Shown: one piece after another, positions 1 through 64,000 of the stretch
Layout: every line of letters starts with the position of its first letter
Position numbering within the stretch: the first letter of the stretch is position 1
Assembly (NCBI GenBank): GCA_965644295.1
Contig: CBFFRP010000405.1
Span: 62,001 to 126,000 of the forward strand
Reading direction: 5' to 3'
Source: Paraphysomonas bandaiensis
Taxonomy: Eukaryota; Protista; Chrysophyceae
DNA: 64,000 nt
The notes under the pieces: generated by a model
The model's input: only the letters and a program-made list of their open reading frames with translations
The model's database searches: none
Told to the model about the DNA's origin: nothing
Position numbers and translations under genes: made by a program

Positions 1-3000
1 GGAGACTGCGAAGGACTATATAATACGGTTTGAAATACTGCTGAAAGAGCTACAGGAGCAGCAGCAGGACATATCGGAGCTCGCAAAAATAACACGGTTA
101 CGAGAAGGTCTGTTGAATGAAGAATATGCTCCTCTGAATGTTGCTTTGTACTTGATGCCTGCTGATGATGTTGATTATGCAACATTATCAAGGAAGATAG
201 AAAGGTATGATGATACCATTCCTGGAAGGATTGCGTTAGAGCGGAAACGCAAGAAGGTGGAGGAGCTGAATTTCATTGAAAAGAGCAAACGGTCTCGAAC
301 AGAACGGGATAAGCGTAAGAAGGGCAACTGTAGATATTGCAGGAAAGAAGGAATTCCTCATAGCCATTCAACTGAACAGTGCAGGAGGAAGCAGAGGAAG
401 AAGGATGGAGAGATATCAGGGCAGCGTCCTGGAAGTGCTGCGTATACGGGATGCAGAAATTGCAAGTCTCTGGAACATCTTGCTGCTGATTGTCCAACGA
501 CGAAGAAAAAGCATTCTAGAAGAGGAGAGAAAGGGAAGAATCATGGTAGGAAGCCGGACAAAAGGCTGCTGACAGTAGAGAATATACGGCGTGGAGAACC
601 AGCAGAATTCTCTGATGAAGATGAAGCAAATATGATCGAGGATGTTATGAAATTGTCATGCAATATACATGAAACGAATATATGTAGTGTAAATGATGAC
701 ATGCATTATACATATATTGACACCTGCTGTTCATCATCAATGTTCTTGATGAATGATGTGACCATGCTTGACACTCATATGAATACATCAAAGGTGATAA
801 ACGGCTCTAAGAAGGGATCAGAGATTCATATCACAAGTGTGGGTTCCCGTGGAGCATGGAGAGACATAGAAATTTCAGATCAGATCAATCGATGCCTGTG
901 CTCCGGACGTAAGCTGAACGAAATGGGCTATCGATTCACGGTGTGGTATGGGATCCAAATTTATGACTGTAATACTGGTGAACTGGTACTGGAGGGACCC
1001 ATGAAGAATGGAATGACTGCAGTTCCAACTCAGCAGTCAGCTGTTGGAGCTTCCAGATGTGTCTACACCGAGTAATTGTGAAGTAAATCTTAGCGATAGG
1101 ACTGGTGAGGACGAGCTGGAGTTGCTGCATCGGAGAGCGGGTCACTTCAACAAACATGCTTTAGTGGAGGCACATAAGAGGATGCTCATCATGGGTACAG
1201 GGTTGAAACGAAAACACCTCACAGCCAAGGTACACAAAAATCAGTGTTTGTGTGATGTGTGTGCCAGGTCTAAGATAACCCGAGTCAGCTTCCGAACGAA
1301 GGACGAGAATTCCGTTAGACCGAATTTTTCAGCAGATATCGCTGTGTACTTAAATTGTCCTGCTAGAGGAGGTGAGAGGTATGTGTTAAAGATAACGCAT
1401 CATGCCAGCAAAATGTTCTGGGCGACGGGCTTAGTCCACAGAACTGGGGAAGCGGTCTTAGAAGTCTTCAAAGAGCTATTTAGAGGAGATGTTAAAAGGT
1501 ACAAGCTCAAGATGGAGCACTATCATGCAGATGGTGCAAGAGAGTTAATCAGTGAAGAGCTGCGTCAGTATCTTAGGACACAGGAGTGCTATCAACATAC
1601 GTGGAGCTCAACAGACTCTCCAGAAATGAATGCCATAGAGGAGAGGAAGTTCAGAACTGCTGGAGAGATGACTCTTGCAATGTTAATCCAATCTGGACTG
1701 CCACCGCAATTTTGGCTGGATGCATACATGGCAGCCAGATATATTTTGATTCGATTGCCAACGAAAACAGATAAAGGGTATATGTCTCCTATAGAGTTTC
1801 TAACGGGCGAGCCTCCAAATTTGAGATATCTTAGGGTATGGGGGTGTCGAACTTATGTTCTTTCACCGAAGGCGGATCGACGAAAGGATTGGGAGGATAA
1901 GGCTCTAGTTGGATATTTAATGGGTTACTCTGATGAGAAGGTAGGATACCATGTATATCTTCCTGAATCAAACAAGGTGGTGACTACAGTCCATATATTG
2001 ACTGATGAGTCAACGCCATCACGATCAGAAAAGTATTTCGCAGAGATTGATGCTCTTCGAGTGCGGGAGGCCGCTAGACCCAAGCTTGCATCCGACTATG
2101 TCAGCTTAGAAGGAACGTATCATATTGATGATGAGGACGGACTTCTGTATAAGACAACAAGAGTTGTAGAACGTAAGGGTGTGATTGTAGCATACCGTTC
2201 ACTTGTTACTGCAGGTCGCGAGCATATAGAGCACCGGGTGCCTATACACGTCGAAGACGTGGTGCGTATGACTGCAGAAACCCCCGGGAATACCGGGTAC
2301 ATAGGAAAGGGGGACGCCCTGAGTACTACGCCAGCCAGGGAGCTGGACCAGGGAAGACCTGGAGGGTTCCAGGAGAGTCCTGACCCAACCTGTCAACAGA
2401 CAGTCGTGAGGTTGCAGACCTTGACAGACCGTGGGTCTGGGGATGCGAGCGGGGCTCCTCCCACACCGCAAGATTTGCGGGCTCAGGATGAGCAAGGTAT
2501 GGGTTCGTATATATCTACTAGACGACCTATTGAACTAGATGGTGATGGTCGTGTACGGCGGAAACGGCTACAGCGTAGGTTGGCGAACGCATCGGTGTTA
2601 GGAGAAATAAATATGGTTGAGGTGCCAGATGCATGCACTGTTAACTTTAAACATGCAGAGTTTCAACATGATGACTTTAAGATACCAGACTCCTATGCTG
2701 AAGCGGAGAGATCTCCACAGTACATGAAGTGGCGAGAAGCTCGGAAGGTGGAGAAGACCTCACTACTGAAGAGACGTGTCTTAAAGATTGTGCGGACTCC
2801 ACGGGGAGTGAAGTTGGTGCGAGCAAAGTATGTTCACACGGTGAAGAGAGACCTTCTGGGGAATGTAGTCAAGTATAAGGCGCGACTGGTTGCATTAGGG
2901 AATCTACAAGAAAAAACGGAGGAGGAGCAGTCCACGTTTGCTCCAGTGGTCAAAGGAATAGCCATTCGACTGGTCCTCGCGATTGCGTTTATGTTCCATA

Positions 3001-3908
3001 TGCATGTACATCAGTTGGATGTATCATCAGCGTTTTGTTATGCCGATCTTGAAGAGGATGTTTATATGGCACCTCCACCTGATGAAGAGTTGCCAGCGGG
3101 GTGGTGTTTTCAATTGATCAAGGCCTTATATGGTTTGCGGTCATCACCGAGGCAGTGGAACAAGCATATTGACAAGTTTATCAAATCGTTACATTTTACT
3201 GCTTGCATTTTAGATACATGCTTGTATATGCGATGGAGTAATGGTCAATTGCACTTATTGCTGATATATGTTGATGATATTATCATTGCATCTGCTGATC
3301 TCACCTACTTAGAAAGTGTTAAACGTAGGTTCTGCGAAACGTTTGAAATGCACGATCTAGGTGTGTGCAAACGGTTTCTGAATATCAGAATCACGAGAGG
3401 CGAGGACTGGTACATGTTAGATCAATCGGAATATGCCAAGAATATTGTAAAGAAATTCGATTCGTTTATGGGGAAGAGCAGTAAGAATAAGGAGACTCCA
3501 CTACCTACCAATGTTCAGGATTTGTTGGCAGAGCAACGTGAGCTGACGGAGGAGCAGAAGCAGTGGGTCGAATCATTTCCGTATAGAGGAATTTTATTGG
3601 AGCGGTGTTGCATTTGGCGATTCACACTAGACCTGATCTGGCTTACGCTGTGGGGTTATTGGCTCGATTTAGTACTTCTCCAACATATGCGACTTGCAGA
3701 TTAGCTATTCATTTGTTGAAATATTTACGTGATGATATCTACAGCAAAGTTGATTCATGTATCTACGGATGATATGGCGGCCGATATTTTTACAAAGGCG
3801 TTGTCCACGAAGATCTTCAGCCGTCATGAGAAAACGATTACCGGGGTTAAGAGGAGTGTGTCTAACAGTGTGGAGGAGCAGCAGAAGAAACGACCCCGAA
3901 GAGGTTAA
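1..3908 (+). pseudogene. Disrupted Copia gag-pol polyprotein
   Basis: Compared with the intact copy at 26910-31601: a 4-bp insertion (tcag, 1037-1040) shifts frame, a second frameshift lies near 3592, and most of RNase H is deleted near 3735 (KYLR joined to TAKLIHVST). Stop at 3906-3908. Confidence 0.9.
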
Positions 3909-4087
3909 AGGTGTGTTTTAGTGGGTGAAAATCCCACATAACTGTATATCTAGTTGACTGCTAGATATATATGTATCTTTAAAAGATTTCACATCTGTTT
4001 TTACCTATGGGACTAGATAGTCATAGCATTATCAGATTATTGTGATCACTGTTGTTTTATCTCACTGCATTCTACATTGAGTGGGAG

Positions 4088-4383
4088 TATTAGAATATGG
4101 ATCTTATTCTAGTATATTCAGTATGTCACTTCAAGACAATGTACGAGAATACAGTGAAATATAGTGATGTACAAATGCTGTGATGATATTGAGAAACTGA
4201 AATAGTTTGATCGTTCAAGATATGTTCAGTAACGAGAGGTTCGCATATATGTAGGATATTATGCAGGGATTATAATGAGTTAGTGTTGGTTATCACAACT
4301 TCGTGTAAACGATATTAATAAATCTATCTAGTCTTACGACAAATTCTCTCTGTGATCTAGTGTAAAATGAGCGTTTCTCAATA
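4088..4383 (+). repeat. 3' LTR of Copia-1 (termini TATT...AATA)
   Basis: Starts directly after the PPT. Shares aata..aatctatctagt and an aaaATG 17 nt from the end with the Copia-2 LTR. Confidence 0.75.
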
Positions 4384-5186
4384 TACCACTTAAACTTGTG
4401 AGTCCATCCTTTTGTTAAGGGATCACTATTTGCATTAATTTTTTACGATTATGACATACAAAAGTCTTATTTTTGATACTTTATTTTAGAATCATTTCTT
4501 CAGTATGGTATGTTGTGATGGTGTGATACCGAAGGTGGCCGAGGAATGGAAAGAGTGGCTGAAGATTTCTCCCAAGAGTAATTGTGCCACCGATTTCGGT
4601 AACGAAATTGGTGGAATATTTATACCACTAAGAGATGTCCTATTCAGTTGGACTGGAGTGTCCGATTTTGAAGTGGATTATTAAAAAAGTCTGATTATTA
4701 TTACATGAGAACGGTTTGGTACAGAGGGTTAGGGTTAGTGGAATGCAGACATAGAGGAGTACGCGAAGGGCTATATATGGATCCCATGCAGACGGAATTA
4801 TAGGAGGGTCATGGCAACGGCTTGTATTCTACACAACGAAAACCAATCTTCCAGCGCAAGGAAGATACCTCCACAAGTTGTCGTCCGGAACTGTGACGGT
4901 TCTACACCCACAGACAATATTTCGAGGTAAAGTTATATTCAGGAACCCACTAATAAGGAGTGGGTAGACGCAGATGCAGTTGATTCTGCTTCTATTATTA
5001 CAAAAATGGACATATATAGTAATGCAGTAGTACGATTTATACTAGTAAATATAAATAAATAAATTTATACTCTAGTATAAAACGTGGGAAAAATTCTCAT
5101 GTTTGCATATATATAATGAGAATGTAGCGGTTAATGTAGCGGTCACAGTTATATATATAATACATGCATACTATAGTACTACACAT

Positions 5187-5331
5187 TTGGGATGGTTGCA
5201 CCAAGGTGCTTGCAGCAATGCACAAGCAGTCCCGAGAAAACTCAGTATTTAGCAACTTTGATACCACTAGTCTAAAGTCGTAGATAGCTAAAAACAAAGT
5301 AGTTCTCTCATGTAATAATCAGATCTTTATA
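5187..5331 (+). mobile_element. 5'-truncated non-LTR retroposon 3' end (family A)
   Basis: 15-bp TSD tatagtactacacat at 5172-5186 and 5332-5346. Nearly identical to 11398-11541. Ends aataatcagatctt(ta)n. Confidence 0.9.
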
Positions 5332-5829
5332 TATAGTACTACACATATATTACAAAGTGCTATCTATACTTGCAAGCGATAATAAACTGAACTTCTGGTA
5401 CGTTTACATTGTGACATGGTACATATACATATATATGGTGCTACAAAAACTACAAACGTATTCAAAATTTATTTCATATATGCGACAACAACTGAAGAGT
5501 AAGTTTTGTTCTTTGAATATGCCTGAATATGCCTATTCTCTTCCCGGAGTCTTTTAATTTCATACTCCATCTCATCTCGGTCTCGTGAAATCTCTGCTTG
5601 TTGAAGCAGCATGATGTCTGCATACAAGGCCATTTTTATTTACTACTGCCACATGTCTGTGCCGCTTCTTCTTCCAATAATGTCACCGGGACATCGAGTT
5701 GTTGCTTGCATGAACCGATTCGCAATCTCGGTCGCAACTATAGTCACTGTCAGTTCCTGCAGTACGCATTACTCTTTCATTTAGCTTTGGAATAGCATTT
5801 GTTTGCATAAAATGCTTACTTCATTAAAC

Positions 5830-6476
5830 TAGTGTTATTAAAACTAGTATCCTACTATTTATCGCTACAGAGGCTGCTTGTGCGTTGCCGCAAGTACCAA
5901 TAGGCGACGACCTCCGTTTTTAATAGTAGATGGAAAGGGTTTGAGTAGGTCCTCAGGGTGTAGTGTTTTACCTAGTAGGTTATGCTTGGTCCGGCGAGTG
6001 GCACTTGGGGTATGGGTCTGTGCATCTAACTTAAGGGTCGGGGTTCAAGGTCGAGGTTTGAAGGATGGATGTGAGCATATTCCTAGGGTTAGCTGCGAAG
6101 TTTGTGAGTGTGATGCCATTTGTGGAGCTGAGTGTGGGGACGATGGTTGAAGGCGAAGGTGTAATTGACGAAGGCGCCGGCGTTTGTGTTATTAGGAAGT
6201 GACGCCAATGGATGTTGTGTTGGTGAATCTGGAGAGGAGTGGGGAGCTGGGCTTGGGTCTGCTTGTAGCCCCGAGTAATCGTAGTATAGGTGGGGCGGAC
6301 GCGTGTGCTTACGGACCGTGAGTGCAATCGCGTGACCGTGGTAAGCCTGAGTCGAGGAGTTTGCGGAGCTGTGGCAGTGTAGCGTTGACAGCGATCGCTA
6401 AGCATCCGTTTATCTGCAGCAAAGAGAGGTTGCAGGGTGATTACGTTCGCAGATTTAAATGTACGCAATTCTCGCA
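5830..6476 (-). mobile_element. LINE-like 3' fragment (family B)
   Basis: Low-complexity T/P/S/H-rich frame, a PKCHSPD variant motif (~5989-6009), then the shared 3' structured motif (5867-5917) and taaatagtaggat. Boundaries approximate. Confidence 0.65.
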
Positions 6477-6897
6477 CTTGAGGTGAGCCCATTCTCGGAT
6501 GCCTGATTATCAGTCAGAGCCCAATAATGTCTCTCTCTCTACACAAGAGTGACACTAATTTGTGTCCCTCTTATGGTACCGCACAAGCATTAAGCTAATG
6601 TGTGGGCAGAACTCACTATATATATACGGCTCGCGCTAGTTTCCCGGAGAAATATCTCCCATACTTATTCTCCAGAACACCACAAAAAGTTGCGCATCCG
6701 ACTTTGTTGAGGGGATGTCAGGTATATCAACATTCTCATTGAGTGATAGAGCAAAAGTGGTTACACGTCTTGGTGCTTGCAGTGACGCACAAGCAGCTTT
6801 CGTAGTTTTAAATAATAGGACATCAGATTTAAGCACAAGTTATTTAAATTGTTTTTGCCCTTTAAACGCCTACTATTGCTAATATTAAGATATTCAC
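6477..6897. mobile_element. SINE-like element copy with inverted 5' half
   Basis: 6477-6716 matches the element head on the - strand; 6714-6897 matches the tail on the + strand. Confidence 0.8.
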
Positions 6898-8553
6898 TTC
6901 GAAATCAGACATTACGTTACTTATTCTATATTGTGAACAACTATTTGCGTGGTCTTACCTTCTACTTTGAAGAAGCATCAATTCGTATTGAAGAGCAGTT
7001 GCCTCTTTACAAATCTGTTACAGCGACAACAATACACCTTTAAAAATCGACATCGTCTCAAAGAATGTACATAAATAGGTGGATATTCCTACAAAATGGA
7101 AGTTTGGACATCTTCTACATCCAGCCATTAGTTCTATATAACTTTCCAATCATAAGCACAGTGGTCCGTATGACACAATGCAAAGGTAGGGAAGTAAAAT
7201 TTTGTGAAGGGAATAATGGAAACATAAACTTTGAACTGGTTGCAGCTACTCTTAAATCGTAGTAAATATCGACATTATCTTCAAACGCACATTTGAGTCA
7301 ATCATTCAAAGAAATAGCAGATATTCGCACACACAGAAAGGCGAAAGGATTATCGTAATGTTCCTGTGGCAACAATACTACACACAGACAGGGGCAGGAC
7401 AACCGGGCGCTTTTGGCACTTAGGCATCCCTGTTGCGCCGTTCGAAATGTAGTGCTCCAAGATAAGATGAACAACTACATATTATCACCATCTTAATATA
7501 TATTTAAAGATAATATATTACTTAGGAATGTATATGCTACTTTTGATCCGTTTACATTTGACCCGCTGAATCAAAATATAGAGACGATTTTGTCAACTAA
7601 TCAAACTATTTGTTTTGAAAATTTGATCCGTTTTTGGAAGTCCTCCGTTAACAAATCTATAGTGTCACAATGGCTAAACTGCATCAGCACGTTCTCGCAT
7701 CATGCAGAATGTGTCTTTAGGCAAAAATACATCTTTTTAACGACGAAGATGTTTAAGGTTTATTGGTTGTGTAGTGTAAAATCAATGGTAATACCAAAGA
7801 AAAATAAACTGAAAAAAACGGCATCAGCAAACGGAGTGAGACGTACGAATCCCATACAACGCTTTTGATGTGTACATATATATACATACCATATGGTATA
7901 ACAAACGGACTACAGCTCACAAGTGTTGCTATACCCTCATTCATTTGCTGGTCCTTCGGTTTCAGTTTCTAAGCCAATCATATCGTAGACGAAAGCTGCC
8001 CATGCCAGCCGCAATGCTCATTGCCAGACTGACACATAGTTTACAGCATGGACATGGACTCTGCAGCCTCAGGATTCTACAAGTAGTTCGATATCTCTAA
8101 TTTATACTTGTGTCGTGTGGGACCTTATTGTCATATCGCATATAGTGGCGATGGCTCTGAGCACTTACAACTACATTTCCAACTTAGCGGAGAGATGCAA
8201 TAAAGTGAATAATGCCTTAATTGTAATTAAATTTCCTGTCGCATTACACAGCGAATATGTCGCGACGCCTGTGCTATGCGTACAAAAGAGGAGAGTGTAG
8301 CCAAGGGAGCTCTTGTCGTTTCTCTCATCGCTCAGGTATATCAGACAATTAGGAAAAGTAGTATTAATTATTTTTTACAGGTCAAAAGGAAACTGTTACT
8401 GTTACTTCGAGTAATGACAGTAAAGGACAAATAGAGGAAGCCCCAAAGCGCTCCACGAATGTCTCACTTGGTCGCCGCAGGAAGTGCTATAATTTTCTGT
8501 ATACAGGGGAATGTGCCCGGGGCGATTCTTGCAAATATGCGCACGATCTCGTC

Positions 8554-10275
8554 ATGGTGTCGGATACTCCACCAAAGCCTCGAGCATACATGTTATTGAT
8601 TACAGGATGTGGAATTTTGAGCCCCGAGAATTCCTCTTTTGAAAGCTTATTGATGAGCGGAGGCACAGGTGGCGAGCGTTCTAAAATATGGGATGATATT
8701 TCCTTCACGAAACATAACTTTAAATGGGGCATAGATGAGGTGGCTATACAAAAAATTATCACCGATCTTCGATGTGGTATCTATATGGGCGCCATTATAT
8801 GTGACTTGAGTTGCATGTCTACTCAAGAGCATGTGCGAATATTTCAAGACAAGTTAGAGCCAACTCTTAGGGCGTATGTTCACATGGGTGGATATGTTGC
8901 ATTCCCTACCTTCGAATTGGGAATGATAGTTGAGAATGTCAACCAGATGTTTGGCAGTGATTGGAGGTCTGGAGGTTTCTACAGTGCGCCCTGCCACCCC
9001 TGTGCAGAAAACATGGAAACATTTTCCTCTATATTCCCAGGGCATGAAAAAATGGAATATTGTCCGAAAGCGAATTATATTCGTAATGTACCTTTTGTAG
9101 AGCGCTGCATGGTCGTAAACGTTACGGACTGCTCATCTTCAATTTGCGATCCCGATGAAGCGAACGATGATGTCGTGGTGGCAGTGCATCGAAAGGGGCC
9201 TAACGGAGGTATGATTGCAGTATTTGGTGACGTCAATTTTGAGCCCGAAACTTGCCGTCTTGTGCATGATTTTGTGATGGGCCGCGCAGCCCTCGGTCCA
9301 GCTCCTGCTGCATTCGATTCGGACTTTGAGGAGCAACTCATGAACAGTCAGCGTCGAGGAATTTGTGGTTGGTGTATTAGACCGAATGCCACTGTCGGAT
9401 GCAAGTGCTGTCGTAGGGCCACGTACTGCGATGGGAGATGCCGTGACTTAGCTTCACCGGTAAGTACTGATTCCGAGGAGTGCGTTTTCGTTGTTCATAT
9501 ATGCCATTGCTATGTATAACACGTATGAGATAGTAGCTGTATGGTTGGTTAGAATACTCCAGTTATCGTTTTTCTCTGGATGCCTATTATACGAACTGGG
9601 TATTGTTATGTTATATATATGTTTCAGATGATTTTGCAATCCAATTCGCGTGATATTCCCTGTGCAGTTGTTCGATTTTCTTATGTTGTGTTTTGCTGTT
9701 GAATGGCACAGGTTCACAGACTAATTTGCGGCCGACGCATCGATATGATAGAAAGGGAATGGAGGATTATGCCATATTCTCACAGGCAGGGCCTGCAGCT
9801 GTACCCGGGATACCTCGATGCCGATGTAGCGTCATTGCTGGAGCGGTGTAGGCGACGGGCGGAGCATGCGTTCGATGCAATTACAGCCAATGATGTGGAT
9901 ACACTAAATGTTTGTCTAGAAATGATTGATGCCAATACCACTGCAGAAGAAGCAGGACTAGCTGATGTGGGCGGTCTACCGGTAGGAACCACTTTACTAG
10001 CTTATGCCGCACAGCAGGACAATAAAGTACATTTAATGAGTACTCTTCTGCACCGCGGCGCCAATCCAAATTTAGTTGATGCGCGGGGTCAGTCTGTATT
10101 CGAAAGCCTCAGAGACGTGTGGCGCCTTCAAGTTAGATTGAGTGGTATTCAGGCCGCTGTACAACTACTTAAGTCGTTCGGATACCGCTTGAGGCGAGGG
10201 GAAAAATGGGAAGACTTTTCATCCGTTGCGTATCCACAATCTTCTGGTTATATACCTTCATATGCATCTCATTAA
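8554..10275 (+). CDS. Two-exon protein: uncharacterised N-terminal alpha/beta domain + MYND zinc finger + ankyrin repeat
   Basis: Intron 9460-9711 (gtaagt...cacag) joins CGWC..CKCC..YC..C to VHRLIC in frame, completing a MYND finger. GTTLLAYAA...LLHRGANPNLVD is an ankyrin repeat. Confidence 0.85.
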
Positions 10276-10934
10276 ATGGATGATGCGATTGATACATCTG
10301 TTTCCCGTCAGAGTTGCATCGAGATTTCTATTCCTACCTGGTTCGTTTGGCAGTTTACTTTTAAATATGCAATCATTGTAGTATAAATGAATAGAATTTT
10401 GTAAACAGTAGTATTGGATGCTTTGTTTGGGTATGCTATATTCTTGTGGTACACGTTCATGGTGGTGTTATGTGATTGCATACAGTAAGCGATTATACCT
10501 AGGCAATGATGTAATCTTGGTAAAAAACGTGACTTTTTACACGTAACAAAAGCACGATAAAAATGCAATATAATATGTTTCTGAATCCAGGATGATTTCA
10601 GGATGTTGTTCGTATATTAGAGATATCATAATTTTTGCGGCCAAAACTATTTTGTCATTCGCACCAAAGAACCTGGCGTCCCAAATACTCGATATAATGA
10701 TTTTTTCGTTGGTTTGGAGAAAAAAAAGATAATCGAAGTAGAGGCACCCTAACGTAGACTTGCACATTTTACATTCATTGGGTTACACCAAAAGTATTAT
10801 GTTTGGCTGACGAATAAGTGAAGCCTCCCATTTCCCATTTCACCCTCCACTTTTCTTTAATGATGATCAGCCTATTAATGCAAAAAATTACTTGTAAACA
10901 AGAAATACGGCCTAGCTCATAATTTTGAATTGTT

Positions 10935-11113
10935 GTGAATGTCTGATTATAAGCCATAGGTGTGTAAGAGTCAGAACTAATGTAGCAAATCAATTTATAT
11001 AACTAGTGCTTAACTCTGATATCCTACTATTTGGCGCTGCGAAAGCTGCATGTGCGCCACCGCCAGCACCAAGGTGCGACCACTTTTACTCAGTGAGCAA
11101 ACTCAGTGAGCAG
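10935..11113 (-). mobile_element. SINE-like element, tail fragment
   Basis: Shared 3' motif (11038-11086) plus the end ctcttacacacctat..ataatcagacattcac. Confidence 0.8.
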
Positions 11114-11179
11114 GTTACTATGCACCCTACAATTGTGAATAGTGAAGTCACATACAATCAATGCCTATATTCCATATCA

Positions 11180-11541
11180 ACGCGAACTCGCTCACAACGC
11201 AGGCCTGCAAATCCGGCCCGGATACAAACGACTCTCACCTTCAAACGAAACCCAGACACGACTGGAGCTCCCGGATCCTCTGTCACCGACCCACACCCAC
11301 GAATCAAAACCCCACCCTCCACATCCCGGACCACAAGTGGCTCCGGACCGGAGGAGACACTACCCAAAGGAAGACCACCGGATTAAGCCCAACACAAGGG
11401 ATGGTTGCACCAAGGTGCTTGCAGCAATGCACAAGCAGTCCCGAGAAAACTCAGTATTTAGCAACTTTGATGCATGAAATCGCCTAAAGTCGTAGATAGC
11501 TAAAAACAAAGTAGTTCTCTCATGTAATAATCAGATCTTTA
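11180..11541 (+). mobile_element. 5'-truncated LINE-like 3' end (family A), ORF ending TLPKGRPPD*
   Basis: 14-bp TSD tatattccatatca at 11166-11179 and 11542-11555. Stop at 11384-11386, followed by the structured 3' UTR. Confidence 0.9.
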
Positions 11542-11966
11542 TATATTCCATATCATAATTACGATAGATGATAGTTTCTGTTGAACCGAATATTGAAGTT
11601 GAATGTCAATACTTGTCCGGTGCTAACTTGAGCGTTCATTTGAACCCGATTCAGGTAAAAAGAATACTGTTTTGAGACAAAATGAGGATAATACTGTACT
11701 GCAATGACTTTGTAAACTAGCTTGTCATCAATAATATTATGTAATATATATCGTATAGTTTTTGTTTGATTCCTTTTAAACAGCAGTAACCACGACAAGA
11801 GCCGGTTGATACATTTCATAGCACTGAATACTCCCACACTATTACTTTTCAACGTAAAAGTTATCATGATTTAATGACAATAGCAACAACTACATAATAA
11901 TATGATAACAGAAAAAATCCTTCGTTGAAAAGTTAAATACTTTAACCTAGAAATCACTATTTCTCG

Positions 11967-12962
11967 TTAATTTTGAGATCCCGTTGAACTCTTGTCATTC
12001 ATATCATCTTCGTCTTCAAAAATACAGAATAGAGGATTCGATGTAGGTCTACTGTACACGCTCCCGTCTTTACGCTTTCGACATAGCAGCTTATCAATAG
12101 CAAAGTACAAAACCCATGTAAAATTGACTATTCCCAGCGACTCCACCGCTAGTGTCCACAGAACTAGCAAATAGCTTCCTGGGAGATTGAGAAATAAAAT
12201 ACTATTTTGCTGCGCGAGTAACTGAGGTGTCAACTGGGCAATTTGAAGGAGAATGAGGACTCCAGGTAAGCCGGCCGTCACCACAATAAAGTATAGACCG
12301 CCGGGGAAATTGTCACGATTCAGGTTTTCGAAGTGTGTGAGCGCAGCAATGAGGAAGCCGAGAGGGACTACTGTCAACTGCCGACCAAGAAGAAACTTTT
12401 TAACACCTTCGGACACGCTCGAATTGAGAAGCCTATGAATTTTATATGCAGTCGGGTAAGCCTTCATGTCTTCAGAATCTAAATGAGTGGTGCTCACCAC
12501 AGCCACCTTAAGCCCCTCACAATACGTTACAATTACAAGAGCCAAAAAGCCTAAAAAAAATTGAACTCCAACATTTATCTCCAGCATAGAGTGACCAGAT
12601 CCAATGCATCCTAGCACAAATACGATGCATAGAACAGTAAGTCCTGTGCTCAAAACATATCGTACATAGAGTAGGATGGTATCGATCATCCTAGCTGTCT
12701 GAACAGCCCCCTCGATGGCCACTTCACAGGCGCTGTCCTCAGTATCTTCCTCCTCGGAATATTCACACACTTCCTCCGTGCTTTTATGGCTTACCGACTC
12801 CGTGTCACTCAATTCCTTACCAGATAAGGGTGTAGGGTTACGAGAGGTACCAGCGAAGCATACCCGATTAACGATGCCATAAAACACATACACGAAGTGA
12901 ACTAGACCACACTGCTCAATAAGTAGTGCCAGATATAGTATCACGCACACAACAATCCCCAC
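11967..12962 (-). CDS. SIT: Silicon transporter (SIT family), 5'-incomplete: one full repeat plus the tail of a preceding repeat
   Basis: Motifs CEGLKVAV (EGxQ position), FLLGRQ, QLTPQLLA, ESLGIVN; several hydrophobic TM segments. No ATG at the ORF start. Confidence 0.85.
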   Translation of the reverse strand: MGIVVCVILYLALLIEQCGLVHFVYVFYGIVNRVCFAGTSRNPTPLSGKELSDTESVSHKSTEEVCEYSEEEDTEDSACEVAIEGAVQTARMIDTILLYVRYVLSTGLTVLCIVFVLGCIGSGHSMLEINVGVQFFLGFLALVIVTYCEGLKVAVVSTTHLDSEDMKAYPTAYKIHRLLNSSVSEGVKKFLLGRQLTVVPLGFLIAALTHFENLNRDNFPGGLYFIVVTAGLPGVLILLQIAQLTPQLLAQQNSILFLNLPGSYLLVLWTLAVESLGIVNFTWVLYFAIDKLLCRKRKDGSVYSRPTSNPLFCIFEDEDDMNDKSSTGSQN

Positions 12963-13666
12963 TAATCTTAAGTCAATATATCACTGGCATTGGTGTGGTG
13001 ACCTCAATGCATGCCGTGATAGCAATCAGCCTGCAAGGTCTGGACGAGACAGGTCGGTCCATCTTGGCGAGGGTAAAAATAGGGACAACTGTCAAGGATT
13101 TTTGCGTATTTCGGGTGTATAAAAAGTTACCCTCCCCGAAAACAGTGTCTTTTTAGAGGAAAAGTAAAAACTCGGCAATTTCGGGGAAAGCTACCTCAAG
13201 TATTTCGGGAGTATTACTTGCCTCCTGAAATTTTTGGACCATGGTACCTGAAAAGGGACCGGTTTTGTGGATAGTATGGGGCTTTCTTTGGTAACTTGTA
13301 GCTGCAGTTTTCATCTAGAAATCGCCTTTTTCAGCCACTTGTAACTCAAAACTGTGGCCCAATAATATTTCTTCCATTGAATTTCATCTACAGTTATTGG
13401 CTACGGCTAGAGTGCAGCTGGATTCCTACGCACAATATCTCATCTTCTATTTCATGTTCAACTGCACAGAGCATGCATCGCTACCCTTAATCCCCTTATC
13501 GAAATATGGTCACTTCATATTCAACATCCGTACCTCAAGCACGCATTACATAAGTATATTGTTTTAATGTGCTATGCTCTAGCCTGGATCACTATCATTG
13601 TGACTCACAGTGAAACAGTTGCCGTACTTCCGTCCCTCTGCAGTGGTGATTTGTCGAACATAAGCA

Positions 13667-14176
13667 ATGTTTACGAAGAAGCAAAGCTGGAGAAGGATTA
13701 CTTCAGTCGGGTGTGTTGACAGTAGACCTGAGGTCAAGCATGAAGTAACTCGGTCGAAATCAGCACCCTCGTTGGGTGCATCTACCAAGCAACAAAGCTT
13801 TCGAAGATCTTCATCAGAGGGTGATTCTGATAGCAAGAAAAGGGTTACTTTTGCCACCACAAGTATGGTGGTATTGGTGCCTAGTCGCCGCGAGATTTTC
13901 TCCAGCGGCTTATTTGCGGAGTTATGGTGGGATAGGACAGATTATTTGTCTTTCCGATCATCTGCAGATATGGAAATAATGAAACTCATGAATAAGTTCG
14001 AGGGAAATATACCAGCTCTTTTGGAATTCCTGTACCAACCTAGCGTTGACGATAACGGCAGTGAAAGAGAAATAAACTCAACTTTGCACATCACTTCCAA
14101 TCCTAAAAGTTCAATGGTGTCACCTCCTTCCAATTCAATCATGGATATCCATGATAGGAGTGTACAGTATCTTTAG
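13667..14176 (+). CDS. Hypothetical protein with RVxF-like motif (stramenopile-type family)
   Basis: KKRVTF...VVLVPSRRE...LWWDRTDY pattern; ATG-initiated 169-aa ORF. Confidence 0.7.
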   Translation: MFTKKQSWRRITSVGCVDSRPEVKHEVTRSKSAPSLGASTKQQSFRRSSSEGDSDSKKRVTFATTSMVVLVPSRREIFSSGLFAELWWDRTDYLSFRSSADMEIMKLMNKFEGNIPALLEFLYQPSVDDNGSEREINSTLHITSNPKSSMVSPPSNSIMDIHDRSVQYL

Positions 14177-15580
14177 TGTGCTAAGCACTACACGTATTTT
14201 TACTCGCAACGTATTATTCTCCATAATGCTGTTATTTTTTTTTGAAACAATACATGCGTTTGTCATATTCACAGGGAACCTGTATATCTCGAAAGGGGTC
14301 AGTCGTGTATTTAAAGATAGACAACTATGCACCACAATTGCGCCGGCTTTTAATGACGTCTACTATTTGTAATGTGCCTTCAAATCATAATATAATATAC
14401 CCTTTGTTCCTCATAATTCCATGACTAGCGATGACTTAGTTCGAGCCTTCATTTTAATATACTAGTAAAAAATGCTGTATACAGCAATTAATATCTAGAG
14501 ACACCAACAACTTTTCACGGTAAAGTAGGCGGCCCTACATTTTTTTCTGGTCATATTCCATATCTTGAAACACTTCTTCTAAACATTGTAACACCGGACA
14601 CTCTGACAAGTGCATAAATTCAGGTAGTGCAATGCAGTTTTGTTTAAAGGAATTTATACCTAACCAATGTTCACTGCATACATATTGTTTGTCAAGTAGT
14701 CTTATTTCATTTAGCATAAGCGTTTAATGTTGTTCTCGTATGAAACATTGCTTGCAGTATGTATATATTGGTGTGTCTGGTCTAAGAATAAATTATGCTG
14801 TCTGGGATCTTCTGTTGGACTTGTAAATTGGGTTTAATTTCCTGGTCATACCAAATTTGGTGTAAGAACCTGTGAAGCGGTTGAAAAACCTAGGCATTGA
14901 ATAATTTTTATTTCAGTTTACAATAACTAGGTTGACTAAGTGTTTATGGTATTGACCCAGTCATAAGTAAACATTTTCAGACATGGGAGCACACTCGAGT
15001 AATCAATTATTAATGAATATAAGGTATGTATAAATGATGCAAAACATAACTTTTCAACTTCGCATTCAAATGAGAATGGGGCAGTTTCTCGTGGCCAAGT
15101 CCGGTGTATATCCACAGTCTTCTTCATTCCATGGGCATCGAACCCCACAATCTTAGGATGGGCAAGGACGCCACTTGGGGCATCAGAAAATCGACACTGC
15201 TATAGAAGAAATTTTTATGCTCGTAGTAGTAATTAGGCATTACGCCTTAATCCACGCACATACCATTCAGGTACTGAGGGTGATGCAGGTATGTGTTCTT
15301 CCAGTTTCCTAGTCTAAGAGTCATGGCATTGATGGATTAATGATTGATACGAGCCCTCGATTATTCTGAGGCCGGATAGTTGTCAGAAATATTATTTAAA
15401 GTTGTCAATACCTACAGTAGTCAAAGTAATAAATATAACTCAACCAAGCCAATATTATATTAGTCAGAAATAGTACACGCACATCGTTACACATTAAAAA
15501 ACAGTGAAATCAATGCAGCATAGACCAGATAAAGACTTACACTTCTCTTCTTTGAAGTCCTTACACTTACCCCGGTTTTA

Positions 15581-15810
15581 CTGAAGTCAGCAGATGTCAA
15601 GTATATCAACATTATGCTTGCTCACTGCGTTTGCTTTGAGTGATAGAGCGAAAGTGGCTGCGTGGCTGCACCATGGTGCTTGCGGCAATGCACAAGCAGC
15701 ATTCGTAGTGTTAAATAGTAGGATATCACAGTTAAGCACTAGTTACTTAAATTGCAATGCTACATTAGTTTTGACTGTTACACGCCAATTGGTAAAAATA
15801 AAATATTCAC
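15581..15810 (+). mobile_element. SINE-like element, 5'-truncated
   Basis: Collinear with 32310-32554 and 6714-6897; contains the shared 3' motif at 15648-15706. Confidence 0.8.
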
Positions 15811-16176
15811 TACTCTCCGATTTTAGGACAATGGTCGCTAATACCTAATACGCCTAATACCCCCACTCGCTATTTGTACAGCACTTGCGAGGTATATGTA
15901 ATACATTTATAGTTTTCTACATATCTTACTTATGTCGATAGGGAACACTGACGTGAAGGATCTATTATTGAACCTAGTCAATTTTATGGTGTAATTTCCT
16001 ACTCACACCAAAATTCTAACACAGGTATATTCAGTAATCGTAGAATTTTAATAGACGTAATGCTGACGACGTGAACTCATGTGTCTAAGAAACTACATGT
16101 CAAAGCAATCATAAATGAAGGAAGCAGTAATTGTATACAGCAGTGGTTAGTTTTACAGCCTATATATTTTGTACAA

Positions 16177-17532
16177 TTATCTGTCATTGAGCTCCATATC
16201 TATATCGATATGATGTTCCTCCGAGTCATACGACTGCTCAACGGCTTTTCTAGCTAGCTTGGCAATATCGTGAGCCTGTCCGATTGTTACATTATTGCGC
16301 ATGAGAACATCCACCTTGACTCCGATGCTGCCGTTATCTCTATAGTAAACCTGAACTTCAGACACTCCAACGATGCCATCCACGCCCATAACAGCTTCAG
16401 TGGCTCTTGCTGCGATATCATTATGTGATCGAGCCCATTCTGGTAGATTCTTTCCCAGACCAGTGGAGCCTATTGGATCAACGTGAACGATAACCTCTGC
16501 CACTCTATCAGGATGAGATTCCAAAAGCGCCTCACGAACCAGCTCCGCGACTCGATGTGCCGCAGACGCTGATATCTTTCCTGGCACTCCCACTGTGCAC
16601 TCCACATATAAATATGGCCCTGATAGACGAGCCACCAACTTCTCCACCGATAAGACACCGGCGACTGACATGCATGTATCTTTCAATGCTTGAGTTTCCT
16701 CAGAAGAAGCAGGGGAATCCCGAAGATCTTTGATGGCATCAAGGATGCAGTTGATTCCTGAATGAGAAATTACACCAGCGACCAGCACACCAGCAAGGGG
16801 GTCAAGCAAAGGATATCCTGCAGCACTACCCACTAGACCCACAAATACTGCACTAGATACAAAGGCATCTGATCGGTGATGCCACGCATTGGCGACGACC
16901 ACGGAGGAGTTTGAGGACTGACCTATGTGAAGAGTTGACCGAAATAAACACTCTTTACTCAAAGCCGATCCGCATGCTACTACAAGGGCGGCAGCCATTT
17001 CAGGCTCCATATTCATCAAGCTGTTCACGGAAACCCCTTGTACTGTCTGATGGGTGTCTGTCTTTAGTGACGCCTGGGCCGCTGCAATATCGATACCGGA
17101 TGATAGAGCAGAGTAGCCGATGCCGACAGCAGTAGATATCAGAATACCACCCACTGCTAGGGTACCTAGAGATTCCAGTTTCCCACTTCCCCAAGGATTT
17201 GCATCAGTAGCACCACATCTAGATTTTGTTATCGCATAGTATACAACAGAATCTGTTAGGATATCACTGAAGCTATTCGCAGCGTCTGCAATTAAACCAG
17301 CGGAGCCAACGAGGCACCCCGCTGAAGCTTTGAAAATTCCCAGTGCAAAGTTAGCAGCTGCGCCTATTTTAGTGACGCGCTTCAAAGCATCCGCGGCCAA
17401 CGATGATGGCATACGCGACGGTTCTCGAGTATTCTCACTAGAAAAGTGCCGGCTAGTGACGTCGTGAACAAAACAAGGGAACACTGATCTAACTCTTAAC
17501 ATGTCTCTAAATATATATGATCGCAAATTCAT
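16177..17532 (-). CDS. Cation diffusion facilitator (MTP/MMT-like), probable mitochondrial presequence, two C-terminal dimerisation domains
   Basis: GSAGLIADAANSFSD, PWGSGKLE, NAWHHRSD, LDPLAG, SAAHRVAE..VIVHVDP. Start is ATG 17532 or 17502. Confidence 0.92.
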   Translation of the reverse strand: MNLRSYIFRDMLRVRSVFPCFVHDVTSRHFSSENTREPSRMPSSLAADALKRVTKIGAAANFALGIFKASAGCLVGSAGLIADAANSFSDILTDSVVYYAITKSRCGATDANPWGSGKLESLGTLAVGGILISTAVGIGYSALSSGIDIAAAQASLKTDTHQTVQGVSVNSLMNMEPEMAAALVVACGSALSKECLFRSTLHIGQSSNSSVVVANAWHHRSDAFVSSAVFVGLVGSAAGYPLLDPLAGVLVAGVISHSGINCILDAIKDLRDSPASSEETQALKDTCMSVAGVLSVEKLVARLSGPYLYVECTVGVPGKISASAAHRVAELVREALLESHPDRVAEVIVHVDPIGSTGLGKNLPEWARSHNDIAARATEAVMGVDGIVGVSEVQVYYRDNGSIGVKVDVLMRNNVTIGQAHDIAKLARKAVEQSYDSEEHHIDIDMELNDR

Positions 17533-18057
17533 AATTCCTGTCAATAGTCCGCTGTGGGGGATGTCAAGAGCTTCAAGGAGACAAGAGCACCAATAGATCT
17601 TAATAATGCCGGCTACACCAGTGTAGATACCATTACATCGATTAATAACACTTTCAATTATCTGATGCGCAAGAATCCTTCACATGTTCACATTATATCG
17701 ACAGGAAGGAGTTGGCTTCCTCTCTATGTAACATGCAACAACAACAGTGTCAATGATACAGTCAGCAATGTGTGTAGGTACAGTGTGCGTGTATGGCTCG
17801 GTAGGAAGACCTGCGGAAGATCAAATACAGCGATTGTCGATTGGGTCAAACAGAGTTCCGATTCGGGTGTCTGTCGACAGAAATTGCAGCATATGGCGCC
17901 TATTTTCCACCAATGATTAGTTGGTTTTCGGAGGTGATTGGCTCGTCTAATTCCCTGCATTGAATTCAGAAGACAAAGCAATGTCCATATCTAGATATCT
18001 CTACATGTCCATATGATGTCGCTCGGGTGTCGCCACAGAAGCTGGATGGCAGATAAT

Positions 18058-18429
18058 GTACTTAGCGCTGTTGATCTGTCAGAAGAGAGCCTCAGTCCTG
18101 ACAAAAAGAATGGTTCAAACGGCCTTTGCGAGAATATAAGCGTAGTGTTAGAGAACACAAATTTACAAGTGTGAAAGCGTTGGAGGAAGGCCTCGTAGAT
18201 AAGACAAAGCTGACGATAAGAGAATGGAAGGTGCTTTTCCTTTTCAATAAGGACCTCTTCCACTCTCTTATCGTCAGCTTTGTCTTATGTACGAGGCCTT
18301 CCTCCAACGCTTTCACACTTGTAAATTTGTGTTCTCTAACACTACGCTTATATTCTCGCAAAGGCCGTTTGAACCATTCTTTTCGTCAGGACTGAGGCTC
18401 TCTTCTGACAGATCAACAGCGCGAAGTAC
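18058..18429. repeat. Long inverted repeat, ~173-bp arms, 26-nt spacer
   Basis: 18058-18230 is the reverse complement of 18257-18429 with about 4 mismatches. An extra outer 22-bp pair lies at 18031-18052 and 18477-18498. Confidence 0.97.
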
Positions 18430-20382
18430 TTTACCCTTTGCATACTTAGTTTGGAGATGCTCCAAAATAGTACCTCCTGCCATCCAGCTTCTGTGGCGCT
18501 TCCTGAGAAGTTCGTCAAAGTCGATGTTCTCATTAATAATATTGAAATTATGATTATTCACATCATTTCTGTCATGGCCATTTTCACTGTTATTGTATGC
18601 ATTGTGTGTCATTCTAAGTCGGTTCTACTCACATTAGGATGTGGGAAATCACATCATATCCCAATAACATCGTTTCATAGTCCCACCAGCTTGAACTGAT
18701 ATGTTGTGTATATCAATATTCAAAATTTGAAAATTATGAAAACTAAAGTGAAAAATCCAAAACAATGAACAACATGGTTTAGGGCGATGACATGGTTTTG
18801 ACCGACAGCGGTATTCACGAACGTTCAGGTGAACACCGCAATATGTAGCTGCAAATTTGATAGATCTATGATTAGCGTTAAAGAAGCATAAGCGATAGAT
18901 ATAAAAGGTAAAGTATTAATCGAAAAGGAAGCTCAATTGACTACGCCAAAGTCATTAAAATTTCACCCCAAAAAGAGTTCCATTATTATAGCTGGCTCGC
19001 ATGAAGTATTATACTACTGCTATTGATAAACTAGAATCATCAGTTCAATAATAATTGTATTTGCGAACAATTGTCGATTTTAATTGGCGAAACTATTCCA
19101 AGAAAACGAATTCTAATATTAGCACTACATGGTAAAAACATCCTGAAGTAATCTAAAACACTTCAATATCATAGCAAGCGCATCATAATGTTTCGACGCT
19201 CCAAATAAAGTTGTAGCCATTTGACCATATGACTCTAATTGACCAGGATCTCTATTGCCAAAGACTTACTACACCACATTGTCCGAAGTGTTTTTGTACA
19301 CACGATACGTTTCATAGCATCTTTGCACACTTTGATCTTTTGACATATCTGAGAACATCCTACTCATTAACGTTCCATCGTTGATCTCTTAGGTCATTTC
19401 TATTAAATTCTCCTCCCGACGACGCTCGTCGCTTTGAGAACTGTTCTTACTCGCTTCTTCTTGTTCCCGTCAGCAATCCTTTATTTTTCGTCCGTTTCTT
19501 GCACTCTTCAGTCTAATAAAATACCCTATATACGTATTTACACTTAAAATACCCTATATATGTATATATGTATCTGAACCAACTTTTAGTGACTATGTTC
19601 TTTGGATCTTCGTATTCTTTGCTTTCACTATTTTCAATTTCTAATATATCCTCTACTTGGACTTGCCGTATGGCATTTATTAATTCAGCGAGAATACTTT
19701 CGTAACCTCTGCATCTCCCCCGTGTCGCATCATATAGATCTGCTCCGAACGAATTCCTTTATATAACCTAGATCCTTGCAGTTGACATCTATAAGTCATA
19801 AGTCATAAGTCACTCAACTCCCCAATCGGCAAATCATCCATACATCTGCATTGTGTTCACAAGACTCCCAACACGTTTCAATATATGAATCACTATTCCT
19901 CCCAATCGCTATTCCTCCTCCAGTAAGTTTTGGATCTAGTCCCAGGTTTTATTTATACATCTTCATGAAAATGAGTTTTGATATTTTAAGTGAAGCATCT
20001 TTCTTACTATCCTCCTCTTCCTTTTAATCTGATATCTTATTAAGTTTGAACTATTTGTGCACACAATACTTAATTATCTTATATGCACTTCTATGTAAGA
20101 AAAGTAGTTACTAATCCGAACGCTTTATGTAATATTCAGTTAACATTTTTATTGTCAACTGAACATATATACCTCTTCGCAATCAATCCAAGATCCATAA
20201 ATACCTTGTATAGATTACATCAGTAACTGAATTAAACTTCTTTCATCCTTTGCTACTGTGTAGCCTTCACTCTTTTAACTTGTACTGTACATACACAACT
20301 GTCGGAACTGTAATACTATGCATAATTCAGTAAATATCAAACTTATTAACTTATTAAGCCCATGGATATAACTTCGGTAGTA

Positions 20383-21785
20383 TCAATTTGCTTGCATTTT
20401 TTCCACAACACTCTTCTTAGGCTGGGGTTCGATATGGGGAAAGACATACATCAGTGCATCAAGTAGAGAACTCGTATTATTCGTGAAATGCCTATGAGAT
20501 AATCATTCGATGTAAGTAAAAAGAGTATAAAACGCACCTGAAAAAGAATTGAGATTGATATCCAGGAAAGTACCACATAGGAGGGTATGAATCAGTAAGT
20601 GCATCAACAATAGCATCAACTACAATTTGTGGGTCCTATACGTGCTGTGAGACAAGCAATAACCATAAAAAACGTGAAACCTCGAGCATATTATGCAGAA
20701 GCTTCGAAGGTTCAAACAAATTATCGTCATATTGCGCTCTGAGCTCCGGTGGTACCCGAGCAAACTCGGATTTTGTCATATCTGGCCCACCAATCACTAT
20801 TGGTGTCCTAAAAACATAGCTAATTAATGTTTTTCGGACATTTTAATATGTTGTAGGGTCGCGCAACGAGCACCTCATAAACCCTGGGTTAATATTGGAA
20901 ACATGAATATTCCACGGTTTCATTTCTGCTCGCAAAGCTTTAGCAAATCCCTCAACAGCATGTTTCGATGAGTCATAGGCTGCCATCATAGGCGCAGATA
21001 TAAACCCAGCAACAGATGACAAGTTTATAACCCTATAAATCAAATAAACAATTCGTGTTTAGATGAAACCGACAAAGCAAGAATATTGCTGTCACTTTGA
21101 AAAATGTACCTTCCATTCTTTGTCCTTTTCAATAGCGGCAACATTGCTTTCGTTACATTCACGACGCCGAAGAAGTTGACCTCCATAACTTTTCGTAGTG
21201 TCCCGTTAGATATCCAATCAACGGCACCACTGTTGCCAATCCCGGCATTATTAATAACTACATCACAGAATTAAATATGCATACTCAATGACAGAGCCAA
21301 CCTGCCCATAGCTTCAATTTGTGCTTTGTAATGTACTCTTCGGTTTTTAACGCTAGCTGCTCAACATCCTTTTCATTCGTAACGTCACACAAGATTGCAT
21401 TAGCCACCTAATACAAAGTTGAAACAAAAATATACAATATCAAACAGTATTACCACGCCATTCAAGCGACTAACCCCTGAAGAAGTAAGGCAACCCGATA
21501 TAACATGGAATCCCAGTTTGCTAAGGCGGTGCGATGACAATTCACCAAATCCCGAGTCACAGCCAGTTATAACAACGACGTACTTGGAGTTATCTATTGC
21601 CACCTTCCGAGCAATAACCTTTTAATTATTATTATAAAATTAAAGCATGGTGTAGCGGACAGGAGCTGACTCACCCACTCGATTTGGCCGTAAATGAATG
21701 CAATGACATTGCACACGCCTATGAATGAAGCCACGATTGCATGTACGCACAAAGACGAAACGAATGATGCCATACGATTAGACAT
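20383..21785 (-). CDS. Short-chain dehydrogenase/reductase (retinol dehydrogenase/BDH-like), 7 exons
   Basis: ITGCDSGFG, INNAG, VNFFG, NLSS, YDSSK, INPG motifs reconstructed across GT-AG introns; N-terminal hydrophobic anchor. Confidence 0.93.
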
Positions 21786-22190
21786 ATCAGCACTCCTTCA
21801 CCGTAACCGACACAGTAATTATACCTCCAGAGCAGACAGTAAAGTACTAGGGCCTCAGGCAGGCAGATCTGCGTATCAACAGCCAGCTGCATGTGCTGCT
21901 GTTGGTGCTGCTCGTACTGTATATCTATGACTCTGCGAATACAGCGGAATACAGGCACAGTAGTATCCACGCTGTACAGAGAAGATGCATGGAAAAATCA
22001 AGGTGTCCGTTTCTTTTGTAAAATCCGCCATTTTTTAAGGGGGTATTTTATTATGAGTGGGACGTACATACATACACACATACATACATGTCTGTGTGTA
22101 GGCATACGGCGCTTTACTCATAGCAGCGATTGCTTTCAGTTAATTCATAACAGCTTCGTCCGGGCTCGAAACAAGCCCCACGATTAACAA

Positions 22191-25100
22191 ATGAGCAATT
22201 CAAGACGACCCATGGTGAAAGGCTATTCTAAAAAACAGAAGCCAGAGACTAGTAATAAGCACTATATGTACGCCCCGCCTATGCGCCCACAGAACACAGA
22301 CTCACATGATAGCTTAATACTTCGTCGCCTTGAAGAGATGACTAGACGAATTGATTTAATGCAGAATGCTCAAACTCTTTCGTCTACTTCACAAGTACTA
22401 CAACAAGCTCCCCAAGTACCCAACCGGCCATCGAATCAGGCATCTACTGTCAATATCTCCCCTCGAACTTCTAACTTGATCGATAATTATTCTCCATTAA
22501 AGAAAGCAGACAACAATGCCATGTCAAATAACGGCTCTGATTTTAAACTATCGATCGCAGGTGATAGTAGTAGGCAACAGGTAGGATTGTGATACATCAA
22601 TACCTTGTATTTACTTCTGTCGTTAGGAAATAGATGAGTTGACACATATGGTACACAACCTTCAGATGAGCTTACGTGAATCTCAAGATGAATATGTTCG
22701 AGCTGTGATGCGGACAGAGTCGGAGACGAAGGAGCGACAGCTTCTGGAAAAGAGGAATGCTGAATTGAATTCTAAACTTATGGAAGCTAGACAAGCTCTC
22801 AAAGAAACACAAGCAGCTTTGCAAAGCGTTCAATTAGCAACTGAACAACTTTCTAACAAAAGAGAGCAACGAGAACAGCATATCATGCACTTGTCCAACG
22901 AAAATACGGCATACGTAAGCAAAATTGCAACTCTAGAAGCAAAGTTAAAGGATGCGGAAGATGCTGTCATGGAGAGCAATAGTCGTCGTGACGAGTTTGT
23001 GCACCGACTACAAGATCAGTTGTCGCAATGTCAGGATGAAATATTTCAAGCTCAAGCTGACGGAACTGCAATTAATGGTGAAAAAGTACAGGTACTATTT
23101 GAAATTCGCTAAGCCACTTGTGATTGTAATATCATAATTTTATTGTAATACGTCTTCATTCTCAGTTAGAAGCAGAACTAGACGCTGTTCGGCAGAAACT
23201 TGCAACAACTGAACAGAAGTTGAAGAGTGCAGAGAATGCCGTGGATATTTCGTTCAAAACGAAATTGCAGAATTTAGAAGAAAAGAACCGTGCTCTCTTG
23301 GAAAAACTCCAAGGTATATACTGTTCCTGACTTTATGCTCAGTTATATGTATATTTATGTATGTTGCTCCGAAGGTGAGAAACAGCTACAAAGTAAGATA
23401 GAATACTTAGAAGATCAATTAAAAGCGAAATCGAAATCTTTACAGCATTCATCGCAAAATATGAAAACCCTCGAAAATTCATTGCATGAATGTCAAATAC
23501 GCCTACGAGCAACCGAGAGTAAGTTACACGATGCGGCAAACGACTACCAGGAACTAGAGTTTAAACTTCGTAATGCAGAGCGCGAAAATCAAACTGACAG
23601 ACATTTACAGGCGAAGATTTCGCTACTAGAAGACGAGATCTCAGAGAAAGATGCCACCTTAAAACAGCTTCACCAGAGAAATTATGAGTTAGAAACACAT
23701 CTGGATGCTGCTGAAGCGAAGATAACTAATATTGATGCTGCTCTACTAGATAAATCAGATGCATTACAGGAAATGGAATTTAAAATTCGTGCATTAGAAA
23801 GAGCGAAAAATATAGAAAAGAACAGTGATTCCCGTATTGCTGCACTTGATAAAGAACTAACGGAAAAGAACGCAATTATTCTTCAACACTCAGCCACTCT
23901 AAAGAAGCTGGAGAACGCTCTGGATGAGGCTACAACGCGATGTAAATCATCGGAAACGCTTCTGCATGAGAGAACCCAACGTTTACAAGAATTGGATGTA
24001 AAGCTGAAAGCGGCTGAGAGAGAAAATGCGGCTGATAAAATTGTAATTTCACGTATTGAAGGTCTTGAAAGTGAGCTGTCGGAGAAGTCTCATCAGTTGA
24101 ATATGGAAATTCAGACAACTAAAAGCCTTCAGGCACAGCTAGAAGAGAGTAATTTGAGAGTGCGTTCCTTAGAGGAGTCGATACAAGGAAAGAAGGAGCA
24201 AATGCAAGATGTTGAAATGCGACTGAAGAATGCTGAACTTGAATCTCTATCAGATAAGCAAATGATATCTCGTATTCATATTCTTCAAGATCAGCTAGCA
24301 GAGAAGACATCTGCACTACAAATAAAAACAGAGAAGCTGAAAGCTCTTGAAGTGTCAGCTCAAGACAATGCAATGAAAGTCAGAACTTTAGAATCCACTG
24401 TTAAAGAAAAAAATTCTCAAATTCAAGATATAGAATTTAAGATGAAGACCTGTGAAAGGGACCTATCAAGCTCTAGAGGTGAGATTTCGTCTACGAAGAA
24501 TAAGCTAGCGGCCATGGAAGGACAGTACAGTCAATTAGATGCAAGAATGAAGGCAGTAGTTATAGAAAAACACGAGCTGTCGTCGAAACTTGCCGTACTT
24601 GAACAATTAGTTGAAAATGCTGCTGAGCTTGCACTCGAATTAGATGCCTCAGAAGAGGCTAAGAACAAGTTAGAGTCCGAACTTGAAACAGCAAATCAGC
24701 GACTGAAAACTCTTACAGCCGAATACGATAAATGCGCGCTTGATCTTCAAACTGCTGAAAATCGTGTATTTCATAGTCAACAGGAGATTCGTGACCTCCA
24801 GGGACGCATGGCGGAAATGGTCCCAGCTGGCTCAAGCAATTCATCTCTTGATCTAAATTCAGATAAATTTTCAACACTTTCTAGTCGAATAGCAAAATCC
24901 CATACGCCTGAAAAGAGTAGTGACACTAGACCTACGCCAGAGCCTGTGAGTAGAACTGGTGCAGACACTTTGTCACCTCTGCCAGGAGTGTTATTTGATA
25001 TTCGTGAAGAAGCTTCTGCCGATATGGATGACTTGCAGGGAAGTAGCGACAATGTAGACAATAGTCGTCCAGTGTTGGATCGTAAACGGTCATCGCGACG

Positions 25101-25908
25101 TTTGAAGAAGAGCTCGTCAACGGAATCCGATGGAGGGAGAATCGAGGATACTTCGCCACAGGCCAGACGGGGAAAGTCCAGTCGGAGCTTGCAAGCCCAA
25201 GATTCAGCAGAATACGATCGTTCACAAGATGAATATGCTGCAGATCGCCCCAAAATAAAGCGAGAGAAATCATCGAAAAGTATGAAAAGAATGGGAAGCG
25301 CAGAGAAGAATGGGACACCAGATACAGATCGGCCCAAAGTCATTAAGAAGAAATCGTCCAAATCTTTGACTCGAACAGCGAGTACTGAAAGCGAGGGTGC
25401 GTATGGCGAATTATCTGGTTCAGAATCCGGTGACGAAGGTACTAATGCAACGGAAGGAATGGATGAGCAGTCTTGGAGTCTGCTGCGCGGGATGGGAGTT
25501 ACAGGAAACAAGCATACCAATAAACGCAGATCTTCGCTTGCTGTGCTTGTGGATTTCATGGGTACAACTCGACGAGAGGTTGAGAAATTGAAAGCGGAAA
25601 AGAATTCTTTAAAGAAGCAAATCACGGAATGGCAGAATAAGTTCGCCGAGGAAAATGGTCGCCCTCCAAGTAAAGCTGAAAAGGAATCACAAGCTTCAGA
25701 GTTATACACTCAATATCAGCGGGTAAGTAATTTTGGATCAAACCTTTGTTGGTAATATTTATTTGTAAAGGTCTCAACTAATTTGAAAAAGAAAGAGAGC
25801 AAGTTGAAAAAGTCAGAGAAAACTTTTACAATCAAGAAAGAAGTTATGCCGGCTATACTTGAAAAGGAAAAGAATCAAGGACTGGCAGCGGCGAAAGCGT
25901 CTAATTGA
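22191..25908 (+). CDS. Long coiled-coil protein with FAM13-like C-terminal motif, 5 exons
   Basis: Heptad-rich ORFs joined by short introns; C-terminal EKNSLKKQITEWQNKFAEENGRPPSKAEKE. Confidence 0.85.
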
Positions 25909-26423
25909 AATGTATATATGTGATATTATAATTATAAAGTACTTTAGACTTATAGGTAAGTTGAACGCGACCAACAACAAATAGTACAGTCTGATTTACA
26001 TATTACCGGATGTAAACTTATTGATTTGCTTTCGTACGAATGAACTGAAGTTGTCGTTATCTAGACCTTAATAGAAAGGTTTAGGTATATTGGTACTGAT
26101 TGTTCTACTGTGAGGAACAAAAGCTTTGACGTAAATGTCATACATGAAATACGTTTTCCCAGTGCAGTACATACGTACATACTCATTGGGCTGAAGTATC
26201 TGCACATAAAAAAATGTCTTCATTTCGTATAATACAGTAAGAGGTAAGAAAGCAGTAATCAGTCAAAGGAATTCTATACTCTATGTCATCAACGTTTCAG
26301 CTTTACTCTCATCAGTACGTTGCCTCCGAACAGAACGGATTATACCTACCGAGGATATTCTTGTCGATACACTCATCAGACCCCTCTTTGATTCCTTAAA
26401 TCGTGAACCAACTACCAGCTACA

Positions 26424-26743
26424 TGTTGACTAATGACCATTTTCAGATGATTAAGATCGTTGTAAGAGAAGTTTAAGTTAGTCAAACTAGATAGATTACT
26501 TTATTATGATTGTATACACAATTGTGTGTGTTGTCATGTAACACATGTCAACAACATGATAAATTATTTCGTTCATGTCAACCACTGCTCAACTTCCGTA
26601 TCTTGAATCGTCATGATATAATACTTCAGTTTCACAGTTATAGCTATATAGCACCTTTGACTATTGACTACGTATTACTGTTTTTCACATTGTATTTAAC
26701 GTATTCTACAGTACTATCTTAGAGAACCATACGTATTCCAACA
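26424..26743 (-). repeat. 3' LTR of Copia-2
   Basis: Direct repeat of 31585-31904, no differences seen by eye. Confidence 0.97.
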
Positions 26744-26909
26744 CTCCTCCTCAATGTAGAAACGAGTAATCGTCGTTATACTGCAGCTATATATATCATC
26801 TAGTCATCTTAGGATAAAACGGATGTGAAAATCTTCATAAAGATACTGTGAACATCACACTTCGCTGTAACACAGTTATGTGGGATTCTTACCCACTAAA
26901 AACACACCC

Positions 26910-29900
26910 TTAACCTTTCTTGAACCGCTTCTTCTGATTCTTCTCAACTTCATTTGAAATGCTCCTCTTTTCCCCTGTGATAGTTTCTTCATGGAGTTTA
27001 AAGAGCTTTGTAGATAACGCTTTTGTAAATATGTCGGCCGCCATATCCTTAGTCGATACATGAATCAATCTGGCTGTAGGAAACCTTCCATTTACGTGTT
27101 CCCGAACCCAGTGGTACTTTATCTGAATATGTTTTGATCTTTTGTGGTAGACTGGATTTTCTGACAGATCTTTTGCACTCTTGCTGTCCATGAAGAATGG
27201 GGTTGGCTTCGTCAATGCGAGTCCTAGCTCTCGTAACACCCCCCGTAGCCACACCAGTTCTTGCATGGCCGCATATTCTGCCATATACTCGGACTCCATA
27301 CTGGAAGTTGCAACTGTAGTCTGCAGTTTGGACTGCCATGCGATTGCTCCAGCACATAAGAATACAATATAACCGGTAGTTGAACGTCTCGTTAGTATAT
27401 CACCTGCCCAGTCCGCATCACTAAATACATGTAAATCAAACTTACTCCCACTGAATTTGATTCCTTTGCTGGTGGTGCCTCTCAAATATTTCAATAAATG
27501 AATAGCTAAACGACACGATGCGTATGTAGGATTACTGCTGTATCTCGATAGTAGTCCGATTGCATAGGCGAGATCTGGTCTTGTGTGGAGTGCGAGATAC
27601 AGGATTGCTCCAATAATACTACGATACGGAAATTTTGAGACCCATTCCTCCTGTTCTGATGTAAGTTCCCGTTCTGCAGCTAGTAGTTCTTGTGCATTTG
27701 ATGGCAACGGAGCTTCCTTATTCTTTCTACTGTTTCCCATGACATGGTTGAATTTCTGAATCACTTTCTCCGCATACTTCGATTGATCTAGTTTGAACCA
27801 GTCTTCGCCTCTCGTGATTCGAATATTTAGGAAACTTTGGCACTCTCCCATGTCCCTCATTTCAAACGTTTGGCAGAACTTGTTCTTGACAAAAACAAGG
27901 AATTCAAAATCCACAGATGCGATAATGATGTCATCTACATACAGGAGTAATAACGTAAGTTTGCCTTGGTGCCAACGATAATATAAGCAGGTATCTAACA
28001 CGCATGATCTAAACTGCATTGACTTTATGAATTTATCGATGTGGCGATTCCACTGACGCGGTGAGGCTCGTAAACCATATAGTGCTTTGATGAGTTTAAA
28101 GCACCATCCATTGCTGAGCTCCTCATCTGGAGGTGGGTACATGTAGACATCTTCATCTAAATTTGCATAACAAAATGCAGAACTGACATCAAGCTGGTGT
28201 ACATGCATATGGAACATAAAAGCAATTGCAATCACGAGCCTGATAGTTATCCCTTTTACGACCGGTGCAAATGTAGATGGCTCCTCCTCAGTTTTCTCCT
28301 GAAGATTTCCTAGTGCGACTAGTCGAGCTTTATACTTCTGTATGTTGCCTAGTATGTCACGCTTGAGTTTGTGAACATACTTACATCTGATTAATTTGAC
28401 CCCAGATGGTCGACGTACTATCTTCAAAACGCCTCTTCGTAAAAGAGCTTTCTTCTCTATTCGTCTGGCTGTTCTCCATTCGTCCGCTTGAGGGGACCTC
28501 TCCGCCTCTAGAAAACTGTTCGGTTCATGGACGTGTTTATTCTCAGTACTCTCCTCTGAATCCATGACATTTACATCGGCATCCATTACCTCTATCATGT
28601 TAATTTCTCCTAACACTGAAGCATTAGCTAGCCTCCTCCGTAAACGCTTACGTTTCTCTGCATCCCTTTTAGATACTCTCTGTAGGGTATTAGTACTGTT
28701 AGAATTTATAGTATCAGTATATTCAGGTACTCCCTGAGCTGCATCTTCATCAAGTACTCCTTGAGTCATATCTTCATCAGGTGCTCCCTGAATAATACCA
28801 TGGTTAACTAGCTGCTCCTGATGGCTCTCAGGCGCTGGGATAGTGGACGTACTCCGTCCATCAGTGGTACTAGAGGCGTCCCTCGTTCCCGTATATCCCG
28901 TGTATCCAGGCGTATTCCTTGTCATTACCTGAACATCTTCTATATGTATGGGTACCTTCTGCTCAATGTGGGTTCTCCCCGCAGTTACAAGTGACCGATA
29001 ACCAACAATGACACCCTTTCTTTCTACCACTCTGGTGGTCTTGTACAACAGCCCGTCTTCATCGTCTATGTGAAAAGTCTTCACGAGATGCTGATAATCA
29101 TTCACCGTCTTTGGTCTAGGTGCTGTTCGTACTCGGAGAGCGTCGATTTCTGCGTAATATTCTTCGGTGCGGGAAGGTATACTCTCATCTGTGAGTATGT
29201 GTACACACGTAATTACCTTATCGGTTGCTGGGAGATACACCTGGTATCCAACTTTATCTTCCGAATATCCCACTAGGTATCCAATCTTTGATTTATCGTC
29301 CCAGTCCTTTCGCCTGTCCGCCTTAGGTGTCAATATATAAGTTTTGCACCCCCATACTCTAAAATATTTCAAACTGGGTGGCTGACCCGTGACATACTCA
29401 TATGGGGACATGTATCCTCTGTCCGTCCTTGTAGGGAGTCTGATCAGTGTATAGCGAGCAGCATGATACGCGTCTAACCAGAATGGAACCGGTAGGCCTG
29501 ACTGCAACAACATCGCCAACGCCATCTCTGATGCAGTCCTGAATTTTCGCTCCTCTACTGCATTCATTTCCGGACTATCTGTTGAAGACCAAGTATGTTT
29601 GTAGCAGCCTTGTGATCTCAAATAGCTCCTAAGTTCTTGATTTATGAGTTCTCCAGCTCCATCAGCGTGGTAGTGGTCCACTCTCAGCTTATATTGCCTA
29701 ATCTCTCCTTCGAACACCTCTCTAAAAAACTGAATCACTTCTTCTTTAGTACGCTGGTTTACGCCTTTTACCCAGAACATCCTACTCGGGTGATGAGTTA
29801 GTTTGATCACGTAGCGCTCATCACCTCGAGCGGGAGTATTCAGAAATACTTGCACATCAGCCGATATGTCCGGCTTGACATCCGTATCCTCCTTTGTGTG

Positions 29901-31601
29901 AAACGAAACTCTCGTAATCTTTGATCTGGCACATATGCTACAGAGACAAGATTTTTTTAATGCAGTCTTCGATAGGTGCTTCCTCTGCAGATTTGAGCCA
30001 GTGAACAACATCCTTCTATGTGCCTCCGTTAGAGCCCCTTTGTTGAAATGGCCCATTCTCCTATGCAGCAGTTCCAGCTCGTCCTCACCAGTCCTATCGC
30101 TAAGATTTACTTCACAATTACTCGGTGTAGACACATCTGGAAGCTCCAACAGCTGCTGAGTTGGAACTGCAGTCATTCCATTCTTCATGGGTCCCTCCAG
30201 TACCAGCTCACCGGTATTACAGTCATAAATTTGGATCCCATACCACACCGTGAATCGATAGCCCATTTCGTTCAGCTTACGTCCGGAGCACAGGCATCGA
30301 TTGATCTGATCTGAAATTTCTATGTCTCTCCATGCTCCACGGGAACCCACACTTGTGATATGAATCTCTGATCCCTTCTTAGATCCGTTTATCACCTTTG
30401 ATGTATTCATATGAGTGTCAAGCATGGTCACATCATTCATTAAGAACATTGATGATGAACAGCATGTATCTATGTATGTATAGTGTTCAGCAGTACCAAT
30501 CATACAACATGTGTCACTTTTATCATATATATCAACAGCGCAGTCATAAAGCATATTCGCTTCGGACTCCGAGTCAGACTCGGTTCCTCCTCTGCGGATA
30601 TTCTCGAATGTGAAAACCTTCCCAGATTTCTGGGGTTTCTTGGTCTTTCCAGTCGAATTTCGGGGACATTCGTTCGCGCGATGGTTTTTGGATTTGCATA
30701 CTCTGCATCCTGTATATTCCTTACTGCCCGGTCTTTGTCCCTTCGTTTCCCCCTTTTTCTTCCTACATTGTTCTGTATTATGATTGTGTATTATACCTTT
30801 CTTCGAGCAATAAGTGCACTTCCTCTTTGTAGATACTCTCTCTTTCTTTCGAGGCTTTTCAATATGATTCAGCTCCTCCGTGCTCTTGCGCTTCTTCTCT
30901 ATGATTTTCCTCCCATACTTGGTGTCGTCGAACTGTTCGATACGTTTGGATAGCAATTCATATGGTACATCATCGGGCATTAAATACAGGGCATAATTCA
31001 AACCGTCATATTCATCACTGATAATTCCCTCCTTCAGCCTACTAATTTTTGATTCTTCCGTTACCGTTTGGTTATGCGCCTGAAGTTCACGAAGAAGCAG
31101 CTCAAAACGCAGTACATACTCTTTCGCGGTCTCCCCTGGCTTCATCTCGAATGATCCAAACTGAGCAAGCAGAGCACTAATCTTGTTTTGTGTTCCCCCT
31201 TCAAAACACGATTTAAGAGTGCTAACCATCTCTCTGGCGCTGAACTTATTAACTCTTCCTTCAGCTGCCTTGAACTCCTTGTGCTTCAGATGAAACTTCT
31301 GCAGCGCCTTCGGAGATCGCTTCACCGCCTCTCTGCAGTATGAGTAAGCAATTGCATTCGCCTTCCAATACTTGTCCACCGCTTCTTTGTAGGACTTGGT
31401 CTCAAGACTATTCAGGGGTTGAATTCCGAAATCCTCTTCCTCTGGTGGCCTTTCTAGAGCCACCTCACTCTGCTCCTTTCTCATAAGGAACGTCTCAAAG
31501 TCTTCGATCCATTGTTCAACGTTGCTCTCGTCGAACCATGGAACATCAGCTCTATCCTCCTTCTCTCCTCCGCATTCGCTACCATGTTGACTAATGACCA
31601 T
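26910..31601 (-). CDS. Copia gag-pol single-ORF polyprotein (1563 aa from ATG 31601)
   Basis: Uninterrupted ORF with zinc knuckles, PR (YIDTCCS), IN (HHCC, DDE), RT (YVDD) and RNase H (FSDADWAGD). Confidence 0.96.
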   Translation of the reverse strand: MVISQHGSECGGEKEDRADVPWFDESNVEQWIEDFETFLMRKEQSEVALERPPEEEDFGIQPLNSLETKSYKEAVDKYWKANAIAYSYCREAVKRSPKALQKFHLKHKEFKAAEGRVNKFSAREMVSTLKSCFEGGTQNKISALLAQFGSFEMKPGETAKEYVLRFELLLRELQAHNQTVTEESKISRLKEGIISDEYDGLNYALYLMPDDVPYELLSKRIEQFDDTKYGRKIIEKKRKSTEELNHIEKPRKKERVSTKRKCTYCSKKGIIHNHNTEQCRKKKGETKGQRPGSKEYTGCRVCKSKNHRANECPRNSTGKTKKPQKSGKVFTFENIRRGGTESDSESEANMLYDCAVDIYDKSDTCCMIGTAEHYTYIDTCCSSSMFLMNDVTMLDTHMNTSKVINGSKKGSEIHITSVGSRGAWRDIEISDQINRCLCSGRKLNEMGYRFTVWYGIQIYDCNTGELVLEGPMKNGMTAVPTQQLLELPDVSTPSNCEVNLSDRTGEDELELLHRRMGHFNKGALTEAHRRMLFTGSNLQRKHLSKTALKKSCLCSICARSKITRVSFHTKEDTDVKPDISADVQVFLNTPARGDERYVIKLTHHPSRMFWVKGVNQRTKEEVIQFFREVFEGEIRQYKLRVDHYHADGAGELINQELRSYLRSQGCYKHTWSSTDSPEMNAVEERKFRTASEMALAMLLQSGLPVPFWLDAYHAARYTLIRLPTRTDRGYMSPYEYVTGQPPSLKYFRVWGCKTYILTPKADRRKDWDDKSKIGYLVGYSEDKVGYQVYLPATDKVITCVHILTDESIPSRTEEYYAEIDALRVRTAPRPKTVNDYQHLVKTFHIDDEDGLLYKTTRVVERKGVIVGYRSLVTAGRTHIEQKVPIHIEDVQVMTRNTPGYTGYTGTRDASSTTDGRSTSTIPAPESHQEQLVNHGIIQGAPDEDMTQGVLDEDAAQGVPEYTDTINSNSTNTLQRVSKRDAEKRKRLRRRLANASVLGEINMIEVMDADVNVMDSEESTENKHVHEPNSFLEAERSPQADEWRTARRIEKKALLRRGVLKIVRRPSGVKLIRCKYVHKLKRDILGNIQKYKARLVALGNLQEKTEEEPSTFAPVVKGITIRLVIAIAFMFHMHVHQLDVSSAFCYANLDEDVYMYPPPDEELSNGWCFKLIKALYGLRASPRQWNRHIDKFIKSMQFRSCVLDTCLYYRWHQGKLTLLLLYVDDIIIASVDFEFLVFVKNKFCQTFEMRDMGECQSFLNIRITRGEDWFKLDQSKYAEKVIQKFNHVMGNSRKNKEAPLPSNAQELLAAERELTSEQEEWVSKFPYRSIIGAILYLALHTRPDLAYAIGLLSRYSSNPTYASCRLAIHLLKYLRGTTSKGIKFSGSKFDLHVFSDADWAGDILTRRSTTGYIVFLCAGAIAWQSKLQTTVATSSMESEYMAEYAAMQELVWLRGVLRELGLALTKPTPFFMDSKSAKDLSENPVYHKRSKHIQIKYHWVREHVNGRFPTARLIHVSTKDMAADIFTKALSTKLFKLHEETITGEKRSISNEVEKNQKKRFKKG
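31577..31584 (-). promoter_or_regulatory. Primer binding site TGGTAGCG (initiator tRNA-Met-like)
   Basis: Immediately after the LTR; same first 8 nt as the yeast Ty1 PBS. tRNA identity is inferred. Confidence 0.7.
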
Positions 31602-31904
31602 TTTCAGATGATTAAGATCGTTGTAAGAGAAGTTTAAGTTAGTCAAACTAGATAGATTACTTTATTATGATTGTATACACAATTGTGTGTGTTGTCATGT
31701 AACACATGTCAACAACATGATAAATTATTTCGTTCATGTCAACCACTGCTCAACTTCCGTATCTTGAATCGTCATGATATAATACTTCAGTTTCACAGTT
31801 ATAGCTATATAGCACCTTTGACTATTGACTACGTATTACTGTTTTTCACATTGTATTTAACGTATTCTACAGTACTATCTTAGAGAACCATACGTATTCC
31901 AACA
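31585..31904 (-). repeat. 5' LTR of Copia-2
   Basis: Direct repeat of 26424-26743, followed by the PBS. Confidence 0.97.
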
Positions 31905-32093
31905 CTACATTGGATCCATTATCTTATGAAGATTCAAACTTCTCAGTGTTACTCTAACAATTGCTACTACTAGCTACTAGCTTACTTCCCTTTACTGATA
32001 GCATCTGTTACCACATAACGACTACAGAATAAAGCTATGATGATGTAACTTAAGGTGCTACAATGACGTATATATGGCGACTAACAATTTCTA

Positions 32094-32176
32094 CCCTCAA
32101 CAAAGTGGAACTCGCACGTTTTCGTGGTGTTCTGTGGGAGTACCGGAGATATTTCTCCGGGAAACTAATGTGAGCC
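32094..32176 (+). ncRNA. Candidate HDV-like ribozyme (head copy)
   Basis: P2 ctcgc/gtgag, L3 ttttcgt, P4 ccggaga/tctccgg, J4/2 aCtaa (C at 32165). P3 has one mismatch in this copy. Confidence 0.5.
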
Positions 32177-32554
32177 GCACACATACTCAGCAGATAACAT
32201 AGCCAAATGCTTGTGTGGTACAAGGGACACTAATATTATGTAGAAAATACACAGTCACCCGGAAATGGGCCCACCTCAAGGGCATCCGGGAAGTTCACCT
32301 TAAAGCCTCAGGTGTAAGGTATATTAACATTCTGCTTCCTCACGGCATTTGCTTTGAGTGATTGAGCGAAGTTGGTTGCACCTTGGTGCTTGCGGAAAGG
32401 TACAATCAGCTCCTGTAGCGTTAAATAGGGTAGGCTAATAGAGTTTGTACCTGTTAGTGACAGGTAGACGTCTATATAGCTTGACTAGTTTTCATCTAGC
32501 TACTAGGCTGGTGCTGATTCTTAACACCGATATTGCTAATAATAAGACTATCAA
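32094..32554 (+). mobile_element. Full-length SINE-like element (ribozyme-like head + shared 3' motif)
   Basis: 12-bp TSD taacaatttcta / taaaaatttcta (32082-32093, 32555-32566); homologous to the other copies. Confidence 0.88.
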
Positions 32555-32966
32555 TAAAAATTTCTAGAATTATGATTAATATAAACGCATAGTAGGTTAA
32601 CGGCAAAGTGAAAAATATAAAGCTAATAATTAAAAATTATCAACTAAAATGACATATTTGGATAGTTAAAATCTTAATTAACTGAACGTTGTATTAAGTC
32701 AATGCTCAATTATTCGAATTATAGTCAACACCCCTCATCATTCATTGATACTCGCTACAATTATATTCTCTCAACTACCAATCAATACTATCAGATCTTA
32801 GGTAGGCATAATCTTATACAGTCAAACTATTTCAGTTTATCTAATATACAGGGGCTCCGGCAACTGCGCGTAAGAATAAGAAAACAAAAAGTATTGCACT
32901 TACATTTATCTTTTTATGTACACTTTTTATGCTCATGAGGCACAACTAATTCAATTATACAGAATA

Positions 32967-34999
32967 CTAATCATCTTTAGGAATGTATAGCCAGTCCGCC
33001 GGTTGTATGTGCAAACAATACCCACAAGTTGAGAGTTCAGCCCAAGCAACGCGCACCTATATAGTACACATTAGATACGAGACACAAGGAACAATATGTG
33101 TCAGTAGAGTGACCTTTTCAGCATCTTCACTCAGAACGGAACCAATACCATCTATAAGTTTGAAATTTAACTTTTTCTCCAACAATCCCTTATCACAACT
33201 TTCAAAATACTTTTCCAGAAGCGGCCGAATAAGGTCCCTAGTTTCGAAATATGTCATTAACTCTGTAACTTCAATAGTTCCTATTGCCTCTGATCGTCGT
33301 CCATACGAGACAGAGAGTACGCATTTTCCATCAATAACATCTATTAATGCAGATTCTGAGGTCATTAATTGTTTTTTAGCACGCTCTGCAGCAGCCCCGG
33401 GGTCAATGTGGAGTTGTAATTCATTGTCTTCGGGGAATTGCAATACGTGCGACGCTTCATCAGAACTCTTCCCATTGTCTTGTTCGCTGCTGTTTTCAGC
33501 CTCCTCCCTTATTCGGACGATCACTTCATAAGCTTTCTTTGACTTTGTTATTTCTTCAAGTCTTCGCTGCCTCCATATCTCAGATGCTACCTCAGCTGTG
33601 AGTTCATCCACGAACGCAAACTCGTGATGCTCCTCTTCTTCAGCTATTGCCCCACCAGAAGAACTCTGAACAGCAGAGCTATCAACAACTGTAGCAATCA
33701 ATTTATCTGTAGTGAGCTTATTTTCAAGACCTATTCGCAAAGATTCTATTTCTTTTCTTCTGGGGATATAAGCTGCACTTTCCCTTGGGTTTCGTCGCAT
33801 GTCGTCCGGAATAGGGTTAAAATCAAGATTGAGATGTAGTAGACTGTTCTGAGCAAGTGCAACACAGAGAGAGGTGGCGAATTCAATAGTGAGGTCGCAC
33901 CACGTTAAATTTAGAACTCGAAGGGTACAGTTTCCCAATATTCCTAGTACGATCGCAGAAATAACTTCACCTGGAAGAGAGTTTCCTGCCATATTTATGG
34001 ATATTAAGCCCTTGTGAATCTTCATGAGCTGACCAATACAGCCAGCTTGCACAGTCGTTAAAGCATTGTACGACACGTCTAGATGCCGTATGCATGCACA
34101 TCGACGCAATCCTTCACATAAGGACTGCAACGCAATACCATCGATATCATTATGTGCAATATATAGCGACTCCAAGCAAGTCATATACAGTAGAACTGAG
34201 GCCCAATCACAGTTAGTAATGGAGCACTGAGACATCGAGAGAACTTTCATTTTTCCCTTCCATATCGACGACATTAAAAGTGTAGCACCTTCACTGGTAA
34301 TGGGGTTACCATCCATATAAAGTTCGTTAATATATCGATGCCTTCCAATTACAGGTGCTAATTGTCTTACGCCTACGTAATAGGTTAAAAAAGAAATATA
34401 CTCTCGAACACTCACCTTCCTGTGTTATGTCATTGTGGCTTATTCCTAGTACCTCTAAAACGTTGTCAGGATTCTGAAGAAAATCGATAAGGGACGAAAC
34501 TGTTTTGTTTGTGAATCCATTTCCATTCATATGAAGTTCTTTGATAGTAATATTTTTACTCAGTGCATCAAATACAAGTCGACTTCCTTTTACACCAAGT
34601 CTACGTACAATAATTATAAATAGCTGATTACAGTATAGACTTAATACCCTGTGCGACTAAGATTTAACTTTAAGATAGGGCAATATCCAAAGACGATGGG
34701 ATTAACCATGCGACACAAATGGTGTTGTGCTGCAAACGAAAGAGCAACATGTGATGCATCCAGTTGATCCATGTACCTATATATCATGATATTATTGGTG
34801 AGTTGTTTACAGCAATGCGATACCTGAGATACGGGAGCAAATCACTGAATATCTTCGTGATGGACAGCTCATCTATCTTGACACCATGCATGTATAGGCC
34901 GTACACGTCATTCGATCTACTCAGCACGGAGCTTATGAAATTATCGCCTATAGTACCGACTACACGAGTGATATCGAGTATGAATAACCGCTCATTCAT
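32967..34999 (-). CDS. RNI-like leucine-rich repeat protein, multi-exon
   Basis: Repeated LxxLxLxxNxI units (ELYMDGNPI, SLYIAHNDI, HLDVSYNAL, LNLDFNPI); short GT-AG introns. Start inferred at MNERL. Confidence 0.85.
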
Positions 35000-35202
35000 T
35001 CCATCTCTGCCGCTGTTCTCACATGAGGGAACTCCTTCCTGGGAAGCATACAGCGTGTAGGCCTCAACATTCTCACGCTGTTGAATACCGGAGGCTTGCA
35101 TTCCTTGTAGTAGGTGTGATCCTATACAGTGATGCTGATGAGGGCCGCTCTTTCTCTTTACTTGGATTATACTGTACGCACACTGTCGACTGGGATGACA
35201 AG

Positions 35203-35233
35203 AGAAGAAGTAGAAGTAGAAGTAGAAGTAGAA
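35203..35233 (+). repeat. (AGTAGA)n microsatellite
   Basis: About 4-5 tandem units. Confidence 0.8.
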
Positions 35234-36931
35234 GATGAAGTGGGAGATGGACAGTAACTTCCGCACTCCACTGACTTGGATGCGTGCGTTGTGTTTAATA
35301 TGGTAACGACACAACACCAATACGGCTGGTAGAAACCAAAAAACCAGGCTTTTATACATTATCCCATAATTATTTATAAAAAAGCCTAACTGCTGGAATC
35401 CAATACAGTGTCGATCACATACAACTAACGTACACTACTTGCGCCTCCGCATGTGCCTACATTTATATGCGACATATCATTAGGTCCCTTCCTTCAAGAT
35501 GGTGTTCACAGAGTAGTTCTAGCGCTGGGACCTACCTCGGACACGAGTGGTCTCACAGGGGTGTAAAGCAGACTCCTACTAATTCACACTGACTCCAAAA
35601 TCTACCTTTCATGCAGCACATACAGCCATCATGTAACACATACAGCCATCATACTCCCTTCTCCAGAGTGACTTCTGGTGGTAGAAAATTGTGCACCTTC
35701 TCAGCTATGGTTAAAACCTACTGAACAAGATATGTTTGAGAGAAGTGTCGGAGCCTTGTTATAAACTCAATGACCTGAGTCAGGAGAACACAAGACCAGG
35801 CAGCAGACGTGTGATAAGACATAGCAGGTCTAGTAACATTGCTATTGCCATGCATCTATGAGTCTTGCATTACCTCTGTCATTGACCACCCAGAAACTGA
35901 ATACTCGGCATCAGTTACTCAAAGTGGACACCGCGAGCAAAATGTTGATATACCTGATATCTGCTGAATTTAGAATTTTTGAGGTTGCCAATTCCAGATA
36001 CTTTGCGTCATCAGCCAGTACCAATCCCCCGCAGCCTGTTATTCGTCAAGGCCCAAAGAGATGCTAGCTCCTCGTACAACACAAACATATGGCTTCAGTG
36101 AACACAACATTATCAGCTGCCTACAAATGCAGCTCGCGTTTGTTTCAGCATTGCAAACAACTAGTCTATCTGCTTGCATACGAAAGTCCACCTGTAAAAA
36201 AAATCTACTGATTGTCGGATGTTTATGTTTCTATCTCTGCCGGGATTATTCCTTCCTGTTGCATATTTTTTTCTTGTTTGCTTGAAAAGCTGCTTCTGGA
36301 ATTACTCTTATTCTAACGTGAGGATATCAATAATTGGAGATATATCCATTTTTAGTTAGACTATCTATTAGCTGTCACATGTCAGAGCAATATTTTAAAA
36401 AAGTGTGGATTTTGATACTGTTGTTTGTAACGAAACCAAAAGTAATTATGACTTATTATTCTTGACCTCCGCTTAAGAGGTTCTTGGAATTGACTCTGAT
36501 TGTGGACCGAGAATACATAAGTAAAAAGTTGCTTGCGATATGTTCTGCAGTGGAGTACAAAACTTTGTTCAGAAGCAATGGAAACTGCATGCTGTATGTG
36601 CCAGCGTTATAGTCATCAACAAATATAACAGCTGATTTTTTTGAGGCGCCTTATTACAACTAGTAGCACAATTTAATAGGAGACATAGCACATAGACTTC
36701 ACCTCCACGGCAAATAAATCACACTATATATTAAGATTTTAATAATCCCAATGTTGGACAAACTTCAAATTTTGGAGCAAAGATCTTGGACTCTGTTTAG
36801 GTATCCTGCTGAACTGTTGAAGACATATACCTACCCAATAAGTATACTTATGGCTCGACAGCAGTAAGTTTTCAACCCACACTTGCAGAAAATACACAAC
36901 GGAGCGCTCTGACACTTGGACGAAAATTCCG

Positions 36932-37456
36932 ACGTGTAAGCAATGAGCTACTAAATTGAAATAATCTAATAAATATCTACGCTAATGTTCTACTATTTAG
37001 CGCTACGAAACTATTTGTGTGTTGCCGCAAGCACCAAGGTGCAACCATCTTCGCTCTATTACTCAATGCAAACGCAGTGAGCAGGCAGAATGACATAGAT
37101 GCTGACTTCAGGAATTTTGAATCGGGATGCTTTACTTCAGCAGACAGCCCAATACCCCTGATGCCCTTGAGGTGAGCTCATTTCCGGATGCTTGACTTAA
37201 GAAGGCAACCCAATACCCCGGATACCCTTCAGGTGGGCCCATTACAGGATGCCTATTTATTTGTCAAAAAGGCCCAATGATGTCTACACAAGTGACAATT
37301 ATTTGTGCCCCATTTACCACACAAGCATTAGGCTATGAGTAGACAGAACAATATCTGCTGACTATATATGCGGCTCACGTTAGTTTCCCGGAGAATGTCT
37401 CTGGTACTTATCCCCCAGAACACCACGAAAAGATGCGAGTCCGACTTTGTGAGGGG
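36932..37456 (-). mobile_element. Near full-length SINE-like element with internal 61-bp tandem repeat
   Basis: Head 37372-37456, 3' motif 37005-37054, repeat phase ggatgc at 37125, 37186 and 37247. Confidence 0.85.
37372..37456 (-). ncRNA. Candidate HDV-like ribozyme (head copy)
   Basis: P2 ctcgc/gtgag, P3 atc/ggt, L3 ttttcgt, P4 hairpin, J4/2 aCtaa. Confidence 0.55.
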
Positions 37457-37881
37457 TTTTATACCTGTCAGTATATATCAGAGGGGCACATGTACCAAAA
37501 GAAGAAGACGTAGCGGAGATAGTTTGGATTCGCACATATTTACTAATTTCGTTTGCATTGAACATATAGTGTCTCGGAAGTCATGGACGGGTTTATTGTG
37601 CTTGTAACGAAACCTGCTTTATTATTGAAATGAGTTTAACATGCTGTATTATTGACACCTTCCATTTAACAGTTAACCAACGTCTGCTTCGCAATAAAAG
37701 CTGTGATTGAAGTAGTTAGCTTATAACTGTTACTTAAGAACCTTAATGGAATTACAAAAAAACTACTATAGTAGAACTGTTTTCCTAAGCGTAAATTATT
37801 GGTTGACTAAATTGGTAGTTAAGACACATATATTTAACTATGCATGTCATAACCTAATCTAATCAATTGAGTAGTGTGTTT

Positions 37882-37959
37882 CAGGGCCTGGTAGCCATAA
37901 ATGGTAGTCCAGTTCCCGGCAATTATAATGGCATTACCATTAGCGGTTACCAGGCCCTG
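37882..37959. mobile_element. 78-bp hAT-type MITE
   Basis: TIRs cagggcctggtagcc / ggttaccaggccctg; 8-bp TSD gtgtgttt / atgtgttt. Confidence 0.8.
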
Positions 37960-38416
37960 ATGTGTTTACTATGTTTAATCTTCAGTACTCTACAATTCTA
38001 TAATCAACGACTGTATGGGATGGTCCCTTGCACAAGACAGCCGGTCAAAACATGTTCTCACACAGCACAATAGAAAAAACGGTTTTATCTGAATGATTTT
38101 AGATAGAGTGTTACCGACCCATACACCATGGCATCAAACGTATGGTAGATGTAAAGTCTAGTGAATATATTACAGATATAATAAAACGAGGGATACGATA
38201 AAAATGGTACAGAGACTTCAAATACAACAAAAACAAACATGTGGAATATGTATGTGATAATAAAAAAGTGACTAAAAAGCTCTCGCATAGGAATTAAAAG
38301 TTCTCGCATATTTTTCCGAATATATATGCATACACCCTCTTGTTACTCCAGAGATAAATACTCTGTAAACCAAAACGACGCATACTATGGGAGTATATGA
38401 TTTCACTGTAGTCGGC

Positions 38417-39729
38417 TTAGTTCCTTATCAAACCCATTGTCGTCGACAACGAAAGGCTATTAGTTTTACGGTCTTTAGCGTGTTCTCTATACACTGGTGC
38501 AGTATACGTATAATTGTCAAGAATGGTTTGAACTTCCTCAGATATTACATATGCACGCTCCATGTTTTCGGCAAGAGTGCAAACGGAAAAGTGGTGCCGG
38601 ATGCATTCCCCCACGACAGATACATTTATAATCATAGGCGATTTTGCGCGCTTCCGAATCACCGCTTCCACACTATCCTTTAGAACATCGAAAAAAGGGT
38701 GTTTACTGAGAGAACGACTTTGCACAGACATCCCTAGCCTCAGGGGTATCCGTACATCCAATAGCCCATGTATGATATTTCGGAATTCGGAAGTGACAGG
38801 AACATTGCAAGGGGTAACAGATGGAACAAAAACAACGAGATCTGACGGGAGAGAGGCGTTACTTACTACCGTCTCAGCTACTTCTTCAAGAGCACCATCA
38901 GCATCATCAAATGATATCTTTGTCACATTTGCAGAGGTGGAAGTGTAATCAGTTAAGTATCGACTTGAGTTCCATATGTGGCTATACTTTTCTTCCACGA
39001 AAGTCACAAATGATTTCGGGCAGTGTCGCTGGAATGGACGATACATAAACAACATCTCAAACATCACCACACCAAGACTCCAGAAATCACTCTCAAAACT
39101 ATGTTGATGTGTGCTAGTCAAGACCTCTGGGGCTAGGTAGCTGAAGGTACCACTAGTGAGGGTACAAACCATTCCACTAGAAGTGCTGTCATTACAGTGT
39201 GCTACTCCGAAATCAGTTAGACGTGGATACCCTTCGCCGTCAAGCAAAATATTCTCGGGTTTGATATCTAGTAAAAACGATTAAATTCACGTAGGATGGA
39301 TACATATAAACTCTTACCCCTATGAATAACACCAAACGAATGAATGTGATGTAACGCTGATGTCAAACATATAGCTATAAAGGCAACACGCTCCTCATTG
39401 AAGTGAAAATTAGAATTAAGGTGACACCGCAGATCCCCGCCTTCTAACAAGTCAAGTACTAACACGCAGTTGGTATAGTCATGATATGAAAAGTGAAGGT
39501 TACACAAAAAAGGATGGTGTGTAATTCTTTTCAATGCTTTCAACTCCCCTCTCAGCATATCTGCTCCTCCTGATCGCATCAGACACTTCTTGATATTAAT
39601 AATCTTTGATGCAAAGTCTAATTGCTGAGGCTTGTATATCGTTCTCTTCACAACTGCAAATGACCCTTCACCTATCATCTCGGCCATCGTGAACTCGCTC
39701 TTTGCTGAGCATGAGGAACCCGAGCCCAT
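38417..39729 (-). CDS. AGC-group Ser/Thr kinase (STK32/YANK-like), 2 exons, predicted N-myristoylation
   Basis: MGSGSS, GEGSFAVV, HR|DIKPEN split by a ~50-nt intron, DFG, YLAPE, DFWSLG. Confidence 0.93.
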
Positions 39730-40422
39730 GATACCGTTGCCAGTGAAAGACTATTCAACGGCAATGGAGAAGTCAATCACCTGATTCGGTACGCCTACTC
39801 TACCGTACCAACCTAAGTTACTACTAAGGGTATGGTATGGTATGTGAGTGTGCGGTATGATTGAAGGAAGTGTGATGCGGTAATCATCGCAGTGTTGCTG
39901 GGTTAAGGGGCTTGAAGATAACTAGATCCTACGCCTCTCATACGCACTTCTCACCGCACACCAAAGCAAATGTTAGTTACCAAGATATCCGTATATGAGC
40001 AAAACTACCGATTGGATTTCCGGTACATGCAGACTATACAGTATACAGTACATACTGCTATAGATAGATGAGTGCGTACGTGAACAGAAATACTACGATA
40101 TACAGTCCTGTAGTTCTACTGCATGCCCTGTAAGACAGAAAATTCGAGTTTTTGGAGAATATTGTAGTTTTCTGCTGACTGCAGTTTTCTCCTATATATA
40201 TACCGGTATAGCAGGCAGCATGTGAAGCCCTCACTGTTAAACAACTAGACGGAGCACAGTGTACATGTGTGGTATAGTGGTATATGTACAGTACTTGAAC
40301 CGTCTATCTGCTATTGACTGTGTATGAGTCGAATAATATGTTCAGATAATCGTCGATTAAAGGTGCCCTCATTGACCCGCCTATAAGGGATGTACTCTTT
40401 TTGCGTCTAAGGGTCCTGTAAG

Positions 40423-42897
40423 ATGCTAACAGTGTGGCTGATTCTTGCGGTTGCTGCGAGAGGGGCTACAGGGGATGACAACTGGCAATTTCAACAAAAT
40501 TTCGGAACGGATTTACCTGCGGATTGGATTGCTTATACCGGCAGAGGAGCCATTTATTTCGCCTTCTCAGATTTTGTCGAAAGCAAAGTCGAGATATATA
40601 CTACATACTACAACAACAGGACATATCTAGGGAAGTTAGCAGTGTTATATGATGGCAGGAAAGGATTTGGGAACACTATAGATATGCATGGAACTCATAA
40701 TACTGGGCCAATGTTATTCGTCACCCAAAGAGATGGGGACACTGGTGTGGGGTCGGCCTATGTATTCTCTGGTGAATGGAACAAGTGGACACAGATCCAA
40801 CAACTTCTTCCACCTGACAGATTCCTTTCTCATTCGGATTTTGGTTCTAGTATCAGCGTGGATAAAGCGTCACTTCTAACAGCTGTGGTGGGGTGTCCAC
40901 GCTGCAATGACACTGAGCACGCTGGGCAGGTGTACGTATATAGCGCGACGTCTCCCTCTGCCCGGGTCTGGACTAATACCCAGGTACTTACTGCCCAGTA
41001 TTACGACTTTGAGGAGGACCCACTTAAGGTGACCTACTTTCTAGGAGACTCCGTTTTAGTAAGTGGGGGCGTCATTCTAGGCCGGGGCCTTAAATTCAAT
41101 GGTAGAACTGGGTTACAGGCGGTAGTAGCCTTCACTCGGGATCCAGTCAACAAGATATGGTCGCAACAGCAAGTGATATATGGAGCATCTGATGCCGAAA
41201 ACTTTGATGTGCATGGACATACTATCGTTGTAGGTATGCCCGGACTGGAAGTGCGTGGCATGATAGGGGCTGGCGCAGTTGAGATCCTGTACCCCAACAC
41301 GAAGGAGTACGGAACAGCAAGCGCAAGTCGTATAGATGTACAGAATCACCCTCTCCACCCTAGAGGTATGCAGTGGTCCAGCCGCCAAGTTCTGACTGAA
41401 GACGACCCCACGGCTCATGGCAACTTCGGTTCGGACCTCAGTCTCTACGAGGATCAGCTTATAGTTGGTGAGCAAGGTGCGTCCCGAATTCATGTGTTTG
41501 CTAGACCCTCAATAAGTAGCCATTGGAGCCAGAGACAGATCATATCGCCTTCCATTCCGATGAATTTTTTTTCGGACAACTATCTCAATGGGGCGAATTT
41601 GGTTACTGTCGGGTTCCCAATTCGAGAGGACAATACGTTCGTCCCTTCAGTGGAGCTATACAGCGAAGACACTGCGTGGGAATGTCTAGTGGTCACTCTT
41701 GAGGACGCATTTGGTGACGGTTGGAGTTCAGCTAGACTTCAAGTGGAGACCCCAAGTGGTGACCTTGATTACTTCTCGTCATATTGCAACTACCCAAATC
41801 CGTTTACGTTCCGCTATTGCCCCCTTTTTGCCAAAGATGGAGGAACATATACCTTCTCTGTTCCGGATGCACTAAAGAAAGAGTTCTACTGGGAGCTAAG
41901 ATGGCGAGTGTATGAAGAGCGATCTGGGCAGACTTTTATCGGTAATTACGCGACTATTATGGAGTTTTACTTCGACACGAGTGAAGTGGCCTTTGTGGAC
42001 CGATCTATCACACTCCCACTTCCTGAGGTTGCGTCGTGCTCCTTTTGCAGAGAATATACTGAAGAGGAGGCCCCTGGGGTTGGAGATTCCTCTAGCTGGC
42101 AGTATATGACAATGCATGCTTCTCCTGAGTCCCCTTGGTTCGATCCCGGGTACAAGGGAGCTGGCTATGTCCTATCCGATACACAGGGTCGTAAGGCGAT
42201 TTTTATGGGTACTATGTGCGCAGGCGAAATCGAGCGCAATTGTTGGCTGGACCTTCCTGACGGTACATATGTTTTGCGAATAGCTGGAGACCTCGGCTCA
42301 AGTGCTGCTAATCACTCTTGGTCCTTTTGTGGGTTAGAAAAAGAAAGTAGTAGTAGTAGCCATGTTTTATTCACGGTTGAGAACAGCGAGTGCACTGTGG
42401 TGGCTTTCTATTCGTTGGATACCTATTGTCACGATCCGCTAAATGCATTCGTTTCATTGGATGGGGAATCACTTATTGTGCGGACAGAGGAGGATCTGGC
42501 ACCGTTGTTGTCCGCATACGACAGAGCGCAGTTCTCGTATGCTTTCTCTGATGCAGTGATGGGACTAGGAGTAAAGGATATAGCTGTCACTGCTGTGGTA
42601 GCAGGGTCTTCTGCTGAAGAAATCAGGATTAAGTTCACGCTAGTACTGGATACACTTGGTCAGGGGTATGATCCTCGTGACTATGATTCCATGTTGTCCA
42701 TGACTAACGCTATAATTGATGGCATTCAGCAGGCGGTAGATACAGGGGACGTCGTACGAGCGCTACAGTCGTCATCCATGGTGCCAGAATCCACTTTCTT
42801 TCGCACTTCCATTGCTGCTTCTGTATCTTACATCGGTATGATGCGCATTAATTTAGTTCAGTTCACCTCAAATTTTGAGGAGCAGTATGTATTCTAG
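40423..42897 (+). CDS. Secreted FG-GAP/beta-propeller protein with Cys-containing C-terminal modules, intronless
   Basis: Signal peptide; repeats such as FGSSISVD..VVGCP..AGQVYVY and W.Q.Q.L; LEDAFGDGW module. Confidence 0.85.
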   Translation: MLTVWLILAVAARGATGDDNWQFQQNFGTDLPADWIAYTGRGAIYFAFSDFVESKVEIYTTYYNNRTYLGKLAVLYDGRKGFGNTIDMHGTHNTGPMLFVTQRDGDTGVGSAYVFSGEWNKWTQIQQLLPPDRFLSHSDFGSSISVDKASLLTAVVGCPRCNDTEHAGQVYVYSATSPSARVWTNTQVLTAQYYDFEEDPLKVTYFLGDSVLVSGGVILGRGLKFNGRTGLQAVVAFTRDPVNKIWSQQQVIYGASDAENFDVHGHTIVVGMPGLEVRGMIGAGAVEILYPNTKEYGTASASRIDVQNHPLHPRGMQWSSRQVLTEDDPTAHGNFGSDLSLYEDQLIVGEQGASRIHVFARPSISSHWSQRQIISPSIPMNFFSDNYLNGANLVTVGFPIREDNTFVPSVELYSEDTAWECLVVTLEDAFGDGWSSARLQVETPSGDLDYFSSYCNYPNPFTFRYCPLFAKDGGTYTFSVPDALKKEFYWELRWRVYEERSGQTFIGNYATIMEFYFDTSEVAFVDRSITLPLPEVASCSFCREYTEEEAPGVGDSSSWQYMTMHASPESPWFDPGYKGAGYVLSDTQGRKAIFMGTMCAGEIERNCWLDLPDGTYVLRIAGDLGSSAANHSWSFCGLEKESSSSSHVLFTVENSECTVVAFYSLDTYCHDPLNAFVSLDGESLIVRTEEDLAPLLSAYDRAQFSYAFSDAVMGLGVKDIAVTAVVAGSSAEEIRIKFTLVLDTLGQGYDPRDYDSMLSMTNAIIDGIQQAVDTGDVVRALQSSSMVPESTFFRTSIAASVSYIGMMRINLVQFTSNFEEQYVF

Positions 42898-43801
42898 CTA
42901 GAGCCTTGGTTAAAATGTATTAAAACACGTATATTAATTTGGGAGATGTTTTATATGTAACGAAACAAATCCGTTAATTATTGCAACAGTATCAGTAGAA
43001 GAACTCACGAATTGCTATGTTCTCATACACCGACACTTATTTACGTGGTACACAAGCAGTATTTATGACGTAGTATGACTCACTACTAGCTAGTACAAAA
43101 ATATCGATTTTCGGGGTATATACTTAAAATGATTAATCCTAATACTTAAATATTTTAGTTCATCATATCACCACATTAATTCCACACAATAAAGCATTTG
43201 ACTGATGTAATCATCACTAACGGTTATGAACCAATAAATCCTACATTAGCAACATATGTTATTGTGAAACTTTAAATATTAGTTATCGTGGTCGTGGATA
43301 TGTACTTCAGGCCTGGTAAATTCCATAGGTCTGCATTAACAAAGCATTTTTCAGTATAAGGTTTTTTTGGAATGATGTAGACATGTCATCTGTTGATTGA
43401 TATATATATTATATATATATTTATTTACACTATTGGCACACAGGTATCTCACATGTAGAGAATTACAAATACGCATACTGATGTATTGAATATGTTAGAG
43501 AAATAACAGTTTACTCTCTAATAATCTAAGTCAAAATGATAAGGACACTGTAACAGCTTCGTATAGAGCAATAAAACTAAAGCATGGAGGCTGTATAGCA
43601 TCCCTCCTCAAGTACTGTACCTGCGGATATTTAGCTCATTTTTATACCAATTTCCACTATATCTGTACAGACTATGATGGGTATGAAAAAAGATATTATT
43701 TCCATCATTGATCTATGACGGTGCATGCTTGTGTTATATGAGAGTAGCCTTAAATATAATAGTGTTGAATATTCTGTCTATTACACATGTGGTGAGTAGT
43801 A

Positions 43802-44190
43802 GTGAATGACTTATTATTAGCAATAGGCGTGTAAGAGTCAACGCTTAACTCTGATACCCTAATATTTAACGCTACGAAAGCAGCTTGTGCGTCACAGCAA
43901 GCACCAAGGTGCAATCACTTACACTCTCTGTCCTTAGGTGAACTAGCCCGAATGCTTGACTTTAGCAGACAATCCAATACCCCGGATACCCTTGAGGTGG
44001 GCCCAAAGACGTCTACACAAGTGACACTTATATTTGTGTCCCTTGTATCACACAAGCATTTGGCTATATGAGTGGGCAGAAGAATATCTGCTGACTATAT
44101 ATGCGGCTCACGTTAGTTTCCCGGAGAAATGTCTCTGGTACTTATCCCCCAGAACACCACGAAAAGGTGCAAGCCCGACTTTATTGAGAG
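43802..44190 (-). mobile_element. Full-length SINE-like element (short variant)
   Basis: 18-bp TSD cacatgtggtga(g/a)tagta at 43784-43801 and 44191-44208; head and tail both present. Confidence 0.92.
44105..44190 (-). ncRNA. Candidate HDV-like ribozyme (best-paired copy)
   Basis: P2 ggcttgc/gtgagcc, P3 acc/ggt, L3 ttttcgt, P4 ccagaga/tctccgg, candidate catalytic C at 44116. Confidence 0.6.
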
Positions 44191-45005
44191 CACATGTGGT
44201 GAATAGTACACAAGACTGCCCTTTTGCTGACGATTTAGATGATAAACGGACTCGACGAGTGAATATACTTATCTAAAGAAAGCAGATGCAAGTTGTACGG
44301 CCAGAGAACTTCTAAGCCTTCCAGTTTCCGTCGTGTGATCGATGATAAGAATCAAAATATATCAGAATACTTTCATGGTGCCGTCTCGTTCATTGATAAT
44401 GCACTTATGTCTAATATACACAGCACAAGCAGTTGAGAAGAATACTCGCTTATTCGTATGGAACAAAACCAAATAAATTTCTCAATACCAGTCGAACAAT
44501 TGTGCCAGCATGGCTAACGAAAAGTAAAGACTTAGGACTTAGATGATGATGAGGGTATACTATATGTCTATTTGTCTAGACTCAAAGACCAAGAGTATGT
44601 CCTAATCAGGTTTTTGTGGATCAATTACAATTATTTAGCAATCAAAACCTGCTATTAGAAGCACCTCTAGGACCGTATAGCTTTTCTAATACTTGATCTG
44701 TTTGAACGAGCCAAAACCAAGTACAAAAGGCTGGACTTAGTACTAGTCAACATCACATCTCAACGGTTGCAACACACACCTATACTTCATAAACTACACT
44801 TCATACATCTACTAGATACTATAGACTAATTTAATACACTAGTCCCTCTACGACATTTCTGTAAGTTGCCAATTCATTTGTCAACAGCCACTAAAATTAT
44901 TAAGTAATAAATCCATACTGTGATAAGCTATTCGTGAGAAAAACATACAAATATGTCGGCAACGATTTGCAGTCGGTCTCACGTAGAAAATAGAGTATGA
45001 TAAGC

Positions 45006-45788
45006 TTAAATCTTGTTCATAGATGCCACAGTGACACTCTGCACGTAATCCTCCATGGCCTCAATATTATCAGTGACATCATCCAGGAGGACCAGACTAT
45101 CAACTATAGTGCAGGTCATGACAAGCTTTTTAATTCCGAACGCAACGGGCTCGAGCTTGTAAGTAGCACCCCACTGCAGGCCCTCCTGCTCGTACTTGAT
45201 GATCTCCTTCCACACAGCCTCCAAGTCACAGTCAGCCTCCCATGGCTTCACGTCAAGCACAATGAGAGATTTCTCGACAGGCTTAGGTTTGTCCTTCTTG
45301 ACCTTTCCTTCCCTGGCATCCTTCTCCTCCTTGAGTCGCTTGGCAAGAGCCATTCTCTCCTGTCTAGCTTTGTTCGCAGCACGCTCCTCCTCGGTCTCGT
45401 CATCGTCGCCGAACATATCATCGAAGTCAGCTTCGGCAGCCTTGGGGGCAGGCTTTTTCTCCTCTTCATCACCAAACATGTCATCAAAATCATCATTGAC
45501 CTTCTTAGGGGCTGCGGAAGCACCAGAGCAAGATCCGCTGAAAGTAATGCTGTAATAACCTTATCAGACAACTAAAAACAGGAATGTATAGATCACGTAC
45601 TTGTTTAATCCAACAAGGGCAATAACGTGGATAGCCCAACGGTAGGCATTGGGGAAGGAGGCCTTGTCGGGAATACCAGAAAGGGCAGAGAGGGCAGCCT
45701 TGTCGGCATCGCTCAGGGAGAATCCCTTCACGTAAGACCTGGTGGCCAAATGACGTTCCAAATCACCAACGTTCTTGAAAGTAGACAT
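45006..45788 (-). CDS. EEF1B: Translation elongation factor 1-beta (eEF1B), 2 exons
   Basis: N-terminal HLATRSYVKG..RW; C-terminal KSLIVLDVKPWE..WGA..LEPVAFGIKKL..VQSVTVASMNKI; intron ~45538-45600. Confidence 0.97.
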
Positions 45789-46231
45789 ATTTTAACCGCA
45801 ACAAGTATATACGAGGAATGTATAAATGATATGGAGGTGTTAGTGTTAGCATGGATTGAGACATACACGGAAGCGGTTGAGAGCCATCAATTTATTGGGG
45901 TGCCGGTAGACCACAAGACACCAGAGAGGAAAAAACTGAATTAAAAAATCTAAAAAATCTTGAACAATCTTCTGATTTTCAGTTTATATAAAAAAAAGTA
46001 ATCCACAATCGAAGTCGAAGTCTAGAAGTAGGAAGCGTTGTACGAATCGTTGTGCTGTATATCTACATGCTGCATTCCAAGTGAAGGCAGTAGCACGGGG
46101 ATCATCTACATGTACAGAGTATGTATCTAAGATCTAGAGGTATAAGCAGAGGAATCGAGCGATTGTATTGATCTCTCCCTGTTGTGCTATTTGCAGCAAG
46201 TATTCTTCTATAGCTGATATTGTAATGCATG

Positions 46232-46790
46232 TTACGTATAGAGTGACTGCACTATCGATTGATTAGGTGTATCTAGGCTATACAGTTCAATAGATATCTG
46301 TGTTGGGGCTTGAGCATGGATATATGCGACATGAGCACCCAAACTCAGCGGCTCTGTGGTACGGCCTGATATGGCTAGTAAAGAGAACGAATGACTGATT
46401 GAGTTATCCCCAGACGATATTAGCGAATTAGAGCAGCCCAGCACCTCTTGTACAAGCGGAGGTAAATATGGATTAACCACAAGTTCAAACTTTTCTCTCC
46501 GTATTCTTGGGCCTAAGTTGTTGAACTTGAGGGAAGAATTAATTAAGGCTAGAGGATTCGCTGTAGTGAGAGGACTCAGCAGTTCCGATCCATCAAACTC
46601 GAGAGCGGCAGTCCTTTCGTACCGAGTCGAGTGATGCTGTTGGTCTGCTGTCACTGCGACAGGAGCTGGAAGGTGAAGACTCCCTATTAGTCAGTGCTGC
46701 TGCTGTTCCCGTCGACCAAAACTTCTCCCACTGCTCCTAAAGCCGATTGCTACAGACAGACGGGGAGAGTTTCCTATAGGATAACTTCCT
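46232..46790 (-). pseudogene. Probable decayed gene fragment, product unknown
   Basis: 140-codon protein-like frame without ATG that degrades into stops. Confidence 0.3.
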
Positions 46791-46821
46791 TTTCTTCTAA
46801 TTCATGTGTTCTCCTGTTACA

Positions 46822-47157
46822 CCCTTCCCAGAGACAGTATATCGACTCTGACCAGCGGTTCCCAGATGCACCGAGATTGATACCGGAGCACTAGAGGTTT
46901 TTGATAGTCTCTATAGTGACCCAACTATTCATCTGCGCATGAGGCTGCTTCCTGGTGACATGCAGTTTATGCACTACCATTCCTTGCTCCACGACCGCAC
47001 TGCTTTTACTGATTCGCCGGAGCTTGTTATGGGACGTCATCTGCTAAGGTTATAGCTATCAGTTCCAGGCGACAGGGAACTGCCGGATGTGTTTGCTACT
47101 CGGTACGGGTCGGTGGAAGTCGGGAACAGGGGAGGTATTGTGCTATCACCTTCGTAA
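46822..47157 (+). pseudogene. C-terminal fragment of a TauD/TfdA-family dioxygenase
   Basis: QRQYIDSDQRFPDAPRL, frameshift, LLPGDMQFMHYHSLLHDRTAF..RHLLRL*LSVPGDRELP..GNRGGI. Confidence 0.85.
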
Positions 47158-47435
47158 CAGTTCTGCGTGCCCAAGAAGCGTGAATTGATCCGCTAGTACG
47201 AAGTGCCCTATCTGCAAGTATTAATAACTGAGTCTCTCTCTTGTATACATAGTGTCAAGGCAACAACGAATAATAATGGATATAAACTATTGTTTACTAC
47301 CTTTAAGAATCAGAGCTAATTTAGCATTGTAACTTAACTAAGAGGTGCTTGACTCTGATATTCTACATTTAGCGCTACACGAAAGCTGCTCCTGCGTCAC
47401 CACAAGCATCAAGGTGAAATCACTTTTGCTCTATC

Positions 47436-47510
47436 GCAGATGTTAGTTATATCAACATTCTGTTCGCAAACGCAGTGAGCGAACAGAATGTTGATATAAC
47501 TAACATCTGC
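47436..47510. repeat. Perfect 32-bp inverted repeat, 11-nt loop
   Basis: 47436-47467 is the exact reverse complement of 47479-47510. Confidence 0.97.
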
Positions 47511-47513
47511 CCA

Positions 47514-49189
47514 TATATATATTGAATGTCTGATTATTTAGCAATAGGCGTTGAAAGCCTGCACCAATTAGTGGCTAGAAGAATGCTAGTCATACTAGTT
47601 AGACTACTACCCGTAACTAATCAATACAAACTCTTTTATCCTACTATTTAACGCTACAGAAGCTGCTTGTGCGTCGCCGCAAGCACCAAGGTGCAACCAC
47701 TTCCGTTCTTAGTGTGTGTTATGAGGCTCGCCATGATCGTGTGTCCTGGGACTCACCGGCGCGTGTGATCTGGAGGTCTCCTCTTGGGATGAGACTCCAC
47801 TCGCTATATGATAGATAGCCTTATGTACCTCACGGGGACTGACTTATTAGCCTTATGGCAGTTAGGGGAAACAGTAATATGCCCTTCTGAGATTGGCGAT
47901 CTGGTGGCCTTCCTTTAGGCATTGTTCCAAGTGGCTCGGAGGTATGTGGATGAAGGTCTTGCAAAAGGTTATGGCCTACTGTGAAGAAGCGTCGAAATCG
48001 GCTCTTTTGCTGTCTTAGCCAGCGGTAGAGAACACATGCAAGAGGGTGTATAGCTGTACAGGGGTGGGATGTGAGGGTCATCCGGTGTGTCCAGCTACAG
48101 GGAGTCGAGAGGGAGTGTGATGGTGCAAGAGAGGCAACATCTGATTGAGGAGAGTGAGACTGCGCAACAGAACAAGAGTCACTGAGGTCGAGTACTCTGA
48201 TAGACCTATGCACGAGATGATCGTGATGATGATGATGGTCTGGAGGAGACACTCGGACGTCCTCAGCTGCTCTTGTTAGTGTCTGTGTTGGTGCAGGGGG
48301 GTACAGACTGAGGTATAGAGAGTGTGTGTAAGGAAGATGACGGCAAGGTATCAGAGACGAAGGGAGGGGAGATAGTTTGTCTGGGGGTTTTCTAGGAGGA
48401 GGTAGAGTGTACTGTGTGTGTGTATGACACTGCAGTGATGATATGAGTGTGTTGGACAGAGAGAGAGAGCTGGTGATGTGTCCAGCAGTACAGGTAGACA
48501 GGTACATGGACATGGTGATGTGTCCAACAGCAGTAGAGGTATACACGGAATGGTATACATCCTGTAGGACACAGTAGTACAGTAGTCGAGTATACCGTAT
48601 GCGGAATACAGTGTCTATCCAATGAGATGGATGGGCTGTGGGGGTGATAGGTGAACAGGGTGAGGGGGTAGCCTGCTGGGTGGATGGACCACAGACAAAC
48701 CATGTTGGGTTGGGCTGGGTTGTCGTCAGGAGACGGCCCTGTTGTGCAGTGGAGAGGTGTCGAGAGGAGACAGGGGTTGCAGAGAAGGTACATGGGGGCC
48801 GTTTGCGTGGATCTGCTCGCACGAGCCATGCTGTAAGTGGTTGTATCCGTAGAGAACCGTGTAGGAGACGAAGGTGTCTCCTTAGGTGATAGCATATGCA
48901 TGCGGTCAGCGCTGCATTGGTGCAGGCACGTTGTTTAACTGAAGTAGTTGAGTAGGGTGAAGGTTGCAAGGCCAGGCAGGGGGGCTTGGAGCGTGTACAA
49001 CATGGTGTGACAGGTAATTTGTCGGAAGCGTGGTGGTCAACAAAATGCAGCAGTAAGGGAGTGTAAAAGGCCCTGGGCACACTGATGTGACTCAGCCACG
49101 GTGTCAATAGAGACATTGGGCTTGGAGCTGGTTAATAGGGTGAAACTTTATGTTGGACTGTATTTGCCATCGTAGGGCAGAGAATTATA
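47514..49189 (-). mobile_element. 1.68-kb 5'-truncated LINE-like 3' end (family B)
   Basis: 13-bp TSD taacatctgccca (47501-47513, 49190-49202); long low-complexity ORF with PRKPPD, PKGRPPD and PKRRPPD; 3' motif 47656-47706; ends aataatcagacattcaa(ta)n. Confidence 0.88.
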
Positions 49190-49317
49190 TAACATCTGCC
49201 CACTTCAGAATTTTTGAGTCCTTAAGGTGAACAGCCCGGATGCTTGACTTCAGTAGGCAGCCCTAAACCCCCCATATGCCCTTGAGCAGGGCTGCGTACC
49301 AATTAATTGATTTTCAA

Positions 49318-49533
49318 CCATGGCACAGGCCCGCCAGACACATTGCCCAAAGGTAGACCCCCCGACTAACCTCAATACAAGGGACGGTTGCACCATGGTG
49401 CTCGCAGCGATGCTCAAGCAGTCCCGAGACGTTTGCCCGCCACTAGTAGTATTTAGCAAATCTAGTTATTACTGTAGTTAGTCTATAGATATAAACTAGT
49501 TTCTGTACACAACCGCTCTCATGTAATAATCAA
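49318..49533 (+). mobile_element. 5'-truncated LINE-like 3' end (family A variant), ORF ending TLPKGRPPD*
   Basis: 13-bp TSD aattgattttcaa (49305-49317, 49534-49546); ends ctctcatgtaataatc. Confidence 0.88.
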
Positions 49534-50488
49534 AATTGATTTTCAAAAAATTGCAATTAATTGTCAATTATTGAAATTGGGACATCGATTCATAATTGCA
49601 ATTATAATTGACTCCGGCTCGCTTCAATTAATTGATATTTAAAAACCTACCTTTTTATGCTAAAAAGTTGTTAAAAATTCTAACTCTTACGAAAAAATCG
49701 AAGATTGGTGAAGGACTATATAAGGGCCTTGAGTGGGCTCAGTCTTGGATGCCTGTTTATTTTCAAGGCCCAAATACTTATTAGTGTCCCTTGTACCTCA
49801 CAAGCATTTGGTTATGAGTAGGCTGAACAATAACTGCTGACTATATAGTGTGCCGCTCACATTAGTTTCCCAGAGAAATCTCTCCGTTACTTATCCCCGA
49901 CTTTGTTGAAGGAATTAATACTAAAACCTGGTAAAGCGATATCATCAGGTTTCATATCTAAGTATATTGAATGATTATTTTACTGTAATTTGTACGAGAG
50001 AAGTTAAAGGTAAAGAAAAGAGCTATAATAAGTAGTTGTCATTAGAATTATTTATTGTGTTTCAAGCTGCCCCTGCTACTATTGTGTGTAATATCGTATT
50101 CTATAGCTGCATTTGCCTCTCTTGAGATTTCAAATGCTCCAGCCGAATAGACTGATTTTGAATGCATTGCATATGCTTACAGTTATATTATCCACTACTA
50201 TCATGCAATAACACCGCTACTGCCTACAGTAGTATTAGTACCTATATCAGATTTTAGATTCGATTAGAGTTAAGTCGTAAAATTACAAAATTCTAATTTA
50301 GGTGTATTGCTTTTCTAATTTTTTACAGTTCACAAGACAACACTTTCAGTAAGAATAATATGATTTCATAAATTGTGGCTGTGAGGGGTGTGTAAACATG
50401 TATCCAAGTGTCGAACATTTTCAAGCAAGATCAGATATTCGGCAATAACAAAGTAAAGTACTGTGTATATCACAACGTAAACCTTATA

Positions 50489-53400
50489 TTAACGTAAGTT
50501 GTTATACACGCCTTGTAAAAAGCTCTCCCACTCAGATGTAACGCTACTAGTAAAAGGAGCACCGTATAAGTCAGGAAATAAAATTCCTTTATTTTCACAT
50601 ATTAGTTTCCACACTTCGCATGACTGTTGTTGGTGAGTTGGAGTCCTACACATACCATCGTTTACCCATTGATCCTTTTCCATGACATTCCTGCACAGAA
50701 AACTACTGTTCGCAAGTTGAACTGCTTTTCGTACATAGTCCTCGGCCCCATCTGCGATCATAGCAGATATATTGATATGTGCTGCGATTCCGTTTCCGAT
50801 ACGATGCACAGTCTGCTCAGTAATTAGAAAGTTAACATGCATTACTGCATTTGTACAGCACATTCACCGTACCTGCATAGCCCCACTGCTTACAAAAGGC
50901 ACATCGCATCTGAGCGCATCAGACAGAGTGACCCCACCTCCGAAAGGCACAGGGTCTAGAGACACGTCCGAACCACAGAGCCAATTATTGTAATCTTGTG
51001 ATGGGCCCTACCCAAAGATATACACGACGATGAAAACGAAAATCACAATTGTCACGCAAAAACCTGAGGTATGAAAACCACTCTGCGATCATCTGCCCCT
51101 GTAGCCAGTAGTTTGTGCCACAAGCGTTGTTGAAAAAGTGCCTATAGATATTGTTGGCGCCACTCTAGTAACATTTTCTAGACGAACCTGATGCACAGGC
51201 TTCGAATGCATAGAACTAGATAAAACTATGATCGCCTTCGGATCCCTAAGAACAATCTAATGCGTATGAGCTACAATAGTACCAAAAAAATGTTGTACAT
51301 TTGCAAGTATATCGTCGAAATCTGAATGGAACTTCATTAGTGATTGCAGACAGCTGTATATTCTAAATTTAGACCGCTCGGCATGATCATGAAGACTCAG
51401 GGTATCAGCAAACATACGAAAGGGTCGGTTATGAATGTCTCTTCCCCTTTCAACCAGAGCACTAATGTATTCTGCCCGTGAGAAAGGTCCCAAAGAGTAT
51501 GTAGAATCGGCGGGTAAAAAATTGGCAGACAACGACTGAAACAAAACAAGCTGCTCGAAGTACCCCCGCTCCTTTCTGTACCAAAGAGTGACGGTGCACC
51601 AGGATAACAGTAGCTTTAGTGTAATTACCGTGTCATTGATCCCATTGAAGGCTCAAAAGATTCCGAGGTTACAAAATAATCAATCGATGGAAAACCTGTC
51701 GCCCAATATATTAGACTCCCACTTAAGCGCTACTAATACGAACCTGGAGAGTATGGATGTCCCCAAAATGCTATCTTTACGATCGTTCATTATTCTAATT
51801 AATTTTTACAAATCCATGAATATTTACCTGTGTCGGTGCCATTCTGTGCATCGCAATATGAGTCGTGTGAGAATCTGAATCAACCGAACGTTAAACAACA
51901 GATATTGATGAGATACTCATGTACCCATTAAAATATCGCCAAATATAATAATATCAAGGTACAGCCCCTTGACATGTCTACCACTGGATATAACGTCCAT
52001 GTTTAATGTGACCTATTAAGTGTTAGTCATGCCAACGAACGTGAAGTCCATATACCCAGTCGTCCGCTGCCTTTCTTAGTGTATATGTTAAATCATCGTG
52101 ATTTAATCCGTTAGTACGTGTACCAGGTGCCTATTGACGTGTTGTGAGCCCTAACAATGAATCTCAAAACCGCAAAACCTGAATGTCAATAATAGTCAAG
52201 TGGAAGACATCTCGGTTAAGTGTCAATATCGTGTGGCCGAGAAGCCGCCCAACACTGTAAATGTTCGAATCAATCAATAATTATTCACTACATGCACAGA
52301 ACCTATGTCTAAAAAAGAAAGATGATAGAAAGGCAACACGAATCTTTGCATTGTTAGCAGCCGTGGTAGACTTTAGAGCCATTTCTTTCTCACTCTGAAA
52401 CGACTCAGAGCCTACGACAATTCTATAATAACTATTCGGAATACTCCACCCACTCGAGTTAAGAGTTGATATAGTAGACTCCTACAAAACGAATTATACA
52501 ACGCGATACAAAAATCAAGTGAATATGGACCTGATAAGCCAAGAGGAACAGCCCCTTTACAGCGGGCGAAAGTGCTGACAAATCAACTGTGCAGCCGTCA
52601 ATTTCACATCTCTCTGCAATTCGTTTTAGAATAAAATCTGCCTGAATTTGCAACACATGACTATTTTATTGCACATTAGATCAATGCAACTGCTCACCTC
52701 TTGACGGAGTGGTGTGCTGTCATCAGAGGGAGAAGTGATTGTCGGCGACAAAATCTAAAATAGAAAGGTGCACAACTTAACGTACGGCACATAGATTTTA
52801 TGGGAGCCTACTTGGAGCACCATAGAGATGTAAAGCGTTAAAAGGTGCTCTGATCCGCGCAATATCTAGAATTCATAAGGTTGGATCTATATTTTCAAGC
52901 ACAGTTCACCTCCCATATATCTTCGTTCATGTCCCCATTCGCACCGGCAAGAATCGAAAGAAGAACACCTAAGCTACCACGGTCGGAGAATAAGGTCGCC
53001 TAGACGCGATGCGCTAATAAGGTAGAGTTCTAGAACAATAAAAGAACCCACATTGTAACAGGGTATATCCTTTTCATCACCTAGAAGAAGCCCCATGGCC
53101 CCTGCTGTTTTGCAGAATACCGACAACTGTGAGGCAGAGAAAGGGGCAGAACTAGTACTTTTGAGCGCGTCATGTTTTCCAGCAACATTAAGTATCACTT
53201 TCCTAATATCATGGTGATGGAAAACTAGAAGTAACATATTTTATGTAGATACCTGGTTACTCGAGCTGCCGATTCCGCCATACCAGAGGACATGACACTG
53301 CTGGCGACTGTGTCACAGTGTCAATAAATATACCTCGTAATAAATATACTTACGCGCAATATAATCGTGAAAAACACCCTCGCCCAATCCCCGCCTAAGT

Positions 53401-54781
53401 ATAAAACACGCCCACTGCAATGCTTCTCCATAAACCCCCGTCTCACCCCTTGTCATGATGTCACAATCATGCACGCAATCTCTCTCCACCATGGGATCTG
53501 TACCATCCAATACCATTAGCACACTTTCCCAGCACCCACGCCCCATCCCTACAGTCCGAACTGCACTCAGCGCACCAGAAACATCTAAATCTTCCCTGGT
53601 ACATGTAATTACTGTTGCACAAGAGCGACTATACCCAGTACCTCAATAGTCCGTTCGCATACCGCATCATGGCATGCCTCCAAAGGCAGCAAGAACCATT
53701 TCCAAATGTTCTTCCTGCCCCCAATAGAGTTTCCAATCCTTCCTGCGCCTGCTCCACTTTGCCAGAAACAGTAAAGGGCGACAAGCATAAAAGCGGCAAA
53801 GATGGGAGATGATTAGTGATATCACAACTTTTCATCGGAGTATAGTCTAACGCATTTGGAAACGCAGTCAATGACTGTCTTCCCGTGCTCGGTAGAAGAG
53901 GTGATATGAATCTCGTATGAACTATATTCAAATATTGAACAAAGGCTTTAATAAGAGTAGAAGAAGGGGCAGTTGCATCTTGAAGAGGAGAAGAGAGTGC
54001 CAGAAAAGAGTAACAGGGGCGGGCAGCAGACCACGAAACGGCCACTTCTACCCATTCACACAAAGCAGAAATCAAGTCTACTCGGAGGGAAGATGGAGAA
54101 AATTGAACTGTGTAATTGATAGTCGCATTAAGAATCTGAACCAAAATGTCAGCACAGCCTAATGTGGCCACTGTAACTTCAGCTCCTTCGCCCATCAATG
54201 ACAACAGCAGTCCTCTCAAAACGGCATGTACATTGTGACTTGTAGAAGGCTCCGTCTCTAACCATTCCGTCAATGAGTCCACAGAGCAAAGACCTTTGTT
54301 TATTCTACTAACTCTCATACCGAACTCAAAACCACTTCCTAACCTTTTCCATCGCCGGACTGTCCAGGGAGAATGTGACGTCTCAACTGCCCCAAATATT
54401 TGAGAGTTATTCTCAGCTATAATGTACCAGCGTTTCTACGGCATGTTAGTATCGAAAATATCATAATAAATACATTACCTGAATAGAATTATTGACAAAG
54501 TGGTTAGAAGACTGGATTATTGCTCGATTATCTACATTTGAGCACACGTTGTCGACACAAGTATATCTAACAACCGTCAACTTAAGGAGATGATAAAATA
54601 TAATTATCACTCACATTCCATCGTACTCTTCAAGTGATGAGTACACTACCACAAACGCCAGAGCATTATTACTTTCAATTTGACTCGCAATGCATCCTTG
54701 TCCTTGCAATAGCACACAGATAACAGTCAGCAATGCGGACACTCTCAGCTCTAGAAGTCTTGTCGAGTGGGCGTTGTGCAT
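50489..54781 (-). CDS. GT41 (O-GlcNAc transferase/SPINDLY-like) glycosyltransferase, multi-exon, N-terminal signal-like segment
   Basis: Spliced motifs FFFRH-SVGRL, RMAPTQ-IAFWGHP, IDYFVTS, CLQSLMKFHSDFD, DPVPFGGGVT. Confidence 0.8.
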
Positions 54782-55221
54782 AACAAATCTCTACCTCCCA
54801 AACGAAACAAATGTTGACATGTGTGCAATGGAATAGAATTATATGTACTGCGTGTGTTGTTTAAGAACAAACGTATCGACTCACTCACTGAAGGAAGATC
54901 ATATCCAGCACAAGCACCTGTACACCATATATCATATACATACTATGTGCTGCTGTCAAAATAAGGAATACCGTGTGGTATACAGCAGTAGTATGGGTGA
55001 TATTCCGTCAACGTCTAGTTTCTGCGGGGTTTTCTTCCTGCTTGGACCATATTTCAAACTATACACTCTGCGATCTCAGTCCCAACAGAATACACTTCAC
55101 TTCACTTCCCTCTGAGTGAGTTGATCAGTGAAAGTATATAATAGAAATAAGCTGAAGTCAGTCAGATACGGGCTGCTCTACTGATACTCTTATTAATTTA
55201 GATTAAGTTAACTATAAATAA

Positions 55222-58200
55222 ATGGATAGCAATCCAGAAAGCAGTGATGGGGTTGATAACAGACCACTAGATGTAAGACTCGAAGACAAGGTGAGTATTC
55301 AATACCAGTCGTGATTTCATCCGTACTGATGTGGTGTTTATGACAGAACTGGAAGACTAGATCTGGCGCATATGCAGAATTAAATAATTTATTAAAATCC
55401 GCTATGGACGATGACCCGATATTTGAGGAGTATGGTGAGTCACTCTTCGACATATAATGTGTTTTTATAACTGGACTCAATCAGCTCGCTATATGCCGAA
55501 GATGGCCTCTGATTCGAATGCGAGTGCTCTGGATACAGGCCTGGATTCGGTGTTTCTATTTGCCGATCGTGCCCCCGTTGCCTGTATCCGGCAACAAGCG
55601 GACCGCATCTGCACCGGTATCATTGATAAGGCTCTTGGAGCCAATAAAGCTTCTAGTCAGCAAAAGTATGTACCGTTTTATATAATATTGCCTTAACACG
55701 TGCACAGGGGTCGGTCGATTGTGCTTAAGCTTATGGAGGTGGACGACCCCACAACATGTACGGGAATTCTACTCTCACGACTCTCAGACAAAAAGGTATA
55801 TGCGAAGTAGTATTATAGTTCGAGTATGTGACACTTTAGCGTGTAGCCAAAGATCCCTGGCGTGTGTCTGAGTATTATCAAGGAAGGTGTGGAGCTCTTC
55901 GGAGTAAAACCCTTCCCAATTCGGGATGTGATATCATCATTGGGCCCGGTTTTGGATGGCAACAACAGCGGTGCCAGAGATGGGGCTATGTCTTTAGCTG
56001 TGGAGCTCACAAGGTGGATAGGTCGTGCCCCCCTGGGGTCATTGGTAGACGGTATGCGCTCAGCGCAGAAGAGCGATTACGAGAAACTGGTTGCCGGCAA
56101 CGAGACAGAGGTAGTCGGTTAACTCTCAGATTCATTCATGATTTCTGTCATTTGTAGGGCAAACCATCCCCTTCATTGTGGTTGAGGAAGGATCGACCAT
56201 CGGCAACTGCAGCAGTAACTTCTTCACCTGGGAAGGGTGGGACTGCAAGCGGTAGCGGGGGTACTTCATCTGATGGTGCTCCTGAAGAAATTGACCCGCG
56301 CGAATTTGTTGAGGAGGTGGACCTCCCAAAGAAACTCAAGAGCACTGACTTTAGCACTCTTGTAGCAGAAGAGAAATGGTCGGAGCAGTTAAAGGGTATG
56401 CAGCTAGTGATAGACGCTATAGGCCCAACACCTAAACTCAAGGCCAAAACGGACATTCATGATATCCTGGATTTGTGCAAAGGCTTCTTGCGACAGGGAC
56501 ACGTTCAGCTGCAGGTATCCTCGCTGCGCATACTGGCATTGTTAGCAGACGGACTTCGAGGCGAGTTTTCACACTCTATTCGCCCACTGACTCAAACCGT
56601 AATAATGAAGTGCAAAGAGAAGCGTCTCTTACCTGATGTTTCGTTTGTGCTAACGAATACTCTCAAGTACTGCCTCGGGTTCGAGTCTCTGCTTGATGAC
56701 ATATGTGAGCATATTAGAAACAAGAAGACTCCTCCTCACGGGCGTATATGTCTTATGGAGTTTGTACAAATTTCTTTGAGAGGTGCACGTTTGGTATCTT
56801 TGCTCTGTTTGATATAACCGCTCTATCACTGCTGCATCCAGATATTCCAGGGCGAGTAGGGACAGAATGTCTGAAGCCGCTGGCGGACGCTGTTGTGGCT
56901 TCATGTGAGGATTCTGACGTGAAAGTGCGGGATAGCTGTGGAGTAACTCTAGGTGTACTCGCTGCTGGAGTGCGGGCCAGGGGACGAGGCGCAGTGGATG
57001 CGCACCGTACTTTGATGGCCCTCGAGCAGTCCGCCCCGAGGTATATCGTCATGTGCCTGTAGGCGGTTCCTTATCAACTATTTATCTGCAGAGTGTATAA
57101 GAAAATGATGGCGGCAATGGATGGATCGTCAGGAAATGTTCCAGCTTCAGCCCCTAATTCTCAAATCTCTGCCCCAGCTCGCGGTATGGACCCACATTTG
57201 GCACTATGTGTATAGCACTAAATTCTCTCTGTAGCTAAGTCAGAAGACACTACCAGTAGTAGTGCCACAGACAGTTCGACTGCGAGGCCTGGACTGCGAA
57301 AGCCTGTGGCTGGTATCAAAAAGAAGCCGGTAGGCGCGGCCTCGGCGGCTCCGAAGAAAACATCCGCACCTCCCCCTGCTGCAGTGAGTTCATCTAACGA
57401 TGACAATGTTGACGAGCTTGCGATGAGTGGAGAGGAAGCTGCTGCTGCATTAGGAGATCTTGGAATTCCGGTGGGTCGGCCGGAATTTTTTACATGGTAA
57501 CATGTTCTCATTCTTTGCAGGATTGGGAAGGAGAAGTACAGCCCCTGATGGCCTCCGATAAATGGCAAGACAAAGTGGCCGCACTGGGAAAAATCGAGGA
57601 ATTTGTGAAGGTACGAGCTTATTTGTGTGTACTAAAGTGAATTACATTGCTCCAGGCATCCGAGGTCGGAGGGCAAGCTTCTGCCCCTCTTGTGGCCTAT
57701 ATCAAGGGCCAGTTCAATAATTTCAAAGTCACTAACGTGAGCGTTCTGAAAGGCATACTTCAGCTGGTTTCGTCTGCTGCGCAGCATTCAGGTAGTATAG
57801 TCATCATCGGCATGAAAGCGGGTGATGAAAATGTACAGGGAATACATCATTTTCACGCTCTGGAGCCATGGAGGTTATACAGGCCTGGGGCGACAAGATG
57901 GCTGATAAAAAGATCAGTGACTTGATATGTTCCGTGCTCACAGCGCTGTCAGAGTCAGTATCTCCCGGTTTCGTGGTCAAGCAGATGAAACGCGTTATTG
58001 ACAAGACAAGGGCACCACTGGCTCACCAGAACTTCCTTGACTGGCTAAAGGTTCGTGGTATGTTGATATTGAGGTATTTTTGTGAAGTCCTAGTGCTGTC
58101 ATAGAATGCGATTAGTGAGTTTGGAGCTTCCCTCTTCCCGATTCAGTTTGTAGGTGCATTCTGCCAATCTGAAATGGACAACAAGACAGCTGCTGTGAGT

Positions 58201-61200
58201 GATCCTTTGGCACTCAGTACTCTGTTGTTATAATATTTTTCAGGTGCGAACGTCAGCAGTGGAGGTCATGGGAGGTGTGTTGGTTTGTATGTGTATTGTA
58301 CTAAAGCGCCTGATTTGAATGTATGAAGCACTATATTATCAATTGGGTCCTCGATTCCTTGCCATCGCAATGTCAGACGATATGAAACCTGCGCTTAAAT
58401 CTGTGCTCGAAACTGAATTTCAAAAGGTTGGGCACGACCCGGCTGCTGCGACGAAGACTTTTCGTGCTGTCAAGGGGGAGGTTAGTGTATATGCACCCTG
58501 TAAAAATATTTACCAAGCTATATTTGCTTTGTGTAGGCTCCAGCAGTGGCTAGTGGGGGGGCTATCCCTCGCACTGACCTCTCCTCTGCACTTGAGAGAT
58601 CCGTAGTAACTGATCTAACTTTTTCCGAAGGAAAGAACTCTTGGCAGGTCTGAACAATGACGCAATACTACTGACACTATTTAACGTATGTATCCGGTTT
58701 GTAGAACCGAAAGAGCGCAATGGAGGCTATCATTCAAGTGTGCGAACGGAGTGGACACTATATTGCAGGAAATGCGACTGCGAAGGAGGTTATTAAGGCA
58801 CTGAAGGATCGCCTCAACGATACTCAGGTATTTAATGTCACTGTTTAGAAGTATTTGAATTTATTGGCAATCGAAGGCGAATTTAAAACCACTTGGTGCA
58901 TCCGCTCTGGGTCATCTGATCAGTTCATTGGAGCCTGAATACAGTGCCCGTGTTCTGAGAGTAATTGCGGGACCCCTCATAGGGGGTGTTGCTGACAATA
59001 AAAAGGCAATGCGTGATGCCTCTGTACAATCCCTGCAGGTACTACCCTGTGTTGTAACTGCCTAAATGCACTCAGTAGCCGCTCCTTACTTTTGGTCTTA
59101 GATGATTGTGAGCTGCTGTAAAGGAGAATGTGCTACACCTGACGCCAATCTGTTTGGAGCCCTGGTTCCCGCCCTCTCAGAAGCGGTTCTGAATCCAGGT
59201 ACTTTGCGCTCGTCCACTGCATCTACTTTTTATAGTTGTGTAATACAGTGGGACGACTGGAACTCTTGACATGGGTCCTTGCACAAGTAGAAAGCCCAAC
59301 AGCTATGAAGTGCGAGTGGACAGAGCTCGCACACTCACTTGTTGTAGCACTTCAGGTATCAATTCATGTTTCAGTGCGGATGTACGGTAATATATTCTAA
59401 GGACAAAATTGCTGCTGTCCGATCCGTCGCGGAACAGTTGTTCTCGGCATTAGTGTCCAAGGGTTACGTGAGCAAAGCAGAAGCCTCGAAAAGCTTTCGA
59501 GACCTCCCACCAGCTAATGCCAGAGCAGTGCAGGTGAGTAAATAGCTATTCTCGCGCCTGGAATACCAGCCCTAACGTTTACTACTACCAGCCTGCGCTG
59601 GATCGCATTTTATCTGCTGCCTCCACGGCACCAGCAGTTTCTACCGATCCGCCATCTCCTACCCGTGCAGGTGCGCCTGTACGACGTCATCAGCAGGTGG
59701 AGGTCGAATCTACTTCAGCCCCTGAACGCCCCGCATCGAAAACATCGAAGTAAGATTTATGCGCAGTGCTTGTTGTTGTCTTAGTTGTATGTAGACTTGC
59801 AGCACCGAAGACCTCTCGTTCAGATGTGGCCGATGCTCCTGTGGCGCCTGCTGTAGAGCCGGAGAACGTATCCAAAACATTCCCTTTAAAGAAAACTAAC
59901 AAAGTAATCCCGATTCGGGGGAAGTTAATTCAATGGTTCATAGTTATTTGATTGATTTTGGTCGTAGGAGAAAAGGTTGGAGGACTTCTACAAGCAAAAT
60001 TGGCCTCAGCCACCAGAAGACCCAGGTGAAGCGGAAATGCAAGCGCTCAAGAGCACATGGGAACCCTTGATGGCCCCAGAACTTTTTGCCGTCATTTTCC
60101 AGGAAACCAAAGGTAAAGTGGGAGCTATATACTTAAGCAATATAATACGATGCCTAGGGCTTGTGAACCAAGATAGTGTCATGGGAGCCATGGCTGAGTT
60201 GACATCTCTACTTGATGAGGAGGCCTACGGAGCCACCAGTGGAATGCCTTTCGGTCCCGGTGTGGGGGAAGTTGTGATTCAGCACACAGACCTCATGCTA
60301 CGGTACATTTCTTATTATTTGCATAATTCAATAAAATGATGTGCTGTTGTAGCTGGGCCGCACTTGCACTATGTCTACGAGAGAGCTCCAGTGGTCTAAT
60401 GCATATCCTGCTTTTAATATCAAAGATATTCAACAAAATAGATTCTGTTGGTGGACAGGTAGGTTTAATTTTGTTACGTTAGAATGTTAATCTGATGTGT
60501 AAGCAGCTCCATGAAGCAGAAATATCTACAATTCTTCCCGCTCTAATCGAAAGATCAGGACATAGAAGTGAGAGGCACAAGAAAGCATTCACCTCTGCAA
60601 TTGGTGGTGTAAAGGGTACTGTGTCACCTAGTAGGCTCTGTCAACTTCTTCTTCAGGCAGGGTATTTTCTGTGACGTCATCTGTGTTGTCATTACTGTTG
60701 CAGGGACTGCGCTGCAAAAACAAGAAGACGCGTGTGAACTGTGTGGAGATGATATCCAATATTATCAGAGGTATTATTTATCCGTGTCTTATTACTTACC
60801 TTAGGATTCTCTCAGAGTCTGGTCCCGTTGTCCTCGGCCGACAAGGTATACTGCAGATCGGCAGTATATTCAACACCCGTGAGACAGATGTTGCTCTGAG
60901 AAACGCCGCGCTGGACTTTTGCTTCTACCTCTACTTGCATGTCGGTAGTAATAAAACAAAACTAATGAAACTGCTTGGTGACATATCTGAGAAGGCGGTA
61001 CCAATGGTAAAGGATTGATATCGCGTATTTTATTCTAACACAAGTTCCCAGATTGATCATCGCATAAAGGAAAAGCTCAAGGGAGAACCAGCAGATGTTA
61101 AACCTGTCGTTCCAGCCCCTTCACAACAGCAGCGGTCTCAGCCTGAGGAGACAACTCGTGCGGAATCTATCAAACGCGCTGTATCCCCTGGTCCACGACG

Positions 61201-63973
61201 CAAACCTGCTGCCGCAGCAGTGGAAGAAGATGCTCCTACTCTCTCCCTCACCCCACTTGATACGGAAAAAGCTGGAGGTTTCTCGATGGGGGACGATATG
61301 GACGCACCTTTCAGACTGGAGATGACTCCACCTGAAGGAGAGACCGGGAAGAACAAACCTGCAAATCGCAGTGAACGTCGATACAGGTTCAGTTTTACCA
61401 GATGCTTAGTTTCCTTTCGTCTTACATTGCTACAGTGGGGCAGCTCCGATACCTGCTGCGGCATCCGAATGTGATGGAGAGAACACCTGGCGCGTGGTGG
61501 ACTCACTTAGTCCATCTACGACTTCCAGACGAATCAGCTTAGGTGCAGAGGTGAGATAGAGACCTGTCATATTGATACAGTATACCTATGCTGACGTCTG
61601 TGATAGGGTTCAAGCGAATTAGATAGTGTATGCACTGATATTATAAGCAAAGTTGACGACATGCTGAAAGGGCAGCAGAGTCGTTCCGTGAATGATTATA
61701 GTAGTATTTCTCAGGTATGGAGTTAAACTGTGTGTTGTGTCCACTTTCTAACTAGTACGACAAAGACTGCAAAAGAGTATCTTAAAATTCAGCACACCAT
61801 TCTCCGTGATGAATGGTCCACTGAAAAGCTGTCGGTGGCTGATAATGAGGTTTTAGCTGCCACCGTCGTTATATATTTTATTCACTGACTGTTCACAGGT
61901 GCTTCTTAAGCGCATGCCGTCTCTGATTGACCGAGCCGTAAGGTGTATATCATGCCACCACTGTTGAATTTATAATAGTGTTTAATATATGGTCAGATGT
62001 CTGCGTCATGGTTTTTCTAATCCCCTTGTGAGCAACACTGCATCATCTGTTCCCTCGGGGTCGGTTCTCTCCCACCCCCTTTCCAAGACAATGGACCCCG
62101 GGCTCGTAATTGTGTCTATTGCAGTCATATGTGCAGTGGTAAGATGGTGATTAATTTATAGCACTGGGGTACTTATAGTATTGTGCAGTTAGATCGCAAA
62201 GACATGAGTCGCAGCATCAGTGAAGAATCGATTCGTCTGGTGATAGAGGAAGCAGTAAGGCACCTCGTTGACCCTCGTTTATCTAGTGTAGAAGCGGCTG
62301 GTGATGAGATCGACCTCGCGCGGCAGCTCTCTAGTGGACTCACGGCAGTTGTTTTGAAAGTTGTGAAGAGCCCCTACATAAAGCAAGGTTGTTTGTTTGA
62401 CGCGGTCTGTGGTCGTCCTGATTTTTTGTAGGAACGGTTATGTGTGCTATAATCAACAACCTTATGCTCTGCATTGAAGACAAGCCTCACTCGGTATGTG
62501 AACTACTAGTACGAGACAATGTTACCTCATCCATTACTCAGCGCCCATTGCCGTCGGGTTGCACTCGCCCTCTTTCCCGCCTTCTGCTGAAGGTATCGAT
62601 TGTCGTACCTATGTAAACTCTATTGCTGTCTATTAATCTGCTCGTAGCTATTGGATGCTGAAGCCGGCCGAGGTGCAGATGCCGCCTTCCGCATGCCTAA
62701 CGTGGATTGCATGCGTTTGGTTTCCGTCTTAAATACCTTTTTTAACGAGCACCCGGCCTCACCGCCGCAAGATGAGACGCCCTATTGCTGTGCGAAAACC
62801 GTTCTCGCTGAGGTAAGTTGATATCGCGTCATCCCAATGAAACAGTCACTGTAATATTTCCAGATGATTAAGGCTCTGGGCATCTTGGAGGTATTACGTA
62901 TTACGAAAATCCTTAAGATTCCCCCCACGTCATTCCTACGTCGGTACTGAGTCTACCTTTCCACTTTAGCTTTGGTTGATTGTTTTCAGGCTAATCGACC
63001 GAATAGATGTGGACTCCAATTGTGGCCGCGGATTGCCTGAGTCTTCTGTGGCCCCGGATTTAAGCGCCAAGATTGTAGCTATCGTCGACAGAATTAATCA
63101 CGTATGTCCTTGAATCATCACCATAGTTGACGATATAAATTTTGCTTTTGCAGTCTCGTGATAAGATGGCTCCCATTCGTGATCTTCATCAACTGGCGAA
63201 GGTAACTTACGATGACGATGCCTGTAATGTCTTGACGGATGTGTAATAGGCCCATCCTGAAATAGTTGTCGCCCACTACTTGCGACACTTATCTTCCACA
63301 TTCCAGAACTATGTTATGGATGCGCTGGCTAAGCTAGGTATAATGCACTGTCGTGAAGCTGACACCTCTTACGGTACGCAGATGATCCACATCAACAGTC
63401 GGCGTCGGATACAGAGGGTTTGGTTTCTGAACTACCTGCACCACCTCGAAAGCCAGTTTCGGCTGCTGTCGAGCCACCAAGTGCTCCTAATTCTGCTGCT
63501 GTCCCGGCGGAAGGTGGTGCCTCCGAAGCACTGCGTATTTTGGAGGGACTTAAGTCACGACCGCGCAACATTAGAAGCGGCTCAACGTTTCATGGTGCCG
63601 GAAACTTGGACGCTGATAACAGTGACTTGGTTTCTGTGGGCAGTATGTCGAGCAGGTTTATGGAAATTCTATGTGGAAAGTAAAACTGATTTCTATACAT
63701 TCCAGATCTTCATCGGTGAATCGCGCTATTATTCAGGACAAAATTAAGGGTACACTGAGCTCTTTGTCTGCCTCCCTGTCTCTCGACCCTACACCTGGCT
63801 CTCCATTAGCTGTTGGTACGTTCAATATTTTTTGTAACCATTGTAATAACCCGATATCAGCTTCATCTGGTGCTGTGAGTAACTCTGAAGGGGATTTAGC
63901 GGCCCGTCTGCAACGCCTCAAAAAAATGGACAGCTCACGGTCTCGCGAGACTTTCACTCACGATAATTTGTAA
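55222..63973 (+). CDS. MOR1: XMAP215/Dis1 (MOR1/CKAP5) TOG-domain microtubule polymerase, about 40 short introns
   Basis: RLEDKNWKTR, EEKWSEQ, SDKWQDK, SWQNRK TOG starts; GLRCKNKKTRVNC; reading frame can be followed through GT-AG introns to the stop at 63973. Confidence 0.95.
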
Positions 63974-64000
63974 TTCCCTTATGATCTATTCATGGAGTAA

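Follow-up and report, generated by a model that had tools for sequence, protein, structure and literature searches.

A folded RNA module shared by the 3' tails of a chrysophyte LINE lineage and its non-autonomous partners, a candidate handle for reverse transcription

The window (the whole stretch of DNA that was analysed, 64 kb) holds twelve copies of an RNA motif, a fold of roughly 50 bases, in the 3' tails of LINEs and of short non-coding partner elements carried by a marine stramenopile protist. Our main reading, which we give a probability of about 0.6, is that one LINE lineage carries the motif in its 3' tails as a structured RNA module, shared with non-autonomous elements as a handle for the reverse transcriptase (RT). 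The same module and the same terminal block TAATAATCAGA in both kinds of element, the target-site duplications (TSDs) and the paired tail fit a LINE and its partners. LINEs and non-autonomous partners sharing a 3' tail are a known arrangement, of which this is a new example.

Motif copies in the window

We searched both strands of the whole window, with no filters, using a covariance model trained on the window's own motif copies. All twelve copies listed by an earlier sequence-only reading were found in their places at 58.6–86.8 bits, and nothing further scored above the 11 bits of the next-best match (Table 1). The pattern GGTTGCACCNNGGTG, with up to two mismatches, had 9 matches where 0.78 were expected by chance. 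As that reading had counted, 11 of the 12 copies have a GNRA loop, the exception being GUGG in the copy at 11038 on the reverse strand. The distance from the end of the motif to the 3' end of the element had been put at about 90–140 nt and measures 76–142 nt.

Related copies are very many, with thousands of contig pieces matching the stretch. Contigs of the E5 type were found in a polyA metatranscriptome whose bins for the adjacent single-copy intergenic DNA are empty. An MMETSP-type transcriptome sample that includes an exact copy of one window gene also yielded LINE tail contigs bearing the motif.

Table 1. Motif copies and the elements that carry them (positions in the window).
Feature	Position	Strand	Details
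Motif, LINE family A1	5182–5240	+	66.3 bits; 94.6% identity to 11398–11546; element 5'-truncated immediately upstream of motif
Motif, family B variant	5863–5921	-	63.7 bits; outer stem ACGGAGGU/GCCUCUGU; P2 re-formed in a different register (GCC-UAUU-GGU); MFE fold a three-way junction with 3-bp P2
Motif, family C, decayed	6747–6807	+	67.8 bits; P2 with 2-nt insertion
Motif, family C, decayed	11035–11093	-	69.6 bits; loop GUGG
Motif, LINE family A1	11393–11449	+	68.8 bits; outer stem GGGAU/GUCCC; loops CAAG and GCAA; MFE fold a three-way junction
Motif, family C	15644–15710	+	67.4 bits; 8-nt tandem duplication GTGGCTGC in the 5' strand (alignment)
Motif, family C, in E4	32362–32420	+	61.4 bits
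Motif, family C, in E2	37001–37058	-	68 bits
Motif, family C, in E3	43870–43928	-	70.9 bits
Motif, family C, decayed	47375–47433	-	58.6 bits
Motif, non-autonomous family B, in E5 (2.4 kb)	47652–47710	-	86.8 bits; outer stem ACGGAAGU/GCUUCUGU; loops CUUG and GCGA; MFE fold a three-way junction
Motif, LINE family A3	49376–49432	+	64.3 bits; outer stem GGGAC/GUCCC; loops CAUG and GCGA
5'-truncated LINE copy (A1)	5187–5331	+	TSD TATAGTACTACACAT at 5172–5186 and 5332–5346
5'-truncated LINE copy (A1)	11180–11541	+	TSD TATATTCCATATCA at 11166–11179 and 11542–11555; 97.8% identity to external LINE contig L035
5'-truncated LINE copy (A3), nested in E5	49318–49533	+	TSD AATTGATTTTCAA at 49305–49317 and 49534–49546
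Element E1: head, ~550-nt body, motif	5815–6714	-	3' end uncertain
Full-length element E4	32094–32558	+	weak 8-bp TSD AATTTCTA
Element E2	36950–37456	-	5' end sharp; 3' end decayed, uncertain
Full-length element E3: 5' head, motif, terminal block	43796–44190	-	12-bp TSD TCACCACATGTG at 44191–44202 and 43784–43795
Element E5	47520–49898	-	head 49727–49898, nested A3 copy, ORF, motif, terminal block TAAATAATCAGACATTCA (47523–47540)

The LINE

In three motif copies (family A) the surrounding element is a non-LTR retrotransposon reduced to its 3' end by 5' truncation, at a different point in each, and flanked by perfect TSDs of 13–15 bp (15, 14 and 13 bp). In the copy at 11180–11541 the remnant of the ORF ends in LPKGRPPD* at 11363–11386, and is followed by the motif and then by the terminal block GTAATAATCAGATCTTTATA (11522–11541). 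The 5' part of the copy nested in E5 is 95% identical to the end of the external contig L036. The outer stem begins 12 nt downstream of the stop codons at 11384–11386 and 49366–49368, just as had been claimed, and across five LINE subfamilies this spacing is 9–13 nt. The ORF end LPKGRPPD* is retained in five subfamilies through synonymous third-position changes, so it is real coding sequence.

External contigs (L035, L036, L038, L039 and L041–L044) carry the ORF further, into a region that resembles RNase H and the RT thumb. The motif and the terminal block TAATAATCAGA occur in L035, L038, L039 and L041–L044 as they do in the family A copies in the window. A 291-aa piece of the ORF has RNase_H clusters as its Atlas neighbours (feature score 0.94, the ten best matches all of the same family), and the Atlas structure neighbour of a 448-aa piece is a non-LTR RVT_1+RNase_H cluster, at a TM of 0.56. 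There is a faint match to zf-RVT; Pfam and PDB sequence searches of the ORF gave no significant RNase H or RT match, and the AlphaFold model of the protein (pLDDT 40) is too poor for use. The best explanation is that the protein of these LINEs combines an RNase H-like domain with a conserved C-terminal domain whose last residues are LPKGRPPD. The earlier reading of these copies as LINE 3' ends holds in that the motif follows the ORF, in the 3' UTR of a non-LTR element with TSDs, truncation and an RNase H-like region. The RT catalytic domain and the endonuclease were not seen in contigs that end at the RT-thumb-like region.

The non-autonomous elements

The remaining nine copies belong to non-coding or junk-ORF derivatives (families B and C), which have a common 5' head beginning CTCAACAAAGTCGG, the motif and the terminal block TAATAATCAGA; apart from the motif, that block is all they have in common with the LINE. 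The ends of E3 are marked by many contigs with dissimilar flanks, which break at 44188 and 43797/43798. The body of E1 has a 153-aa ORF of no known family. E5 has a junk-like ORF of 428 aa (47830–49116) with relics of PKGRPPD-coding sequence, and in contigs from both DNA and RNA runs 47709 is joined to 49221; these are short E5 forms without the body.

These elements had been called SINE-like. They are indeed short, non-autonomous and motif-sharing, but we rejected a classical SINE identity: ARAGORN found no tRNA-like sequence in the window and Rfam no 7SL, 5S or tRNA match there, and the head is not tRNA-like. They look more like deletion derivatives of a LINE 3' end.

Fold and covariation

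The predicted helices are an outer helix P1, P2 (GCAC-CNNG-GUGC) and P3 (UGCR-GNRA-YGCA). The outer helix truly covaries, with pairing kept while the sequence is free. It has seven haplotypes, every one paired, and 7 of its pairs have changes on both sides; those quoted in the sequence-only reading were correct and all pair, and a further one, CCGGAAC/GUUCCGG, comes from the LINE of contig L039, at a protein identity of 45%. Among 18 distinct sequences, 89% of the outer-helix cells are paired, against 27–47% with the partners slid. In the same set the covariation score was 0.319 against 0.203 in shuffles and was matched by 0 of 500 shuffles, although the independent lineages behind it are few, about seven.

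Covariation is restricted to the outer helix and the loop-closing pair. With so little variation in P1b, P2 and P3, the three-way junction remains a prediction, whose geometry is suggested by conservation and folding energy. The earlier description of a covarying three-way junction is therefore right for the outer helix, whereas the inner helices show conservation and predicted energy only. The UGCA/UGCG covariation of the inner stem and the variation of the loop, which it also described, are present but weak as evidence: the changes from GCGA to GCAA or GUGA, and of the closing pair from G-C to A-U, are each a product of CpG transition, and such transitions retain GNRA and pairing almost automatically.

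Run on 11 and on 20 sequences, RNAalifold each time arrived independently at the three-way junction, which is also the MFE fold of every intact family A or B copy that we folded, five in all. Single-sequence folding energies are unexceptional (z from -1.6 to +1.5). A competing fold, with a long hairpin GCUUG...CAAGC, has an equal covariation score.

Other readings of the motif

One alternative is that the motif is a functional RNA structure that serves another step, such as forming the 3' end of the transcript or stabilising it, exporting it from the nucleus, or coupling the end of translation to the loading of the nascent protein. Coupling to termination would suit a module that begins only 9–13 nt past the stop codon, a spacing that is fixed in five LINE subfamilies, and the conservation and outer-helix covariation are compatible with any function at the RNA level. 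However, the non-autonomous elements retain the module with no ORF before it, so a termination-coupled role is not the whole story, and in the known paradigm the RT handle is what partners must share in order to be copied (PMC4176376). We consider this alternative unlikely.

Common descent alone, under weak or absent selection on a GC-rich motif in young copies, would be enough if the short elements are simply deletion derivatives of the LINE 3' end. Families B and C descend from that end, as the PKGRPPD relics in E5 indicate, so part of the motif sharing is common descent. The contig joints that reveal short forms as E5 minus its body, the inner helices without compensatory changes, and the GNRA and R-Y variation that CpG transitions can explain all point the same way. 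Against it, the core is about 90% identical while the flanks are unalignable, both between LINEs whose proteins share 45% identity and between the LINE and families B and C; L039 and the other LINE, for example, share 32 of 35 core bases and the rest of their UTRs cannot be aligned. At least six double changes in the outer helix preserve pairing, with G-U intermediates, whereas unpaired changes do occur in decayed family C copies, which is how neutral decay would look. On balance we think it improbable that descent accounts for the motif by itself.

We give very little credence to a DNA-level or opposite-strand role (a protein-binding site, a promoter or an antisense ORF): in 7 of the 12 copies an open antisense frame reading ...FNATKAACASPQAPRCNH... 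crosses the motif, but such ORFs are short, differ in their ends and match no family, the outer-stem swaps keep a pairing that neither a DNA site nor a peptide would require, and the conserved U-G pairs (at 20–58 in 15 of 18 sequences, at 23–55 in 14 of 18) would turn into A-C mismatches on the opposite strand, so the fold is specific to the sense RNA.

Proposed mechanism

By analogy with stringent-type LINEs, the most likely role of the motif is as a handle by which the LINE reverse transcriptase would choose its template. The tail of the element RNA would fold into a compact three-way junction of P1, P2 and P3, and the LINE-encoded protein would bind it. The 3' terminal block may then be positioned at the nicked target, and target-primed reverse transcription would follow, leaving target duplications of 12–15 bp and variable 5' truncation. 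Non-autonomous elements would be copied in trans by presenting the same handle. The sequence-only reading had proposed such an RT signal, reused by the non-autonomous element; the anatomy (3' UTR, TSDs, shared tail, no Rfam match) fits it, whereas recognition by the enzyme is argued from analogy.

Comparison with known systems

Rfam 15 gave no match to the motif copies, whether gathering thresholds or E<=10 was used, which agrees with the earlier remark that it was not recognised as a known RNA family. Covariance models in Rfam 15 for R2_retro_el, the hammerhead and other three-way-junction ribozymes had no match at the motif. The only R2_retro_el match in the window (26821–26910, 27.7 bits) is below threshold, lies inside a Copia element and is unrelated to the motif.

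In stringent-type LINEs the ORF2 protein binds a stem-loop in the element's own 3' tail, and SINEs carry the same stem-loop (PMC4176376, PMC1636434). As in eel UnaL2/UnaSINE1 and zebrafish ZfL2-1 and ZfL2-2 (PMC1636434, PMC4176376), a short conserved 3' module with stem and loop occurs here in a LINE and its non-autonomous partners. There is likewise no dependence on poly(A), and copies have TSDs and 5' truncation. The differences are that UnaL2 and ZfL2 have a single stem-loop, tails of short tandem repeats and a place in the vertebrate L2 clade, whereas here we predict a two-hairpin three-way junction, find a fixed terminal block TAATAATCAGA, and have a chrysophyte LINE with an RNase H-like domain. 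Unlike partners of the UnaSINE1 type, the non-autonomous elements here have no tRNA-derived head.

The R2 3' UTR RNA is bound by R2's own protein, which starts target-primed reverse transcription. It (RF00524) likewise comes from a non-LTR element and folds into several helices in the 3' UTR, but it has no sequence or structure match to our motif, and R2 is site-specific in rDNA whereas the elements here are dispersed. In trypanosomatids, the non-autonomous members of ingi/RIME and L1Tc/NARTc are deletion derivatives that keep both LINE ends and are copied in trans, and L1Tc and NARTc have a ribozyme-like 5' head. The likeness to our elements is that of an autonomous LINE with deletion-derived non-autonomous partners. 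We found no paper on transposable elements of chrysophyte-like stramenopiles.

Significance

Template choice by LINE proteins is understood in detail in just a few animal elements. The candidate handle described here is very short and sharply delimited, and one protist genome carries it both in several LINE lineages that have diverged and in a very large number of non-autonomous copies. The copy number gives covariation analysis unusual statistical power, and an RNA this compact is suited to experiments on binding, structure and trans-mobilisation. The partnership of LINE and non-autonomous element is now documented in chrysophyte-like stramenopiles, and the paradigm is unchanged.

More tentatively, and at somewhat under even odds, the motif may be an undescribed RNA family: a minimal three-way junction of about 45 nt with CNNG and GNRA tetraloops, a handle common to deeply diverged LINEs (down to 45% protein identity) and to thousands of parasitic retroposons. 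If this is true, and with a 5' head that may possibly be self-cleaving, the short elements would be minimal retrotransposition RNAs, with little beyond a processing signal and an RT handle.

Motif copies and database searches

The sequence-only reading had described twelve copies of an RNA motif in the window, and all twelve were found where it had placed them. A covariance model built from these copies and run unfiltered on both strands matched precisely the same twelve with 58.6-86.8 bits, while the next best match had 11 bits. Two of the copies have local duplications, which are listed in the table. The proposed search for a described family left the motif unmatched in Rfam 15, both at gathering thresholds and at E<=10, and this RNA is absent from all Rfam families. 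We rejected a hammerhead or other known ribozyme as its identity because there was no Rfam match and the junction has too few unpaired bases. Scans of viral_contigs and metagenome_contigs with the motif pattern gave chance matches only and no external copies; these matches lay within coding sequence, on contigs of 60-72% G+C, without the surrounding GGUUG or the outer stem. A literature search on transposable elements of the chrysophyte-like group found no paper.

Coordinates of the features in the window
Feature	Position	Strand	Remarks
Family A copies	5187-5331, 11180-11541, 49318-49533	+	common terminal block GTAATAATCAGA
LPKGRPPD ORF end	11363-11386, 49345-49368		sequence; also in L039, L042, L043, L044
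Common 5' head	32094-32280, 37270-37456, 44000-44190, 6480-6714, 49727-49898		starts sharply at CTCAACAAAGTCGG
E1, E2			further full-length elements
E3	43796-44190	-	full-length, 12-bp target-site duplication
E4	32094-32558		full-length
E5	47520-49898		full-length, nested family A copy inside
Motif copy	15644-15710		8-nt tandem duplication (GTGGCTGC twice) inside 5' strand, 15655-15670
Motif copy	47375-47433		preceded by inverted duplication, ~30 bp, of the sequence upstream of the copy, 47440-47510 (-), CAGATGTTAGTTATATCAACATTCTGTTCGC ... GCGAACAGAATGTTGATATAACTAACATCTG
Copia element	26422-31882		apparently intact; 329-bp LTRs, 99.7% identical; single 1578-aa gag-pol ORF
Copia relative	113-4018		diverged, truncated; 69-74% nt identity to the intact element
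Protein kinase domain	38417-39729	-	two adjoining ORFs (153 + 276 aa); intron or frameshift
SIT-like ORF	11967-12962	-	331 aa, half-size; covers only 218-425 of the 513-position silicon-transporter profile
Long hairpin	18158-18329	+	near-perfect
51-nt gap	45549-45601		ends CT..AC
Unannotated ORFs	44997-45575		17%-diverged paralogue also maps, 45006-45429

Family A and its ORF

The three family A copies share their 3' end, while each begins at a point of its own and lies between perfect direct repeats (15, 14 and 13 bp); because of this combination, we attribute them to target-primed reverse transcription with 5' truncation. That the ORF stops 12 nt upstream of the motif in family A was borne out, as the remnant ends with LPKGRPPD* at that distance from the outer stem. 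The codons of LPKGRPPD differ between subfamilies at third positions (GGA/GGT/GGG, CCA/CCC/CCT, GAT/GAC, CTA/TTG/TTA), so we consider this end to be real coding sequence. LINE lineages as far apart as 45% identity keep it, and their codon changes are synonymous.

A HMMER search with the 68-aa ORF remnant against 1.84 billion representatives led to one protein with 89% identity (P0003). Starting from this protein, further LINE contigs were recovered by looking up contigs and by two word-based searches. The external sequences used are short transcriptome and metagenome contigs only. L035 and L041 belong to subfamily A1, L038, L042 and L044 to A2, and L036 and L043 to A3, while L039 is a separate LINE lineage, only 45% identical in protein. 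L039 is a diverged LINE copy whose 3' end, at about 2520-2560, is immediately next to two telomere-like repeats (AACCCTAACCCTAA). We also looked up the Copia polyprotein by exact match to obtain further sequence of the same genome, and no record was returned. A protein closely related to that of the LINE has the source label Paraphysomonas, which is a silica-scaled chrysophyte. Together with the exact match of a window protein in an MMETSP sample (see Abundance and expression), this makes a Paraphysomonas-like stramenopile the likely host.

The LINE contigs encode a conserved C-terminal domain with a CX2CX8HX4C knuckle, for which there was a faint zf-RVT match (E=0.16), and an RNase H-like region farther upstream. 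Neither RNase H nor reverse transcriptase was found by sequence in the LINE ORF with Pfam at E<=10 or in PDB by phmmer and by profile. In the Atlas, a 291-aa LINE piece adjoins RNase_H clusters (0.94), with its best ten matches all in one family, and a 448-aa piece adjoins non-LTR RVT_1+RNase_H clusters (TM 0.55-0.56). For the RNase H-like part, the AlphaFold model reached a pLDDT of 40 and was too poor for use. The contigs end short of the reverse transcriptase catalytic domain itself, and the classification of family A as a LINE is well supported by its insertion signature and protein neighbours.

Non-autonomous elements

Self-comparison and alignment showed that the other nine copies are built alike: behind a sharp 5' end comes a middle part that varies, then the motif, and last a terminal block, either TAATAATAAGTCATTCA or TAAATAATCAGACATTCA, that is related to the family A block. 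One head, at 6477-6714, seemed wrongly oriented; this is resolved if 5863-5921 and 6747-6807 are taken as two separate head-to-head elements. Near 47790 and 47900, E5 contains two relics of the PKGRPPD-coding sequence outside their proper context. In contigs of both DNA and RNA runs, 47709 is followed immediately by 49221, giving short forms that are E5 minus its body. We did not find a tRNA-like head in the non-autonomous elements. From the shared anatomy, the relics, the short forms and the lack of such a head, the nine copies appear to be non-autonomous derivatives of the LINE 3' end with a head of their own. They were earlier described as SINE-like, but they are not classical SINEs. No Rfam ribozyme matched the common 5' head, and the consensus fold of four heads is a long helix in which covariation is absent.

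We also looked at a 428-aa ORF in E5 and rejected it as a real protein because it has no Pfam family, is of low complexity (P/S/T/H-rich), and differs from two relatives (96.3% nt, 93% aa identity) by about what neutral drift would give.

Predicted fold and covariation

RNAalifold gave the same fold with 11 and with 20 sequences. P1a is the outer helix of 5-8 bp, P1b is GUU paired with AGC, P2 is GCAC-CNNG-GUGC followed by one unpaired U, and P3 is UGCR-GNRA-YGCA, with CA unpaired. This is broadly the three-way junction drawn in the sequence-only reading, but a CNNG tetraloop describes its 2-nt loop better, and there is partial pairing between GGUUG and CAAGC. For each of the five intact copies of families A and B that were folded, the junction is the MFE structure, with weak z-scores (-0.1 to -1.6), while most of the decayed family C copies adopt other MFE folds.

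Across 18 distinct sequences, 89.4% of the cells are paired, against 27-47% when the partners are slid. The covariation score was 0.319, compared with 0.203 +/- 0.015 for shuffles, and none of the 500 shuffles reached it. Changes on both sides were seen in 8 pairs, which 24 of the 500 shuffles matched. The signal is confined to the outer helix and the loop-closing pair. As had been claimed, the outer stem swaps and stays paired: there are seven haplotypes, every one fully paired (GGGAU/GUCCC, GGGAC/GUCCC, CCGGAAC/GUUCCGG in L039, ACGGAAGU/GCUUCUGU, ACGGAGGU/GCCUCUGU, ACGGAAGU/GCUUUCGU in L033, and GCGAAAGU/GCUUUCGU), and those of families B and C are linked through G-U intermediates.

The arguments from inner-stem covariation and from the GNRA loop were less secure. 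The variants do occur, but the ancestral UGCG-GCGA-CGCA has three CpGs, and GCAA, GUGA, UGCA and the UGCA of the 3' strand are their transition products. CpG transitions suffice to explain them, so GNRA preservation and the UGCR/YGCA swap are weak evidence and we do not count them as independent support.

There is almost no variation in P1b, P2 and P3, and for this reason a long hairpin in which GCUUG pairs with CAAGC and 2 nt bulge out scores the same as the junction by pair counts. Two observations alone speak for the junction over this hairpin: L039, and the copy at 5863-5921 with its rebuilt P2 (GCC-UAUU-GGU).

Abundance and expression

At 80% likeness, two DNA runs placed 6,541 and 29,266 contig pieces on a 5.7-kb stretch. 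The summed word depth of the motif bin exceeded that of single-copy bins nearby by a factor of ~6,000 to 10,000; such a depth does not equal copy number, and we say only that the motif-bearing elements have very many copies. A polyA metatranscriptome contains near-identical E5 contigs (for example 47681-48306 with one difference), and nearby single-copy intergenic bins are empty. An 824-aa protein of the window has an exact match in a JGI sample with the source label MMETSP, and L038 and L044, which are motif-bearing LINE tail contigs, come from the same transcriptome-type sample as this exact gene.

Other features of the window

The window is nuclear eukaryotic DNA with 42% G+C. Besides LTR elements of the Copia type, it contains genes for cation efflux, a kinase and an LRR protein, together with a fragment of a silicon transporter. 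The long hairpin scored 52.5 bits with the plant MIR1888 model (E=6e-8), which is below the gathering score of 72, and is probably an inverted-repeat element and not a MIR1888 miRNA. The 51-nt gap is skipped in RNA-type runs X8 and X13 and retained in DNA runs; it is a minus-strand intron with GT..AG ends, in the same region as the unannotated ORFs.

Role of the motif

Pairs of LINEs and non-autonomous elements with a common structured 3' tail are already well known. In stringent-type LINEs, ORF2 binds a stem-loop in the element's own 3' tail, a tail that partner SINEs also carry (PMC4176376, PMC1636434). By analogy with these, the motif is most likely what the LINE reverse transcriptase uses as a handle. 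A rival is that it serves a different role at the RNA level; the analogy is what favours the handle. The motif could also be shared through common descent without selection. Between family A1 and the L039 lineage, 32 of the 35 core bases are identical and the UTR outside the core is unalignable, terminal block excepted; family A compared with families B and C gives the same picture. Action at the DNA level or in antisense is a further rival, and the fold is sense-strand-specific because of conserved U-G pairs. If the motif is the handle, the LINE reverse transcriptase would grip it in the tails of both kinds of element, and priming would take place at the terminal block.
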